Part shown: piece after piece, positions 1 to 62,276 of the stretch | Position numbering within the stretch: position 1 is the stretch's first letter | Layout: every line of letters begins with the position of its first letter | Virus record (IMG/VR): IMGVR_UViG_3300032317_000090 | Span: 1-62,276 of that record | DNA length: 62,276 bases | Reading direction: 5' to 3' (one strand) | DNA from: a virus | Lineage: Duplodnaviria; Caudoviricetes | The notes under the pieces: model-generated | The model's input: only the letters and a program-made list of their open reading frames with translations | Told to the model about the DNA's origin: nothing | Database searches by the model: none | Translations under genes and position numbers: made by a program

Positions 1-123
1 CTTGCGCAGGAATTCAAGTTGTGCCGAAGTGGGCTCCTCACGCTGCCAGTCGTAACGGTCAACGTGCTTTGCGACGGCCCAACCGAGAATTGGAGCAAGA
101 TCCGCGAGTGATTTGAGCCGGTA
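1..123. repeat. Terminal direct repeat (identical to 62154-62276); circular-assembly overlap
   Basis: First 123 nt match the last 123 nt; the helicase frame runs uninterrupted across the junction. Confidence 0.95.
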
Positions 124-1347
124 AAGCTTGCCGGTCTGCTTAGCCATGGCCGCCGCGAGAGACTGCTCCCGCTTTTCTTGTTCCTCACGGTTGACCTTTA
201 GGCGGCGCTCATGCTCATCCGCCGCCTCACGCTTAGCCTCGGAAAGCGTCATTCCCTCGGCAAGCTTCTCTTCAATAATCTCAATCTCGTCCGCATCCTC
301 GCCGATGAGGTTTGCCGGGCGCATGATGTCGTGATTTTCATGAAGGAAGAGCGGATCGAGCAAGAGGCAGTTCTCTTTACCGGGGTAAAGCCGGGTGCCG
401 CGCCCAATAGCTTGCGTGTAAAGCGTAGTCGATTTGATTGGCCGGAGCGGAAAGATGCAATCCGTGCATGGAAGGTCTACCCCCTCGGTTAGAAGCTGCG
501 AGTTCGCCAGGACATCAAGCTCACCGTCCTCAAACCGTTTGATCTTCTCCGCCTGATCCTTGCACTTCCCGGAGACGTAATCCGCCCGGAGACCCACCTT
601 GCGGCATTCCTCGGCAAAGTCCCGCGCCGTGACGATCAAGGGCAGGAACGCCAGCGTGCGACGGTTCCCGGCCTTTTCCTTGAGCATCTCGGCGGCTTTC
701 GCGAGGTGAGGCCGGATCGTGGAATCAAGCTCGTTTTCGTCGAAGTCGCCATCGCGGCCAACGTGGACGGAGTTGATGTCGATGTTGAGCGGCGCGGACT
801 CCACAACGATTGGAGACAGAAAGCCCATGTTCACAAGCTCCAACATCCCGATCTCATAGGCCACCGTGGCGAAGGTCTTTTCCAGTCCGAGCCGGTCCCC
901 GCGATTCGGTGTTGCCGTCACGCCGATTACCTTGGCGTTCGGAAAATGATTAATTGGCCTCAACCATGGCCCCTTGGCGTAATGGTGGCACTCGTCCACA
1001 AGAATCAGCTTGAAGTGATCCGGAGCGAATCGGCTAAGCCTCTTAGCCATGCTACCCACGGAGCCGACAACAACGTCATTGAGCATGGTGGCCCGCTCCT
1101 TGCCCATTTCCACGCCAGGGTGAAACCCATCGGCGGCGAGAGTCTGGGCAATCTGCTCGATCAAGCGCCGACGGTGCGCGATGACGAGAACCTTGTTGCC
1201 CTTCGCCGCCGCCGCTTCCGCCATCCGCGCCATGATGATCGACTTTCCGCCGCCCGTGGCGACAACGATCATGGTTGACTTGTTGGAGCGAAGCTGAACC
1301 CGAGCCGCCTCAATGGCTTCAAGCTGGTATGGACGGAGCGGGCGCAT
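1..1347 (-). CDS. SF2 DEAD/DEAH-box helicase, 5' part (continues across junction to 61935; ~521 aa total)
   Basis: Manual translation MRPLRPYQLEAIEAA...MIVVATGGGKS (Q motif, Walker A), DECHH; TAATG overlap with upstream gene; absent from ORF track because it crosses the end. Confidence 0.9.
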   Translation of the reverse strand, partial: MRPLRPYQLEAIEAARVQLRSNKSTMIVVATGGGKSIIMARMAEAAAAKGNKVLVIAHRRRLIEQIAQTLAADGFHPGVEMGKERATMLNDVVVGSVGSMAKRLSRFAPDHFKLILVDECHHYAKGPWLRPINHFPNAKVIGVTATPNRGDRLGLEKTFATVAYEIGMLELVNMGFLSPIVVESAPLNIDINSVHVGRDGDFDENELDSTIRPHLAKAAEMLKEKAGNRRTLAFLPLIVTARDFAEECRKVGLRADYVSGKCKDQAEKIKRFEDGELDVLANSQLLTEGVDLPCTDCIFPLRPIKSTTLYTQAIGRGTRLYPGKENCLLLDPLFLHENHDIMRPANLIGEDADEIEIIEEKLAEGMTLSEAKREAADEHERRLKVNREEQEKREQSLAAAMAKQTGKLYRLKSLADLAPILGWAVAKHVDRYDWQREEPTSAQLEFLRK

Positions 1348-1625
1348 TAGTTGAGCGTGATTTCTTCGGCCTTGTGGACTTCTTCGGTTTCGATCTCGCG
1401 GGTGATCTTGATTCCCCTGGCCGCCGCCCGGCCCGAAGGCGTGCGCAGCCGAACAATCCACCCCCGGGCTTCGAGCTTGTTGAGGTGACCTTGGACGCCG
1501 CTTTGGTTCGCGACGCCAATAGCCTTGGCGATTTCTGGTTGGGACGGCGAGAAGCCGTGTTCTTTCGTGAATGTCCGGATGAACTCCATGACTTCACGCT
1601 GGCGTGGCGTAATGCTCTGACTCAT
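1347..1625 (-). CDS. LexA-like winged-helix DNA-binding protein (N-domain only)
   Basis: ITPRQREVMEFI...GFSPSQPEIAKAIG...VQGHLNKLEARGWI resembles LexA DBD; no peptidase domain. Confidence 0.8.
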   Translation of the reverse strand: MSQSITPRQREVMEFIRTFTKEHGFSPSQPEIAKAIGVANQSGVQGHLNKLEARGWIVRLRTPSGRAAARGIKITREIETEEVHKAEEITLN

Positions 1626-1659
1626 GGGATACTATTAACACCTAATAATGAAAAAGCAA
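1626..1659 (-). promoter_or_regulatory. GGTGT-type promoter, probably leaderless
   Basis: TTGCTT-16 nt ending GGTGT-TAATAGT-ATCCC-ATG; nearly identical to element before 37919. Confidence 0.6.
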
Positions 1660-1708
1660 TTCAAATTCTCTCTTGAATACCTACAAGCGGCAGTTTAACA
1701 TCTGTCGA

Positions 1709-2044
1709 GTGCTGAGGTTGAAAACAAAGACGACACCGCCGCCCGGCGGCTGGACGGTTATTGATTCCATGGGGGATCAAGAGGGCGTCCAAGTCGAGGG
1801 ATCGACGTTTGAGGAATTGGTTGCAACCTACCGGGCTCAAGCTTTGGCGCTGGGCGTTGAGTTGGCCCTCCAGTGGTGCCGTCAGCGGATCGAGCATTTG
1901 ATTTGCTCAATCCACATCGACCTTTGTTGGTCGGACGCTCCAGTCAGTGAGAGGAAAAGTTACGCGGCCAAGTCGCCAAATCACAGGGAACCGAAGAAGA
2001 AGGTAAATTGCAAACGCGGATGCGGAGGGGCTAATCCAAAATGA
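1709..2044 (+). CDS. Hypothetical protein (Cys-containing); likely GTG start at 1709
   Basis: TTGAAT-17-TAACAT-7nt-GTG; stop overlaps next ATG. Confidence 0.6.
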   Translation: MLRLKTKTTPPPGGWTVIDSMGDQEGVQVEGSTFEELVATYRAQALALGVELALQWCRQRIEHLICSIHIDLCWSDAPVSERKSYAAKSPNHREPKKKVNCKRGCGGANPK

Positions 2045-2229
2045 CCAAAACCGAGAAACTCTACGACGATATTCGCCGGGCTATTATTGTGTCGGCGACT
2101 CCGGATGATCCTCTTTCCTTGACGGACATCATCGGGACGATCGAACTCGTGAAGTTCGAAATCGCCGCCGCGAATTCCGACACCCAGCGTTCCGGCGTTG
2201 AACTCGAATTTGAGGATTCCGCGCTTTGA
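2041..2229 (+). CDS. Hypothetical protein
   Basis: ATGA-coupled ORF in operon. Confidence 0.6.
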   Translation: MTKTEKLYDDIRRAIIVSATPDDPLSLTDIIGTIELVKFEIAAANSDTQRSGVELEFEDSAL

Positions 2230-2483
2230 ATCACGCTTTCGACATAATCTTTTGGGCGTTCGCTCACTACGTCATCACGATGCTTTTCACCGTGAGTCAC
2301 ATTGCGGAGGTGTTCATCCATCCAGTGACCAAGCGGGTTGACGATCTCATCGGCTATCCCTTTTCCCGCTGTCGGCTTTGCATTGGATTTTGGATCTCGA
2401 TTGGGATATGGGTTGGAACTGGATTGAATCCCCTGTTCATCTACGGGATCTCGCAATATCTGACCCAAACGGAAAATGAGTGA
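2226..2483 (+). CDS. Small membrane protein (DUF1360-like CxxCxGFW motif)
   Basis: Hydrophobic segments and CRLCIGFWISI. Confidence 0.55.
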   Translation: MNHAFDIIFWAFAHYVITMLFTVSHIAEVFIHPVTKRVDDLIGYPFSRCRLCIGFWISIGIWVGTGLNPLFIYGISQYLTQTENE

Positions 2484-4830
2484 CATCGAAAACACGCCGG
2501 GCCTCAAGAAGCGCCTCGGGCATCCGCGCGTTGCTCACCGCGAATGGAAGCGCATCTGTGAAAGCGACCCCCGGGCCGCCACGCGAGAAACGCTCTTGCG
2601 CACGTTTTACCAGTATCCTCACGCCACCACGGCTGAAGAGAGGGAGGGCGCAATCCTTCGCGACCCATCCCGGGCAAATCACGGCCTGCTCAATTTCGAG
2701 GTAGAGGCGAAGAAAACGAAGCTGCTTGATGCGGTTTACGAGCGCCCGGTTGCAGCAAGAATCACCTACGCGGCGGCGGATGAGGAAGTTGCAGAACGTC
2801 GCCGCCAGGGTGAGGACAGGGGCGTTCAGAAACCACGCTCGCGGGCGGAGATTTCCACCATTCTCTCGGAGGCGTTCCAGACGTTCGTGATGGACCCGTG
2901 GGACGAGTTTGCCTACGACAAAGAGCTTCAGATCCAAGACGTCCTGCTCTTTTCGACCGGCGTCGGGATCTTCGATAACGGCACCGTCTATCCACGGTAT
3001 ATCCCGATGGAGACGGTAAAGCCGAACATCGGGGCCGGTTACTGGCCGGACAAGTGGGAGTTCTTTTTTGTCATCGAAGAGTTCCGGGCTTCCGATCTCT
3101 GGGACAAGGCCAACAAGGATTCCGGATGGGATAAGAAGGCCATCCTTCGCGCAATGAAGCGCACGAATCAATTCTCGCAGTGGGCACGATCCATGGCGAC
3201 GGCGGAAGGCTGGCTAAAGCTCGAACTTAATGGCGAGTTCCAATCTCAGCTTGAGTGCGTTGAGCTTGATCTCCTGGCCCTTTACGTGAAGGAGTGGGAC
3301 GGTTCGATTTCAAAACGCTACCTTGACCCGGAAGGTGACGGAAAATGTGACTGGTTATGGGAGAAGGCCAATTACGCCAAGAGTTTCGGCGAGATTATCG
3401 TTCTCCATGTCGATACGCTCGGCCACGGGAAATTCTACGGAATCCCATCCTTCGCTCAGCGGCTTTTCTTCCAGTGCGTTTCGCACGATCACCTGATGAA
3501 TGCGGCCATCGACGCCGCCCGGGTGAACTCAATGGCGATCTTCGAGCGCCGGGGTGAATCATCCAGGCCGGTTCGCGCGTTCCGGGACAACGTGATTCTT
3601 GAGCCGGGAACAACTCCGGTTCAACAGCGGTTCGAGCTACCCGTTGCGGAATCCGCAAACTTGGCCATGGGCCTCATGTCGGGCGTTCGCGCCGCCGCCG
3701 GTCAATACCAGCAAGGGGACGCCTCCCGGGATACCGCTTACGAGGCTCGCGCCGATTTGATGTCCACGGACAAAAAGGCCAACGTGACGATGAATCGTTG
3801 GAACTGGTCCCAAACCTTCGAGCTTCGGGAAATCTACCGACGCTTGATGGTGAATGGAGACGTGCGGGGCAAGGAGCCTTACGACATCGCCAAGAAGGGC
3901 TTCATTGAATTCTGCAAGGCGAAAGGCTTGAAGGAAAAGCACTGGGCTTTTGAAAACGTCAAGATTCGCTCGATGCAGTCTATCGGTGCCGGGGAGCCTG
4001 CGCTACGGCTTGAGCGTTCGACTCGTACGCTTCAGATCCTCCGCGTGAAGCCGAACTCTCCCGGGGAGTGGAATGCTCAGCGGGACGCCGTGGCGGCACT
4101 CAACGGGATCGCCAACGTGGACGACTACATGGGCGAGGAGCGCATCTTCCCGGACGTCCACACTCGGGTAATCGGCAACGAGAATGAGTCCATGAAGGAT
4201 GCCAACTTCAACGGGGCAAACTCTCCGGTTCTTTCGCAAGATCCACACATCTTGCACCTAATGGGCGACGTTCAGGACGGCGGCCAGACGCTCGGCCACC
4301 TTCCGGAATGCGCAGAGGAAGTCCAACTTGGTCTTCAGATGATGGAGAGCATGTCGCAAGTTCCGCCGTCGGATCAGCCAATCGTTGCCGACAAGATCAA
4401 TAGTCAGATCGCCTACGTTGCTAATTTTATTGAGCATTCCGTTCAGCACTTGAAGTTCCTGGCCGGAGATCCAGACGTGAAGGCTAGCTACGAGGAAGCC
4501 CAAAACATCCTAGCCCAAATCATCCGGCTTCGGGACGAGCTTGTCGCCAACTTTAAGAGGTTGCAACAGGCACGCTTCCAGCAGGCCACCAAGGAACTCG
4601 GGGAAGATCCGGAGGCGGCCAAGCACCAAATCGCCATCCAGCGCGAGAAGGCCATTGCCGACATTCAGGTTGCCTCTCGCGTCGAAGAGGCTCAAGCCCG
4701 GGTGGACATCATCCGGCAAGAAGGCCAAGCCCGGATCGAGCGGACAAAAGCGGAAGCCGCCGCGAAGCTTTCCTCTTCCATGGCTCAACAGGCCAGCAAA
4801 ATCGAGAGCGAAGGCGGTGAGAAGGAATGA
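2476..4830 (+). CDS. Putative portal protein
   Basis: 784 aa, first large gene of head module, helical with C-terminal coiled coil; positional inference. Confidence 0.65.
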   Translation: MSDIENTPGLKKRLGHPRVAHREWKRICESDPRAATRETLLRTFYQYPHATTAEEREGAILRDPSRANHGLLNFEVEAKKTKLLDAVYERPVAARITYAAADEEVAERRRQGEDRGVQKPRSRAEISTILSEAFQTFVMDPWDEFAYDKELQIQDVLLFSTGVGIFDNGTVYPRYIPMETVKPNIGAGYWPDKWEFFFVIEEFRASDLWDKANKDSGWDKKAILRAMKRTNQFSQWARSMATAEGWLKLELNGEFQSQLECVELDLLALYVKEWDGSISKRYLDPEGDGKCDWLWEKANYAKSFGEIIVLHVDTLGHGKFYGIPSFAQRLFFQCVSHDHLMNAAIDAARVNSMAIFERRGESSRPVRAFRDNVILEPGTTPVQQRFELPVAESANLAMGLMSGVRAAAGQYQQGDASRDTAYEARADLMSTDKKANVTMNRWNWSQTFELREIYRRLMVNGDVRGKEPYDIAKKGFIEFCKAKGLKEKHWAFENVKIRSMQSIGAGEPALRLERSTRTLQILRVKPNSPGEWNAQRDAVAALNGIANVDDYMGEERIFPDVHTRVIGNENESMKDANFNGANSPVLSQDPHILHLMGDVQDGGQTLGHLPECAEEVQLGLQMMESMSQVPPSDQPIVADKINSQIAYVANFIEHSVQHLKFLAGDPDVKASYEEAQNILAQIIRLRDELVANFKRLQQARFQQATKELGEDPEAAKHQIAIQREKAIADIQVASRVEEAQARVDIIRQEGQARIERTKAEAAAKLSSSMAQQASKIESEGGEKE

Positions 4831-5096
4831 CGGCGGACGAAAAGAAGCGCAACCATGCCGCAAGGGTTTTGGCCAAAAGCCTAACCTCCAATCCAGCTTG
4901 GCCCGATTTGAAGCTGCTCATTATGGCTTCCGGGGCATTTCCTCCGGGGACGTTCCCCACGGAGCCGACGCTCGCGGCGATCCAGCTTGGCTGGCGTGAG
5001 CGCGAGACGGAATTTTTCCGAGCCATCGACGCCGCCGCCCAGCCTGACGTTGATATTAAGCCCCCCGCCTCCACGCTGGCTAAAGATTTCCAATGA
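4827..5096 (+). CDS. Hypothetical protein
   Basis: ATGA overlaps at both ends. Confidence 0.65.
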   Translation: MTADEKKRNHAARVLAKSLTSNPAWPDLKLLIMASGAFPPGTFPTEPTLAAIQLGWRERETEFFRAIDAAAQPDVDIKPPASTLAKDFQ

Positions 5097-6397
5097 GTAC
5101 TCCTGCAAACATCGCAACCGTTATTGCCGACTCCCTCAAAGGAGCCGCCTCCACCACGCCAGCGCCCGCCGCTGCCGCGCCCGCCGCTGAAGTCAAGCCC
5201 GCCGCCGCGACCAAGGCGGCGTCGAGCATGGCGGAACTTGCCCGAAACAACATGGCCAAGCTTCCCACGCCTGGGGAAGCTCCGGCGACACCGGCACCCG
5301 CCGCCCCGGAAGATGGTGAGTTCACGATCGAGGAAAGCCAGTTCCCCGATCACCCGGCGTTCAAGGGTCTCGTGAAGCCGGACGGCTCCGCTGGCAAGGG
5401 GGCGCAATTCAAGTATCTCAAGGATCGAAACAAAGCGTGGGAAGCGTACGCTGCCGATCAAGCCGGTGAAGCGGCAAGGCGCGGCGGCGCATTGACCGAG
5501 CGTGAAAAGAGGCTGGCCGAAATCGACGCTGAGCTTGCCTCTGCTAAGGAGCGGCTTGCCGCAGTTCCGGAAATCGAAGGCCGAGCCAAGACGGCTGAAG
5601 AGCGCCTCGCCCTGCTCGATCTTCAGCATGATCCGGACTTCATCCGGAAATTTGGGGAGCCGGTCACAAAGCTTGAGGCTTCCGTTAGCGACACTCTCGA
5701 CCTTGCCGGAAGCTCGAAAGGTCTCGTGATTTCAAAGCTCAACGAGGCGATTCGCGCGAAAGACAACGCGACGTTTGTTGCGGCGGCGCTCGATGCCATG
5801 AACGGCTTGATTCCGGAATCCGCTCACCCGATGGTGATTCGCGACCTCCGCGACCTCCGCGCCCTTTATGCTGAGCGCGACGCCGCCCTGGCTAGGCATC
5901 CTTCGATGAAGGACGTCATCGCCACGGAGAGAGCCTCGCGTCGCCGGAGCGAGGCTGAGAGCTACATGACGAAGGACTTTGCGGAGATGACGCGCACCAT
6001 GGGCAACACGGCCCACGGCCTTCATGAGATGCTCAAGCAGGAAGGCGTTATCGAATTGCTGAAGCCCCACCAAGATGCGCTCGACAAGATGCGCAAGCAG
6101 TTCCCGGAAATCGTCCGCTCCACGGTGGAGAAGGTCGGTCATATCGGGCCGGAACTCATGGGTTACGCCATTCTCGGCCAGGAACTCTTGCCGTCTGTCT
6201 TCCTGATGTCCGAGATGTTCCGCGAGCACCAAGAGATGCAGGCGGAACTCAAGGACTTGAAGGCCGCCGCCGCGCTGGCGGAGAGCCGCTCAAGAGGGCG
6301 TCAAGGTGACCCTCGGCCCGGCAGTGGAGGCGGCACTCCCGGCGTCGCCCGCACCATGGGCGAACTTGCCACTCAGCGCCTCAACGAGAACTCGTAA
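5093..6397 (+). CDS. Putative scaffolding protein
   Basis: Ala/Pro-rich N-terminus and long coiled coil; lies between portal and capsid. Confidence 0.55.
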   Translation: MSTPANIATVIADSLKGAASTTPAPAAAAPAAEVKPAAATKAASSMAELARNNMAKLPTPGEAPATPAPAAPEDGEFTIEESQFPDHPAFKGLVKPDGSAGKGAQFKYLKDRNKAWEAYAADQAGEAARRGGALTEREKRLAEIDAELASAKERLAAVPEIEGRAKTAEERLALLDLQHDPDFIRKFGEPVTKLEASVSDTLDLAGSSKGLVISKLNEAIRAKDNATFVAAALDAMNGLIPESAHPMVIRDLRDLRALYAERDAALARHPSMKDVIATERASRRRSEAESYMTKDFAEMTRTMGNTAHGLHEMLKQEGVIELLKPHQDALDKMRKQFPEIVRSTVEKVGHIGPELMGYAILGQELLPSVFLMSEMFREHQEMQAELKDLKAAAALAESRSRGRQGDPRPGSGGGTPGVARTMGELATQRLNENS

Positions 6398-6670
6398 TTG
6401 CTCGACGGCCCCGCTTCCTTTTTCGGTAAGCTTGACTAAGACGCTCCGGCGGTCCATTCCAAGCTCCCGATAATGGCGGGTGACAAGGCTGTATTTCAAA
6501 GCTTCCTTGATGTAAGAGGTGGCGCACGACGGCGAAATCCCGAGGCTGTCCGCAAGATCGCCCATGTGGATTCCATTCGGATGAAGGGCTATATTCTGGA
6601 TGGCGTCGGCGGCCCGGTAGGTGATTCCGATCTCTTCAATCCCTTGGCGAAGGGCGGTAAGGTATTTCAT
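6290..6670 (-). CDS. MarR-family winged-helix regulator
   Basis: MGDLADSLGISPS...LVTR...DRRSVLVKLTEKG MarR signature; own promoter TTGCCC-16-TACTTT-6nt-ATG. Confidence 0.8.
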   Translation of the reverse strand: MKYLTALRQGIEEIGITYRAADAIQNIALHPNGIHMGDLADSLGISPSCATSYIKEALKYSLVTRHYRELGMDRRSVLVKLTEKGSGAVEQLRVLVEALSGKFAHGAGDAGSAASTAGPRVTLTPS

Positions 6671-6705
6671 TCGGCTAAAGTAGTTGAGCGTAATTCCTGG
6701 GCAAG

Positions 6706-6736
6706 AAAAAAGCCGGAGGCTTTCACCTCCGGCTTT
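6706..6736 (-). terminator. Rho-independent terminator
   Basis: AAAGCCGGAGG-loop-CCTCCGGCTTT with U-tract on minus strand, just after 6752 stop. Confidence 0.85.
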
Positions 6737-6751
6737 GGACTTCCACTCAAC

Positions 6752-7729
6752 TTAGGACGCAAGATCGAGTTCCATTTGTTTGCTGGCAACCGGAAACGGA
6801 ATGATGTTTGCGACGCCGCCCGGCCTCATGCGCGGCGTAATCGTTGGCAGGCCGTAGCGCCCGATACTCAACCGCTTACGAGCCCTCCTCGTTTTCGGAA
6901 GCGGCGGCGGCGTTGGCGGCGTTGGAGGAAGAGGAAGGGCGCGGATGCCTTCGGTGGTGACCTCGTAGACCGGAACCTCGCTTACCATCATGCCGCCGCA
7001 AATCACAAGGAGAAGCTCGAACATGGCGGCAAAGCCAAGGATTGCCCACTTACCCCACTCCTCAGCGGCGATCCAGTATGTCTCCCCTTCGGCCGTCGCG
7101 GCCTTAACCTGGGCCTCTTCGAGCTTGGTTTCGAGATGCTTCACACTTTCCGTCGCGCTGGCGATTTCGATGGACAAGACCTCGACCTCTGACCGGAGCC
7201 GCCGCCATGCGGGGAATTTCCCGGCAGTTGCGAGAACCTCGCGGATTTGATCCTCCGGTGGTGCCTCCTTAGCCATGTCCGCCACGGCCGCCCTGAAGCC
7301 GGTCTGAAGCTTACTCAACTCATCACGCTCATGGGCCAGCCGCTCCGCCGTGGTAGTCACCGACGCTTTCGCGATAGATGCCGGGCTGATATGCTCCAGC
7401 GTCATTCGGTTCCAAAGTGACGCCGAATCGGCGCTGATTGCCAGGGCAAGGCCGCCAATCGCCATCACGCCGCCAAGCACTGCTCGGAAGAATGATGATG
7501 GCCCGGTGACCTTTGCCGTAGCAACGATCATTGCGCCGATGGTGGCAAGGAGCGTGATTGCACCGGCACCGGCCCAGCTTAGATGATCCGGCATTCCGAA
7601 AGCCTGCTTGATGCCCCCTTGAAGGGCGGGAATGAGGAAGATAGACCCCGACAGCCACGCAAAGGCCGCCAGCCAATTTACTTTGAATTTGTTCTTCATA
7701 GGTATTGGTTCAACGGTAACACCATGCAA
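6752..7729 (-). CDS. Multi-pass membrane protein with coiled coil
   Basis: Three N-terminal TM segments, coiled coil, one further TM, Pro/Arg-rich tail. Confidence 0.7.
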   Translation of the reverse strand: MHGVTVEPIPMKNKFKVNWLAAFAWLSGSIFLIPALQGGIKQAFGMPDHLSWAGAGAITLLATIGAMIVATAKVTGPSSFFRAVLGGVMAIGGLALAISADSASLWNRMTLEHISPASIAKASVTTTAERLAHERDELSKLQTGFRAAVADMAKEAPPEDQIREVLATAGKFPAWRRLRSEVEVLSIEIASATESVKHLETKLEEAQVKAATAEGETYWIAAEEWGKWAILGFAAMFELLLVICGGMMVSEVPVYEVTTEGIRALPLPPTPPTPPPLPKTRRARKRLSIGRYGLPTITPRMRPGGVANIIPFPVASKQMELDLAS

Positions 7730-7909
7730 AGCGTGAATTCAAGCGTTCTTTTAAAAAATTCTTTGCAAGCGGGGAATTATCTGGTAATTAGGAATCGAGC
7801 TTGCCGGAAGTTGCTTACCGGAGAATGGGCCTGAATCGAGTTTGCCCGCGATTCCAAATCTGAGCGCAATCACGCTCTAGCCTTTCTCTTCACCTAAGCA
7901 ATACACAAC

Positions 7910-9391
7910 ATGGGTCAGTTCACCAGCTACCAGCAAGTTCACGACCTCTTTATTGAGGGCCAGGAACTTTGGAATAAGTCGCTCATCAAAGAGCGTTACA
8001 CGGGCAGCAATGCTTGGCAAGGTCGCCTTTCCGAAGGCGAGTTCCCCACCGGCCACGGCACGCAACAGCGCGGCTTCCGGCTAGGCGCGATGGCGGCTCC
8101 GACGAACATTCGTTGGCGCGACATCGTGAGCGACATCTGCAACAACAACGCGTGTTCGTTTGACCCTCAGCGGATTGAGTTCGCCGGTTCGGACGATTAC
8201 ACCTACTCGCTTCAAAGGACCGAATCCATTACGGATTGGCTTTGCTTGGACGGCCTACTCTTCCGCCACACTGCGGACGAGGAAGTCGCCCACATCGAGA
8301 GTCAGTTAAAGCGGATCAACCGCAACTTCGTCGAGCATTTCGACCGGGTGCGTTACATCCACTTTGTTGACAACAAGTGGGCCGGTTGGCTCCCTCCCTC
8401 GGAGCTTGAGTATTGCCAGGAGGATTGCTTCAACCAAGTTGTCAATGGGGCCAACGAAATCTACCCCTATTCGTGGCGTTTCGAGGACTACGACGACGGC
8501 CAGCCGAATGAGACCATCATTCGCGTCAACTGCCCGTGGACTCAACTCTACCGGATCACTCCGCTCTGCTTGGACATCCTGCGCCAAGTCGAGATCGAGC
8601 TGAACGCCATCGACTCCAGCTATGGCCTTTACGGCGAGTCCGAAGAGGGCGGTTCGAGCGAAGACGGAATGCTTCCGAGCAACACGACCGGCAAGATGGA
8701 AGTTATCATCCCGGACCTGAAAAGCCGCTCCCTGCTTCAGCGTGAGTACGCTTTCCAGAATCGTGCCCCTGGCTCCGATCCGATGGACAAGGTGGACCCG
8801 GCCCTCGGTATCGAGGCCACCGTGGAAAACTTCATGCTCCGCATGGACAAGGACATGATGAGGTATGCCCCTGTCGCCCCTGCTCTCCAACCGGCGGCGA
8901 ACAGCTACTCGGCGGACAATCCGCTGACCTGGGCCATCCTTCGCATGGTTCCCCGGACTCGGGAAGTCGCCGCCAAGATCGGCAAGAAGAACGTCCTGAA
9001 TCGTGACTGGCTCAATGCGCCTTTCGCGATCACCATCCCGTTCTCCCCTGCCGTCGGCAAGATCGAGAAGCTTCCGGACTATTCCGGCACCGGCACCGCC
9101 CGCAAGGGTAGCCACGCCATCCCGGAAGCGACGATCCAATGGCGCTCCCCTGACTGGGAGTTCAACATCAACGGCAGCTTCGGCTTCTGGCTGATGAAGC
9201 ACAACCGGGCTTTCCACCCGCGCCGGACGGAGCTTGGCCACGCCATTCTTCACCGGATCGACCATCGCGTCAGGCTGATCGACGTGATGACGGATATGCC
9301 CGCTTGGCGCTCCATGCCTCGCTACGAGCCGTATTGCACCACGGCCACCGTAACCGAGACCCTGAACGTCGCCTCGACTCGCCCCATCTAA
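7910..9391 (+). CDS. Major capsid protein (putative)
   Basis: 493 aa, strongly biased codon usage, position after scaffold, long leader. Confidence 0.7.
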   Translation: MGQFTSYQQVHDLFIEGQELWNKSLIKERYTGSNAWQGRLSEGEFPTGHGTQQRGFRLGAMAAPTNIRWRDIVSDICNNNACSFDPQRIEFAGSDDYTYSLQRTESITDWLCLDGLLFRHTADEEVAHIESQLKRINRNFVEHFDRVRYIHFVDNKWAGWLPPSELEYCQEDCFNQVVNGANEIYPYSWRFEDYDDGQPNETIIRVNCPWTQLYRITPLCLDILRQVEIELNAIDSSYGLYGESEEGGSSEDGMLPSNTTGKMEVIIPDLKSRSLLQREYAFQNRAPGSDPMDKVDPALGIEATVENFMLRMDKDMMRYAPVAPALQPAANSYSADNPLTWAILRMVPRTREVAAKIGKKNVLNRDWLNAPFAITIPFSPAVGKIEKLPDYSGTGTARKGSHAIPEATIQWRSPDWEFNINGSFGFWLMKHNRAFHPRRTELGHAILHRIDHRVRLIDVMTDMPAWRSMPRYEPYCTTATVTETLNVASTRPI

Positions 9392-9440
9392 TTCACGCTC
9401 AACCAAAACTGACTGAAAGAGAACTTGAAAGAGAACTAAC

Positions 9441-9881
9441 ATGAGTCTCGAACTTAATCCATTGCGCTCTTCGGGCGATGCGTTCACCACGCCAGCCAAT
9501 TCGATTGGCTACAACCGGCTTTCCGAAGATCGGAAAAGCTACATCAAGGGGAAGTTTCCCCACCTGATTACCGGGGTTTTCGGTGCCTTCAAGCGCAACG
9601 GGGTCGCAGTGACCACAGTTTCGCTTGAGGTTTACACCGACGGCCAAGCCACTCCTGCGGTCGCCACCGTCAACAGCATTCCGATTCTCCAAGTCGTTAA
9701 TGCGAGTGACATCATTGTCGATCTGTCGGGGGTTTCCAACATCACCCAGAAAACCTTTAACCTGATCTACCCGACGGTGAGTGTTCCGACCTTTGCCGGT
9801 CACAGCATCGCCGCCGCCGGGGATCTTCCGGACGATCGTCCAACGATTGTTGATCCGGTCACTGGCATCAACGCTTCATAA
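9441..9881 (+). CDS. Putative virion/capsid decoration protein
   Basis: Beta-rich ORF directly after MCP. Confidence 0.5.
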   Translation: MSLELNPLRSSGDAFTTPANSIGYNRLSEDRKSYIKGKFPHLITGVFGAFKRNGVAVTTVSLEVYTDGQATPAVATVNSIPILQVVNASDIIVDLSGVSNITQKTFNLIYPTVSVPTFAGHSIAAAGDLPDDRPTIVDPVTGINAS

Positions 9882-9897
9882 GTGTTAAGGTGGCAAC

Positions 9898-11274
9898 ATG
9901 ACTCCAAAATGGGATCTTGTTATTACCTGCCACGAAGCGTATCGCCTTCCGTATCTTGAAGAGTGTTTGACGGCCTGGGATCGCATTGCGGTTCCGGGCC
10001 GTCGCGTTTTGGTCTGTGACCATTTTGCGCCGCCGGAAGACCATTTTGAAAAGCGGGTTGAGAATCGGGATGGCTGGATTGTCACTCACCACGACGAGCG
10101 GCATCCATCCATGGGAAGGAATCTCGGGATGGCATTTGGCAGTGACGCGGAATGGGTTGTCTTCTGGGACGCGGACAACCTCCCGCCGGAAGGCTTTGCC
10201 GGGAATATCGAAACGGCGCTCTCGCGGCACGACATTGGGCTTGTTGGCGTCTTCGTGACCGGCTGGACGCCGCGAGACTGCCGGGACTCGTGGGGGGTGG
10301 ACACGAATTCCCTTTGGAGTAAGAAGGCCATCACAAGCGTAGGGGGCTGGAAGCGTACGCTTGTGGAGGATTGGCAACTTGGCTGGCGGATGCAGGATGC
10401 GGGCTGGCTGGTTGGCGTTCTGCCCGGCCCTCCGGTTGTTCGCCGGTCGCACAAGCTCCAGCGGACCCATGAGGACAACACCGAGGACAAGTTATGGGCC
10501 GCCCGCAACTTTGGAATCATCACGCTCATCCGAGGCGAGGAACGCTACGCGGCGGCTTGGCTTGAGGCGATCTCCAGTCACGAGCTTCCGCCGTGGTGCG
10601 GGCTTACGATCATGCTGGGGGGTGAGCCCGACTGGCAAAAGCGTTTTGCGGACAGGGTATGGCAGGCGCTCCACGGCAGGATCGAGCGAATCAACTTCTT
10701 CTCCCATGACCGCGCGAACATCGCTCCGGCCTGGGACGCCCAAACGAGAGGCGCGCGTCACTCTCGGGTTGCGACACTCTACGACTACGCTTTGTCGCAC
10801 ACGCCGGAGAATTGGGTTTTGACGTGGGAGGACGACATTGCGCCCCGGTCGCCGGATCTGCTCCGCCGGATGCAGGGAAGGATGATTCCAAGCCTTCCGA
10901 TCGGGTGCATCTCACCCGTCTACGAGGAGCGATACCGACCCGGCTATGCCTGCCTCAGCTTCGACGAGCGGGCCTGGATTGGTGGAGTAACCGTGGAGGA
11001 TGCGCTGTCCGGCGGATTCCGGCGGGTTGGATTCGTCCCGGCTGGATTCACGCTTTGGCGCAAGTCCGACATTTGCGACCGGCACGCCGTAACCGGATGG
11101 GACGCTTCATGCTGCGTGGCAGCCAAGCGGCGCGGGGCCTTTCCGTTCGTCTACCCCGAGCAAGTTGACCATGATATTCAAATGCCCGAAGGTTCTCTCT
11201 TGCCATCCGAGACCGCCCCGTCTAATCTTCCGAGATTAACGGTCGCGAGACCGATTCCGCCTATGAGGAAATAA
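9898..11274 (+). CDS. Glycosyltransferase with two GT-A (GT2-like) domains
   Basis: LVITCH...WVVFWDADN...VGGW...EDWQLGWR; second domain WVLTWEDDI...GFTLWR...GWD. Confidence 0.8.
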   Translation: MTPKWDLVITCHEAYRLPYLEECLTAWDRIAVPGRRVLVCDHFAPPEDHFEKRVENRDGWIVTHHDERHPSMGRNLGMAFGSDAEWVVFWDADNLPPEGFAGNIETALSRHDIGLVGVFVTGWTPRDCRDSWGVDTNSLWSKKAITSVGGWKRTLVEDWQLGWRMQDAGWLVGVLPGPPVVRRSHKLQRTHEDNTEDKLWAARNFGIITLIRGEERYAAAWLEAISSHELPPWCGLTIMLGGEPDWQKRFADRVWQALHGRIERINFFSHDRANIAPAWDAQTRGARHSRVATLYDYALSHTPENWVLTWEDDIAPRSPDLLRRMQGRMIPSLPIGCISPVYEERYRPGYACLSFDERAWIGGVTVEDALSGGFRRVGFVPAGFTLWRKSDICDRHAVTGWDASCCVAAKRRGAFPFVYPEQVDHDIQMPEGSLLPSETAPSNLPRLTVARPIPPMRK

Positions 11275-11921
11275 TGCAAACGCTCTCCATTGTCCTTCGC
11301 AACTCGACCGGGAGCCAACCGATCTCCGAGACCGACGCCGCCCTGGCCCTTCCGTGCGCTTTCACGATTGGCCGGGTGGTTCGATTCAAGGCGCTGGACA
11401 TTCCCGGCATCACCCCGAACACCTTCATTGAGGAGATTTACGGGCGGGTGACGGTTCCCTTTAACGCGGAAACCTCCGCCTTTACGGTTGAGCTTAATAA
11501 CGAGGAGACTGATCCTGATTTCATCATCCGGGAGTGTAATCTCCAATGTCCCTCTTGCGAGCATTGCTGCGGCAACTTTGCCGAGACAACCCAGGGAATT
11601 GGGCTTCCCGGGTTTGGCTCAAGCACTGATCCCCTTATCGTTCCGGTTCCGGTCGATCAAGATGGGAACTTCTTTGCTCGCGATGCGTTCGGGAATCCAA
11701 TCATTCCTCGTCTACTTGAGATTGAGTTCCTTGAGCTTATCGTAAATCCAGGCGCTTCAACGACGATTATTCCGATTGGATCAAGGCCAATCGCCGTCTA
11801 CTCCGGAGAGTGGGGCATCTCGATTTCGGGCTTCAATTCCGACACGGGGGCGGTTTTCCTTTCAGCCATCATCCCGCCCGGCGCGGTCGTGAAGCTCGTT
11901 TACACCTCTCCGCTTTCGTAA
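11274..11921 (+). CDS. Hypothetical structural protein
   Basis: TAATG-coupled; CPSCEHCC motif. Confidence 0.55.
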   Translation: MQTLSIVLRNSTGSQPISETDAALALPCAFTIGRVVRFKALDIPGITPNTFIEEIYGRVTVPFNAETSAFTVELNNEETDPDFIIRECNLQCPSCEHCCGNFAETTQGIGLPGFGSSTDPLIVPVPVDQDGNFFARDAFGNPIIPRLLEIEFLELIVNPGASTTIIPIGSRPIAVYSGEWGISISGFNSDTGAVFLSAIIPPGAVVKLVYTSPLS

Positions 11922-11922
11922 G

Positions 11923-13866
11923 ATGAAGCAACTAATTAGTCAACCTCACCTTCAAAACATGCCTAACCGGAGTCTCGTAAAGGCTCCGTTTGTAATTGGT
12001 GTGGCGGCGCTTCCTTCTTCCCCGGCCACTCCGGTTGAGTTGGCTATTTACGAAGGGGAATCCGAAGCCGACCGGCTTGTCTCGATCTCGCTCGTCGATA
12101 TGGGATACAGCGCCGGTCCCGTGCCCGCCCCGATTGTTTGGCCGTGGGCCTTGGTTGCGAATGGCGTCCTTTACTCGAATGCGACGGATTTTATCGTCGG
12201 CTACCAATCCACGCTCCCTCCAAATTATATCGCCGCGTTCGATCAAAACGGCTACAACGTGCTCGTCTCCCACCCATTCGACAAGCTACCGCCGATCAAC
12301 ATTCCGGTTCAGGCCGCGCCAATCTTGACGGTTGGAATTCCGTTGGTTTCCGTGGCTGGCGGCGCTCCGATCGCCCATCCAATCGACTACGATCAATGGA
12401 ACTTCCCTGGTAGTGCGACAACCAACAATACGGATCTTGTGGCCCAGGTCAACGCTTCCGGCATTCTCGGGGCAAGCAAGGTTGCGCTCGCCGTGGTCAA
12501 TGATGGCGGATTTGCTGAGCTTACCGTCACCTATCCAAGTTTCGTTTCGGCTCCTCCGGCAAACGTCCAGCTTGATCCGCAGACTCTTCCGACGATTCCG
12601 TTCCTGATGGCCGGGCTTCCGGTCACGGCCGCGACGTCAACGATTGGGGCGCAAAGCGTGTTTTACCCGGTTGGCAGCACGACGTCATTTACCGGGTCTG
12701 TGCAGCTTGCCGCCGCTATCGTCGCGGCTACATCGGCGGACGTCTGCACGATCCGGTCTATCGGTGGATTCCTTTACGCTGAGGGCGACTTTGCTTCTGA
12801 AGTCGCTATCAATGTTGACCCGAGGATTCAAACGGTAAGCTACGGCTTCACCGGGGCCGACGTGGTTCCGATTGTCCCGACTTGGGCGAAGTCTGTTGTC
12901 ATCAAAGCATGGGCGGCTGGCGGCCTGCTTGGGGACTTGGCGGCGGGCACGCAAACTCGATCGCACCCAACATTCGTTTCCTGCCGCGCAACCCCCGGTC
13001 AGGTTGGCCTGCTCCGCGTCGGCAGGGCTGGCGCTCTTTCTGGCACGAAATACGGCGCTGGCTGGTTGAGTCCGGGCGCAAGGTATCAACGGATTGGCTC
13101 CGGCTCCGGGGTCTACACTCCAGGCGGAGGCAATCTCATTTGTCTGGCTGGGCCGGTAAAGCGGGAGATCATCCTTTACAGGGCGAGCGGAAATCTCACC
13201 ACGGGCGAGGCATTCACGATCACCAAAAATTTCACCGGAATCAACCAAACCGAGGGGACATCGACAAGCTACGCTTCCGACAGCGCCCAGCTATCCAACA
13301 TCTATGGCGATTACCTAGAGTTCTCAGATCCGAGTTCGCCTCTTACGGAAAGGTCTATGCAGATCAACTTTGCGACCCCGGTGGCAATGCGGAAGCTGGC
13401 GTTCATGCTCCGCGATCCTGACTATATCACGAACGCGAAGCTCACTGTGAGCGGAGGGACCGGCACCACGGCGAACTTTTCTGTTGTGAACAATTATCGC
13501 GGGACGGCTGGGGACGCCACGATTGGCTACAACCCTGCCACCGGAGCGATTACAAAGCTCGCCAACGTCGCCTCAAGCCGGGCTATTATCATTTCGTCCG
13601 ACAGCCCACTGACTTGCACGCAAATCAAATTTGATTGGACGGATGGCGCTACGCTCGAAACCCTATGGGTGGGATTTGGCGAGCAACTCGCACAGGACGA
13701 CCTCTTACCGGACACGGGGTATTTTGTCACCACTTCATTCATTGACGGTGGCGTCGGAGTGGGCGGCCCTTACGCCTCCGGCGATGCCGACCGGGTGGGG
13801 GTTGATGCGGGCGGCGGCGCTTTGCACGGTCAGATTGTCCTCAAATGGTCTGGCGCTCCTCCTTGA
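11923..13866 (+). CDS. Putative tail fibre/receptor-binding protein
   Basis: 647 aa; Gly/Thr/Val-rich beta composition; VPTWAKSVVIKAWAAGG glycine-rich-domain motif. Confidence 0.55.
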   Translation: MKQLISQPHLQNMPNRSLVKAPFVIGVAALPSSPATPVELAIYEGESEADRLVSISLVDMGYSAGPVPAPIVWPWALVANGVLYSNATDFIVGYQSTLPPNYIAAFDQNGYNVLVSHPFDKLPPINIPVQAAPILTVGIPLVSVAGGAPIAHPIDYDQWNFPGSATTNNTDLVAQVNASGILGASKVALAVVNDGGFAELTVTYPSFVSAPPANVQLDPQTLPTIPFLMAGLPVTAATSTIGAQSVFYPVGSTTSFTGSVQLAAAIVAATSADVCTIRSIGGFLYAEGDFASEVAINVDPRIQTVSYGFTGADVVPIVPTWAKSVVIKAWAAGGLLGDLAAGTQTRSHPTFVSCRATPGQVGLLRVGRAGALSGTKYGAGWLSPGARYQRIGSGSGVYTPGGGNLICLAGPVKREIILYRASGNLTTGEAFTITKNFTGINQTEGTSTSYASDSAQLSNIYGDYLEFSDPSSPLTERSMQINFATPVAMRKLAFMLRDPDYITNAKLTVSGGTGTTANFSVVNNYRGTAGDATIGYNPATGAITKLANVASSRAIIISSDSPLTCTQIKFDWTDGATLETLWVGFGEQLAQDDLLPDTGYFVTTSFIDGGVGVGGPYASGDADRVGVDAGGGALHGQIVLKWSGAPP

Positions 13867-13887
13867 AAAACACACAGCATTAAAGTT

Positions 13888-14307
13888 ATGTTTGAAAGAC
13901 TAAAAGGTAAAATCCTCGGGCCACTCGTTCAAAACCAAGTGGCGTCACTGATTCGCGACTTTGCCACCGGCATTGGCGCACTTCTGGCCACGGCTGGCAT
14001 TCGCACCGGCACCGTCGAGGAAGCCATCGTTGGCGGCCTCATGGTGGCGTTTGGCCTGCTCGCCAAGTTCATCGACCAAGCGGACGGCCCGACCGACGTT
14101 GGGGTCAACATCTGGACGCTCCTAATCGGCCCCAGGATCAAGGACGTTTCGAGTTCGATAGCCCGGTGGGTAATCACGCTTATTGCTGGCACGCTCGCCG
14201 GGATCGCTCCCGACTTCGATTGGACCTCGCACCTTAATGGTGATCTCGTGTCGTTCATCGCGGCGGCCCTCCTTTTTGTGGCTCAACGATTCCTGAAGGT
14301 GGCATGA
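13888..14307 (+). CDS. Putative holin (internally duplicated, ~4 TM)
   Basis: Two related halves (ASLIRDFATGIGALL / SSIARWVITLIAGTL); directly upstream of amidase. Confidence 0.6.
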   Translation: MFERLKGKILGPLVQNQVASLIRDFATGIGALLATAGIRTGTVEEAIVGGLMVAFGLLAKFIDQADGPTDVGVNIWTLLIGPRIKDVSSSIARWVITLIAGTLAGIAPDFDWTSHLNGDLVSFIAAALLFVAQRFLKVA

Positions 14308-15023
14308 ATCCCGACGAAAAAGAAAAGGTCTCTACCGTCCGTTGGCACGTCGCCAACAAATGGGGGGACTCGGCCTCGCAAAAGGCAGTTCTTGAGCTTT
14401 GCGGGGGCCTCTTAGGCTACGGACCTGGCGATTCGAAGCCTTCTTCTCCGGCAGTAACGCCTAAAGGCTCTCTGCCTCGGGTGGCTGTAGTTGTTGGACA
14501 TAACAGTAAGGCAACCGGCGCAGATGCCCCTGACCCAATCGGTGACGAGTTTGGATTCAATAACCTCGTGGCCGACAAAATGGTAGAACTAGCTTCGGAA
14601 TACGGGATCGAGGCCAAGAGGTTCAATCGCTCATACACAGGAAGCTACTCGGGCGAAATCCGTTCGGCTTACGCCGCCGTAGACAACTGGAATCCCGTGG
14701 CGAGTATCGAGTTGCATTTTAACGATTCCGCTCCAGAGGCAAACGGAACCGAGACACTTCACAGCGGATCGCCCAAATCAAAAGCGTTAGCCAAGTGTGT
14801 TCAAGACGCGATGCTTTCAAGTCTCGGGCTTCGGGATCGTGGATTGAAGGAGATGGCCAAAACCGACAGAGGCGGCTTGTCTGTCCATGCCGGGAAGGCC
14901 CCTGGCATTCTGGTTGAGCCGTTTTTTTGTCACAACAGCAAAGACTTTAAATCCGCCGTGAGCCTTGGAATCGACGGGTTCGCCAGGATGTATCTTAGCG
15001 GATTGGCTAAATACGCAAAATGA
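14304..15023 (+). CDS. Endolysin, N-acetylmuramoyl-L-alanine amidase (Amidase_3)
   Basis: VVVGH...E...SIELHFN...ANGTETL...LRDRG...ILVEPFF Zn-amidase motifs. Confidence 0.92.
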   Translation: MNPDEKEKVSTVRWHVANKWGDSASQKAVLELCGGLLGYGPGDSKPSSPAVTPKGSLPRVAVVVGHNSKATGADAPDPIGDEFGFNNLVADKMVELASEYGIEAKRFNRSYTGSYSGEIRSAYAAVDNWNPVASIELHFNDSAPEANGTETLHSGSPKSKALAKCVQDAMLSSLGLRDRGLKEMAKTDRGGLSVHAGKAPGILVEPFFCHNSKDFKSAVSLGIDGFARMYLSGLAKYAK

Positions 15024-15355
15024 CACCAATGGACGACAGGGCACGGATTCGCGACGCCGAAGAGCGCGAAGAGCGCCGGAACGCGACCCGCGAATCCGAC
15101 CTCAATCACGTTCGATACGAGGACAGGGAGGTGGCTAGGGAGCGAGTTGACATCATCTTTAAGGTTTGCATGGTGGCCCTCACTTTGGTTATTATCCCGT
15201 GGGCCGTGTGGGTCACCCAGTCGATTTACTCGACTGTCTCTTTCCGTGAGATTTCGCAATACAAGCTCGACCACATCAACTCAACCTTGGAAAAAATCGA
15301 GCAAACCATTGGCGAGCTTGACTCGCACATACGGTCAGTGGAACGTAAAGAATGA
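15020..15355 (+). CDS. Membrane-anchored coiled-coil protein (lysis cassette)
   Basis: Single TM then heptad repeat; ATGA-coupled. Confidence 0.6.
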   Translation: MTPMDDRARIRDAEEREERRNATRESDLNHVRYEDREVARERVDIIFKVCMVALTLVIIPWAVWVTQSIYSTVSFREISQYKLDHINSTLEKIEQTIGELDSHIRSVERKE

Positions 15356-15465
15356 TTCACCGCCACAATCACCCGCAGTGGTTTTGGATCATCGTCTTTT
15401 CAATCCTCGTGGGCGGTCTTTGTGTCTCAATTGGATGGATTTGCGCTGTGCTTGCCGGAGCGTGA
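15352..15465 (+). CDS. 37-aa single-TM microprotein
   Basis: MIHRHNHPQWFWIIVFSILVGGLCVSIGWICAVLAGA*; ATGA overlap; fills the gap exactly. Confidence 0.55.
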   Translation: MIHRHNHPQWFWIIVFSILVGGLCVSIGWICAVLAGA

Positions 15466-15468
15466 TTT

Positions 15469-16461
15469 ATGCCTGAGTTGCAGTTTGAAGATGGTGTTTT
15501 CAAGACCAACAGAAGGGCCGGGGTTATTCCTGGCCCTTCTGTTGGAATAGTCACGCCGCCGCCGCCAATCCCGACGGTTTCCACCGCTTCATGCGAAGGT
15601 GGCGAATGTCCTCTCGGCGTCTCGATTTCTCAAAAGCCTATTGAAATCAGATCAGCGCCGACGGCAAAGATCGCCGTGGAGTCTGCACCAATCACCGGAG
15701 TTGTCATTCCGGGGCAAAGGGAGGCGGTAATCACCTCCCCGCCCGTCCTTCCGACGGCGCTGGCGTGTGAGTCCGAATGTATCGAGGGGGTTGAGCTTCT
15801 TCGGGTTGTCAGAGTCCCAGCCCCGGAGCCTCCGATTATAGGGACGCCAAGCGGAATTGTATCGGGTGTTCCCGTAAAGCGCCCGGCCATGCCTCTTGAG
15901 CGGGCCGGTATTTCACTCTCCCCCCGGTGCCTTGAGCCGCTCAACGGCTGGTCTCCAGTGTTTGCTTTGGTGGACAACCTGACTGGTGGCCTTGTCTTGG
16001 CTATTGTGGAGTGGACCGGCGGAGACGGCACACCCCCCGGAGCGCCCGTTTACGTAGGGGAAGACGGCTACGTGTTGGATGTTGAGGACGCCGTGAACAT
16101 CCAAGGCGACAGCGCATCCTCCGCTCCGGCATTCACGCTTCCAGCCGCGAGCGACATGGGCGGCGGCCGTTTCGTTCGGATCTCCGGCGGCCTTGTCTCC
16201 TACGCGGATGGCCCCGGCGGCTTGCCTGCTATTGGTTATATCTCCGGAGCCGTGGTGGCCGGTGAATTGACGGACGTGAGAATTGGCGGGCGGCTCGCGA
16301 GTTTGGCTGGATTGACTGAAGGCTTGCCGGTCTATCTTGGGCCGAGCGGTATGCCGGTGCAGGAAATCACGCTCGATGCCGGTACGCTCCAAAATCTTGG
16401 CCTTGCAGATTCTTCTACTTCGATGATCGTTGAAATCGACACCCCAACCGTAATCACTTAA
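15469..16461 (+). CDS. Structural protein with C-terminal cement/fibre-like domain
   Basis: GLTEGLPVYLGPSG motif, similar to next gene. Confidence 0.55.
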   Translation: MPELQFEDGVFKTNRRAGVIPGPSVGIVTPPPPIPTVSTASCEGGECPLGVSISQKPIEIRSAPTAKIAVESAPITGVVIPGQREAVITSPPVLPTALACESECIEGVELLRVVRVPAPEPPIIGTPSGIVSGVPVKRPAMPLERAGISLSPRCLEPLNGWSPVFALVDNLTGGLVLAIVEWTGGDGTPPGAPVYVGEDGYVLDVEDAVNIQGDSASSAPAFTLPAASDMGGGRFVRISGGLVSYADGPGGLPAIGYISGAVVAGELTDVRIGGRLASLAGLTEGLPVYLGPSGMPVQEITLDAGTLQNLGLADSSTSMIVEIDTPTVIT

Positions 16462-16462
16462 C

Positions 16463-16981
16463 ATGGCCGAAAGATTCAAGACGTTCACGCCCGCTACCGG
16501 ATGGCAACTGAAGGAAGCGAAGACGACTTCGGTTGGCGCTGGCGATGCCGGGAAGATTGTTGCGCTTGATTCGGCTGGAAAGCTCGACCCATCTTTGCTT
16601 CCTTCGATTGACGCGGACGTCTCTACGCTTCCCTCTTCCGAGAACCTTACCGCTGGAAACCTCGTCAACGTCTGGAACGACGCTGGCACGATGAAGGTCC
16701 GCAAAGCTGACGCGACCACTTCAGCGAAGCGTTCTGACGGCTACGTCCTAGCAAACGTCACATCTCCGGCAAACGCCCTCATCTATCATGACGGCTTGAT
16801 TTCCGGCCTGACCGGCCTCACTCTCGGCGCTCGCTACTACCTTTCCACGACCCCCGGCGGCGTTGTGGTTGAGGCTTCTACCGGAGTGGCTTCGGGGAAC
16901 CTCGTGCAGTATATCGGTATCGCACGCTCCACTACGGAGATTGTCTACGAACCGGACACAATTCCCTCGGTTATCGCGTAA
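16463..16981 (+). CDS. Virion structural protein (cement/fibre-associated)
   Basis: VRKADAT...GLTGLTLGARYYLSTTPG...VQYIGIA motif typical of phage structural proteins. Confidence 0.65.
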   Translation: MAERFKTFTPATGWQLKEAKTTSVGAGDAGKIVALDSAGKLDPSLLPSIDADVSTLPSSENLTAGNLVNVWNDAGTMKVRKADATTSAKRSDGYVLANVTSPANALIYHDGLISGLTGLTLGARYYLSTTPGGVVVEASTGVASGNLVQYIGIARSTTEIVYEPDTIPSVIA

Positions 16982-16987
16982 CGACAA

Positions 16988-18436
16988 ATGCCGAATTTCC
17001 TTTCCACCTTCTTTTCGGGTGTTGGCCGAAAGCTGGTTGAGTTTAAGGAAACTTCAGCCGGTGCTGGTGACGTCGGTAAATTTCCGGTCGCCAACTCTGC
17101 CGGGAAGATCGACGCATCTTGGCTTCCAGCGGGAGCTGCGGGGCCAAGCGCAGGCTTGCAATATGCTCGCGCGACAAACGGCGCAACTCCGACGACCGGG
17201 CAGCTGACGGTTGACTCAAATACCCTGGCGAGTATTGCGACCATCCGAATCCACTATACAGACAGGGCGAGCGGAAACAACGGCACTTGGCAAAACGCTT
17301 TTGGCGCGAACGATTTACTGGTCTTTACTTCTCAGGCTGGCGTTGCTGCGGCGTTCACCGTGGCGTCTCAAACGCAAGCCGCAAACGTCACGACATTTAC
17401 CGTCTCGGGAGGAACCGGAGCGCTTCCCGCTGCCGGGGGGACGGATTACATTGGAATAACTCGGAGCCCACGGGGAACGGCAGGGGCGGCAGGGGCTCCC
17501 GGAACGGGTTCCGCTGGACCGGCGGGTGCGCCAGGGAATCCGCTGACAATCAATCTTCATTCACTCTCTGGTGCGCCAGGGGAAGCTGCTGGGCCAACGG
17601 TGAGCCCTTACGGGAACGAGCCTGGATTTTTATTTGCCAATGGAGATGATAGATACGCGAATTATTTCTTCCGCCGTCCGGCCGGATCTACCACCGCTTT
17701 GACGGTGACGCTCCGCTGGAAAGCATCGCCATCGGCGACTAGTGGCAAAAACGTCTACTGGAAAGTGACCGCTGCCGGATCGTCTTCGGTTGCGGTCGGG
17801 GCAAACTACAGCGTAACGGGAGCAAATCAACTTCTGACAACGACGCTATCCGTAATTACTACAAGCGGCGTTAATACAGGGGACTGGTTTCGGTTACAAG
17901 TTGAACGAAGAGGGGCGGACGACGAAACAAACTCAATGCCCGGAAGTGCATTGCTCCTCGGTGTTACTGCTTCATGGGGCGGCGATGCGCTGACGGTCGA
18001 TTTTCCGGCACTGTCCGGTTCCCCCTCTTCCTCGACTTCGCCGGGGATTTCAGCCTTCGGAAACTCTCCAGGGTTTTTATATTTCTCCATTCAGAATGAC
18101 CTTGGTAATTTTTTCCTTCGACGCCCGACGGGATCTTCAGTGTTGTTGCAAATCACGCTCCGGTGGTTATCATCGGCGAGCGCGACAAGTGGCAAAAATG
18201 TTTATTGGAAAGCCACTGCCGTTGGCTCGTCCTCCGTTTCGAGTGGAGCTAACTATAGTGTAACTTCTGCAAATCAAACTCTCGTGACGATATTAACGAC
18301 CATTACAACTAGCGGAATCGCTGAGGGGGATTGGTTCAGGCTGGAAATTGAGCGTAGGGGAGTCTCTGAAGAAACAAACCCAATGCCGGGGACCGCAACT
18401 CTGCTTGGCGTAACTGCAACCTGGGGGGCGGCATGA
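16988..18436 (+). CDS. Fibre protein with short collagen-like linker and tandem-duplicated C-terminal domain
   Basis: GxxGxx run; two ~148-aa repeats sharing SATSGKNVYWK and GDWFRLxxERRG. Confidence 0.7.
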   Translation: MPNFLSTFFSGVGRKLVEFKETSAGAGDVGKFPVANSAGKIDASWLPAGAAGPSAGLQYARATNGATPTTGQLTVDSNTLASIATIRIHYTDRASGNNGTWQNAFGANDLLVFTSQAGVAAAFTVASQTQAANVTTFTVSGGTGALPAAGGTDYIGITRSPRGTAGAAGAPGTGSAGPAGAPGNPLTINLHSLSGAPGEAAGPTVSPYGNEPGFLFANGDDRYANYFFRRPAGSTTALTVTLRWKASPSATSGKNVYWKVTAAGSSSVAVGANYSVTGANQLLTTTLSVITTSGVNTGDWFRLQVERRGADDETNSMPGSALLLGVTASWGGDALTVDFPALSGSPSSSTSPGISAFGNSPGFLYFSIQNDLGNFFLRRPTGSSVLLQITLRWLSSASATSGKNVYWKATAVGSSSVSSGANYSVTSANQTLVTILTTITTSGIAEGDWFRLEIERRGVSEETNPMPGTATLLGVTATWGAA

Positions 18437-18819
18437 GTCAGCCCTTTAACTGGTGGATTCGTCAGCAATCAAGCTCCGGCGCGTCTATTTCATTTACGCC
18501 GAACCTATCTAGCTCTTACGGAAGCGGGGATATTTTCTCCTTAATTGTGACCCCGCCAAGGCCGACTAACGCAATCGGGTTTCGTGTTTATGTAAAATAT
18601 GGCACGTTTGGTGTATCTGGATCGCCCGCAATAACTTCTCCTGTATTGCTCCTGTCTTTTGCGCCTTATCCGTCTCCAGACCCATCCTCTAACGCTCCTA
18701 TTTACTTCGAATTTGGAACTCAGGTTTACATCAATGTGACCGCATACAATCTGGGCTTCGAGACGGCTATCGTTGAAGGGGCGTGGGTTTCGTTTTATTC
18801 TGAGCCCCCTGGTGACTAA
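18433..18819 (+). CDS. Hypothetical Ig/FnIII-like protein (low GC)
   Basis: ATGA-coupled; GFRVYVKYG...YINVTAYN...E pattern; AT-rich codons. Confidence 0.55.
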   Translation: MSQPFNWWIRQQSSSGASISFTPNLSSSYGSGDIFSLIVTPPRPTNAIGFRVYVKYGTFGVSGSPAITSPVLLLSFAPYPSPDPSSNAPIYFEFGTQVYINVTAYNLGFETAIVEGAWVSFYSEPPGD

Positions 18820-18820
18820 C

Positions 18821-19321
18821 ATGAAAACAATCACAATCAACTGGCCCGGCGAAATCGACCGGCGCGAAGTGGTGGACGAATACACGCCATCCGCAAGGAT
18901 CATCCAGACGGCGGAGGAAGTCGGCGCGACAGTCCGCGAGACGGGCGGCACCTATCCTCCGGAGTTGCAACCGACGGCCCACCAAAGGGTAGTCCGGATC
19001 TGGTCTCTCGTGGACGACGAGCCTTCCGGCGCGTGGAATATCGAGGATCTGGATGCAAACGAGATACTAGCCGTTCGGTCAGGTCTCGTGATTCACGCGG
19101 CCCAGCTTCGCGAGATGCTTCGTCGGCGAGGAATTAAAGCGTCGGTGGAAGGAGCGATTGCGGCGGCTCCCGGCGAAGATGGCGACATTCTTCGTGATTG
19201 GTATGAGTTCGCCCCAACCATTCGACGGGATTCGCTGAGAGTTGATCGAATTAGGGAAGAGCTGAATATTTCGCCGGAGACTCTTGACGAATGGTTTGCT
19301 GAAGCGATGAATTATCAGTGA
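18821..19321 (+). CDS. Putative tail fibre assembly/chaperone protein
   Basis: AAQLREML...DWYEFAPTIRRDS...LDEWFAEA pattern typical of fibre-adjacent chaperones. Confidence 0.55.
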   Translation: MKTITINWPGEIDRREVVDEYTPSARIIQTAEEVGATVRETGGTYPPELQPTAHQRVVRIWSLVDDEPSGAWNIEDLDANEILAVRSGLVIHAAQLREMLRRRGIKASVEGAIAAAPGEDGDILRDWYEFAPTIRRDSLRVDRIREELNISPETLDEWFAEAMNYQ

Positions 19322-19479
19322 AAATCGTAGCTATCATCTGTGCCATCATCGGGTTTGGTCATCTGGCCATGGCTTTCAACTGCGCCCTCCACAAAACGTC
19401 GGCTGGTATCTTCCTTTCCGGGGCAATCGCCTTGGTTTTCCTCCTGGCCGCCACGCTCCTTGTCCTTGCTTATCCCTGA
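19318..19479 (+). CDS. 53-aa two-TM microprotein
   Basis: GTGA overlap; MKIVAIICAIIGFGH...IALVFLLAATLLVLAYP*. Confidence 0.5.
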   Translation: MKIVAIICAIIGFGHLAMAFNCALHKTSAGIFLSGAIALVFLLAATLLVLAYP

Positions 19480-19501
19480 TTCGGGAATTACAATCACGCT
19501 C

Positions 19502-20248
19502 ATGCCTCCTTGTGCCGCGAATAGCTCACCTTGCGACGGAATCCCGATCGACGTTCCCGGATCGAGCGTTCCGCGAACCTCGGCCTGTCCCATTGAGAAT
19601 GACGCCGCCGCCGTGGCGCTCCTTGCCCAGATCCTCGGCTTGGATCATCGCGGGAAGCAAGTCATCCTTCGCAAGATGGCGAACGCCCTCCTTGTGACCG
19701 ACTCGAACGGCCATGTCCGGTTTGCCGACGGGGACGAGGTTGCGATCAAGGTTCGGCCAATGGAGATGGTGCCGGGTGACGTGCTCGATTCAGTGTTTGG
19801 CTTGATTAGCAATCAGGATTGCCCCCGTCCCGAGTGGCGAACCATCACGAGGGATGCACTGCTTAGTGTGTTCCAGGCAGCAATCGACACCTCAGTCACC
19901 GAGCAAATCACGCTCGCGCTTTCTGACACCGTGGTTTCCGCCAAGATCGCCGCACTCACGGAGACTTACAAGGTGGGCGACTGGAAGATGCGCCTTGATA
20001 CGGATCGGCCGGCAAACTGGTTCCGATGCGGCGAGCGGTTCTCCGCCACGCTTTACCCGGAACTTGCTACGCTCCTCGGTTCCGATACCGTCCCAGACTT
20101 CAGGGGCGACATCATCCGGCAGTATGAACCGGGGAATGCACTCCTTCCGGTTGCTGGAACCGGGACGCTCTACACGAGTTCCACCACGGTAAATCCCATC
20201 AATTTCACCTGCGTCAATTTCCTTATCTACGGCGGCCTGCCGGTCTAA
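19502..20248 (+). CDS. Tail collar-domain protein
   Basis: VGDWK...PANWFRCG...FSATLYPELATLLGSDTVPDFRG collar motif; start moved to 19502 behind TTGCTT-17-TACAAT-7nt-ATG. Confidence 0.75.
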   Translation: MPPCAANSSPCDGIPIDVPGSSVPRTSACPIENDAAAVALLAQILGLDHRGKQVILRKMANALLVTDSNGHVRFADGDEVAIKVRPMEMVPGDVLDSVFGLISNQDCPRPEWRTITRDALLSVFQAAIDTSVTEQITLALSDTVVSAKIAALTETYKVGDWKMRLDTDRPANWFRCGERFSATLYPELATLLGSDTVPDFRGDIIRQYEPGNALLPVAGTGTLYTSSTTVNPINFTCVNFLIYGGLPV

Positions 20249-22083
20249 TGGACAAGAGACAACAATCGGCCCGCCCTCCCATCTACGACGGCTCCGGTCG
20301 ATTCCTTGGGGTAGTCGGCGGCCAACATCCGTTGGACATCGGAAAGCTTGGCGGCGCGGCGAATGCGATTAATCGCGAGTTCCGCTCCGGCGTTCTTTCG
20401 CGGACGAGACCCCGGACTTGCGAGCTTCGCCTGCGCTTCGAGAATGACGAGGACGAGGACTGGTTCCGCAACGGCTCCGTTCAAGGCGGGATCTCCTACC
20501 TGAAGACATCCCGCTACCGCTCCGCCGGGATCGTCCTGGCCGTCTCGGGCAAGATTTTCTTTGGGCGCATGGCCGGTCAGACTATCGCCATCAAGCGGAT
20601 CTTCGATGGCATGAGCGCCGACGTGATGAACATCTGGTTCGTCCAGGCCGAAGAGCGTGTTTACTGGCAGGACGGGATTAACCTTCCCGGAGCGTGGAGT
20701 GGTGACGAGCGTGATGCAGCATACTCGATCGAGAAAATTGCTGACCGCGTCGTGATGCCGATTGGTAACCTCATGGCCTATGCTCACGGGCGCGTTCTTG
20801 TGTGCAACGAGTTCAATCAGGTTGCCGTTTCGGATCATTTCAACGGCGGCGGTTACGGCCTGCGGAACAACTGCGAGTTTTTCGACGAGTCAATCACCTT
20901 CTACGGCGGGACATTCTCGCCTCCAACCCAACTCGGGAAAATCACCGGCATCAAGGTTCTGCCAGCCCAGGAAAGCCGAAACTATCACGGTGCGGTGGTT
21001 CTGCTTTGTGAGTCCGGCGCGGCTACGCTCGACATCTCCGGCCCGCGCTTCACGGTGGACAACGCCGGGGAGCCAACCGGCTTTGCAGCATGGCAAGATG
21101 CGAAGGCGCTTTACGTTGGAACCGGATTCGTTTCAAGCGTCGGGGCCGTCACCGTCAATAACGACCTATGGGCGCGGCGCTTCGATGGCATCCAGACGCT
21201 TCAGACGGCCTATCAGCGTGAAAGCTCCGGCTGGACGCGACCCACCCTCTCGCGTGGCGTCTCGCACTATCTAGCCTATGATTCACCGATGCTCTTGGAG
21301 TTCTGCCCTATGGGCTACCACGACAACCGGGTGTTTTGCGGCGTCATGCCGACCACGAGACCAGGGAAGTATGGCACCCATCGCTATTGCCAGGGGGCAG
21401 TCGTCGCGGACGTTCTCGGCTCCGTGGATTCCGAGGGCACCTTGCAGTGGGATGGTTTGTGGACCGGCCCGAATCCCATCCTTTATTTGAGCGTCGTCAC
21501 TCCGGCGCTGCGGATGCTGATTGTGTCGTGTGAGGATGGCGTCAATCACATTCACGAGCAAACCCGGAGCTACGGCCCGGATCTCTTCATGGATGGCTCA
21601 AGCCCGATCGAAGGTCTTCTCGATTCGAGCGCCTACGAGTTCGGAAGCCGGTTCATTCCAAAGGAATTCGTTGGCGGCGGGCGAACGAATCTCAAGTTTC
21701 GCGGCATGGCGAATTATGATTCCCTCTACCGTGCGGATGATGGCGATTGCTGGCATGAGTTGACCCTCCCGAAAGTCTTTGGTTCGCTCTCCCAGGCCAC
21801 CGGCCCTCTCGATATTCCGGACAAGCCGGGCGCAATCACCTTCGCCCAATCCACCCCGAACTCAGTTGAGTGCGGACCCGAACAGCGCCCAGCCAACCGG
21901 GGCCACTGGTTTCAAATCCGGCACCGCTTTACCGGCGACGTCCAACTGGTGATGTCTAGGGTCAAGGCGTTTGGTGACCCGGACAACGAGACGGAAGATT
22001 GCGGAATCTCGAAGCGTGATTTCACACTCGATGAAGCGTGTTGCGGTGAGCAAGAATTTCTGGTATATCAATTTGGCAGGTAA
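20248..22083 (+). CDS. Putative tail nozzle/stabilisation protein
   Basis: 611 aa, beta-rich, podoviral tail position. Confidence 0.55.
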   Translation: MDKRQQSARPPIYDGSGRFLGVVGGQHPLDIGKLGGAANAINREFRSGVLSRTRPRTCELRLRFENDEDEDWFRNGSVQGGISYLKTSRYRSAGIVLAVSGKIFFGRMAGQTIAIKRIFDGMSADVMNIWFVQAEERVYWQDGINLPGAWSGDERDAAYSIEKIADRVVMPIGNLMAYAHGRVLVCNEFNQVAVSDHFNGGGYGLRNNCEFFDESITFYGGTFSPPTQLGKITGIKVLPAQESRNYHGAVVLLCESGAATLDISGPRFTVDNAGEPTGFAAWQDAKALYVGTGFVSSVGAVTVNNDLWARRFDGIQTLQTAYQRESSGWTRPTLSRGVSHYLAYDSPMLLEFCPMGYHDNRVFCGVMPTTRPGKYGTHRYCQGAVVADVLGSVDSEGTLQWDGLWTGPNPILYLSVVTPALRMLIVSCEDGVNHIHEQTRSYGPDLFMDGSSPIEGLLDSSAYEFGSRFIPKEFVGGGRTNLKFRGMANYDSLYRADDGDCWHELTLPKVFGSLSQATGPLDIPDKPGAITFAQSTPNSVECGPEQRPANRGHWFQIRHRFTGDVQLVMSRVKAFGDPDNETEDCGISKRDFTLDEACCGEQEFLVYQFGR

Positions 22084-22088
22084 GAATC

Positions 22089-22538
22089 ATGGCGGAAAAC
22101 TCCACAGCGGAACAGTTTGCGGTTCTTGAGGCCGGTGTCCTCCCCCCGGAGTATGCCTGTTATCAGGGGTTATTCGAGGCATTTGCCCGCGCCCTTTCGG
22201 TGAGCAACTCATCCGGCACTCCTGGCCGCGATACCCTGGCCGTGGACGTCCCAGAAAAAGGCGACAAAGGGGATGATGGCCGCACACAGGTTGAGGTTCA
22301 GGACTTCGGCGCTCTCGAAACCACGCTCGGCGTAACCAGCTACGTGTTCCCCGTTCCGGCTGGGATTACCCCGGAATCTATCGAGCTTCGCCTCAACAAA
22401 GCGGGCGCTGTCGTCATCAGCGAAAGGCTGAACGCGCCAACCTCTATTACGCTCACGTTTTCCGCTGGACTTCCGGCCCCGGCTCAGATTTGTTTCTTCT
22501 ATCGTTATTTCGTCTACGCTGACGAGCTTACATCGTGA
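22089..22538 (+). CDS. Hypothetical structural protein
   Basis: Operon context; short GDKGDDG motif. Confidence 0.55.
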   Translation: MAENSTAEQFAVLEAGVLPPEYACYQGLFEAFARALSVSNSSGTPGRDTLAVDVPEKGDKGDDGRTQVEVQDFGALETTLGVTSYVFPVPAGITPESIELRLNKAGAVVISERLNAPTSITLTFSAGLPAPAQICFFYRYFVYADELTS

Positions 22539-23502
22539 CCGTCTCCGAGCTATTCGACTTCGCTTCGTCCCACGCTGGCCAATCTGGAACCTGCCGTGAG
22601 GATGAGTTCATTCGTGCGCTTAACAAGTCGTTGACGCTCCTTTGGCCGCGTGGTGACTGGCGCGACACCATCGAGATTGGCCGGATTACCGTTTGCGCAA
22701 ACTCCGTGATTCGCCTCCCATGGCAATGGGAGTTCGTCCGCGAAGCTTGGTCTTCTCAGGGGAATCATGTAGGCGTTGCCGACCGATGGTATTCCGGCGT
22801 GGCTCCCGAGGCATTCAAGGTTCTGCGCGGGCCTGGAATTGGCTTGATCGCCACGGGCAACCGGCCATGCGTCGCCTTCGCCCCTCCCGATCGCCACTTC
22901 TTTCTGCGAGCCACCTACACCGACGCCCCGGCGGCCGCCGATGAAATCACGCTTCATGGCCTTGACCAGCACGGAGCGCCCGTGATCGAGACCCTTGTTG
23001 GTTCGTGCCGGACGAAGCAGTCTTTCCGCCGATTGGTTGCCGTGGCCAAGCCCAGGACGGCGGCTCCGCTCATTCTCGATGCCATCTCGTCCAATGGTTC
23101 CGGCGGCGAGGAGGTTCACTTCCTGGCCCAGTATCAGCCAGCCCAGACGAATCCGCACTTCGCCGAATACTCGGTCACTGGTTCGAACTCCTGCTCGATC
23201 TACGTCAGGGTGAAAAAGCGCCTCGTCCTTGTCCGGTCCATGATGGATCTTTGCCCCATTGAAAATCCGGTGGCTATCGCTTTCGCGCTTCAGGCGATCA
23301 ACAACCTTGGTCGGGATAACGCGCTCTATGCCGAAAACCTCACCCTCGCGGAAGAGACTCTGAAGGCCGAAATCAAGGACGACTCAGGCGAAGATGGTCA
23401 CGCCTTGCGTTTTGACTTTCCCCGGGCTACAAATTTGGTTCCGGGTGCATTCGTCGGGCTCCGCAGATACGGCCCGGGGCAACCCGGAACTCATAACCTG
23501 TA

Positions 23503-23503
<1 letters not shown>
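22535..23503 (+). CDS. Putative head-tail adaptor/tail tubular protein
   Basis: Helical N- and C-termini around a beta core; position. Confidence 0.45.
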
Positions 23504-24626
<1,123 letters not shown>

Positions 24627-24627
<1 letters not shown>

Positions 24628-25823
24628 TGAGTGTCCCAGTTTTCAACCCGGCAGTCCCCCAGGTGCCAAATCAGGACGTGGGCCAGTCAGCAATGATTGG
24701 CGCTCTCAATGCGCTTGGCACCGGCCTTGGACAGTTTCGGGCGCGTAAGGCTGTCGAGCATCAGTCTACCGTTCTCGGTCAGATCATGGGAGACCCCGCC
24801 ATGGGTGATCTCTTCAAGGAATCCGCCATGGCCGCCTTGGCTAACGGCGCAGATCCGAGCGAAGTCATGGGCGACATGATGAAGCAGGTTCAGGACTGGA
24901 CGAAGCTAGGCGCTCAGCAGGACTTCGCCCGGAGCCAAGCTGCAACCAGTCACGCAGACGACATGGCGGAGATTTCCGCTCGGGCGGCGGCGCAAAAGGA
25001 TGTTTGGAACAGCACGACCGGCACCCGGCCTTATGGCTCCCCGGCCAAAGGTGAGCTTCCGACGTTTGATTCGATCGTTGCTGGCCGGGCCGGGATTGGA
25101 ATCCAACCCCCGGCCCGCGCCGGTGCGGTGAATGATCCGCCGCCCGCCCAGTCCCCGCAGGCCCAAACCCCTCCGCTCGGCGGCGGCTTGTTTCCCTCTG
25201 CCGCCCCGGCCTCGGCTCCGTTCGTCCCTGGAGTTTTTAATAATGGAATCTTCAAGCCGGACAACCCGCAGGCCCCGGCCCCGGTGGCTCCGGCCAAACC
25301 GGCGCTTGAGCCGACGGTGAATAAGCTGATCGAGCTTCGCGAGGCGTTCGAGGCTAGCAAGGTCAACGGGAAGGGCGGAGACCCTTCCATCCTGGCGGAA
25401 GCCAACCAAATCACGGAAGAGTTCGGTGACCGCGACATACTGACCGACGTAATGGGCAAAGAAGTTGCCCGGCGCAAGGAGTTCTCAGCCCAGTCTGACC
25501 GCCTTGAGAAGCGGATCATTGCGGTTGAGGGCAAGATGGACGTCGCGGACGTTGACGAACGGGACGCGCTGGCCGCCAACCTCAAGGATTTACAGGCCCA
25601 GCAAGAGGCCCTTCTGAAATCCGAGAATGTTTCTACCTCCATTCGGGTCGCCCAGATGGAGAAGTTGAAGCGTGATTCTGTTGCACGCTTCGCCCAGGAG
25701 CCGGAAGGATCGGCGTCCAGGGCAAGGCTTGGTAAGAAGATCGACCTGATTGAACTCTCGCTCCGCGACCTGAAGAAGACTCGCGCCCAAAAGGTGATCG
25801 ACAGGATTCTTCCCGGAAATTGA
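24627..25823 (+). CDS. Putative internal virion (ejection) protein
   Basis: TAATG-coupled; helical and Pro-rich. Confidence 0.55.
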
Positions 25824-25858
25824 CGGCGGCGGCATGATGCTGCTATACTGGCACCCGC

Positions 25859-28800
25859 ATGGACCCTGATACAGAGGAACCTTCGCTCTCTTCGAGCGAC
25901 TTCGACGCCATCGTTACCCCGAGCGAGGAGTGGAAGGCAGCAGACACCAAGACGCGGCTTGCGGCCATCCGGGAATTCTCTCAGGCCCTCATTGATGGCT
26001 TGCCTCCGGCGGTTCTCGAAGACGACGAGGCGCTTGGCGTCTTCAATGAGCGACTCGATGCTTGGCGAAATAAGCGGATCGAGGCGGAGCTTCCGAGCCT
26101 CATGGAGTCTCTGCCGGAGCGCATGGCGCAATCGTGGGACCAGTTCCAATTTGGTCGGTCAGGAGAGGACGTCGTGGACGCCATGAGGGCGCTCAAGCGT
26201 TCCCGGGAAAACCCGCCCGACCCAGAGAAGCCGCTCACCATTCAACAACAATACGATGCCGAGCAGGCCGGGCCTGAAGAAGTTCTTGGCGCTGCCCTCC
26301 GCGAGGCCGTGGAGATCAAGGGCCGGATGAATGAACGCCTCCCAACGAAGGGGATGTTCAAATTCCAGTCACTCAACTCCGATAAGTATTGGTCACAGAC
26401 CAGCCTCTTTGAACTCGCCAGCCTTTCCGCGACTGCCGCTCTCGAATCCTCTGTCTCGTCCGCGCCATCGAGCGCCGCCGGGTTGGCCGGTTTTGCCGTC
26501 GGCTCCCTTGCTGGCGGAGCGGGCGGCCCGGCCGGAGCCGCCGCCGCCAGTGGTGCCGTGTCTTACGGTAACGAGTTCAATCAGTATTTCATGAGTGAGC
26601 TTTTTAAAAGTTCGGACGGATCGGAACTCACTGAGGCCCAGGTTCGTCAGCGGCTCAAGGATGACACCTTCTACGGTAAGCTCGTAGCTGATGCCCACAC
26701 GCACGCCATGGCTACGGCAGGGATTGAGGGCGCGATGAACCTCGTGGGAGGTGCCGCCGCCGGGAAGATTCTCGGGAAGGAGTCCGCGAAATTCGGACTC
26801 AAGGAAGCCGGGAAAACCCTGGCCGCCGCCGGAGCGGAAACCACTGCCGACATTATTGGCGGGGCGGGCGGAGCCGCCGGAGCCATTGGTGCGCTTGGGG
26901 GTGACGTCACGAGCGAAGCATCCAGAAAGGAAATCACGCTCGAAGGACTCGGGGAACTTCAGGGCGGGACGAATGCCAGCGTCACCATTGGTTCCACCAT
27001 CGGGAAACTTCTCTCGCCAGTCAAGGCAACTAAGCCCGGCGCACAGGCCCCGGCTCCTGGCGCTCCGCAGACGCCGCCCGGCAGCCCGGCCCCTAAACCA
27101 AACAGCGCTTACGCTCCGCCTCCGGGATACGTCCCGCCGTCCATGAAGCGGCGGCCTCATTCGGTAAACGATCCAATCGACATCGAGGCCGATGTCTCCC
27201 GAGTTCCGGCGGATTCACGCTCGATTCCCGGCGGCCAGCAACCCCGGCTCCCTGGTGGCACGCCGGTCAATCCCTCCGCGCTACCGGCCCCGGCTCCCGC
27301 CCAGGAAGAGGAGGTTGAGCCAGATCCGGAGGACGCTCTACGGACGGCGGCGCTCGATGCGCTCAACGATGCAGGCATGGAGCTTTTCGTCCCGTCCGAT
27401 GGCCGCGACCTCACGCCAGGGACCGCCGTCCACATCGCCCCCAAGACGGCAAAAGCTATCGGGTTTCCCGTGGTGCCAGGATCTACCGGCCTCATGGCCC
27501 AGGTCACCAGGTCAAATCCAGACGGAACCGTCGAGGTTCTGAACAACGGGAAGCGCCGCGTCCTTTCCCCGTCGGATTTCTCCGGTGAGAATGTCGTCGT
27601 CGTCGGAGCGATTGCCGATCCAGAGTTTGCTGACGAGATCGTCGAGGAGCCGGACGCGCAGAGCGACGCATTCAAGGCCGTCTCGCCGGATGAAGTTGCG
27701 GAAACCGACGAAGAGGCAGCGGCGGCTCAGTCCAAAGCGGCAGCATCACGGAAACCGCCGGCAACTAGCAAGGCCAAAAAATCTGGTCCAATTCCGGCGG
27801 CATCGCCAGAGCCAAATCCCGAACCGAATCAATCGGTCACTCAAGATGAAGAAACTAACCAAGGAAATCAGTCACCACTCGTCGAACAACCTCAACATAC
27901 CGCCCCTGCTCCGGTTGCCAGTCCGGCTCCCCAGCCAGCCGTCAAAATTCCCGAGGCTGATCCTTCGGTTGCCGCGCCCATAGCGCCAAAGCGCCAAGTC
28001 AATCCTGGCATCCGGAAAATCAATGCCCGGCGGCGAGGCCAAGCCGAAGCTTTCAAAGACTCCCCGATCATCCAGGCCATCCGGCAAAAGGGCTTCATCA
28101 AATCGAAGACCACGGCTAAGGCGCAGACCGGGAAGGTTCATGGCGAGTATGACGCCACCCCGAAGTTCCAGCCGCAAGAGGCCACCTTGCTCTTCGATAA
28201 AGAGCTTGGCCAGAATCCGGCGGACATGGCGCATTCAATCTTTTACGACGAGGACACCGCCGGACTTCTTTCCGCGCCAACCGCTGAAGCTCTTTGGGAT
28301 GCAGTTGCCCAGGCCCAGCGTGATTCGGTGGCCGCCGGGACTCGCGAAGCTGAGGAGGACGCCAGACTGCTTCGCATGGAGCAGTGGGACTTGGCCGCCA
28401 ATAAGGAGGGCAAGGCTACCGTTCGAGGCGGTGACCTCGCCGTAGGGGACAAGATCAAGGTCGGTGGCCGCGAGCTTCGAGTGGGGAACGTCTTCGAAGA
28501 CGGCTCCCTTGTTCTCGAAGGAGCGGAGGAGTATTACGGAAATCCAGTCGTCGGGGAGAATGAGACAATCACTATCGACCGAGCCGTCTTCAAGGCCCCT
28601 TCGGTTGAGTCGTTCACGCCCGAGGAGATGGCCGCCGACACCGCCAGGAGGGCAAGGGCGGCGAAGGCGAAAGCCAAGGCCAAGAAGTCTCACGCGCTCC
28701 TGAAGGGTGCCAAGCCGGTTTCCAAGAAGCCGCCGGGCGGGAAGAAGATGGGAAGCTACGCCGGAGTCAACTCGATCATTCCGGAGCAAATCCAGAACTC

Positions 28801-31800
28801 CTTGCAGACTGCAATCGCCCTGATGGATGGGATGCAGGAAGCAGGGTTTCAGGATGTATCCAAGGCTATTCGCCAGCTTACCGGCTGGTTCGTCGGGCCG
28901 GACGGTAAGCTCCGCTACGAAATCCCAGACAACAATTTCACCGTCACGCTTCCGGAAATCGGGGGCATTCAGGTTCCCGGATCATACCCATTCAAGTCTA
29001 TCGTTTCCCATCCGGAATTGTTGGCCGCCTATCCTGAGATAGCCAACACGACGGTTGAGGTTTTCCATAGCGTAAAGGCCGACGCTTCAATCTCTCGCGA
29101 CGGGAAGGTGATTCGGATTGCGACCGGCCAGCGCTCAGTGACCACTCGCCGGATGATGATCCACGAAATCCAACACTGGATTCAGATCCATGAAGGTTTC
29201 GCGATGGGTGGGACGAAGGACGATTTCATTCGCACCATCCAACCCCTCTTCACCGCCGAGGAAGAGCAGGCCGTCTTCGAGTTGGAGGAACTCAACGACA
29301 CGTCGCCGGGCGGCCTCACGGCCCAAGAAGCCGACTTACTGCGCCGGTTCTATGAGGCGGGCCGGGATCGTGCAGCTTATCTCAAATATCGCGACATCGC
29401 CGGGGAATGGGAAGCTCGCGACATCGAGGCCCGACTCCTGATGGATGAGCTTGAGCGGCACATGACGGACCCTTACTCGTCCGAGGCGATTCCGGATGGA
29501 GGCTTACTCTTCTTTGAACCCGGTGGCGCAATCAACAGCAGTCCGGGATTCGACAACGAGCATGAGCAAATCACGCTCGATGATTTGATTGACGCTTTGC
29601 GCCAGGATGGCGACATCAACCCTGCCAACGAAGCGGATGCGCTGATTCTGGAGATCCAAGCCAGCCCGGCCATGCGCTCCGTAATGGATGCCGTCGAGGT
29701 TCGCCCGGCCAGCACTCCTTTCTTTTCCGTGGACGCGGACGGCACGCCGGTAATCGGCCTTCCGATGGGGCCGGACGCCACGGCCAACCCTTCCGCTATC
29801 AAGGAAGAAGTGGTTCACGCCGTCATCGCCCCGCAACTCGAAGCGAACCCGGCGCTTCGTAAAGAGGTGGCGTCAGCGAGGAAAGATTCAATCGCCACGC
29901 TCCCAAAGGCTCTCGCTTCGGCGGTAAAAGTTTTCGCAGCCAGGCCGGACGCATCAAACGATTTCAAGGGTCGGCTGCAATCACGCTCAGCGGAAAGCGT
30001 ATCCGAGCGCATCGCGCAAGCCCTTTCCCCGAATGGAACGAGCCCGTCAGCAGTTCGCGAGGTTGCCTCTAACATTGATGCAGTCGCCGGAACTTATGGG
30101 ATGAGTGATGATGAGGCGGCTAACCTGATTTACTCTTTGCTGTCTGACCACGAATTCGCGGCCAATGTGATGTCGGACCCCGCTGTCCAGAGCTTCGCCC
30201 AGGATATTCAAAGCGGTGGCCGGAGTGTTTGGGAGCGGATCATGGCCGTTCTCCGCCGGTTATTCGGGATCGCTGGCGGGAAGAAAATGCAGACGGCCTT
30301 TGATCGGACTGTAGCCGCCGCCCGCTCCGCCGTCCGCTCACGCACCGCCGCCGCCGCAGATCACCGAGGCCGGGAGATCCTCTCTCGGGACGGAATCACG
30401 CTCAACTCTTCGAAAGCCAAGGCCCCGAATCCCACGACCCACCCGGCCAGACATGCAGCTTGGCGGGCCAGATGGGAAGGACGCGTCCGCAATGCCGCCA
30501 TCATGGCGACTACGACGCTAACGACTCACCGGCTTTATGGTCGCACGCCGGTTGTCACAAGGCGGATCAACGAGACCGTGGCCGCTTGCCGCTCGATCAT
30601 CTCCCAGATTCCTACGCTCACCGACAAGGAGCTTCAGGACTTCACGGATGTTGTGGCCGACTACTTCCGCACCGGGGACGACAAACACCTTACCCGGCTG
30701 GCCTGGAAGATCGAAGTTTTAAACCTCAACCGGAAGGTTGAGTCATCAAACCGAGCCGCCGGTTTCAGGAAGCCGGAAGACTACGGCCTGCTCACCACCG
30801 GTTACGACAAGGAGGACTTGAGCCCGGTGGGGAACCTGCTTCAGAATCTAATCGCCACGGCACCGGCCCTTACGACCATGTTGAGGACGCGCAAGCATCG
30901 CGACGTAATCTTGGGGCAGCTGCTCAACAAGTGGCTCGTGGATGGCGTCCACGCCACCAACCGGGAAAACATCCGGTATGAGCAGATGCGCGACGCTCTC
31001 GGGGTTTCCTCCGGGATTATGCGCAGCAATGGGACGCTGGCCATTGACATCAATGAGCAGATCGACTTGCTCGTTGCTCAACTCACCGCCCAGTTCCCTC
31101 GCGAAGTGGATGGCTTGCCCGTGGACGTCGCCACCCAGCGCCGTTACATGCTGGACACCATCGAGCAGGACGCCAGAGCGTTCGAGCTTGAGGCCGCAGG
31201 CATCCGGCGCAAGGGCAATCAGGAAATCAGCGGAGCCAAGGCCCGGCTATTTGAGGCCAACGTCGCCCATATCGAGCGCGTGGCGGCGCGGCTCCGGGAA
31301 GTTCAGCGGATGTGTGTTGCCATGGGGCCGAACGCTCAACCGGCGGCCATGGTGACAGCCATCGACTCAATTCTTACGCCCAGGACGGCGGCATTCCTGA
31401 AGGGGATTCGAGCGTACTTCGGCACCAAGGCGGACGAGATCAACTATCAGATGGCGTTGGTTCACGGTGTCCCGTTCGCATCCTATCACAACTACATTCC
31501 ACGGCCAAACCGCGCTAAGGAATCCGCCCGAGGTCAGATTGATCTTGCCACGGACAACAAATCCTTTGCCGCTCCAGCAATGGCGCTCGCTTCCCCAATC
31601 CGGAGCCGGGCCGGTTCTACCTATCTCCGGTTCGGCTACGACCCGGAGAACCGGACGCCGGTTGCTGATCCATTCGAGGCCATCGACGCCGCCGCCCACC
31701 GGACAATCAACGACTTCAATACCTACAAGGACCGGAACCTAATCGGGGCCGTGGTTCAAGGCGAGAGGTTCGCGGCTGTCGTTGGGCCAGAAAACGCTGC

Positions 31801-33331
31801 CCGGCTTCAGAAGATCCTAAACGCCCAGCAATCCTCATTTGTGGGTGAAGCCAACGATAAGACCGGCCAACTGGCAAACACACTCAACCTTCTTAACGCC
31901 TTAAAGACCCTCAAGGTTCTCGGGAGCATTAAACAACTCGGGCAGGTATTCGGAGCCTATTTGGATTACTTCGCCCAGATGGCCGCATCGAGCATCCGAA
32001 ACCCGGCTGAAGCCGCCATGAGGATTCGAGTTCTCTCCGAGGAGGCCCTATCCGGCTCTGCTGAAATTGGCCCAGGCCAAGCCGTCCACGCCTACGGCCC
32101 GGAAAGGCAGGCGTTCATGGAAAAGCGTGGAACCAAGATCGAGGAGCGAGTTGGCCTCGCCGGTCGGACAGACGCCATTCAGGTTCTCAACGCTGGCGGC
32201 GCTCGCGGCGTCGGCTTCGAGGCGGATGCGAATCGGTTCATCCGCAATCAGATGAAGTGGATGGGCAAATACTCCGGGATCGGTCTTCAGGATCGCTTCT
32301 CCGCCGTCCAGCTATTCTTTGCCGAGATCCGCACCGAGCTATTCAAGGCCGGGATGAACTGGGAAAACCCCGACTGGACGTGGCTTGCTTCCGATGACGA
32401 ACAGGCCATGCGGATCGTGCAGGAGGCCGAGCGCCGTCTCGAATACAACATCAACTCTTCCTCCCTGGTGGAGAAAGCCCAGATCCTCCGCAATCACGGC
32501 GCTCTCTCCGCGCTGGCGCGGCTGGTTCTCTTCCCGTTGAGCAGTCACAAGCTCAACCAAGTCTCCCGGGTGATCGAGGCCGTAAAGACACTCAAAAAGA
32601 TGAACCGGATTGGAGCGTCACAAGCAGACATTGACGATGCCGTGGGCCAGCTTGCCGGTGCCATCACTCAGTCCGCAGTTTGGAGCGTCTACACCGCATG
32701 GTGGTCCTTCCTTGTGATTACTGCTTTCGGCCATCTTCTCACCGGAGGGGAAAAAGACCCGGAACGGAAGCGCAAGAAGAGAGAGGCCGTCGCGAAGTCC
32801 GTCCGGACCTCCGCTGGTATCATCATCGACCCGAAGACACTCAAGCCAACAGCGGTTGAGCCAAGCTGGCTCCTGGCCCGGATGTCCCAAGATGCCCTTG
32901 CATGGAGCTTCCCCTTTCTTTGGGGGAACGAGATTGGATCGACCGTCGGAAACGAGTTGATCGACGCAGGCTTCCCGATTCTCGACCAAGGCGCAAGCCT
33001 CGTTGGCGTGGGCCATCACGCTCACAAATCCTACTTGGAAGGGCGCGGAGCAGATCGGAGTCTCACCCCGGAGCAACGCCAAGCGGCCCGGGATGAACTC
33101 AAGAACCTTGGAGAGATCCGCAAGCTGGCCGTTCGTGTCGGGCCGGAAACCGGGATCATGGCCGCCGACTTCCTCGTGGAGCTTGGCGACGCCGGAGTCT
33201 CGACCGTCGAAGGGATCATCGACAACGGAGTGGACATAGGGGATTTCGATCAGTGGATTGGAATGGCCTTGACTCCCATCGAAGGGGACAGGTTTGTCCG
33301 GTTGAAAGACAAGCTCGACAAGATCAAGTGA
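25859..33331 (+). CDS. Large polyvalent internal virion protein (LPD23-like plus zincin metallopeptidase-like domains)
   Basis: 2490 aa; TGWFVGPDGKLRYEIPD, HPELLAAYPE, MIHEIQHWIQ, GEWEARD; second degenerate EEVVH...EFAAN. Confidence 0.75.
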   Translation: MDPDTEEPSLSSSDFDAIVTPSEEWKAADTKTRLAAIREFSQALIDGLPPAVLEDDEALGVFNERLDAWRNKRIEAELPSLMESLPERMAQSWDQFQFGRSGEDVVDAMRALKRSRENPPDPEKPLTIQQQYDAEQAGPEEVLGAALREAVEIKGRMNERLPTKGMFKFQSLNSDKYWSQTSLFELASLSATAALESSVSSAPSSAAGLAGFAVGSLAGGAGGPAGAAAASGAVSYGNEFNQYFMSELFKSSDGSELTEAQVRQRLKDDTFYGKLVADAHTHAMATAGIEGAMNLVGGAAAGKILGKESAKFGLKEAGKTLAAAGAETTADIIGGAGGAAGAIGALGGDVTSEASRKEITLEGLGELQGGTNASVTIGSTIGKLLSPVKATKPGAQAPAPGAPQTPPGSPAPKPNSAYAPPPGYVPPSMKRRPHSVNDPIDIEADVSRVPADSRSIPGGQQPRLPGGTPVNPSALPAPAPAQEEEVEPDPEDALRTAALDALNDAGMELFVPSDGRDLTPGTAVHIAPKTAKAIGFPVVPGSTGLMAQVTRSNPDGTVEVLNNGKRRVLSPSDFSGENVVVVGAIADPEFADEIVEEPDAQSDAFKAVSPDEVAETDEEAAAAQSKAAASRKPPATSKAKKSGPIPAASPEPNPEPNQSVTQDEETNQGNQSPLVEQPQHTAPAPVASPAPQPAVKIPEADPSVAAPIAPKRQVNPGIRKINARRRGQAEAFKDSPIIQAIRQKGFIKSKTTAKAQTGKVHGEYDATPKFQPQEATLLFDKELGQNPADMAHSIFYDEDTAGLLSAPTAEALWDAVAQAQRDSVAAGTREAEEDARLLRMEQWDLAANKEGKATVRGGDLAVGDKIKVGGRELRVGNVFEDGSLVLEGAEEYYGNPVVGENETITIDRAVFKAPSVESFTPEEMAADTARRARAAKAKAKAKKSHALLKGAKPVSKKPPGGKKMGSYAGVNSIIPEQIQNSLQTAIALMDGMQEAGFQDVSKAIRQLTGWFVGPDGKLRYEIPDNNFTVTLPEIGGIQVPGSYPFKSIVSHPELLAAYPEIANTTVEVFHSVKADASISRDGKVIRIATGQRSVTTRRMMIHEIQHWIQIHEGFAMGGTKDDFIRTIQPLFTAEEEQAVFELEELNDTSPGGLTAQEADLLRRFYEAGRDRAAYLKYRDIAGEWEARDIEARLLMDELERHMTDPYSSEAIPDGGLLFFEPGGAINSSPGFDNEHEQITLDDLIDALRQDGDINPANEADALILEIQASPAMRSVMDAVEVRPASTPFFSVDADGTPVIGLPMGPDATANPSAIKEEVVHAVIAPQLEANPALRKEVASARKDSIATLPKALASAVKVFAARPDASNDFKGRLQSRSAESVSERIAQALSPNGTSPSAVREVASNIDAVAGTYGMSDDEAANLIYSLLSDHEFAANVMSDPAVQSFAQDIQSGGRSVWERIMAVLRRLFGIAGGKKMQTAFDRTVAAARSAVRSRTAAAADHRGREILSRDGITLNSSKAKAPNPTTHPARHAAWRARWEGRVRNAAIMATTTLTTHRLYGRTPVVTRRINETVAACRSIISQIPTLTDKELQDFTDVVADYFRTGDDKHLTRLAWKIEVLNLNRKVESSNRAAGFRKPEDYGLLTTGYDKEDLSPVGNLLQNLIATAPALTTMLRTRKHRDVILGQLLNKWLVDGVHATNRENIRYEQMRDALGVSSGIMRSNGTLAIDINEQIDLLVAQLTAQFPREVDGLPVDVATQRRYMLDTIEQDARAFELEAAGIRRKGNQEISGAKARLFEANVAHIERVAARLREVQRMCVAMGPNAQPAAMVTAIDSILTPRTAAFLKGIRAYFGTKADEINYQMALVHGVPFASYHNYIPRPNRAKESARGQIDLATDNKSFAAPAMALASPIRSRAGSTYLRFGYDPENRTPVADPFEAIDAAAHRTINDFNTYKDRNLIGAVVQGERFAAVVGPENAARLQKILNAQQSSFVGEANDKTGQLANTLNLLNALKTLKVLGSIKQLGQVFGAYLDYFAQMAASSIRNPAEAAMRIRVLSEEALSGSAEIGPGQAVHAYGPERQAFMEKRGTKIEERVGLAGRTDAIQVLNAGGARGVGFEADANRFIRNQMKWMGKYSGIGLQDRFSAVQLFFAEIRTELFKAGMNWENPDWTWLASDDEQAMRIVQEAERRLEYNINSSSLVEKAQILRNHGALSALARLVLFPLSSHKLNQVSRVIEAVKTLKKMNRIGASQADIDDAVGQLAGAITQSAVWSVYTAWWSFLVITAFGHLLTGGEKDPERKRKKREAVAKSVRTSAGIIIDPKTLKPTAVEPSWLLARMSQDALAWSFPFLWGNEIGSTVGNELIDAGFPILDQGASLVGVGHHAHKSYLEGRGADRSLTPEQRQAARDELKNLGEIRKLAVRVGPETGIMAADFLVELGDAGVSTVEGIIDNGVDIGDFDQWIGMALTPIEGDRFVRLKDKLDKIK

Positions 33332-35207
33332 AGTCGGCGGCGATGATGATTTCCCCATAGGGATCATCTCCGCCCTTCTTGCCTAGGATTCGCGAGCGAG
33401 TCTCCGGTGTGTTGTGCCGCCCGGTAGCTACGAGGCCCCGGGTGCGAGCAACCTCGCAGAGATAGGCCAGTGAGTCCCCATGGTCGGGAGATTTTCCGGA
33501 GCCGGGGACGCCGCCGCGCCCATTCTTCATCTCCTTCTTGGTCTCGATGCTGACCATGTTCGCGGTCTTGTGATAATACTTTCGGGTAAAGAAGTCCCTA
33601 GCGTACGCTTCTCCGCTACTCCACCCGCGAATCGTGCCGGTAATTACCAGGGTGCGAACGCGCATCCAGAGTTCCGTCACTTTCCGGTCGTAGACGTCGC
33701 AGCAAGGCCGCAAGTCTTCCGCGCTCACCACGTCCCGGGAAGGCTTCTCCATGGAGGAGATCGCCAGGAAGGCCGCCGTTCCCCACTCGATAGCGATTGC
33801 CCGAAACAGGGTGCCGCCGTCGGCGGAAATGTCCATGCCGAAACAGGCTGGAAGGACGCCATTCGCCCTACAAATCTCGACAACCTGTTTCGCGATCGAG
33901 GTTTTGTAATCAACCCCGGCCTCAGCGTAAAGCTCAATGCTCCCGGCGATCTGAAGGATGCGCTTCCCGGTCCTCATCTCCCACCCGAGAATGCCGAGCG
34001 TGAGGACGGCGGAGTCTCCAGTGCCAGTGAAGGCCGGATCGAGAGAAGCGATAGCCTCGCGCATCCGTGGACCCCAGATGGCATCCTCGCGAGCGTAGAG
34101 CGGCACGTCGCTATCCGTAAGGACAGTCAAGTCAGAGTCTCCACCTTCGACGTACTCGCCAACACACATGGCCCCGAATGCCGCAGACTTCGCGCCCTTC
34201 TCCCACCCCTGGCCGCCGGAGAGCGCGATAGCTTCCCGGCGCATACCAATATGGTTGGACAGGTAGGGAAAGGGTAGCTCAGACTTCTCTTTGGCTCTGA
34301 GCAACTCCGGGTGCATGTTCGGAGAGCGCCATCCGGACAGGAACACGCAGATTCCCCCGCGCTTTGTGCGCCACCTACCACCGTAGACCTGATTGTAGCT
34401 GTTGTGGCCGCTCCAGCCGTGGACGGGAGCGCAGGCGTCCCGGTGGGGATTGCGGCCGGGCTTGGCGTTGCCTAGGCCCAGAAGCTTGAATTGCTCATTT
34501 GAGCTTCTCAGGTTGGCAATCGGGTAACTCAGAATATCGAGCGCCAAGTGGGGCAACTCATCGACTATCCAGACTACGAGTTTATTTTTGATTCCAATCA
34601 AAGCTTCCGCCGCATTCATTCCGTCGTTTCCACGGGGTAGAAGGACGATGGCGATTCCGTTTTTGATGGCCGTCGAACTTCGGTCCTTCTTGCCGGTCAA
34701 TTCGTAAGTCTCATCGAGCGTGAGGACGTGATCGTAATCAATGATCCGGCCCACGGAGAACTTCGCGGACGTATGAAGCGATTTCACGGCGTCCCAGGTT
34801 CGTTTCTCCGCCCCGCTCCCGCTCGTGGACGAGATCATGATCGAGGTTTTCGATGGGTTGGAGTAGAACAGCATGAGGGCCAGAGCCGCCGCGCCGTAAG
34901 TCTTGGCGCTCGATGCCGGGCCGGTCACGATAACCTCATCCTCCACCGGATCGAGGAACGGCTCCCAAACGGCCTGGACGTATTCGTTGCGATACCACTT
35001 CCCATTGAGCGGAGCCTTGCGTTCAAAGGCGAATTGCTCCGGAGCCCAGATGCCACGGGCTGCCCGCTCAGCGTGAATGTGGGAGTCCTGAAGAAGCGGA
35101 TACTTTCTCCGGCCAGCAAGAGTCATGGCCGCCCGCATTGCCTTCAATTCGAGGGCAGCGGGCGGCAATTCGGCCAGGGCGGCGGGCAATCCGTAGGTGT
35201 CGCTCAA
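33324..35207 (-). CDS. terL: Terminase large subunit
   Basis: Walker A GPASSAKT, Walker B IVDE, nuclease LDPAFTG...D and SPDHGDSLAY. Confidence 0.85.
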   Translation of the reverse strand: MSDTYGLPAALAELPPAALELKAMRAAMTLAGRRKYPLLQDSHIHAERAARGIWAPEQFAFERKAPLNGKWYRNEYVQAVWEPFLDPVEDEVIVTGPASSAKTYGAAALALMLFYSNPSKTSIMISSTSGSGAEKRTWDAVKSLHTSAKFSVGRIIDYDHVLTLDETYELTGKKDRSSTAIKNGIAIVLLPRGNDGMNAAEALIGIKNKLVVWIVDELPHLALDILSYPIANLRSSNEQFKLLGLGNAKPGRNPHRDACAPVHGWSGHNSYNQVYGGRWRTKRGGICVFLSGWRSPNMHPELLRAKEKSELPFPYLSNHIGMRREAIALSGGQGWEKGAKSAAFGAMCVGEYVEGGDSDLTVLTDSDVPLYAREDAIWGPRMREAIASLDPAFTGTGDSAVLTLGILGWEMRTGKRILQIAGSIELYAEAGVDYKTSIAKQVVEICRANGVLPACFGMDISADGGTLFRAIAIEWGTAAFLAISSMEKPSRDVVSAEDLRPCCDVYDRKVTELWMRVRTLVITGTIRGWSSGEAYARDFFTRKYYHKTANMVSIETKKEMKNGRGGVPGSGKSPDHGDSLAYLCEVARTRGLVATGRHNTPETRSRILGKKGGDDPYGEIIIAADFT

Positions 35208-35482
35208 AACGGGATGTCGTCTTCTTCAGGATTCGGTGCCGGTTGCGCCGGGGGCGTCGGGCCGTCATCCTCAAGATCGTTCTGCGGCGGGCGGGCCTGC
35301 TTTGGCTTAACGGAAAGCGAGAGGAATTTCCCGGAGCCGTCTTTTTTCTCCTTGATCCAACCCTTTATCCAAAAGTCAACCCCCTCAACATTGAGGTTTC
35401 CCTCGTAGTCCGGGTGAGTGTCCTGTTTTTTCTCCTTCTGACGAAAGAGAACTCCGCGATTTGTGTTGTCGTATTCTGCCAT
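35204..35482 (-). CDS. SSB-like protein
   Basis: MAEYDNTNRG...HPDYEG...W...FLSLSVKPK and acidic EEDDIPF tail. Confidence 0.75.
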   Translation of the reverse strand: MAEYDNTNRGVLFRQKEKKQDTHPDYEGNLNVEGVDFWIKGWIKEKKDGSGKFLSLSVKPKQARPPQNDLEDDGPTPPAQPAPNPEEDDIPF

Positions 35483-35486
35483 AACC

Positions 35487-36494
35487 TTATAAGCTAAGTT
35501 TTCCAGCCTTAAAAGCCTCGTCAATGTCCAGGCCATCCGGCAGTTGAAGGCGTCGCACCTTGCAGCGTACGCGCTCAAGCTGGCTGGCGATCCGGGTTGC
35601 CGCCGAGCAACCGGCGTGATCGTAATCGAATCCGAGCGTCACGTCCTTCCCTGAAAGCATAGTTAATTCCCAATCGGGAATCAAGTAACTCGCATTCGGA
35701 ATGGCTATAACCCGCCCGAGATTCAGCCCGCCCGCCGCGTCAAGCTCCATCATCCGTAAGGCGTCGGTTTCGCCCTCCGTCATGAAGATGTTGTGCTCCT
35801 TCACTGGTTCGAGCTTGCCGCCACGAGCCGGGCCGTTCCACAGGGTTGCCTTGGTCAGTCCGTAGTTCCAGAGCCATTTGATTCGCCGCTCTCCTGACGT
35901 GCGCCATCGGCATTTAACGCCCCACCCATAGACGAAGCAGAGCGCCCGAGACTTCGGCCAGTCGATTCCATCACTCCCGGAGGATGGCCGGTCGAACTTC
36001 GGGAACTCCACGACCCCCAGGATTCCATCAAGACAGGCCGCCTGAAGCGTACTGAGTTGATAATCACGCTGAGTTGCCATAATTGGTAGCAATTCGGACT
36101 TCCACCCGTCGGCGCAAACCTGAGTCATCAACCGCAGTTGATACTCATCGAGATCCGGCGGGCGTGGCCGCGATGGTTTTGGCGTGTCCCGTGGCTTGTA
36201 GGCGAGGTGTTCCGGCTTGAGATCCTTGTGCTTCCCGGCCAGAAGCGCAAAAGAATCCTTGTAGGTTCGCCCAGTAGCCATTGCATAAAACATCACCGCA
36301 TCTCCGGCCCACCCGGTTTCACCCCGGCGAGCGTAGTCGCAATAGCCCATGCCGCACTTCCAGACCACAAGGGAAGGGTGAATATCCTCACGCCACGGAA
36401 CATTGGTTCGCCGCCCGGCGCGGAAATCTCCGTTCAACTTTAGCGCGGAGGCGACCTCTTCAATCGTGAGCATATCGACGAGCCCGACTTCCAT
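35487..36494 (-). CDS. DNA primase (degenerate Zn-finger plus Toprim)
   Basis: PWREDIHPS...GDAV; TEGETDAL; FDYDHAG; DIDE. Confidence 0.85.
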   Translation of the reverse strand: MEVGLVDMLTIEEVASALKLNGDFRAGRRTNVPWREDIHPSLVVWKCGMGYCDYARRGETGWAGDAVMFYAMATGRTYKDSFALLAGKHKDLKPEHLAYKPRDTPKPSRPRPPDLDEYQLRLMTQVCADGWKSELLPIMATQRDYQLSTLQAACLDGILGVVEFPKFDRPSSGSDGIDWPKSRALCFVYGWGVKCRWRTSGERRIKWLWNYGLTKATLWNGPARGGKLEPVKEHNIFMTEGETDALRMMELDAAGGLNLGRVIAIPNASYLIPDWELTMLSGKDVTLGFDYDHAGCSAATRIASQLERVRCKVRRLQLPDGLDIDEAFKAGKLSL

Positions 36495-37372
36495 CAGATT
36501 ACGTCCTCTTCGGCTGGTGCTGGTGCTGGCCGCTCATCGACCCAATCAGGCTTGCTCAGTGTGGCATCCCAGCGAAGGTGGAACTTGGCCGCGACCTGCT
36601 TAATGGCCGTCCATCCCTGGATTTGATGCGGCTTACTCAGCTTGGCATCGGTCCGATACTTGACGAAGGATTCAACAATGCCCCGGAAGTCGTCAATCGT
36701 GCGAGCTTCCGAAAGGTCTTGAAACATCGGCGGCGGCATGATGAACGGCGGCTCTTCCTCAGCTGGTGCCGTGGCGGCGGGAGCCGGGGCCGGTTCCTCC
36801 TTCTTGGCTGGCGCTGCCGCTGGCTTGGCTGGTGCTGGTTTGTTGGCGGGAGGCAACTTTGGTTCCTTCCGTTGTTGTTCGGCAACAGGTTCCTCGTCAA
36901 CGTGCAAATCCCCCTTGTGCCACAAGTCCAAGGCGCAACCGAAGCGCATGGCGGCATTGCGCAAGGCGTCCCCAATCCGCTCCTTCATGGCGTCTCCGCC
37001 TGTTTTTCCGGCGGCATCGCCCACGCCCTCAACCGTCTTATCGCAGACGGTCAACTTGATCCAAAGCAGGCCATCCTTTGGGTCGATCATAGGGAGTCCG
37101 TTGGCGTCCCTTGCTGACGGCTCCCAGTTCCAAAAGGGATCGACCTCAAGAAGCCGGTCGGTCAATGCCGCATGACCGACATAATCAAGATGCACCGCAC
37201 TCCGGTGGTGCCAACCCTTGCAAATCGGGCAGTTGATTCCCAATTTGGGATCAGCCTTGCGAGCGTCGGCTTGCTGCTTTGACTCCTTTGGAAGCTTGGA
37301 AATCTGGTTGGGAGGGAATGGGGCGCGAAGCGCTTTGAATCCAGCCTGTTGCTCAGCGGTTAGTTTTTGCAT
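36494..37372 (-). CDS. Rad52/Sak-like single-strand annealing protein
   Basis: LDYVGHAALTDRLLEVDP...KERIGDALRNAAMRFGCALDLW; start likely MQKLT. Confidence 0.85.
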   Translation of the reverse strand: MQKLTAEQQAGFKALRAPFPPNQISKLPKESKQQADARKADPKLGINCPICKGWHHRSAVHLDYVGHAALTDRLLEVDPFWNWEPSARDANGLPMIDPKDGLLWIKLTVCDKTVEGVGDAAGKTGGDAMKERIGDALRNAAMRFGCALDLWHKGDLHVDEEPVAEQQRKEPKLPPANKPAPAKPAAAPAKKEEPAPAPAATAPAEEEPPFIMPPPMFQDLSEARTIDDFRGIVESFVKYRTDAKLSKPHQIQGWTAIKQVAAKFHLRWDATLSKPDWVDERPAPAPAEEDVI

Positions 37373-37409
37373 AGAAGCGTGAAAGCGTGATTGATTAAAT
37401 GCGTGAAAG

Positions 37410-37919
37410 TCAGGAGAAGCGAACGTGAGTTCCGCGAGGCTCCTCTGCGACGCCGGGGATGGCAATCCCAATCTTCAGCCAGTGGCGGATTTCGTCGGTG
37501 TCCGGCGTCCGCACAATCTTGAAGAACGCGCCCGGCAACTCCTTTTCGTCGATCTTGAGCGGCACAACGCCGCCGTTATTCTGAATCGCCACGGAAACGA
37601 GCTTTCCGACGTGCTTTGACCGTCCCATGGTTCCCAGGAGTCCACGGCAAAGGTGCTTCATTCGCGTCTCAGTGTTGTCGCACGTTTCGGCCAGCCTTGC
37701 CAGCCGGTCACGCTCCGCCTTAATGCCCTCACCTCGACGTTTGGCTTGGATGCCAATCCGGGCGAGGCTCTCAAGCATTGACTCGATACTCCCGATCTTG
37801 TCCCGATAGACGCAAAGCGCCTCATCCTTGTCCTCATCGGTGATTTCCTCATCCATGAGGATCGCTTCAAGCTCGGTAAGATCTGGCCCTAACATCAGCA
37901 AATCAGCTACTTTTCCCAT
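37410..37919 (-). CDS. Siphovirus Gp157-family protein
   Basis: IKAERDRLARL...IQNNGG...ELPGAFF...PDTDEIR...IPGVAEEPRGTHVR. Confidence 0.85.
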   Translation of the reverse strand: MGKVADLLMLGPDLTELEAILMDEEITDEDKDEALCVYRDKIGSIESMLESLARIGIQAKRRGEGIKAERDRLARLAETCDNTETRMKHLCRGLLGTMGRSKHVGKLVSVAIQNNGGVVPLKIDEKELPGAFFKIVRTPDTDEIRHWLKIGIAIPGVAEEPRGTHVRFS

Positions 37920-37954
37920 GGGGATACTATTAACACGTATTCAAGCAAAGGCAA
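37920..37954 (-). promoter_or_regulatory. GTGT-type promoter, probably leaderless
   Basis: TTGCCT-16-TAATAGT-ATCCCC-ATG. Confidence 0.6.
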
Positions 37955-37981
37955 CAACAAAACCTTGAAATCAAGCGGACT

Positions 37982-38824
37982 ATGCCTCATCTTTCGGCTA
38001 TGTCACCTATTACTGCTCCGGCCCCGCAAGCGAGGCCACCCCACCCGGCGGACATGGCCCGCACTGATGCTGAAGCTCGCGGAATGACCGGCCCAGCCGA
38101 GGCACCCGCCAACCTCAAGCCGTCGGACGATGAAATCCGAAGCATTATGGCACCACGCCACCCGAACGCTTCGATTTCCCTTCCCGCCAATCTCCCGCCA
38201 ACCTCCGCCAATCTCAACGCCGCGCCCGATGCCCGCGCCGCCGCCGCCGGGGACTCCCTTCCGGGCCGCCGGTTGAGCGAAGACGAGCAACGCTACATCG
38301 AGAGCAACCAACCGGCACCACTTCCGCCGGTCGGGAGTGTGGCCCAGCCGCCAGCCGTAGCGCCACAGCGCTCACTACAGACGGAGCCCGTCGATGCGCC
38401 CGCCGAAGGTTACATCCCTAGCATCTACCGAGTAGAAGAGGTCGCCCGCGCATTGTTTGTCAGCGGCGAGACTGCTTATTATTCGTTCGCCCGCGCTAAG
38501 CTTTTTGACGAAGCGTTCCAGGCATTCGCCGCCGACGCTTACGAGAAAATGAAGTCCAGCGTCGGGATTGCTCTGGATCAAAGCTGTGCCCAGGAAGCCG
38601 CGACTGTCGCAGAGGCTCCGGCACCGGCTCCGGCCGCCGAGACTCCGCGCCGAGGCCGCCGGACGAAAGCCGAAATCGCCGCCGCGAATGCCGCCGCCGC
38701 CGGGGTCGTCGAAACGGAAACCCCCGAGCCGCTGGCCGCCGAGCCCGCCGCCGAACTCCCCCTCGAAGAGGCTGAGGAGCCGGTGAATCTCGACGGGGAC
38801 GCCGCCGAAAATGACCTCATCTGA
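37982..38824 (+). CDS. Low-complexity Pro/Ala/Glu-rich protein
   Basis: Long ORF with phage-like codon usage; RRGRRTKAEI motif; start may be 38000. Confidence 0.6.
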   Translation: MPHLSAMSPITAPAPQARPPHPADMARTDAEARGMTGPAEAPANLKPSDDEIRSIMAPRHPNASISLPANLPPTSANLNAAPDARAAAAGDSLPGRRLSEDEQRYIESNQPAPLPPVGSVAQPPAVAPQRSLQTEPVDAPAEGYIPSIYRVEEVARALFVSGETAYYSFARAKLFDEAFQAFAADAYEKMKSSVGIALDQSCAQEAATVAEAPAPAPAAETPRRGRRTKAEIAAANAAAAGVVETETPEPLAAEPAAELPLEEAEEPVNLDGDAAENDLI

Positions 38825-39491
38825 ACGAGCGCAGGAAATCACGCTCGCCTCATCCATTGACGCCAGGGATGAGGCGGGCCTTTCCGTCATCCATTCGACC
38901 AACCGGCGCGAGAACGTGGTTGCGCAGCTTGGAACAAGGAGGGACGGCAAGCCACCCCTTTCGTGGGCCATCAAGGCGCTTGCCTGTCAGCTTTGGCTAG
39001 AGGGGCATACGCACCGGGCCATTGCCCTTGAAATAGGCCAGACGCCGGTTGCTGTCGAAAGCTGGGCGAACCGCTACAAGTGGGGCAAGTTGGCGAAGGC
39101 CGCCGGACTTACTCGGAACCGGCCCACGGTAGACATCCACGAAAGCGTGATTGCGATTCGCGACAAGATCGAGCGTGGCGACCTTGCCCTTGCTTCGATG
39201 TTCGTCCCGGACTTCGCGCAGGCCGCCGAGGACTTCAAGGACTGGCGCATGAACGCCGTTCAGGGTTTAACTCAACGCTTCGATGAGCTTCAGGCCCAGG
39301 ACACGCCGGAAACGCAGGTCAATGAGGAGACTGGCGAAGAGGAGCCTATGGACCCGCGAGCTCAACTCGAGTTCGACGCCAAGCTGGCCAAGTCAATTGC
39401 CGCCATCGGCAAGGATGCTTTCGGGGCGGTCGGCGCGACCGGCGGAGGCGGAAAACAGAATATCGCGATCTTCCTCGACATCGACGTTTGA
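38811..39491 (+). CDS. HTH protein, candidate terminase small subunit
   Basis: HRAIALEIGQTPVAVESWANRYKW HTH followed by helical region. Confidence 0.5.
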   Translation: MTSSERAQEITLASSIDARDEAGLSVIHSTNRRENVVAQLGTRRDGKPPLSWAIKALACQLWLEGHTHRAIALEIGQTPVAVESWANRYKWGKLAKAAGLTRNRPTVDIHESVIAIRDKIERGDLALASMFVPDFAQAAEDFKDWRMNAVQGLTQRFDELQAQDTPETQVNEETGEEEPMDPRAQLEFDAKLAKSIAAIGKDAFGAVGATGGGGKQNIAIFLDIDV

Positions 39492-39580
39492 GATGGAGAA
39501 GGGGACGAGCGCCCACCCGGACGCCGCCCCCTTCAGCCATGAAGAAACGTGAAACAATAGAGATTAACACCGGACCCACA

Positions 39581-39784
39581 TCAAGTCAACGCGAGGTGCA
39601 GAAAAAGCGCATCAATCTCAGTGACCAGCAAAGCGTAATCCGGCTCAGTGGCCCGGAAGTTTTCGACGAAGGCCCGGCACCGGGCTTTCAATCGGTGATC
39701 GTCCGGCAGTAACTCCGCCCGGTTCAGGATCAAGGCGGCCCGAGAAATCCCGGGCCGCCATTCCATCCACTTAATTTTCTTCAT
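39581..39784 (-). CDS. Hypothetical protein
   Basis: ATGA-coupled to upstream minus-strand gene. Confidence 0.5.
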   Translation of the reverse strand: MKKIKWMEWRPGISRAALILNRAELLPDDHRLKARCRAFVENFRATEPDYALLVTEIDALFLHLALT

Positions 39785-40014
39785 GCCGGTTCCAGCGAGC
39801 GAGCGTAAAATCTCATTCTGGTTGCCCTGACGGTGCCGAAATTGATCTCGACCTCGTAAACCTCACCGGGTTGGAGCGGCTCAACGCCGCCGAACTCGAT
39901 AGGCTCCGGCGTGGAAATCCCCACGACTGTTGCCAGGAAGCCGCCGACAATTGGAATATTGGCGGAGACTCTGACGGTTTGATTGATGGTGAATGTCACG
40001 GGGTAGAATCTCAT
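39781..40014 (-). CDS. Hypothetical protein
   Basis: ATGA overlaps at both ends. Confidence 0.6.
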   Translation of the reverse strand: MRFYPVTFTINQTVRVSANIPIVGGFLATVVGISTPEPIEFGGVEPLQPGEVYEVEINFGTVRATRMRFYARSLEPA

Positions 40015-40400
40015 GGAAGGGAAAGCGCGACTTGGAAATATTTACGCTCACGCTTTTTAGTAGTGACTCGCTCCCAATCGGAGCAACGCCACTCCCAACC
40101 CTTACCACGGGGCCGCTTGATTGTCTCGGTTCGGATTTCGCACCGGGCGACAATCGTGAACGACTGGTAGTGTCGCGCGTTAGCCTTGTAATCCATAAGC
40201 CTAAGCTCAACGCAATCGACCATTTCCCCGTCGCCATTCGGGCGCGGCTCAACCTTCCAGTCGAGTATTTGATACTCACCGGAGAGCCCGTAGCTGGCCG
40301 GGAAGAAGGCTACCCGGCGAACAATCTCCGGTTTATCGTGCATGGCGTAAGCCATGAAGCAGAATTCGCCGGACTCAGTAACTCTGGAAACGTCTTTCAT
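40011..40400 (-). CDS. Hypothetical protein
   Basis: Preceded by tandem TCACGCT; coupled downstream. Confidence 0.6.
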   Translation of the reverse strand: MKDVSRVTESGEFCFMAYAMHDKPEIVRRVAFFPASYGLSGEYQILDWKVEPRPNGDGEMVDCVELRLMDYKANARHYQSFTIVARCEIRTETIKRPRGKGWEWRCSDWERVTTKKRERKYFQVALSLP

Positions 40401-40436
40401 AATAACCGTAATGCTAAGCGTGATTTCAAGCGTGAA

Positions 40437-40808
40437 TCAGGAATCCCAACTCGGGCGAGGTTGAAGGCATTGCTTAGCATCGCCGCAAAGCTCGACCTCT
40501 TCCCCGTTGTCCGAGTTACCCGGCTCAAGGAACCAATTAAAGTGGTGCGCCAGTCCGACGCACGCCTCACACGGGGAAGCGTAAGGCCCCGCCATGGTTT
40601 CCAGATCCGCCGAGAAGTGTTCAGCATCAAGCACCACATCGGCAAAGAACTCGCCGGGCTTTTCTGGATGCTCGGTGACGCGGATTTCCACGGAGCTTTC
40701 ACCGTCGGAAGCTGAGAAGGTATAGTCACCTTCCCCGATGGTAAACTCCCCGAATTCGGGGCAATCGTCATCGTCGGAAGGGTTGAAGTCGTCGGGATTG
40801 TAGGACAT
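40437..40808 (-). CDS. Highly acidic small protein
   Basis: Asp/Glu-rich, very few basic residues. Confidence 0.65.
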   Translation of the reverse strand: MSYNPDDFNPSDDDDCPEFGEFTIGEGDYTFSASDGESSVEIRVTEHPEKPGEFFADVVLDAEHFSADLETMAGPYASPCEACVGLAHHFNWFLEPGNSDNGEEVELCGDAKQCLQPRPSWDS

Positions 40809-40812
40809 GGCT

Positions 40813-41157
40813 TTACTTTTTGGTTACCAACACGCGAGAATGTTTCTTGAGAGTGACGGTGATTTCACCGCGAAGGGGAAGGGCTTTGCGAAAGGCCGCA
40901 GTCGCCCGCTTAATGGCCCGGCCATTGGATGACATCCAATCGGCGTCGAAGAAATCGCCACGGCTGAAGCCGGGGAACTCGATCGACTGCCGAAGGTTGA
41001 CGCAATCGGCCTTGCTGGTCACCCATTCGGCCTTGCAATACTCACCGGCGGCGAGCGTATGAAGGATCAGGGTTTTTGCGGCGGCGGCGGGCATGACGTT
41101 CGCCAGCTTGCGCGGCGCTCGTATCATGGTCATATTGTCAGGGTGATTGTGTTGCAC
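40813..41157 (-). CDS. Hypothetical protein
   Basis: Tightly packed in operon. Confidence 0.55.
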   Translation of the reverse strand: MQHNHPDNMTMIRAPRKLANVMPAAAAKTLILHTLAAGEYCKAEWVTSKADCVNLRQSIEFPGFSRGDFFDADWMSSNGRAIKRATAAFRKALPLRGEITVTLKKHSRVLVTKK

Positions 41158-41158
41158 G

Positions 41159-41797
41159 TTAGTCTTTTTTGATGATCGAGAAAAGGATGGTTGCCACGCC
41201 GGTTCCCTCCCGGGAAAAAGCGCCCGCCGGGATCTTCTCCCAGGTAGCCGCCAGCGGCCTCAAAGCACGCTCGCGGTGTTCCGTGTCGAGACAAAGCCCG
41301 GCCAGAACGCCGCCCGGCTTCAGGAATTGCAAAGCGTGAAGCGTATGGGCAATGTCTCGGCGCATCTTGAAAGGCGGATTCATCGCCACGGCATCGACCG
41401 GCGCGAGAACATCCGGCCCGATACCCAGGAAGTCCCCGCCCACGAGGCGCACACCTTCCCGCTCTTGCCGGTAAAGCTCCGCTTGGCACTCCGTCGCCTG
41501 CTCGATGGCCACGCCAGAAGCCCAGCCTGCGAGCGCCAAGGCATCAAGGAGCCGCCCCAGCCCGGCGGAAGGCTCAAGATAGCGCCCGCCCGGCTCCGGG
41601 GCAGGGAGAAGGGCCACTAAGCGCCGCGCAAGCTCCGGCGGAGTCTGAAACAGATTGAAAGCGAGAACTGGCCGGGGAGCGGTGCCGTTTTCGTGGCGGC
41701 CCCGGATGGCCTCGAACTGCGGGCGCAATGCCGCAAGCCTTTCGCCGCGTTCGTCATTGGCCATTCGTAAATTGTGCAAACGGTGAATTCCTTTCAT
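41159..41797 (-). CDS. N6-adenine DNA methyltransferase
   Basis: FQTP, LEPSAGLGRL (SAM binding), GDFL, MNPPF catalytic motif. Confidence 0.88.
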   Translation of the reverse strand: MKGIHRLHNLRMANDERGERLAALRPQFEAIRGRHENGTAPRPVLAFNLFQTPPELARRLVALLPAPEPGGRYLEPSAGLGRLLDALALAGWASGVAIEQATECQAELYRQEREGVRLVGGDFLGIGPDVLAPVDAVAMNPPFKMRRDIAHTLHALQFLKPGGVLAGLCLDTEHRERALRPLAATWEKIPAGAFSREGTGVATILFSIIKKD

Positions 41798-41836
41798 GGT
41801 GTCGTGAATGCTAAGCGTGATTGTCGAAAGCGTGCT

Positions 41837-42244
41837 TCAGTCGCAGCAACCGCAGCAAGGGGCGTCTTCGCACTTGCCGCGATAGCTCCGCCGCGCTTCC
41901 GGATGGCGGCGCGGCGCACGGTCAGAACGGTCTGCACGCTCGGGCCGGTGAATTTCCGCGCCAGAGTTGACGAAATGCTTGATTTGAGTTTCGAGCGTGG
42001 CCGCGATTAGGTGCGGGCTTTGCGCTTGCCCGGCATAGCTGGAACACGCGCGGAGGACTTCGAGAGCGCCCTTGTAGACCTCGCTGGACTCGCAAAAGGT
42101 CAGCCGGTTTTCTGGACACCATGCGATTTGATCTCCAGCCTTGAACGGTTGCCCGGTTTGAGCGCATACACCCGCATAGAGCGAGGCCATGAACTTAGGA
42201 GCCGGGGAAGTGTTGCGGAATTTCTTGCGGTAGGGATAAGGCAT
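41837..42244 (-). CDS. Hypothetical Cys-rich phage protein
   Basis: YAGVCAQTGQPFKAGDQI and terminal GKCEDAPCCGCC; start likely MPYPY. Confidence 0.65.
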   Translation of the reverse strand: MPYPYRKKFRNTSPAPKFMASLYAGVCAQTGQPFKAGDQIAWCPENRLTFCESSEVYKGALEVLRACSSYAGQAQSPHLIAATLETQIKHFVNSGAEIHRPERADRSDRAPRRHPEARRSYRGKCEDAPCCGCCD

Positions 42245-42323
42245 AGTTTTAAACGGGCGTTTCTTGCCCATCCTGGCCACCGGAAAGCCGGTGACCAGAA
42301 CGGAGAGGAACCACGCGAGAGGA

Positions 42324-43913
42324 TCACACGAGCGCCGCGACTGCTTCCGGCGCGGACTCCCAAACGGAAGCGGGCAACGGCTTCTGAGGCTTGTCAGTGA
42401 TGACAATCACCCGATCCTGATAGATGCACCCGCCAGCAGCACCGACTCGCACCTTGCAAACAGGTCCACCTAGCGCAGTTTCCCGCGCCCGCTCACCGTC
42501 GGACCAATAGGCCGAGACCGTGGTGCCAGTCCGGCGAAGTTGTTTGGTTTCACACCGGGAATACGTCCCCTTGGAGCGTTCGGAATATTGCTCTTGCGTC
42601 ATCCTGGCCACGACCGGCGCGGCCTCGTCGGATTTATAGGCCCGGCGAGCTTCCCGGCGAGAGATCACGCGAGCGTTCCAGAGGGCTTGGAGGCGTTCGG
42701 CGTCTGCGTCCGTTGGGTTGATAAGGGGGCAAGCCTCAACCTTCGGTGCTTTCGCTTTCTCGCTCGCAAGTTGCGCCTTGAGTTTCGCCCGGTCATCGTC
42801 CGTCGGTGGCGTATAGCTCGACTGACTGAGGCGCTCGACGTTCAGGACTTCGAGGAACCACGCGCCCGGTTCCGCCTTGTTTCCCCAGCGGTTACCCTCA
42901 CAGCGAACGGTGACCGAAACCACGGCCCCGGTTGCGCTCGATTTGTTCACCTTGCGGATTTGGTAGGGGCCAACATGCCCAGCAACTTCCATTTCCAGGG
43001 AGCCCGCCCGCCCGCCTTGCGCTTCCAGCATTTGCTTCTCGTAAGCAATGCGCAAGCGAAGGTGATTCATTGACCGAGCGTGGCCGGTAAAAGCGTACGC
43101 TTCGGATTCAGGGTCAATCTTGCCCGCCAGCCAAAGCGCCGCCGCCTCGTGTCCGGTGATCGGGGAAAGCTCGAACGTCAAAAGAGAATGCAGGGAAGTT
43201 GAATTTTTTGCAATGTAAGACTCGCCGCAAGTCTCCGGGCGTGGGTGGTGGAAATAGAGCCCGCACCCGCCACGATTGGCCAGATACAAAGCGAGCTTGC
43301 CCGCCTTTTCCGCGTCATCGGTGGCCGCAACCACGCCCCAACGCTTGAACTCCAAAGCGTAATCAGCCTCCCAGGATTCGGACTTCCGAAGATCGCTTTC
43401 TAGCTTCTTGATTCGGATGGCCCGCACGCCCGGCTTGCAAGCGTGCAAAGCGTGACGAATCACGCCGTCCGTTCGCCGGTGCCAATATTCGGCCCGATCC
43501 CAGGAGGACAGAGCGCGACCGGCGGCACGCTCCGCACGTCGCACGCTCGCGCCAGCGGCTCCGCCATTCTGGAAGCCATGCGCCCCGCCCGAGTAGTTCC
43601 CAGCGTGGCCCACGGCCTCACTGGTCCGCTTATCGCAATACTCCGCGAAACGCTCCGCCCGGTCGGCGGCCCGGTCGGCGGGAGATTGGTCTTCATCGTC
43701 GATGATCCCAGCGTAAGAAATGGCCGTTGACTCCCGCGCGGGCGTCCAGACTGCCACAAAGTCGCAATCTTGCTTAGGTGTTGAAGTCCAACCCTCAGCC
43801 CTCAGCGCCTCATATTCGGCCCGAGGAACCCGCCCGACATACAGGCGGATTTTATCATCCTCCGGGCAGTACGTGGCCGCGTTGCTTTCGCTAAACAATT
43901 CCGTATTATTCAT
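42324..43913 (-). CDS. DUF3560-domain protein
   Basis: ATYCPEDDKIRLY...WTPARE...DRAADRAERF...AEYWHRR...RAIRIKKLESDLRK. Confidence 0.75.
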   Translation of the reverse strand: MNNTELFSESNAATYCPEDDKIRLYVGRVPRAEYEALRAEGWTSTPKQDCDFVAVWTPARESTAISYAGIIDDEDQSPADRAADRAERFAEYCDKRTSEAVGHAGNYSGGAHGFQNGGAAGASVRRAERAAGRALSSWDRAEYWHRRTDGVIRHALHACKPGVRAIRIKKLESDLRKSESWEADYALEFKRWGVVAATDDAEKAGKLALYLANRGGCGLYFHHPRPETCGESYIAKNSTSLHSLLTFELSPITGHEAAALWLAGKIDPESEAYAFTGHARSMNHLRLRIAYEKQMLEAQGGRAGSLEMEVAGHVGPYQIRKVNKSSATGAVVSVTVRCEGNRWGNKAEPGAWFLEVLNVERLSQSSYTPPTDDDRAKLKAQLASEKAKAPKVEACPLINPTDADAERLQALWNARVISRREARRAYKSDEAAPVVARMTQEQYSERSKGTYSRCETKQLRRTGTTVSAYWSDGERARETALGGPVCKVRVGAAGGCIYQDRVIVITDKPQKPLPASVWESAPEAVAALV

Positions 43914-43995
43914 ATTCTCTCTATTTCGTTTGGTTCGTTGGATTACTCCACACTGGCCAGCGCATCCGTCCGGATGGCTGACCAGTCCGGAAAAA

Positions 43996-44253
43996 TCACG
44001 CTTTCCAGGCTAGTTGAACCGCTTCCCTCGCATCCGTTCCCGTGTTGGCAAGCTCCCTTGCCAGTTTCTCGCCATCCAGATTCAGCCGGTCAGCCCATTC
44101 TGAAACTCTCCAATCAGCGGAGAGAATGGCCAACCGTTGCCGGTAAGACTCAACCCATGAGGATACCCGCCCCCGTGGCCGTTTTTTGTAGACATACGGG
44201 GCCACGCGAAAGGCCTCGTTTTTTGCGTCGATTAGAGCTTGTGGAATTTCCAT
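43996..44253 (-). CDS. Hypothetical protein
   Basis: Follows strong promoter TTGACA-17-TATAGT. Confidence 0.6.
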   Translation of the reverse strand: MEIPQALIDAKNEAFRVAPYVYKKRPRGRVSSWVESYRQRLAILSADWRVSEWADRLNLDGEKLARELANTGTDAREAVQLAWKA

Positions 44254-44264
44254 GACCGTTCACC

Positions 44265-44293
44265 ACTATAACACCTATTAATCAGCCTGTCAA
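44265..44293 (-). promoter_or_regulatory. Near-consensus sigma70-type promoter with GGTGT
   Basis: TTGACA-ggctgattaataggtgt-TATAGT. Confidence 0.75.
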
Positions 44294-44323
44294 ACTGATT
44301 CCAGCCATTCGGCTAGACGCTTC

Positions 44324-44356
44324 AAAAAAAGCCCCGCCCTGCGAAGGACGAGACTT
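44324..44356 (-). terminator. Rho-independent terminator
   Basis: AAGTCTCGTCCT-TCGC-AGGGCGGGGC-T7. Confidence 0.8.
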
Positions 44357-44393
44357 AGAAACTTCCTAAATTGGTTTTCCATGGCCGGATGCC

Positions 44394-45215
44394 TCAGAGC
44401 TTTCCCGCTTCCCGCGACTGTCTGAGTTCTTCAACGAGTTCCTCAAATTTCGCCACCGTGTCAGGTAGATCCTTTGGAGTTTCCCGGATGATGAAATCGA
44501 ACGCTTTCCCGCAAATGTTAAAGCCATCCCCTTTCCATAAATCTAAATGCGTCCCGTAGCCGTCCTGATAGAATGCCGGAAACTCCGCCCGGAAAACTTC
44601 TTCCTGATGACGGAAGATCAGCCGCCGGAATGCGGACCCGTGACACGTCCAGAACGCCAGAGAATCGACATCCAGGGACTCACCGGCGGATTTTAGCTTG
44701 ATCGACTCTAAGAGTTCAACTTCCGGAGCCATAACAAGCCCTACGGACTTTCCGCGCGTTGCGACATAGAGTTCAACGCGGTCACCGCTTGATTCAATCC
44801 AATCAACGAGCGCCAAAACCATTGCACCACGTAGGGCAAGCCGATCGTTTGAAACCGTCCAATTGGCTCCCAACTGTGCGCCGATAGTCCAAACTTTAGG
44901 CGAACGCTTGCGCGTGAACCGCCCCATACATTCGGGAATGCCGGAAGTGAACCGCCCCATATCCACAAAGGAGCCCGCGACATCGTAACGAGTTGAAACC
45001 TTCCGCGCCGCTTGTGTCAATTCAGCCGCCGGAGCCGCTAACCTTGGCGAGTCGGGCCACCCCTTTTCGACAAGATCAACCGCAGACTCAAAGCTAACGC
45101 CATGCCATGCGGATTCCGGACTTGCCCAACTTGACTGATAAGGATGGAACTGCTCTTTTCCCGCCAAGCTGGCCAGGAATTCAGACGGGGAATCGTAATT
45201 TTTGACAATATGCAC
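44394..45215 (-). CDS. vWA-like partner of AAA+ ATPase
   Basis: DVAGSFVDMGRFTSGIPECM...RGAMVLALVDWIE...FRRLIF; adjacent to MoxR-type AAA. Confidence 0.65.
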   Translation of the reverse strand: MHIVKNYDSPSEFLASLAGKEQFHPYQSSWASPESAWHGVSFESAVDLVEKGWPDSPRLAAPAAELTQAARKVSTRYDVAGSFVDMGRFTSGIPECMGRFTRKRSPKVWTIGAQLGANWTVSNDRLALRGAMVLALVDWIESSGDRVELYVATRGKSVGLVMAPEVELLESIKLKSAGESLDVDSLAFWTCHGSAFRRLIFRHQEEVFRAEFPAFYQDGYGTHLDLWKGDGFNICGKAFDFIIRETPKDLPDTVAKFEELVEELRQSREAGKL

Positions 45216-45219
45216 GGCG

Positions 45220-46389
45220 TTAGGATAGTAATTTAGCTTTCACGCTTTCGGCGCATCCCTTGAAAATGAGCATTTCCAGAACATCCGGAACGTCAAAACC
45301 AGCTTCCAAAAGCGCCGCGCCCTTGAACGTAGCCCGAGGAGAAGCGATGATGCGTAATTGAAGCTTTTCAGCCTTACGCCGAATGTCCCGGACTTTCTCA
45401 AACCACCAATGAAAAGGAGCCGGACAGATCGCCCTTTCCATTACTTCATCATACGGCCAATCCAGAAACGTGAACCTGTCCCGTGTAGCTCCGTCCATTT
45501 CACACCGCCCGACATAGGTCGCATTGGCACCCGTTCCGAACGTGTTAGCCGTCGCGATACAGACAAAATCCGGATGTCTTGAAACCATGCCATCGGGAAA
45601 GCTACAACGCTTGTTTTCGAGAGCCGAATTCAAAGCGCTGAGGACGTTCGCCGAACCGTTGTCGATTTCATCGGCAACGAACACGCCCCCGAACTCGTAA
45701 CATTCCCGGAACGTCGTTCTGACATAGCCGGTTGCATTCACAAAGCCGAAAAAGGCCGTTTCAGTGGTTTGCTCGCATAGGCTAAGAGAGCCCGCAGACA
45801 GCCCGAGAAAGTCAGCGGTTTGAAATGCCGTTGAAGTCTTGAACGAGCCCGCCGGACCTACTAAATAGGCGTGTTGCCGCGCCCGGATGATTTTCAGAAG
45901 CTTTTCGAAGCGAAAGTGAGTTAAGCCCGCGCTCTTCACCGTCCCATCTTCCAGCTTAGCAACCAAGACTTCCCGCTGAGGCGTCAAGCTGGCCAGCTTG
46001 TCCCGCATTGCGTCAAGCTCCGCTCGTAGCTCTCCAATCGCTTGCTCCGCTGTCTTCCCATCCTTTTGCGCAATCCACGGATTCAAGGCACTGGCCAGCA
46101 ATTCAGCCAATGAATCCTGATGACTTGGCGGAGAGTAGGGAGCCGAAAGCGTAGAAGTCGGAGCTTGCACGCTTTCACCATCGGAGCTTCCGGGGCGGGA
46201 TCGCTTGGTATATGTCCGAGTTTCGAATTGTTTTGGATCTATTCCCCTGGCATCAAGGATTCCGTCACAGGTTTCGGAATTCATGAAAGCAATCGGGCCG
46301 TAGCCGTTTAGGGTGATTTTCCCGGAGCTTACAAGCTCCCGAATTGCATCCCGTTTGCGCTCAATTGGAGCTTTTCCGCGTGTTTTCAT
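45220..46389 (-). CDS. MoxR/CbbQ-type AAA+ ATPase
   Basis: GPAGSFKT, VADEID, HPDFVCIATANT, DGATRDRF; start may be 46389 or 46488. Confidence 0.88.
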   Translation of the reverse strand: MKTRGKAPIERKRDAIRELVSSGKITLNGYGPIAFMNSETCDGILDARGIDPKQFETRTYTKRSRPGSSDGESVQAPTSTLSAPYSPPSHQDSLAELLASALNPWIAQKDGKTAEQAIGELRAELDAMRDKLASLTPQREVLVAKLEDGTVKSAGLTHFRFEKLLKIIRARQHAYLVGPAGSFKTSTAFQTADFLGLSAGSLSLCEQTTETAFFGFVNATGYVRTTFRECYEFGGVFVADEIDNGSANVLSALNSALENKRCSFPDGMVSRHPDFVCIATANTFGTGANATYVGRCEMDGATRDRFTFLDWPYDEVMERAICPAPFHWWFEKVRDIRRKAEKLQLRIIASPRATFKGAALLEAGFDVPDVLEMLIFKGCAESVKAKLLS

Positions 46390-46393
46390 AGTG

Positions 46394-46609
46394 TCAGGCG
46401 GAATGAATCCGAATGAAGTCTTGCGCGCTTTCAATGGTTTGAATTTGCCGCTCGTAGGAGCCGTCACGGTAGCTTTCCCGGATTTCATAACCGCCGGTGT
46501 TCCAGCATTCTTGAACCCTAACTTTCAGATTAGGGTAAATCTCCGAAATCTGCCGAGCGAATTCCCTCGCCTGTTTGCGGCTCAAACCGCCCTCTTTGAT
46601 TTTTCTCAT
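46394..46609 (-). CDS. Hypothetical protein (first gene of left early arm)
   Basis: ATG ORF fitting in front of AAA gene. Confidence 0.5.
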   Translation of the reverse strand: MRKIKEGGLSRKQAREFARQISEIYPNLKVRVQECWNTGGYEIRESYRDGSYERQIQTIESAQDFIRIHSA

Positions 46610-46800
46610 GATTTTGACTTTCTGTTAGGGTTTCAATAGTCGAACGCCCACGACATCCGGCCCGTTTGAATCCGGCCCGGCCTTTTCGCACGTTCGGCAT
46701 TTTCCGGGACAAAAGCCCAATTCCCTCCGATTCGAGTTTTAATGATGGTTTTAGCAGGTTTCCCTGCTCCGTTTGCTTGCGTGTTTTTCTTCACAAGCGG

Positions 46801-46829
46801 ATATTAACACCTATTAACACCTATTCAAG
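46801..46829 (-). promoter_or_regulatory. Promoter with tandem AATAGGTGTT repeats
   Basis: TTGAAT-aggtgttaataggtgt-TAATAT. Confidence 0.65.
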
Positions 46830-46992
46830 CAGTTTCTTGATAATCCACGCTTTTTAATACTTTTCCCCGATGGCGGCCACGCTTTCACGCTTCGACCTAT
46901 GCTCATTCAGCATCAAACCGGCCTTTCCTATACTTGAACGGTATTGAATTTTAATGGCAGGAAAGCGCGATTTTAGGGCTCAAAATTTTCCG

Positions 46993-47028
46993 CTTGAACG
47001 CTCAAGCTCCCGTCTTTGAGCGTTCAAG
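46993..47028. repeat. Perfect 13-bp inverted repeat
   Basis: CTTGAACGCTCAA-10 nt-TTGAGCGTTCAAG. Confidence 0.85.
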
Positions 47029-47933
47029 ATGATTTCCTTGATGGCTCAAATTGCCGGCAATGGCGCTTGATGGCTTTTAAGCCATGTTTCCCGGTGTTTT
47101 CATGGCTTGGCGGTAATGATGCCGGAAAGCGTGGAGTGAGCGTGAAAGCGTGATTTAACGGGGAAAGCGTGGCCGAATTCGGACACGGTGAAAGCTCCTC
47201 CAAGGAGCTTGAAAGCGTGGCAAAGTGGGAGCTTGGAAGGATGGGAACTGGATGGCGACGGTTGACCGAGCTGGTTTTTTGTTTGGATGATGGACGAATA
47301 GGGGGACAGGGATTTACGGGGTTGATAGGCTTAGCATCTTGGTAACCCGACCAATTTAGTAGGGAACTCGGTCACCTTGCATGGCCGAAATATGGGCCAG
47401 CATCTTGGTTAAAGCGATCAGACACGGCTCAAATCCCGCAGCGTGTCCCATGGTCAAGCTGGAAAGCTCCTAGCGCACCCTTGAGGGCTTTAAACCCTGT
47501 TAGAGTAGTGTTCAATTGAATCGCGGCTATTCATTATGGTTGTTGTCCGAAGTTATAACACGCATTCGGCGGATCGGATTCGGCCCGCCCTCCTATCTGC
47601 TTTCCCGGTTTGCCATGCCACCGATTACCGAGTGACCCTAAGCCACGCTTGCACAGGACTCTCGTTAGCGGGACTGTCTGAGGTGGGCTGAGGTGCATCG
47701 GTTAGGCCACCCCACCGGGGGCACCCCCACCCGCCCCCGGCCCCGGCTCCGCGCGGGGAGAGCCTCACGTCACAAAATACGCCCATTTCCATCCTAACAC
47801 TGCAACTATTTCCCGCCTGGAAACGGTTCCCTCTGGCCGCGTAATAGCGACGCCAGTTTTCCAGGCGCTCCAGTCCCGCCCCGGCCACCCGGCAGAAAAA
47901 AATCACCCGTGGAAATCGCGCTCACAGCAAACA

Positions 47934-47972
47934 GGTGTTGACCCGTTGCCGAATGGTGTTACAATCACGGTC
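47934..47972 (+). promoter_or_regulatory. GGTGTT-repeat promoter, probably leaderless
   Basis: TTGACC-16-TACAAT-7nt-ATG; GGTGTT at 47934 and 47955. Confidence 0.75.
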
Positions 47973-48209
47973 ATGAAATACGGTGACTATGTGGAACTCG
48001 CGGCGGCCTTCAAATCCGGCGAACTCGGGAAGGGCTATTTGCTTGTCCTCGATAAAGGCGGCACTGAGAATACACTAACCTTCTACGACCCGGACCTTTC
48101 CGAAGAGGAAAACGGGCGTCGCCAGGATGAGTGCGCTGAACTTTTTAACCCTGATTTCGGTGTCGAACCGATGCTTGAGGCGCTTGGAATCCCGTTCGAG
48201 TGGGCCTGA
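47973..48209 (+). CDS. Hypothetical acidic protein
   Basis: ATG 7 nt after -10 box. Confidence 0.65.
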   Translation: MKYGDYVELAAAFKSGELGKGYLLVLDKGGTENTLTFYDPDLSEEENGRRQDECAELFNPDFGVEPMLEALGIPFEWA

Positions 48210-48213
48210 CGCC

Positions 48214-48456
48214 ATGAAAGTCATTATCGAAGACGCCATCGGGCTCAAGGGTTTCCGCGAAATCCCGGAAATGACCCGGGAGAACATCTGGCCCACGATC
48301 AACATCCCGATCATTCACGGGGAGTCTGCGCTACGGCGTGGCCGGAAGCCTCCAATCGTAATTCCAATGGTCGGCGTTCGGTCGCGGCGCTTCGACCTCG
48401 TGAAAGGCGAAGCCTTCGACATCACGCCCCATTACCGGGAACATATCAGCGAATAG
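48214..48456 (+). CDS. Hypothetical protein
   Basis: ATG right after the previous stop. Confidence 0.55.
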   Translation: MKVIIEDAIGLKGFREIPEMTRENIWPTINIPIIHGESALRRGRKPPIVIPMVGVRSRRFDLVKGEAFDITPHYREHISE

Positions 48457-48494
48457 GTGTTGATCTTTTCCGCAAAGGTGTTATCTTACCGGCC
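48456..48494 (+). promoter_or_regulatory. GGTGTT-repeat promoter, probably leaderless
   Basis: TTGATC-16-TATCTT-7nt-ATG; GGTGTT at 48456 and 48477. Confidence 0.7.
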
Positions 48495-48755
48495 ATGGAA
48501 GATAGAATTGAACTCAATGGTGGTCACATGCAACGGCGGCATCATGCGGTCGGCTGGACCCTACACGACGAAGACGAGAAGCTGATCTGCATCGTGCCGG
48601 TCGAGAACACTGGTGGAGCCAAGGAAATTGGCATCGACGTTCTCTCGGCAATCCAAGCCGCGTTCAAGGCCGGTGAAGCCGCCGGAGCTTCTACCGAGCG
48701 CCGGGCCATCACCTACGGCGTCAAGGTCTTTTGCCGAGCGCTTCAACTAGATTGA
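48495..48755 (+). CDS. Hypothetical protein
   Basis: Promoter-adjacent ATG. Confidence 0.65.
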   Translation: MEDRIELNGGHMQRRHHAVGWTLHDEDEKLICIVPVENTGGAKEIGIDVLSAIQAAFKAGEAAGASTERRAITYGVKVFCRALQLD

Positions 48756-48763
48756 ATCCACCG

Positions 48764-49243
48764 ATGGACCCGAAGAAAATCCCAGCCAAGGGAGAAATTC
48801 CCCGCCCGCCATATCCAGCCGCCGCCTACAATCCGCCGATGGCCTCGCCGCCACCGGCTCCCCGGCCAGTCATTACCTGCGCTTACTGCGGCCACGAATA
48901 TCCCGAGGGAACGCCCGCGTTCCAGCATGAGCAACTCACCATGCACATTCGGATTTGCGACCAACATCCGATGCGCAAAGCTGAGGAACGGATTCGTGAA
49001 CTTGAGGCGAGACTCGCCGCCCGCTCCGCCGTCGGCTGGCGTCCAATCGCCACGGCTCCGAAAACGTCAGTCTCGATCATCGTTTGGTGTCCGGAAAACC
49101 GCTGTCAATTCATGGTGTCGTGGCACCGCGAGGACGGCTGGCTTATTTTTGGCCCCGGACGAATGAAGCTCGATTGCGTCCCGACCCATTGGCGGCCTTG
49201 CGCCCCGAGCCCAATCCTTGAATTCAAAACCCCGGAAGCGTGA
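48764..49243 (+). CDS. Zn-finger plus DUF551-like protein
   Basis: CAYCGH...HIRICDQHP; WRPIATAPK...PTHWRP. Confidence 0.7.
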   Translation: MDPKKIPAKGEIPRPPYPAAAYNPPMASPPPAPRPVITCAYCGHEYPEGTPAFQHEQLTMHIRICDQHPMRKAEERIRELEARLAARSAVGWRPIATAPKTSVSIIVWCPENRCQFMVSWHREDGWLIFGPGRMKLDCVPTHWRPCAPSPILEFKTPEA

Positions 49244-49677
49244 GTCACGATCTCAACATTGAAGACGAGCGCCGGATTGCCGACCAACTCGCCCAGCTTG
49301 AATGCTCCGAAGTCGTCGCGCTTCACGCTTCGCCTAACCATGAAGCTCGCCCGCCGCGAATCGTCATCGTTGACCGGCCACGGCTTCCAGCTTCACCGCT
49401 GGCGCTCATGACACTCATGGCCGGTTCCGTCATGGCCGGACTGCCGGATTCAATCGGGCCGGTCTACACGCTCCAGCCGTCGCCGCCGATGCCAAAATTC
49501 GACCTTGGCGGCTATGCGCCTTGCGTCCGTGGCCGCAACCGGGAGCGCAAGGCCGGGGAACCGTTCCAAGATTCAAAGGGACAATGGTTCCAGAGAATCA
49601 AAGGAGGAATCAGAAAAATTCAGCCGCCTTCGGCGGCGCTCAGTGAGGAACAGAAAGAAGAAAATGGACCTGAATAA
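49240..49677 (+). CDS. Hypothetical protein
   Basis: GTGA-coupled. Confidence 0.5.
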   Translation: MSHDLNIEDERRIADQLAQLECSEVVALHASPNHEARPPRIVIVDRPRLPASPLALMTLMAGSVMAGLPDSIGPVYTLQPSPPMPKFDLGGYAPCVRGRNRERKAGEPFQDSKGQWFQRIKGGIRKIQPPSAALSEEQKEENGPE

Positions 49678-50014
49678 ACTCGCTCAAGAAATCCACGCCG
49701 GAAACCACAAATGGTGGCACGACCCGGCCACCGGCCAAAAGCTCGAACGCAACAAGGGTGAGCTTCTCTGCCTCATTCATTCCGAGATTTCGGAAGCGAT
49801 GGAGGGCGAGCGCCGGGGATTGATGGATGACAAGTTGCCGCTCCGGCCCATGGCAGAAGTCGAACTTGCGGATGCGCTCATCCGAATTCTCGATTACGCC
49901 GCCGGATTCGGCTACGACATCGAAGGAGCCGTGGTGGAAAAGCTCGCCTACAACGCCATCCGCAAAGATCACACGCACGAAGCTAGGGCACAAGCCGACG
50001 GCAAGAAGTGGTGA
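49664..50014 (+). CDS. MazG-like NTP pyrophosphohydrolase
   Basis: LIHSEISEAMEG...EVELADALIRILD...KLAYNAIR. Confidence 0.85.
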   Translation: MDLNKLAQEIHAGNHKWWHDPATGQKLERNKGELLCLIHSEISEAMEGERRGLMDDKLPLRPMAEVELADALIRILDYAAGFGYDIEGAVVEKLAYNAIRKDHTHEARAQADGKKW

Positions 50015-50116
50015 CCAATCGGGCAAGTCGAAACATCGAGCGCCCTCGGTGCCGCCGGAGCACATTTGCAAGCCCGCGAATCGCGACGCGGGCATCCGGC
50101 AACTTTCTATAAAGCC

Positions 50117-50422
50117 ATGAAATTCCCAGACCTACCCTACTACATCGTAAACGAAATCGACCGGCCTTGCGAGCGCCTCATTGCGCAAATGCAAGTGGAC
50201 GGAACGCTCAACTACGTCAACCCGGAGATGCGCGGGAAAAAGCAGTATCTCGGGATGAGCGCCGACGATGCCACGCCGGTTGAGGATTTCGGAATCACCC
50301 TCACACTCCACAAGAACGGCCTGCGCGGGTCGCACGATCCGGAGAAATCGGAGGCCACCTACAAGGACGGCAAGGAGCGCCGCTGGCAAGGCTCCCGCGA
50401 ATTCTGGTTCCCCCTGGCATGA
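50117..50422 (+). CDS. Hypothetical protein
   Basis: Stop overlaps next ATG. Confidence 0.55.
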   Translation: MKFPDLPYYIVNEIDRPCERLIAQMQVDGTLNYVNPEMRGKKQYLGMSADDATPVEDFGITLTLHKNGLRGSHDPEKSEATYKDGKERRWQGSREFWFPLA

Positions 50423-51114
50423 AAATCTGCATCCAGCAAGGCTACGAGGGGCGCGAGCGTACTGCCGTGATTCGCTACGCTTTACAAGAGGGAATCCAGA
50501 TCCACGTAACGCCGGAGCCGTCTTGCGACTCGATCCCGGTTGGCACCGTGGAGTTCTGCCAACAAATCTTCGGCAAGCATCGCGTGGACTTCTATCCGGA
50601 CATCTTTCCACTCGGCCGAAGCGTCTTCTATGCGGACGACAGGCGAAGCATTCTCACCGCCGAGTTCCTGGCCCTTCGCACAGGTAGCGGCGTTTTCGTG
50701 AAGCGGGCGGGCGTTTGGAAGGATGAGAATCACCCGGCCCGGGTTTTCCGGCAAGAGAAGATCACCACGCCGCCGCCGTTTTGGTATTCGACTCCCGTTG
50801 TCTTTGTTGAGGAATGGCGGCTCTACGTGTTGAATGGCCAGATCCTCGCGGCGGCTTGGTATGCGGGCACGGACGAGGATGCCGAATTGCAGGATTTCCA
50901 CCTTGGCCGGATCGGGCGCGGATTCCCCCGGAACTTCTCCGGAGCTGTAGACATCGGCCTCACCGACAAGGGGAACTTCCTGCTTGTCGAAGCCCAACCG
51001 CCGTTCGCCTGCGGATGGTATGGCGAATCCGAAGACTTCGCGCTCTACGGTCGGTGGATCGTGGAAGGCTGGCAAAATGCCGAGTGGTGGAAGGATGACC
51101 CAAGGGTCGTATGA
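50419..51114 (+). CDS. ATP-grasp ligase (DUF4343/R2K-like)
   Basis: VGTVEF, VFVKR, EEWRLYVLNGQI, VDIG...LVE...ACGWYG. Confidence 0.75.
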   Translation: MKICIQQGYEGRERTAVIRYALQEGIQIHVTPEPSCDSIPVGTVEFCQQIFGKHRVDFYPDIFPLGRSVFYADDRRSILTAEFLALRTGSGVFVKRAGVWKDENHPARVFRQEKITTPPPFWYSTPVVFVEEWRLYVLNGQILAAAWYAGTDEDAELQDFHLGRIGRGFPRNFSGAVDIGLTDKGNFLLVEAQPPFACGWYGESEDFALYGRWIVEGWQNAEWWKDDPRVV

Positions 51115-51437
51115 ATGCCGGGGTCTGCTCTTCATTCTGCCATCCTGACGAACCATGCTCCATCACGGAGGATGGAATTTGTGACGCGAGACGCCCAGCT
51201 ACAAAAACCATGAGTGACACGCCCCCACCAGTCTACCGGATTCCAGCCGGAACCGTCGTCGCCGTGTCCCCGGCGGAAGAAAAGCTCAGCTTTAAATCCC
51301 ACATCATGCGCCGCGACCTTACCGCCGCCGCCATGGATAACGGCTACGGCCTGCCGGTGACTTGTCTCGGGATGGCCTTCTTCGAGGTGGATGGCCGAAT
51401 CATTCGGGTGAAGCGCCGCCTACTTCGGAAGCCATAA
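51111..51437 (+). CDS. Hypothetical protein (start may be 51210)
   Basis: Operon context. Confidence 0.5.
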   Translation: MNAGVCSSFCHPDEPCSITEDGICDARRPATKTMSDTPPPVYRIPAGTVVAVSPAEEKLSFKSHIMRRDLTAAAMDNGYGLPVTCLGMAFFEVDGRIIRVKRRLLRKP

Positions 51438-51443
51438 CACCAC

Positions 51444-51479
51444 TTGACGCATCACGCTTAGGTGTTACTGTTGCTCGAT
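51444..51479 (+). promoter_or_regulatory. GGTGT promoter with TCACGCT in spacer, probably leaderless
   Basis: TTGACG-catcacgcttaggtgt-TACTGT-8nt-ATG. Confidence 0.7.
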
Positions 51480-52031
51480 ATGAAATACTTCATCGACCTT
51501 GAATTCATGGAGCTCCCCGGGACCATCGAACCGCTCTCGCTCGCAATTGTAGCCGAAGATGGCCGCGAGTTTTACGCGGAGGTGAGCAACGCCGCTTTCG
51601 CGGAGGCGAATGAGTTCGTCCGGGAACGCGTCATTCCGAATCTTTGGGGCTATCAGGAGAAAAAGTGGGACGAGTTTTGCGGCAAGCGTGGCCGGGGCGG
51701 TCTCATGCGTTTTCAGGACGTCTCCAGGAAGGTTCTCGAATTTATCGGGCCGGACACCGATCCGGTGTTTTGGGGTTACTATTGCGCCTACGATTGGGTT
51801 GGATTCTGCTGGTTCTTTGGGGCCATGATCGACCTTCCGAAAGGCTGGCCGATGTACTGCCGCGACATCAAGCAGCTTTGCGACGGCATGGGTAATCCAC
51901 GGCTCCCAAAATCGCCGGAAACGCATAACGCCCTGGACGACGCCCGCTGGGCGAGTCGCGCCCTTTACTTCCTTGAAGGGCTTGCCTATGCTCGCCAATC
52001 CTTCGCGGACGACAAAGACGCCGAATCATGA
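51480..52031 (+). CDS. DEDDh 3'-5' exoribonuclease (Rv2179c/RNase AS-like)
   Basis: YFIDLEF, YYCAYDWV, LPKGWPMYCRDIKQ, HNALDDARW. Confidence 0.88.
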   Translation: MKYFIDLEFMELPGTIEPLSLAIVAEDGREFYAEVSNAAFAEANEFVRERVIPNLWGYQEKKWDEFCGKRGRGGLMRFQDVSRKVLEFIGPDTDPVFWGYYCAYDWVGFCWFFGAMIDLPKGWPMYCRDIKQLCDGMGNPRLPKSPETHNALDDARWASRALYFLEGLAYARQSFADDKDAES

Positions 52032-52405
52032 CAGCGATTCTCACCGACCGCACCATGTGGCACCTTGACGAAGGGCTGGCGCTCTGCCGGGCAATCGAGA
52101 AGGTTTGCCCTCGCTTCGGATACCACGTCGCCCTTACCGGCGGCCTGCTTTACCGGGGCGGGCTCCGCAAGGATGCCGACATTCTCTTTTACTCGATCCG
52201 CAATGAGACCACCGATCAAGACGGCCTGTTCGTCGCGCTCAAAATCACGCTCGGAATCGAGCTTGTCGAGCATCATGGATTTGTGGTCAAAGCCATGATG
52301 GGCGTGAAATCCATCGACTTCTTTTTCCCGGAGCATGACGACGGCGAATACGGCGAAGATGGCGAGGACGATGAGGATACCGAGTTCGTTGAATTCGAAT
52401 CATGA
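52028..52405 (+). CDS. Minimal nucleotidyltransferase-like protein
   Basis: VALTGG...KDADIL...IDFF (Pol-beta-like hG[GS]..DxD..D). Confidence 0.6.
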   Translation: MTAILTDRTMWHLDEGLALCRAIEKVCPRFGYHVALTGGLLYRGGLRKDADILFYSIRNETTDQDGLFVALKITLGIELVEHHGFVVKAMMGVKSIDFFFPEHDDGEYGEDGEDDEDTEFVEFES

Positions 52406-52469
52406 AAGTACCAGAGCAATTCAGGCTGGCGTTCCTTCCAGGCTCCCGCTGGACTCACGTCGCGTAACC

Positions 52470-52745
52470 ATGGGCCGGGCTTATCAACAGGTAACCGAAA
52501 TTGGGCCGGGCGGGTGGAGCGACTGGATCGCCCCGGCGGAAAGCTACCGGATGGCTTGCTGTTCATGCGGGCTTGTCCACGATTTGCAGTTTCAGGCCGT
52601 TCCTGTGCTTGCTGACCACGGGAACGGTTTATGGACGCCAGGAGAGGCAATCGACCGTGATAAAGTCCGGGTGCTATTCCGCGCCCGGCGAAACAACCGG
52701 GCCACCGGCCAAGTCCGGCGACACAATAAACGGCGCAAAGCGTGA
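52470..52745 (+). CDS. Hypothetical Zn-ribbon protein
   Basis: YRMACCSCGLVH motif. Confidence 0.6.
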   Translation: MGRAYQQVTEIGPGGWSDWIAPAESYRMACCSCGLVHDLQFQAVPVLADHGNGLWTPGEAIDRDKVRVLFRARRNNRATGQVRRHNKRRKA

Positions 52746-52746
52746 T

Positions 52747-53187
52747 TCAGGAGCCGGGGTTAGACTCCTCAAGGAGTCCGGCCTCGTGCATGGCCTCAAT
52801 GTGCTTCCACCATAGCTCGGAGCATTCACGCTCCCAGCATGTCTGACAGACCGTTCCGCCGTTCCGGCTTGGCCAGTGGACATCATCCACGCCCATACCG
52901 GCCTTGCACCCGTCGCACGATGACGGCCTCAGCGCGAAGCTGAACACGCAGTAGCCGGGAGCGATGGCGTGGAAGTTCTCGCAGGCCATCTTGTAGGTAA
53001 TCCACGCTTCGATATAGCGCCCAGTGTAGCCGCCGCCCTTCCCGCCGGTCTTGTCCGACTCGAACTCGCAGAAAACGACCTTGTTTCCGACTTCAAACGG
53101 CCTGTCGTTCAGCCGGATCTCGAAGGTTTTCTGTCCAAGCCTGACCGGATCGAAATAAGCCGGGTGGATCTTGAGATTGTGGGTCAT
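52747..53187 (-). CDS. ASCH/PUA-domain protein (DUF3850-like)
   Basis: HNLKIHPAYF...GQKTFEIRLNDRPFEVG...YTGR. Confidence 0.85.
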   Translation of the reverse strand: MTHNLKIHPAYFDPVRLGQKTFEIRLNDRPFEVGNKVVFCEFESDKTGGKGGGYTGRYIEAWITYKMACENFHAIAPGYCVFSFALRPSSCDGCKAGMGVDDVHWPSRNGGTVCQTCWERECSELWWKHIEAMHEAGLLEESNPGS

Positions 53188-53684
53188 GCTGAGGGTTTGC
53201 CGAGTTTCACCGCGAGTTCCCGGCACCGCTTGGCGTCTGGGAGCGTACGCTTTCCGGAGGCGCACTCGAAAAGCTCGATCTCCACGGCGGCCCGGCGGTT
53301 CATCATCTCCGCAACCCATCCGGTATCCACGGACTCGCGGGCGGCGGCGGCAGTAGCGCGGGCGCAGATTCCGCCCAGTTGCCAGTGGGTCAGCCCCTTG
53401 CTGGCCATCCAGTCCTCCACGCTCTCAGCGGCGCGGAGGATGCACTCCGGGACCATCACCAGCCCGTTGCGCGTCATGATCGTGACTCTCACCCCTGGAA
53501 GCCCCGCCGGTGTCTCCACGGGCTCCGGATCGGGGCCGTCGATCCAATAGGTGAAGCCAAGAACACCAAGCCTCGACGTTCGCCTCGCGTGTTCCTCGAT
53601 AGCCTCCTCGCGTGTATCGCAAGGTTGCGCGATGAACGCATCCCCGTCCGGCCCTATCCCCATTACTGCCCATGGCTTATCCAT
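53184..53684 (-). CDS. Hypothetical protein
   Basis: Follows TTGACT-16(GGTGT)-TATCGT-5nt-ATG. Confidence 0.65.
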   Translation of the reverse strand: MDKPWAVMGIGPDGDAFIAQPCDTREEAIEEHARRTSRLGVLGFTYWIDGPDPEPVETPAGLPGVRVTIMTRNGLVMVPECILRAAESVEDWMASKGLTHWQLGGICARATAAAARESVDTGWVAEMMNRRAAVEIELFECASGKRTLPDAKRCRELAVKLGKPSA

Positions 53685-53717
53685 CCTTCACGATAACACC
53701 TATTAAGAGAAAGTCAA

Positions 53718-54074
53718 TCACCATTCGACAAGGAAGCCGGTGAATGACGGCATCTTGAAGTATTGGCGGATCTCCACGGCGTTTTTGAAGCCAAGGGATT
53801 TGGCGAAACACTCCGAGCAAGGGTGCATTTGCGCTTCCGGGTGGCCGGTGGCCAGGGAAACCCCGTTGGCGTCGATGAAAACGCCGGTCACCTTCTTGAT
53901 TTCGGCCTTTTTCACGACCATCTTACTACCCTTTACGTTGACCGTGCAGGCGATCGCGTCGCCGGGGCGTGGATCGTTGCCAGCTTTCTCGATCAGGCCG
54001 ATTGTTTTCGTGCCGGAGAAGAGTTCATCTTCCAGCCGGTCGGGGAATTGCACAAAATGAATAGGTTTTTCCAT
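53718..54074 (-). CDS. Divergent ASCH-like protein
   Basis: F...SGTKT...PGD...FAKSLGF...F.GFLVEW. Confidence 0.5.
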   Translation of the reverse strand: MEKPIHFVQFPDRLEDELFSGTKTIGLIEKAGNDPRPGDAIACTVNVKGSKMVVKKAEIKKVTGVFIDANGVSLATGHPEAQMHPCSECFAKSLGFKNAVEIRQYFKMPSFTGFLVEW

Positions 54075-54076
54075 GA

Positions 54077-54313
54077 TTATTTCGTTAAAAGTTTCCCAGC
54101 GATTCCAATTGCGGCCCCGATCAAGCCGCCGGGCGTGGTTTGGGCCTTCGCTGTCGTGCCAATGAGGCCGTTGTTGCTGATTTCGGCCCGAAGGCCGATC
54201 GAAACCGTTCTCTCCCACCTGCCGTCAGGGTATCGGACGGTTCGAGAGGTGAAGCAAGAGCATTGACCGGCGGCCAAGATGAGCGTAAGCGCGATTCTGA
54301 GCGTGGTTTTCAT
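54077..54313 (-). CDS. Putative lipoprotein
   Basis: Basic N-terminus, hydrophobic stretch, Cys. Confidence 0.55.
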   Translation of the reverse strand: MKTTLRIALTLILAAGQCSCFTSRTVRYPDGRWERTVSIGLRAEISNNGLIGTTAKAQTTPGGLIGAAIGIAGKLLTK

Positions 54314-54879
54314 TCGATGATCCTCGCAATGTGCTTGGCTGGCGCTCCAAGGTCACCAATCTCTCCGTTGTTGTCCACGGAGATGGTATGAAGACCTTGG
54401 ACGCTCCACCAAGAGCGAGTATCACCCTTGAATGTGGTCCCCTTGCGCAGCATCCGAACTTGAAGACAGTTTGAAAGGCCGACACAATTAATTACCGGCT
54501 CCGCCTCCTGCCGGAATCCGGAATCCGTGAGGATTAGAGCGCCATCAGCAAAGCAAATGAAGTTGGCCGCGCGAGCCAAGAGCGCATTCCCGAAAGCCTC
54601 AGCGCCCAGTGCAGGCTTGATGAACTCTTCGCTGAGCTTCTGGTAAAAGACGCGCAAAGACAAGCCCCCGAGAAAGGGGCAGGGCTCGTTTTTGAGTTTC
54701 TCCCGATAAAGCCTGAACTTCTCCTGGGACGGGAAAAGCGGCATGGCCATATCGTCGAGAAGCCGGGCAAACTTGTCGATGACGGCCCGGCGGCCGGGAT
54801 CGAGCGCCGCCAGGATGGCATTGCCCATGGTATCCTTGCCGCTCCCTGGTGGCCCGACTATGAAAATTACTTGAGTCAT
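54310..54879 (-). CDS. Deoxynucleoside monophosphate kinase
   Basis: GPPGSGKDT, KFA, R..YQKLSEEFIKP, TDSGFRQE, DTR. Confidence 0.85.
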   Translation of the reverse strand: MTQVIFIVGPPGSGKDTMGNAILAALDPGRRAVIDKFARLLDDMAMPLFPSQEKFRLYREKLKNEPCPFLGGLSLRVFYQKLSEEFIKPALGAEAFGNALLARAANFICFADGALILTDSGFRQEAEPVINCVGLSNCLQVRMLRKGTTFKGDTRSWWSVQGLHTISVDNNGEIGDLGAPAKHIARIIE

Positions 54880-55007
54880 TTCGTTTTTCTTCTGGTTCTG
54901 ATTTTTCGGCGGATGAAACGGAAATAATGAAGCAACACGGCCAGGATCGAACTACCATAAATGGCCCAGATTGCCAGTTGCGGAATTAGCCACGGCGAGA
55001 CTTTCAC
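54876..55007 (-). CDS. 43-aa single-TM microprotein
   Basis: MKVSPWLIPQLAIWAIYGSSILAVLLHYFRFIRRKIRTRRKTK*; GTGA and ATGA overlaps at both ends. Confidence 0.6.
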   Translation of the reverse strand: MKVSPWLIPQLAIWAIYGSSILAVLLHYFRFIRRKIRTRRKTK

Positions 55008-55393
55008 ACTTCGGGCCGGAGTAAGACTTTCTCCCCCTTCGAGTTCGGCCGCGCAAGCTGACCGAACGGCCCGCGCACCTTGCCACCAAGATCAAACCTG
55101 ACCATGGCAAGCTCCAGGCCGCCGGAGTAAATCTTGCCCTTCATGCCGTGGCGCGGATCGCCGGGACAGTCGATAACAACGCGCTGGTCGATGCCGGGCT
55201 CAACGGTGCCGGGATCAACAATCATCGTATCCACAATGTCATCGAACTGTGGCCCCTCCAGATTGAGTTTTGAGATTTCGAGAAACCTCCGAGGGTTGAG
55301 TTTCCGGAGAGTCTCGTAACGGAGCCAGCCATGGGCAAGCTCGGTTGGATTGCGAGACGTCAGCGCCTCGGTGATTTTAGTTGCAATGCTCAT
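55004..55393 (-). CDS. Hypothetical protein
   Basis: Operon context. Confidence 0.6.
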   Translation of the reverse strand: MSIATKITEALTSRNPTELAHGWLRYETLRKLNPRRFLEISKLNLEGPQFDDIVDTMIVDPGTVEPGIDQRVVIDCPGDPRHGMKGKIYSGGLELAMVRFDLGGKVRGPFGQLARPNSKGEKVLLRPEV

Positions 55394-55396
55394 AAA

Positions 55397-55660
55397 TTAG
55401 TTAAGGCCGATGGTTTGGAAAGTCTCGTATTCTTTCGGTAGGTGCATCACGCTCAAATCGGTCACCGGCTCCGGCCCGACGTCTGAAAGAATCCATCCAG
55501 GGTTGGAGACGTTCGAGGGATGCGCCAAGAAAATCTGGTTTACAAACGTCCGATACCACCGGAAGCCGTCATGCAGAATGGCATGATTCGCCCGCGCCAG
55601 CAGAATGTAGGCGTGAAGCTCTTCCTTCGTGAATCGGTGGCATGGCGGAGGCTTCAACAT
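55397..55660 (-). CDS. Hypothetical protein
   Basis: Operon context. Confidence 0.5.
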   Translation of the reverse strand: MLKPPPCHRFTKEELHAYILLARANHAILHDGFRWYRTFVNQIFLAHPSNVSNPGWILSDVGPEPVTDLSVMHLPKEYETFQTIGLN

Positions 55661-56103
55661 GAAACGTGCTTCCAGTGTTGGCGGTTACGGATGCGAAAAG
55701 CTTGCGTACAGCTTATGCCGAACTGTTTACCGATTGCGCGGAGAGTTCCAACGGCTGAGCGGATTTCCCGAATGTCATCATCGGTGAGCTTGGCCATCTT
55801 GTTTACAACCCCGCGATTACTCCGCCCCTTGATGACGCAATCCGCCATGTTGTCGGCATTTGTCCCGAGAAAAAGGTGATCCGGGTTTACGCAAACAGGG
55901 TTATCGCAACGATGGCAGGCGTGAAGGTCGCCAGGATTTCTTCCGGCGATCATCAAGGAGACTCGATGGGCGGCATACGCTTTATTTCCAATGGAAAGCC
56001 TGCCGTAACCCCTGCTGTCTTTTGCTCCAGTCCACTCCCAGCAACCATCTGTCTTGCGGACCTTTGCGAAAAAGTTTTGCTTATTTTGTTCGGTTATCTT
56101 CAT
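55654..56103 (-). CDS. HNH homing endonuclease with C-terminal HTH
   Basis: CWEWTGA...GYG...AHR...CHRCDNPVCVNPDHLFLGTNADN. Confidence 0.92.
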   Translation of the reverse strand: MKITEQNKQNFFAKVRKTDGCWEWTGAKDSRGYGRLSIGNKAYAAHRVSLMIAGRNPGDLHACHRCDNPVCVNPDHLFLGTNADNMADCVIKGRSNRGVVNKMAKLTDDDIREIRSAVGTLRAIGKQFGISCTQAFRIRNRQHWKHVSC

Positions 56104-56585
56104 GACTCGATTTCCTCATGCTCGCCGTTCAGGTAGGCGGTGATTCGTGCTGCGGCCTCCTCCCAGCCGTAAGCTACGGCGGTTGACCAACGCTCTGCTT
56201 CAAAGCGTGCAATCACGTTCAGTTGAGCCTCTGAAATCACGCTCCGCTTCCGGCGCTTCAACTCCAGCGCCAAGCCGTGCCGCCCTCTGCAAGCCCGGAT
56301 CAAGAGAAAATCGGGAGCGCCGGGAAGTAAGCCTTGCCGTTTGAGCGCCGCCCCCTGCCGGGCGGATCTTTTACCCTCATTCGCGCAGTGGAGAAAGAGA
56401 ATCCGAGGATGAGTCAATCTCATCCAGCGCACGAGACACTCTGCCTCGTGCGCTTCGGTGGGCGGCGCTGCCCTTCGTTTCGGTGATTCTGCGTCCACGC
56501 CGAGGAGTTTAACACCAGTTCGGATTTCGTCAACACCAGCCTTGGAAAAAGCGGAACCGATTGACAAATTGAATTTCTGTGCCAA
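56100..56585 (-). CDS. VRR-NUC domain nuclease (resolvase-like)
   Basis: HCANEG...GLLPGAPD...LELK...SEAQ. Confidence 0.85.
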   Translation of the reverse strand: MAQKFNLSIGSAFSKAGVDEIRTGVKLLGVDAESPKRRAAPPTEAHEAECLVRWMRLTHPRILFLHCANEGKRSARQGAALKRQGLLPGAPDFLLIRACRGRHGLALELKRRKRSVISEAQLNVIARFEAERWSTAVAYGWEEAAARITAYLNGEHEEIES

Positions 56586-56639
56586 CTTTACTGTAAGTTA
56601 AAGGTTCAACGCACCAAACCTTTCAAAAAGAGGTGCAAA

Positions 56640-57025
56640 AGTGGCAGACCCTTTGGACTGTCAACGCCGCTTGTGGGCGTTTAAAGCCGGTTGGATCAGA
56701 TGCTCGCAGGCGGAAACTCCTGCAAAGGCAAGTGTCGCACGCCTGAAACAAAAGGGAGGTGAGACCAGAAGGGAGAGATACCCCGAATGCCGTCCGAGTA
56801 TTGGTTTGCTTCCCGGTGCAAGTTCGCGAGCCCTAGTCCATCAAGCAAGCCAGGGGGTTCTCCCATGCGTCATTTCCAAAACCACCGAAACCTGAGAATG
56901 GACGGCGGCGGAGGAAGAAATCCGAAAACCAAGTAAATCTTTTGGGGGTCGGGAGCGCGCAGGGGGGTATTGCAGTAGACCTAATTTTGTCGTGTACGCG
57001 AGTCGCGGCGGGTGAGCTTGACTCG
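56640..57025 (+). ncRNA. Candidate structured non-coding RNA
   Basis: Several nested stems with G-U pairs favouring + strand, A-rich linkers, possible pseudoknot; no family recognised. Confidence 0.45.
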
Positions 57026-57045
57026 TTAAAGCGGTGCGCCTAATA

Positions 57046-57084
57046 GGTGTTGACAGGATGCAAAAAGGTGTTACAGTGAGCGCT
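57046..57084 (+). promoter_or_regulatory. GGTGTT-repeat promoter, probably leaderless
   Basis: TTGACA-16-TACAGT-7nt-ATG; GGTGTT at 57046 and 57067. Confidence 0.75.
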
Positions 57085-57315
57085 ATGTCCAACGAAGCCA
57101 GCCTCGATTTCAGATTGCCAGATGACGCCGACATCTTCGCCAGCGTCCGCCGCACCCCGGCGGAGCCGCATCGCGTCCCGCATAAAACCTATCACTGCAT
57201 GGCCCAGTGCGGCCCCGATTACACCGAGCGCAAGCAACCGCTGAGCGCCGTGGAAATTCGCGACCCGAAAGTCCCACTGCCGCGCCAAAAAATCACCGGG
57301 CTCTACGAATATTGA
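57085..57315 (+). CDS. Hypothetical protein
   Basis: Promoter-adjacent ATG. Confidence 0.55.
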   Translation: MSNEASLDFRLPDDADIFASVRRTPAEPHRVPHKTYHCMAQCGPDYTERKQPLSAVEIRDPKVPLPRQKITGLYEY

Positions 57316-57350
57316 TTTGCGCCCCGGAAGAACTCGATTATTTTTCCGCC

Positions 57351-57806
57351 ATGCCGCTCGCCCCAAAACTTTTCAAAGTTACGGGGTTATCTGCCGAAAA
57401 CCAAGTCATCTATTCCGCCATCATGGACATCAAAGCCGCTCTCGAAACCATCAAGGAAAACCTTAGCGTTGCCTTCACCGAACTCACCACGACCGTCTCC
57501 GATCTCTCGGGCAAGGTTGCGGACCTCACCAATGCGCTTGCCGTCGGGCCGGTCGCAGTCACCGAAGACGTCAAGCAACTGCTCGAAGACGTGACCGTTC
57601 TCAGCGCCAAGCTGGAAGCGATCGTCCCGAATGCAATCTCGGCTGTCGCTGATCCTGTCCCTACTCCGGACGCTCCTGTCCCGGCCAGCGAAGCTCAAGC
57701 GCCCGTCGAAGTTCCTGTCGCATCCGGTGAAGTTGCTCCCGAAGTTACCCCGACTCCCGAGCCCCCGGTGACCGATCCCGGCACCGAGCCTCCGCAGGTC
57801 AACTAA
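57351..57806 (+). CDS. Coiled-coil protein with Pro/Glu-rich tail
   Basis: Heptad repeat; followed by terminator; start may be 57423. Confidence 0.6.
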   Translation: MPLAPKLFKVTGLSAENQVIYSAIMDIKAALETIKENLSVAFTELTTTVSDLSGKVADLTNALAVGPVAVTEDVKQLLEDVTVLSAKLEAIVPNAISAVADPVPTPDAPVPASEAQAPVEVPVASGEVAPEVTPTPEPPVTDPGTEPPQVN

Positions 57807-57858
57807 CCCGCTCTATCAACACCATAACGCTTGTTTGACGCGCCACCGTTAAGCAAGG

Positions 57859-57897
57859 AAGCCCGGGGGACTGAAATCCTCCGGGCTTTTTTGTTTT
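57859..57897 (+). terminator. Rho-independent terminator
   Basis: AAGCCCGGGGGA-CTGAAA-TCCTCCGGGCTT then T-tract. Confidence 0.88.
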
Positions 57898-57934
57898 CTT
57901 GACCCAAAGAACTCTAGGCGTAATAGTTTCCGAC

Positions 57935-58441
57935 GTGGCAAAGAAAACAGTCGAAGAGCGTATCGCGGAAGCTATCCGAATCCACCCAACCAAGACGCCA
58001 GCCCAACTCGCGCGGAACCTCCTGGGAATCAAAACGGAGGACGTCTTCAACTCCCAAGCGTGGAAGGATGCTGGACGCTTCACTCCGGAGGAATTGCTCC
58101 GCCGCTCAATTGCGGGCATGTCCACGCCGATCACGCCGATCACGCCGGTCAGCGCCGATCACGCGCCCCACCTAAAGCCCGGCCACTGCGTTGCCGACTT
58201 CCTCAAGGCCAACGATCCGGAGAAGCTCATCGAAGCCGGGATCGCCAAGTATCTCTCGAAGCCTGGAACCTACTATCCAGACGCGGAATTCCGCGAGCTG
58301 TGCAAGGTCCACGTTGGACGCTGGCGGCGATTTGCCGATCTCCAGAAGTATGAGAAGTATCGCTTCGTTCGCGGCAAGCACAACAACTGGGCGCACCCGG
58401 ACGACGTGGAGAAAATGGTTTCTGCGGTTGGACTACTCTAA
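57935..58441 (+). CDS. Hypothetical protein
   Basis: GTG after TTGACC-16-TAATAG; upstream of phosphoesterase. Confidence 0.6.
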   Translation: MAKKTVEERIAEAIRIHPTKTPAQLARNLLGIKTEDVFNSQAWKDAGRFTPEELLRRSIAGMSTPITPITPVSADHAPHLKPGHCVADFLKANDPEKLIEAGIAKYLSKPGTYYPDAEFRELCKVHVGRWRRFADLQKYEKYRFVRGKHNNWAHPDDVEKMVSAVGLL

Positions 58442-58452
58442 CACTTACTCAA

Positions 58453-59457
58453 ATGGCGGGCGAATCAATTGAAGGGTTTTCGGAAAAGGTTGCCGACGAA
58501 TTGCGGCGCACTCAGCGGGACGAGCTTTCCAAGAAGGACGGCAGAATCCGAAAGCTTCAGCGGGAGGTGTCGGCGCTCACGAAAGATCGAGACGATCTCC
58601 TCGGGAGCCTTGAAGACCTTCGGGCGCTCACCTATCCGCCACCGGCCTCAACAAACCCCGCCAATCGCCGCAGGAAGCGCGACAGGCTAAGGGTCATCAT
58701 TCCGGACGTTCATGGAAGCCAAATGGACCGATCCGCTATCCTGGCCCTACTGGCAGACGTTCGGACGCTATGCCCGGATGAAATCGTCATCATGGGCGAT
58801 CTCGTTGAGTGCGGTGGATTCCTCGCCAAGCATCACGTCCTTGGATACGTGGCGCAAACCGCCTACACCTACGAGGACGATCTTGCCCAGGGAAACTGGT
58901 TCCTCGATGAGTTGGCGAAGGCGGCTCCGTCGGCTTCGATTATCTGGATCGAAGGGAACCATGAAGACCGGGTTGAGCGTTGGTGCGTCGATGTGGCGAT
59001 CTCCAACGGTCGCGAAGCTGAGTTTCTGCGCCGGGCGTTCTCGCCTGAATTCTTGCTCAAGGCCAAGGAGCGTGGAATCCCTTACTATCGCCGGAGCGTG
59101 ATTCACAACGTCACCGGCTTCCCTGGTTGGCTGAAGATTGGAAAATGCTTCTTCGTCCACGAGCTTGCCGGTGGGAAAAACGCGGCCATGGCCAGCCTCA
59201 GCGCCACGGCAGGAAACCTCTGGTATGCCCACACGCACACAGAAGCCACGGCCACGCTCAATCTTCCAGGGATCGGCTTGGTAAAGGCTTCCAATCCTGG
59301 GTGCCTCTGCTTGACTCAACCCCTATGGCGTCACACGCCGCCGACGAATTGGTCGCTTGGCTACGGCACTCAGTTTATCTCGAAAAACGAGAACTTCCTG
59401 AATCTCAACGTGCCGATCATTGATGGAGCTTCCATGCTCCGGAATGCCCTCAGATAA
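58453..59457 (+). CDS. Calcineurin-like metallophosphoesterase with N-terminal coiled coil
   Basis: PDVH, MGDLVE, EGNHE, FVH, AHTH. Confidence 0.88.
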   Translation: MAGESIEGFSEKVADELRRTQRDELSKKDGRIRKLQREVSALTKDRDDLLGSLEDLRALTYPPPASTNPANRRRKRDRLRVIIPDVHGSQMDRSAILALLADVRTLCPDEIVIMGDLVECGGFLAKHHVLGYVAQTAYTYEDDLAQGNWFLDELAKAAPSASIIWIEGNHEDRVERWCVDVAISNGREAEFLRRAFSPEFLLKAKERGIPYYRRSVIHNVTGFPGWLKIGKCFFVHELAGGKNAAMASLSATAGNLWYAHTHTEATATLNLPGIGLVKASNPGCLCLTQPLWRHTPPTNWSLGYGTQFISKNENFLNLNVPIIDGASMLRNALR

Positions 59458-59496
59458 AGAGAAAGGGCCGGGCCACCCCCGCGACCCAGCCCTTTC
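59456..59496 (-). terminator. Terminator between convergent genes
   Basis: GAAAGGGC...GCCCTTTC hairpin followed by TCTTT on minus strand. Confidence 0.65.
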
Positions 59497-59520
59497 AACG
59501 TCACCGGAACGGGTGACAAA

Positions 59521-59844
59521 TTACCCCTCGATAGTCAAGGGCGGCTCCGTGGGCCTTTCCTCAGCGGCCTTTTCCATGGCCTCGTATGCCGCATTCTCGG
59601 AGGCCAAGTCTTTCATGACTTCGAGCGCGAATCGCTTCATTGCCCGATCACCGAGCCTAGCTCCTACCTTGCTGGAAAGGCGTTCGAGCGTGACGATTCG
59701 CAGGTAGGCGAATTCCGAGAGATGGTCCCCGGCGACGGCCCGCTGGCGGAGCGCCTCCATTTTCATGATCTCCAGTTGCCGCCGGTCGAGTTTGATCTCC
59801 GGTTGATCCGGCTGGCCCTGCTGTTCTTGTTGGTCGTTTTCCAT
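59521..59844 (-). CDS. Hypothetical protein
   Basis: Preceded by tandem TCACGCT. Confidence 0.6.
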   Translation of the reverse strand: MENDQQEQQGQPDQPEIKLDRRQLEIMKMEALRQRAVAGDHLSEFAYLRIVTLERLSSKVGARLGDRAMKRFALEVMKDLASENAAYEAMEKAAEERPTEPPLTIEG

Positions 59845-59877
59845 ATTGTATTGAGCGTGATTTACGTTGAGCGTGAT

Positions 59878-60291
59878 TCAGCGTGGCAGCGCGGCGCGGA
59901 CGGCGCAATCCTTGGCTTCGAGAAGTTTCCGAAGCGCGACTTGCGTTTCGACCGGACAGGCTCCCTTCTGGGTGACGAGCTTGTAAGCGAGAACCTTGAA
60001 CGGTGCGCTGATCTCCTGAAGGAACTCGGGGAGGTGGCCGAACTCGAAGAAGCGAAGGAACTCCGCATGGATTCGATTGTCTGGCCTCACGTCCAAGCAG
60101 ACGTTCGCCGCGAGGAACTGCTTGGCCGGACACCATGAGGTGTAACCGTCCGGGTAGACGACAACGAACCCTTCGGTTGCGTCTCGTTGAGCGGATCTGG
60201 CCTTTACGATCTTGAAGGCCCCAAAGGTGGCCATCGGGTCGAGAGGAAGCGGCGTTTCAGAAGGGAGCGGTTTGGTTTCGCTTGGATTCAT
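59878..60291 (-). CDS. Two-domain protein, C-terminal Acb2/Tad1-like helical hairpin (candidate sponge)
   Basis: GFVVVYPDGYTSWCP domain plus FFEFGHLP...ALRKLLEAKDCAVRA. Confidence 0.55.
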   Translation of the reverse strand: MNPSETKPLPSETPLPLDPMATFGAFKIVKARSAQRDATEGFVVVYPDGYTSWCPAKQFLAANVCLDVRPDNRIHAEFLRFFEFGHLPEFLQEISAPFKVLAYKLVTQKGACPVETQVALRKLLEAKDCAVRAALPR

Positions 60292-61096
60292 ACTGTGTTA
60301 GTCTTGTTTTCAACTCAGGCAAAAAGCGATCCGCCCAAGTGTCCCGGACGGCTTGAAGGGCTTCGAGGTGTTCGTCCGGGCGAAGCATGTTGATATACTC
60401 AGGCCGGTCCAGCCCGAGACGTCCGGCCCACTCGCCGGGCGTGCGGTATTTGTAGTGGTTGAGGCGGAGGAAATCAGCCGACGGGAAGCTGGTTTCCGGT
60501 GACGACATTCCCCTGATTGCGCCTGTCAGGGATTCAACGGTATCGACAACGTGCAGGCCGTCGATGAGGCGCTCGCCGGGATCGTGATTGCAGTAGCGGC
60601 GGCCATGCGCTTGCGGCTTCTCGATGGTCTTGAAGAACCGATTCCATCCCCAGTCATCCGCCGCCCGCCAGCGGCACCGCTCGATGATGAGACCTTCCTC
60701 TTCTCCGGCCCCGTAGTTACGCCAGTGAACAGCGGTTGCAATGGTCCCGAATGGCATGGTCTTAAGCGGGATCTTGACCGTCAGGGAAAACACCGGCTCA
60801 AGGAATTCGTCGTCGTCGATGTTGACGAACCAATCAGCCTCCGCATTGATGGCGATCTCGCGGCCAATGTTGAGACAGGTAATCATGAGCGGATCATCTC
60901 CCGGCTTCCAAGAAACCTCGGTCACCGAATCGAGAATCCCTTGGCGGAGCAACTCCGCATAGACGGCTTTGCTCTCCGGCTTGGAAGCGTGATCGAATAG
61001 ATGGATCTGGTCCCAGCCGGTCAGCTTGTGGAAAATCGCCCATTCGGCAACATGGTCCCCGGTGTCCCGTTGCAGTGTCATCATCACGGTCTTCAT
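60257..61096 (-). CDS. Glycosyltransferase (GT2_4/GT92-like)
   Basis: EWAIFH...G.DQIHLFDHAS, WFVNIDDDEFL, WRNYG, KTI, RLNHY. Confidence 0.82.
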   Translation of the reverse strand: MKTVMMTLQRDTGDHVAEWAIFHKLTGWDQIHLFDHASKPESKAVYAELLRQGILDSVTEVSWKPGDDPLMITCLNIGREIAINAEADWFVNIDDDEFLEPVFSLTVKIPLKTMPFGTIATAVHWRNYGAGEEEGLIIERCRWRAADDWGWNRFFKTIEKPQAHGRRYCNHDPGERLIDGLHVVDTVESLTGAIRGMSSPETSFPSADFLRLNHYKYRTPGEWAGRLGLDRPEYINMLRPDEHLEALQAVRDTWADRFLPELKTRLTQYESKRNQTAPF

Positions 61097-61938
61097 AGAT
61101 CGCGTGATGATACGACATAAACACCTGTTCGCAACCCTGACCTTTTGAGTTTTTCGGCAATCGTCGTCGCCTCTATGAGGAGGTGATCGGTGGGCCGTGA
61201 CTTGCTGGAAAGATTGTAGCGATCCGCCGCCTCGGACTGAGTAAGCTCGATCTGGATGGAGACGGAGATGCGGCGCTCCTTCCAGTCCGGCGGAATCCTT
61301 GCGCCGCGCACCCGGTTTCCCTCTTGGGAGAAAGCGTAGATGAGCGCCGGTCTCTTGCCGACTCCCTGGTTGAGCGCCGCCGCAAGTTCCGACTGGGCCG
61401 CCTCAGTGAGCGTGACGGCCACTCGGTACGCTTCGTGGAGCGTGAGTCTCTTCTGATCGTAAAGCGACTCGATCTCCGGCACCGCCTTTTTCCGGATGCC
61501 GCGCTCCCGCCTGATCTTGTGAATAGACTCGCCCCTTACTTCGGCTTCTTGCTCCAGGGTGAGTCTTTTCGCGAATTGCGCCGCGACCAATTCACGCTCG
61601 TCTTTAGTGAGTTGCCGCCGGGCGATGTTCTCCGCCAGAATCCAGGCGATGATGGCGGATTCCTTGCAAGTGTAGATTACGGAATCCCACTTCAGGCCCA
61701 TCCCTTTCATGAGGTAGATCCGGTGCCTACCATCGACTAAGAAAATCTCCTCACCTACACTCTCGCGCCAGTAAGCAACCGGGTTTTGCTGCCCGAGTTC
61801 CTTAATGGATTGAGCGAGAAGCCGAATCGAATCCTTGCTCGCCACGGGAAGCAGCCTGCAACACTCGTGAGCGTTCGCCGCCGCCTCCACGGCCTGCTCG
61901 TAGGGGAATGGCTCCGGTTTGCCTAAGTCGTATTTCAT
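61093..61938 (-). CDS. ParB/Srx N-terminal domain protein
   Basis: LAQSIKELGQQNPV, LVDGRHR, ENIARRQLT. Confidence 0.8.
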   Translation of the reverse strand: MKYDLGKPEPFPYEQAVEAAANAHECCRLLPVASKDSIRLLAQSIKELGQQNPVAYWRESVGEEIFLVDGRHRIYLMKGMGLKWDSVIYTCKESAIIAWILAENIARRQLTKDERELVAAQFAKRLTLEQEAEVRGESIHKIRRERGIRKKAVPEIESLYDQKRLTLHEAYRVAVTLTEAAQSELAAALNQGVGKRPALIYAFSQEGNRVRGARIPPDWKERRISVSIQIELTQSEAADRYNLSSKSRPTDHLLIEATTIAEKLKRSGLRTGVYVVSSRDL

Positions 61939-62276
61939 ATTGCTTGCTCGACTTCCTGCTTATTGCCCTTGAGTCCGTCGATGATGCTCCTGGCCGCGTC
62001 AAAGGACACGCTCCCGGCTCTCGGGACGCCCTTCGACTCCATGAATTGAACTTGCTTCAGGGTGGCGAGGCGCTTCTCTGAGCGATCATTGATGGCCTTG
62101 ATGATCGACGCCGCCGCGCCCTTGCTGGTTGCAAGCTGGATCGGGTAGCCGTGCTTGCGCAGGAATTCAAGTTGTGCCGAAGTGGGCTCCTCACGCTGCC
62201 AGTCGTAACGGTCAACGTGCTTTGCGACGGCCCAACCGAGAATTGGAGCAAGATCCGCGAGTGATTTGAGCCGGTA
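61935..62276 (-). CDS. SF2 helicase, 3' part (joined to 1-1347)
   Basis: In-frame continuation ...EPTSAQLEFLRKHGY...LATLKQVQFMESKG...EQAI*; stop overlaps ATG of next gene (ATGA). Confidence 0.85.
   Translation of the reverse strand, partial: YRLKSLADLAPILGWAVAKHVDRYDWQREEPTSAQLEFLRKHGYPIQLATSKGAAASIIKAINDRSEKRLATLKQVQFMESKGVPRAGSVSFDAARSIIDGLKGNKQEVEQAI
62154..62276. repeat. Terminal direct repeat (copy of 1-123)
   Basis: Direct sequence identity with window start. Confidence 0.95.

Follow-up and report, generated by a model that had tools for sequence, protein, structure and literature searches.

The window, a 62,276-nt stretch of phage DNA taken as a whole, has a GC content of 58.0%, slightly below the approximately 60% assumed for it beforehand, and closes with a 123-bp terminal overlap. 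A recombination module of four genes, assigned from protein family matches, occupies 35204..37919 on the minus strand and encodes an SSB (35204-35578; E 7.9e-15), a Toprim primase (35487-36494; E 5.9e-9), a single-strand annealing protein (36494-37372; E 1.3e-49) and a Mu Gam-like end protector (37410-37919; E 5.4e-14). A methyltransferase-like protein (41159-41797) matches PHROG "DNA methyltransferase" families with E values of 1.7e-13 to 7.6e-12, and its Pfam match, below the cut-off, is to a general SAM-methyltransferase family. Neither an RNA polymerase nor a sigma factor is present among the matches listed, including the best 25 of 31 and the best 25 of 36 families, with most structural-block proteins scanned against Pfam only.

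Scattered over these genes and the gaps between them is the heptamer TCACGCT (AGCGTGA on the other strand), which occurs 73 times (39 plus, 34 minus). Because the terminal overlap duplicates one copy, that at 38 being the same as that at 62191, 72 copies are unique (38 plus, 34 minus), or approximately one per kb. The original prediction, based on a count by eye, of roughly 60-70 copies against about 8 expected was close to these values, given expectations of about 7-9. In 100 dinucleotide-preserving shuffles the word appears 7.21 ± 2.59 times, with a maximum of 14, and no shuffle reaches 73. Markov models of orders 0 to 5 predict 8.1, 7.6, 9.3, 14.8, 30.2 and 53.7 copies, so the observed 72 exceeds expectation at every order and the excess persists at the most conservative one. 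TCACGCT is also the top over-represented heptamer of the phage (order-2 Markov z = 20.8), and its density of 1158 per Mb is 24 times that of its reversed letters, TCGCACT, which have the same dinucleotide content and occur only three times. The over-representation of the word is thus confirmed as real.

The excess is not a by-product of the encoded proteins. In 70 rough ORFs, called for the purposes of this analysis, there are 56 copies where 400 synonymous-codon shuffles, which preserve every protein as well as per-gene codon usage, yield 11.8; sense copies number 33 (7.6 ± 2.6 expected) and antisense copies 23 (4.2 ± 1.9 expected). A set of 75 rough ORFs holds 60 copies, compared with 12.6 ± 3.4 under synonymous shuffling and 6.4 ± 2.4 under codon permutation. 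All six strand and frame classes are enriched, by 3-7 fold over amino-acid-preserving shuffles. The remaining 16 copies fall in the 5.8 kb of non-coding DNA, a density of 2.75 per kb that is approximately 2.7 times the 0.99 per kb of genes (binomial P about 1e-4 to 8e-4), although the rough gene calls leave counts at gene borders uncertain by a few. The excess therefore survives codon- and amino-acid-preserving shuffles, and intergenic copies stand above background. With both orientations and all three frames enriched, the earlier suggestion of a selected DNA signal holds, and the data support selection of TCACGCT at the DNA level, with neither composition nor coding as its source.

The spacing of the 72 copies is near-random and Poisson-like, with a mean of 863 bp, a CV of 0.88 and a largest gap of 3268 bp, and each orientation occurs about once per 1.7 kb. 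This spacing is near the size of Okazaki fragments and serves both strands, as might be expected of replication-linked sites, recognised either by the phage primase for lagging-strand priming about once per kb or by a site-specific nicking enzyme; the phage encodes HNH or other endonucleases in addition to its Toprim primase. Known primases, however, read only 3-5 nt, the phage nick sites known to us lie on one strand only, and the arrays found before start codons would be left unexplained, making this the least likely of the explanations considered here.

The full word extends beyond the heptamer to A-[A/T]-TCACGCT-[C/T], with AATCACGCT present 32 times (515 per Mb), AATCACGCTC 18 times and AAATCACGCTC 11 times. 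Enrichment is 7.7-fold for the exact heptamer and only 1.4-fold for its 21 one-mismatch neighbours when pooled (251 against 178 expected). The most enriched of these neighbours is CCACGCT (29 against 10.4 expected), the variant form that occurs in the arrays of the 47-kb region described below. The same variants bear on the proposal that the word is the target of the methyltransferase-like protein, with methylation acting as a timing or self signal or with a biased repair process raising the number of copies. The presence of the gene is in keeping with this proposal, as are the one full and one weaker copy of the word directly upstream of it. Biased repair would be expected to deplete deamination neighbours, yet TCATGCT (12 observed, 6.9 expected), TCACGTT (8 and 7.8) and TTACGCT (14 and 4.0) are not below expectation. 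Moreover, we know of no mechanism that would enrich a methylation target 8-fold in a phage, and the Pfam match of the protein is as general as noted above. A methylation target is unlikely.

Uptake sequences occur approximately once per kb, in both orientations and in all frames, as part of an extended word of 9-10 bp. The density, orientations, frames and extended form of the phage word match these traits, and the DUS of Neisseriaceae and the USS of Pasteurellaceae share with it this density, indifference to orientation, use of all frames and a core with a flank. The phage might accordingly share a host-wide word of the uptake type, as in Neisseria and Haemophilus, or a hyper-abundant host motif such as HIP1 of cyanobacteria. 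Among 565 sampled bacterial genomes, from which a narrow host lineage may have escaped, none is rich in the word. In 301 Pseudomonadota genomes, the richest of which lack the AA flank, the heptamer does not exceed 332 per Mb or 7.8 times its reversed word. No genome of 405 exceeds approximately 23 per Mb of AATCACGCT, compared with 515 per Mb in the phage; none of 156 holds more than 12 copies of AAATCACGCTC, compared with 11 in 62 kb of phage; and five planctomycete genomes carry ATCACGCT at about 1.6 times the naive expectation. Unlike DUS and USS, the word thus has no carrier among the sampled genomes, forms no inverted pair within 30 nt in the phage window that could act as a terminator, and comes with no sign of a host-wide drive in the phage. 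A host word is very unlikely on these grounds. Distant relatives of the phage contain one copy in 36.9 kb, and no word-carrying relative was found; scarcity there and in the 565 bacterial genomes fits a signal private to the phage. A full-text literature search is in line with the view that no such motif has been described: the 7-mers returned two irrelevant matches, the 8- and 9-mers none, and the word was nowhere named. Closer relatives of the phage, with homologues 44-64% identical, exist on other contigs.

Weaker copies of the form [A/C/G]CACGCT number 48, and 14 of them have a full copy no more than 40 nt away, compared with 4.2 ± 2.0 at random and a count that none of 2000 random sets attains. 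Pairs of weaker and full copies are on the same strand in 15 cases and on opposite strands in two. When all one-mismatch variants are considered, 22 are within 20 nt of full copies, against 11.2 ± 3.3. Tandems of full copies alone are not significantly above chance (four gaps no longer than 20 nt, with 1.6 expected), and helical phase is absent from the array spacings of 8 to 40 nt.

Two opposed arrays lie near 47 kb, in the non-coding stretch that is the largest of the phage and has the lowest GC content. The left array (46845..46891, plus strand) consists of CCACGCT at 46845 and 46877 and TCACGCT at 46885, the latter two forming an 8-bp tandem. The right array (47128..47220, minus strand) mirrors this orientation, with AGCGTGG at 47128, 47166 and 47214 and AGCGTGA at 47139 and 47147, again an 8-bp tandem. 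Between them, at 46993..47028, is a palindrome able to form a hairpin with a perfect 13-bp stem and a 10-nt loop (dG -13.9 kcal/mol, z -4.5), which none of 200 shuffles equals in stability, and each of its arms holds GAACGCTC, two mismatches from the word. Eight copies are therefore opposed across the hairpin, three on one strand and five on the other, and the opposed clusters that had been described as flanking it are indeed found, at 46845-46885 on the plus strand and 47128-47214 on the minus strand.

Copies are also concentrated before gene starts. Twelve copies, belonging to nine genes, have a same-strand start no more than 50 nt downstream, compared with 2.2 ± 1.4 at random (maximum 8 in 2000 sets), and only three antisense copies are so placed upstream of starts (12 against 3, two-sided P 0.035). 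Distances from copy to start are 0, 3, 3, 6, 9, 11, 16, 16, 25, 28, 33 and 41 nt. The coordinates named in the original prediction all hold TCACGCT, some with an offset of one base, the verified positions being 37376, 37384, 40417, 40429, 59854, 59870, 41814, 7730, 7870, 9393, 19494 and 51452. On the minus strand, an 8-bp-spaced tandem (37376..37390) sits between the annealing-protein and Gam-like genes, its copies preceding the ATG of the former (36494-37372) by 3 and 11 nt. A 129-aa gene (40011-40400) has a 12-bp-spaced pair (40417..40435) at 16 and 28 nt before its ATG. Also on this strand, the full copy at 41814 and a weaker GCACGCT at 41829 (41814..41835) begin 16 nt upstream of the methyltransferase-like gene, a 107-aa gene (59521-59844) is preceded at 9 to 25 nt by full copies at 59854 and 59870 with a weaker CCACGCT at 59880 (59854..59886), and a single copy (7730..7736) abuts the first possible start, a TTG, of ORF 6752-7729. 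A further minus-strand copy (1354..1360), at the 3' terminus of the LexA-like gene, precedes by 6 nt an ATG that shares bases with the LexA-like stop and is probably the start of a helicase. On the plus strand, single copies precede the 493-aa gene 7910-9391, first of a long plus-strand block, by 33 nt (7870..7876) and gene 9441-9881 by 41 nt (9393..9399), while that at 19494..19500 ends 1 nt before an in-frame ATG which may be the true start of ORF 19340-20248. Gene 51462-52031 has a sigma-70-like promoter (TTGACG ... TACTGT) in front of it, and the plus-strand copy at 51452..51458 falls within the spacer of this promoter.

In five places, comprising two each of TAGCAT and TAGCCT and the copy at 51452, a TAnnnT-like hexamer follows the word directly or after one base. 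The word could accordingly be a promoter element for a phage-specific transcription apparatus acting on middle or late genes, with internal and antisense copies as extra promoters. Nine genes, among them replication genes and the two that open the plus-strand block, have sense copies 0-41 nt ahead of their starts, which agrees with such a role, as does the use by early genes of a different, sigma-70-like promoter that bears AGGTGTT repeats; of these promoters only one contains TCACGCT. The 23 in-gene antisense copies, where 4.2 are expected, the variable distance to the start codon (0 to 41 nt) or -10-like element and the lack of an RNA polymerase or sigma factor among the matches listed all argue against a promoter element, which is unlikely.

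The main rival explanation holds that TCACGCT is Chi-like and is recognised in single-stranded DNA by a host helicase-nuclease of the RecBCD or AddAB type that, on meeting it, ceases degradation and begins recombination. As the ends of a circularly permuted phage genome can fall anywhere, such a word would be accumulated in both orientations, and P1, whose DNA is packaged by a headful mechanism, carries Chi in both. The first 50 kb of P1 contain 27 Chi sequences against 2.5 expected, 15 plus and 12 minus interleaved; one-mismatch neighbours there (48, with 46.7 expected) do not rise above background. The statistics of the present word are similar, with 72 copies against 9.3, 38 plus and 34 minus, neighbours at 1.4-fold, about one copy per 1.7 kb per orientation and enrichment in all frames and on both strands. 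Likewise, Chi in P1, LLS and MD8, phages that depend on the RecBCD of their hosts, is an exact short word, the most over-represented of its length at approximately 10-fold, which recurs every 1.7-1.9 kb or so in each orientation, for the most part in genes. The complement AGCGTGA, moreover, is one that we take to resemble AddAB-type Chi words, and the opposed 47-kb arrays would, if the orientation logic is as we suppose, protect both outward directions from a break between them. According to a preprint, Chi sequences are known in only five species (Buton and Bobay 2020), so that a Chi of a further kind is plausible. However, P1, LLS and MD8 have no recombination module of their own, whereas the phage has its own annealing protein, SSB and Gam-like end protector, and a survey of lambdoid phages found Chi to be mostly absent where a recombination module is accompanied by a RecBCD inhibitor. 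Neither the same-strand clustering of weaker copies near full ones nor tandems before starts is true of P1 Chi, which shows no arrays of weaker copies: no variant lies within 20 nt of a Chi site, where chance would give 1.0, two lie within 40 nt, where chance would give 2.0, and no two Chi sites are as close as 40 nt to each other. Nor does any of the 301 Pseudomonadota genomes, at no more than 332 per Mb and 7.8 times the reversed word, approach the 1158 per Mb and 24 times of the phage. A Chi-like word is hence possible but doubtful.

The word most likely marks sites for a putative DNA-binding protein. The data show the excess, the selection on DNA, the longer form of the word, its arrays and its siting ahead of genes, whereas a protein that reads TCACGCT, its phage origin and the outcome of its binding are inferred. 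Our tentative preference, held at less than even confidence, is that TCACGCT is the asymmetric binding site of a phage-encoded protein, used at gene starts, in a region of control or origin type and, unusually, throughout the genome. Among the three options raised originally, a binding site is favoured owing to the same-strand arrays of full and weaker copies and the sense copies before starts, and the Chi-like option is weakened by the annealing and Gam-like proteins as well as the arrays. A sequence-specific reader, most likely phage-encoded, would recognise A-[A/T]-TCACGCT-[C/T] as a monomer or as head-to-tail oligomers, with the 47-kb region as a master site acting as an origin, a centromere-like element or a packaging or control site. 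It would further bind in the sense orientation 0-41 nt upstream of at least nine genes, including those of the annealing protein, the methyltransferase-like protein, the helicase and the first two of the plus-strand block; because the starts of this phage are leaderless or Shine-Dalgarno-free, the bound protein would overlap the start of transcription or translation. The approximately 56 in-gene sites, kept by selection on either strand, might allow the reader to cover or police the entire genome, either through roadblock-type global silencing, as with the stoperators of mycobacteriophages, or, if the reader is a ParB/KorB-like protein that spreads, by loading it onto the DNA. Counting against a binding site are the 56 copies, out of 72, that fall in genes in either orientation at near-random spacing, and the sharpness of the heptamer, greater than for most transcription-factor sites and reminiscent of an enzyme recognition word, in addition to the absent helical phase, the chance level of full-copy tandems and the lack of a Pfam family for array-downstream proteins.

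Arrays of short asymmetric repeats are familiar from the origins, centromeres and pac sites of phages and plasmids, examples being the P1 parS boxes and P1 pac hexamers, and these share with 46845-47220 two opposed groups about a central element. Such iteron-type repeats are normally confined to one locus, whereas the phage word occurs about 60 more times genome-wide. Stoperators, in turn, are asymmetric sites with many genome-wide copies, some at promoters and others elsewhere, to which a phage protein of the L5 gp71 repressor type binds for global control of phage gene expression; cluster A mycobacteriophage repressors are described as binding more than 20 such 13-mers (McGinnis et al. 2022, PMC9283540). 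The sites of known phage regulators, stoperators and promoters alike, lie for the most part between genes and in a fixed orientation relative to transcription, and stoperators number just over twenty, at promoters and in short intergenic gaps (PMC9283540). The word differs in its 7-10 bp, its 72 copies, 56 of them in genes, and its use of either strand.

Several small DNA-binding proteins encoded by the phage are candidate readers and count in favour of a binding site. The 92-aa winged-helix protein at 1347..1625 (minus) matches the LexA DNA-binding domain (5e-15) and MarR_2 (4e-6), and is thus LexA/MarR-like. The other two proposed readers, both on the minus strand, have weak matches: the 126-aa ORF at 6290..6670 to MarR_2 (E 5.9e-5, below the Pfam cut-off), and 61093..61938, weakly ParB/Spo0J-like in its N-terminal domain only, to TIGR00180 (E 1.8e-6, below the cut-off) and the Spo0J structure 1vz0 (E 0.044). 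A 226-aa helix-turn-helix protein at 38811..39491 (plus) is a further candidate, with a Terminase_5 domain (1.7e-6) and a PHROG annotation of "DNA binding protein". A Pfam search with 10 small proteins encoded just downstream of arrays gave no matches at E 0.05. The polyvalent protein that had also been proposed, of 2490 aa, carries an LPD23 polyvalent-protein domain.

The heptamer TCACGCT/AGCGTGA occurs 73 times in the window (39 copies on the + strand and 34 on the − strand), compared with 7.2 ± 2.6 in dinucleotide-preserving shuffles, none of the 100 of which reached 73, and the heavy genome-wide excess claimed in the original prediction is borne out. The window, a complete virus record from IMG/VR, is 62,276 bp long, has a GC content of 58.0%, carries no tRNA genes and is listed with direct terminal repeats. 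A 123-bp overlap is common to both of its ends, giving a unique genome of 62,153 bp, and because one copy of the word lies inside this overlap, 72 copies are unique. Markov models of orders 0 to 5 predict 8.1, 7.6, 9.3, 14.8, 30.2 and 53.7 copies, respectively, and the word is the most over-represented heptamer of the window by order-2 z-score (20.8); the reversed word, with identical dinucleotides, is found three times. Spacing is approximately random (coefficient of variation 0.88, where random placement gives 0.79–1.22), at about one copy per 860 bp and with every gap at or below 3.3 kb. All of the positions named in the original prediction carry the word, some of them having been off by one base.

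The real word extends beyond the heptamer. Of the 73 copies, 46 have A at position −2, while 39 have A and 20 have T at position −1; at position +1 there is C in 37 and T in 28, with A absent. AATCACGCT is present 32 times in the phage, and AAATCACGCTC 11 times. The word is also sharp, as its 21 one-mismatch variants sum to 251 copies against 178 expected, only a 1.4-fold excess, with CCACGCT (29 against 10.4 expected) the exception among them. A search of the literature at the level of full texts found no paper that treats the word as a motif, in agreement with the earlier remark that it was not recognised as a described one. It is a robust and unusual feature for which no described system accounts. 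A biased-repair origin was considered and rejected, the expected footprint not being seen.

The excess is not a coding artefact. The ORF set was a rough one made for this analysis, built from a self-trained codon score with gap filling and later curated, and the synonymous-codon shuffles preserve every protein together with per-gene codon usage. Inside 75 ORFs the word is found 60 times, compared with 12.6 ± 3.4 in these shuffles; for 70 ORFs, the corresponding values are 33 and 7.6 ± 2.6 for sense copies and 23 and 4.2 ± 1.9 for antisense copies. Each of the six strand and frame classes is enriched 3.3- to 7-fold. The ratio of sense to antisense copies is that predicted from codon structure alone (7.6 : 4.2), and thus the enrichment as such favours neither orientation. 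Non-coding DNA, which amounts to 5.8 kb, holds 16 of the 72 copies at 2.75 per kb, compared with 0.99 per kb in genes. The original prediction had staked its claim on an excess that withstands codon- and amino-acid-preserving shuffling and on intergenic copies above background, and both are seen.

Placement around genes is structured as well. For twelve copies, ahead of nine genes, the start codon of a gene on the same strand follows within 50 nt, compared with 2.2 ± 1.4 at random placement, and only three antisense copies are so placed. Among these nine are the genes for the annealing protein and a methyltransferase-like protein, what is probably the start of the helicase gene, and the two genes that open the long + strand block. 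Weaker copies of the form [A/C/G]CACGCT gather near full ones, with 14 of 48 within 40 nt of a full copy compared with 4.2 ± 2.0 at random, and neighbouring weak and full copies share a strand in 15 pairs and oppose one another in two, a pattern that also holds within genes. GC is lowest in the part of the genome where the largest non-coding region falls. In this region, near 47 kb, a left array of three + strand copies (46845–46891) faces a right array of five − strand copies (47128–47220), and the opposed clusters proposed to flank a hairpin there were accordingly recovered. Between the arrays lie a perfect hairpin with a 13-bp stem and three CTTGATGGCT-like repeats; these decamers are 29–32 bp apart at 47037–47108, on the right-array side of the hairpin. 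The array locus is a probable control or origin region. Ten small proteins encoded beside the arrays matched no Pfam family. Directly beside this non-coding region is a gene pair for an AAA_5 ATPase (45220–46488, − strand; CobS-like, with the PHROG label “porphyrin biosynthesis”) and an adjoining DUF7192 protein (44394–45215, − strand).

A DNA-binding protein would be expected to produce the arrays, the gathering of strong and weak copies on one strand, the mirror-image sets on either side of the hairpin and the sense copies at gene starts. The word is, tentatively, read first as the site of such a putative protein, the sites of which would have been under selection across the whole genome and would serve in global roadblocking, coating or loading. 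This reading has a misfit, as 56 of the 72 copies are within genes, on either strand. Among DNA-binding proteins, the closest case is that of the stoperators, which McGinnis et al. (2022; PMC9283540) describe as asymmetric 13-mers, over twenty in number, lying in promoters and intergenic DNA, where a monomeric repressor binds them. An asymmetric site with many copies genome-wide is also true of the phage word. However, stoperators reside in promoters and short intergenic gaps, whereas the word touches non-coding DNA in only 16 of its 72 copies, and stoperators are locked to the direction of transcription, whereas the word within genes is found 33 times in sense and 23 times in antisense orientation. 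Systems of the ParB-parS or KorB type use a palindromic site of about 13–16 bp in few copies, unlike the asymmetric word with its 72. Origin iterons are direct repeats that group in a single non-coding locus, next to a hairpin or an unwinding element. In the phage, three and five copies stand around the hairpin, but the word is present genome-wide as well.

A second reading, ranked behind the binding site of a putative protein and considered rather unlikely, is that the word is Chi-like and belongs to a machine of the host. Chi has accumulated to about one per 1.9 kb in P1, LLS, MD8 and 71 other lambdoid phages, and is the commonest octamer of these Chi-accumulating phages, which follow a pattern of lacking a recombination module or RecBCD inhibitor of their own (Zheng et al. 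2025). An accumulated Chi word is expected to be an exact one, strongly over-represented with near variants at about background, and this is so here (72 copies against 9.3). The first 50 kb of P1, used as a benchmark, contain 27 Chi sites against 2.5 expected, interleaved as 15 on the + and 12 on the − strand, with 48 one-mismatch variants against 46.7; this statistical profile is the same as that of the phage word and speaks for a Chi-like function. Despite this likeness, P1 Chi shows neither tandem copies nor clustering of weaker copies, both of which the word displays, and the Chi-accumulating phages are without a recombination module, whereas this phage encodes an annealing protein, an SSB and a Gam-like protein. 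The word is nearest to stoperators and to phage-accumulated Chi, yet fails a defining feature of each.

The recombination and replication block (35204–37919, − strand) comprises a Mu Gam-like end protector (E = 5.4e-14), a single-strand annealing protein (E = 1.3e-49), a Toprim primase and an SSB (E = 7.9e-15). Also encoded are a methyltransferase-like protein, a LexA/MarR-like winged-helix protein (1347–1625), a helix-turn-helix protein (38811–39491), HNH and other nucleases, and a 2490-aa polyvalent protein. The winged-helix and helix-turn-helix proteins, the product of 6290–6670 and a weakly ParB-like protein are candidate readers of the word. The ParB-like protein (61093–61938) matches TIGR00180 weakly (E = 1.8e-6, scoring 27.8 bits where the cut-off is 58.45), aligns with Spo0J (1vz0) over the N-terminal domain only (E = 0.044), and has no Pfam match at E 1e-3 and no match in IMG/VR. 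A further, improbable reading is that the word is a phage-private signal of self-identity, read by a putative machine, encoded by the phage, that would track along DNA. The machine might be a nuclease-helicase, a terminase or a ParB-like clamp; with a mark about every kb on either strand, phage DNA would be the DNA that is spared, coated or packaged, and host DNA would not. If so, the word would be a viral counterpart of Chi or of uptake sequences, and the arrays would be the loading site of the machine.

DNA uptake sequences occur at about one per kb of the host genome, and the word was found at such density in none of the 565 genomes sampled, a small sample. Uptake sequences are also frequently arranged as inverted pairs serving as terminators, whereas no two copies of the phage word form an inverted pair within 30 nt; the closest such pair, at 24226 (−) and 24261 (+), has 28 nt between the words. 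A 12-mer at 21200–21211 (− strand) corresponds to a Neisseria-type uptake sequence. It is exact and 3 nt away from a copy of TCACGCT, with one-mismatch copies near 30288, 36035 and 53092, so that with up to one mismatch there are four against 0.33 in dinucleotide shuffles. The 12-mer was nonetheless put down to chance, as synonymous shuffles give three against 0.67 (with a maximum of three among 60) and, with up to two mismatches, there are five against 6.4. Uptake-type, promoter, methylation, and priming or nicking readings are minor alternatives, and some probability is reserved for an explanation outside those listed here.

The word was counted in 565 bacterial genomes, a sample that a narrow host lineage could escape. 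AATCACGCT reaches at most about 23 per Mb in 405 genomes, compared with 515 per Mb in the phage; 401 of the 405 are an even sample of Pseudomonadota, and the unpublished genome G397 contributes a count only. Among 301 Pseudomonadota of those genomes, the heptamer has a maximum of 332 per Mb, compared with 1158 per Mb in the phage, and the ratio of word to reversed word a maximum of 7.8, compared with 24. The bacterial genomes richest in the heptamer are without the AA flank. ATCACGCT in five planctomycetes is about 1.6 times the naive expectation, and AAATCACGCTC, counted in 151 Planctomycetota and in five genomes from other phyla, reaches at most 12 copies per genome, scattered across contigs. 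In bacterial genomes the word seemed to show a strand polarity, which was an artefact of match order, the forward strand being listed first.

Within the searches made, sequence comparison leaves the phage an orphan. No match to 15 kb of its DNA, or to three large proteins by tblastn, was found among 50,697 cultured-phage records, and most of its large proteins are without a Pfam or PHROG family. The 493-aa protein (7910–9391, + strand), singly or as a five-sequence profile, has no match in IMG/VR, and the profile has none in representative genomes. Helicase relatives have only about 30% identity and lack the word. The best protein relatives with accessible surrounding sequence are 28–38% identical, and eight metagenome contigs at this level of identity hold one copy of the word in 36.9 kb. 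Four homologues are closer, at 44–64% identity. The 17-mer tandem AATCACGCTTTCACGCT was found at 39 loci in representative genomes, about the number estimated by chance, and at one in IMG/VR, none of them enriched. The tandem AATCACGCT-N(1-14)-AATCACGCT was found at 38 loci in IMG/VR, none with the density of the phage; one of these (L091) has eight copies of the word against 1.3 expected, with different flanks and no protein in common with the window. More than half of the 38 loci (L055–L092), all at 49–53% GC, represent a single conserved 21-mer, AATCACGCTGTAAATCACGCT, which recurs in one family of IMG/VR viral contigs with constant flanks and is unrelated to the window. Two phages with about 30% helicase identity and 66% GC (L005 in record G007, 7.0–8.75 kb, and L006 in record G008, 10.5–11.6 kb) carry a dense local array with dozens of palindrome-containing GTGGCCA(C) copies within 1–1.7 kb, which may be a centromere-like or origin array. 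A class-wide habit of enriched words was rejected on this basis, as GTGGCCA is a local 1.7-kb array and not genome-wide.

Short words held dense by selection are rare, and those of known function, namely Chi, uptake sequences and stoperators, revealed how own DNA is recognised from other DNA or how a whole genome is controlled. Here, an uncultured phage without a cultured relative in the searches keeps an exact, asymmetric word in every reading frame. Finding its reader would bring to light one of three things: a global regulator of the phage that is new and has an unusually short site, a Chi word from a bacterial lineage yet to be studied, or a self-marking system that belongs to the phage. 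The word is also a practical handle for fishing out the binding protein and for spotting relatives and hosts in metagenomes.

A GGAG, GAGG or AGGA motif precedes eight of the 74 predicted starts, which is the background rate of 12.5%. Judged by its predicted starts, the phage does not use Shine-Dalgarno sequences, which hints at a host not reliant on Shine-Dalgarno pairing. The apparent early promoters are sigma-70-like (TTGACA, 16–17 nt, TAnnnT) and end 5–11 nt ahead of the ATG, so that their transcripts are predicted to be leaderless. A second enriched word, AGGTGTT, is repeated directly at intervals of about 21 bp so that it covers both the −35 and the −10 hexamer of these promoters, and AACACCTA occurs nine times against 0.3 expected. 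The repeats are found at 47933–47965, 48455–48495, 57045–57085 and 51440–51480 and, on the − strand, at 53690–53717, 44265–44293, 1625–1660 and 46800–46830, and look like the putative operator of an early-gene repressor. TCACGCT itself lies outside the sigma-70-like promoters, with the copy at 51452 as the sole exception.
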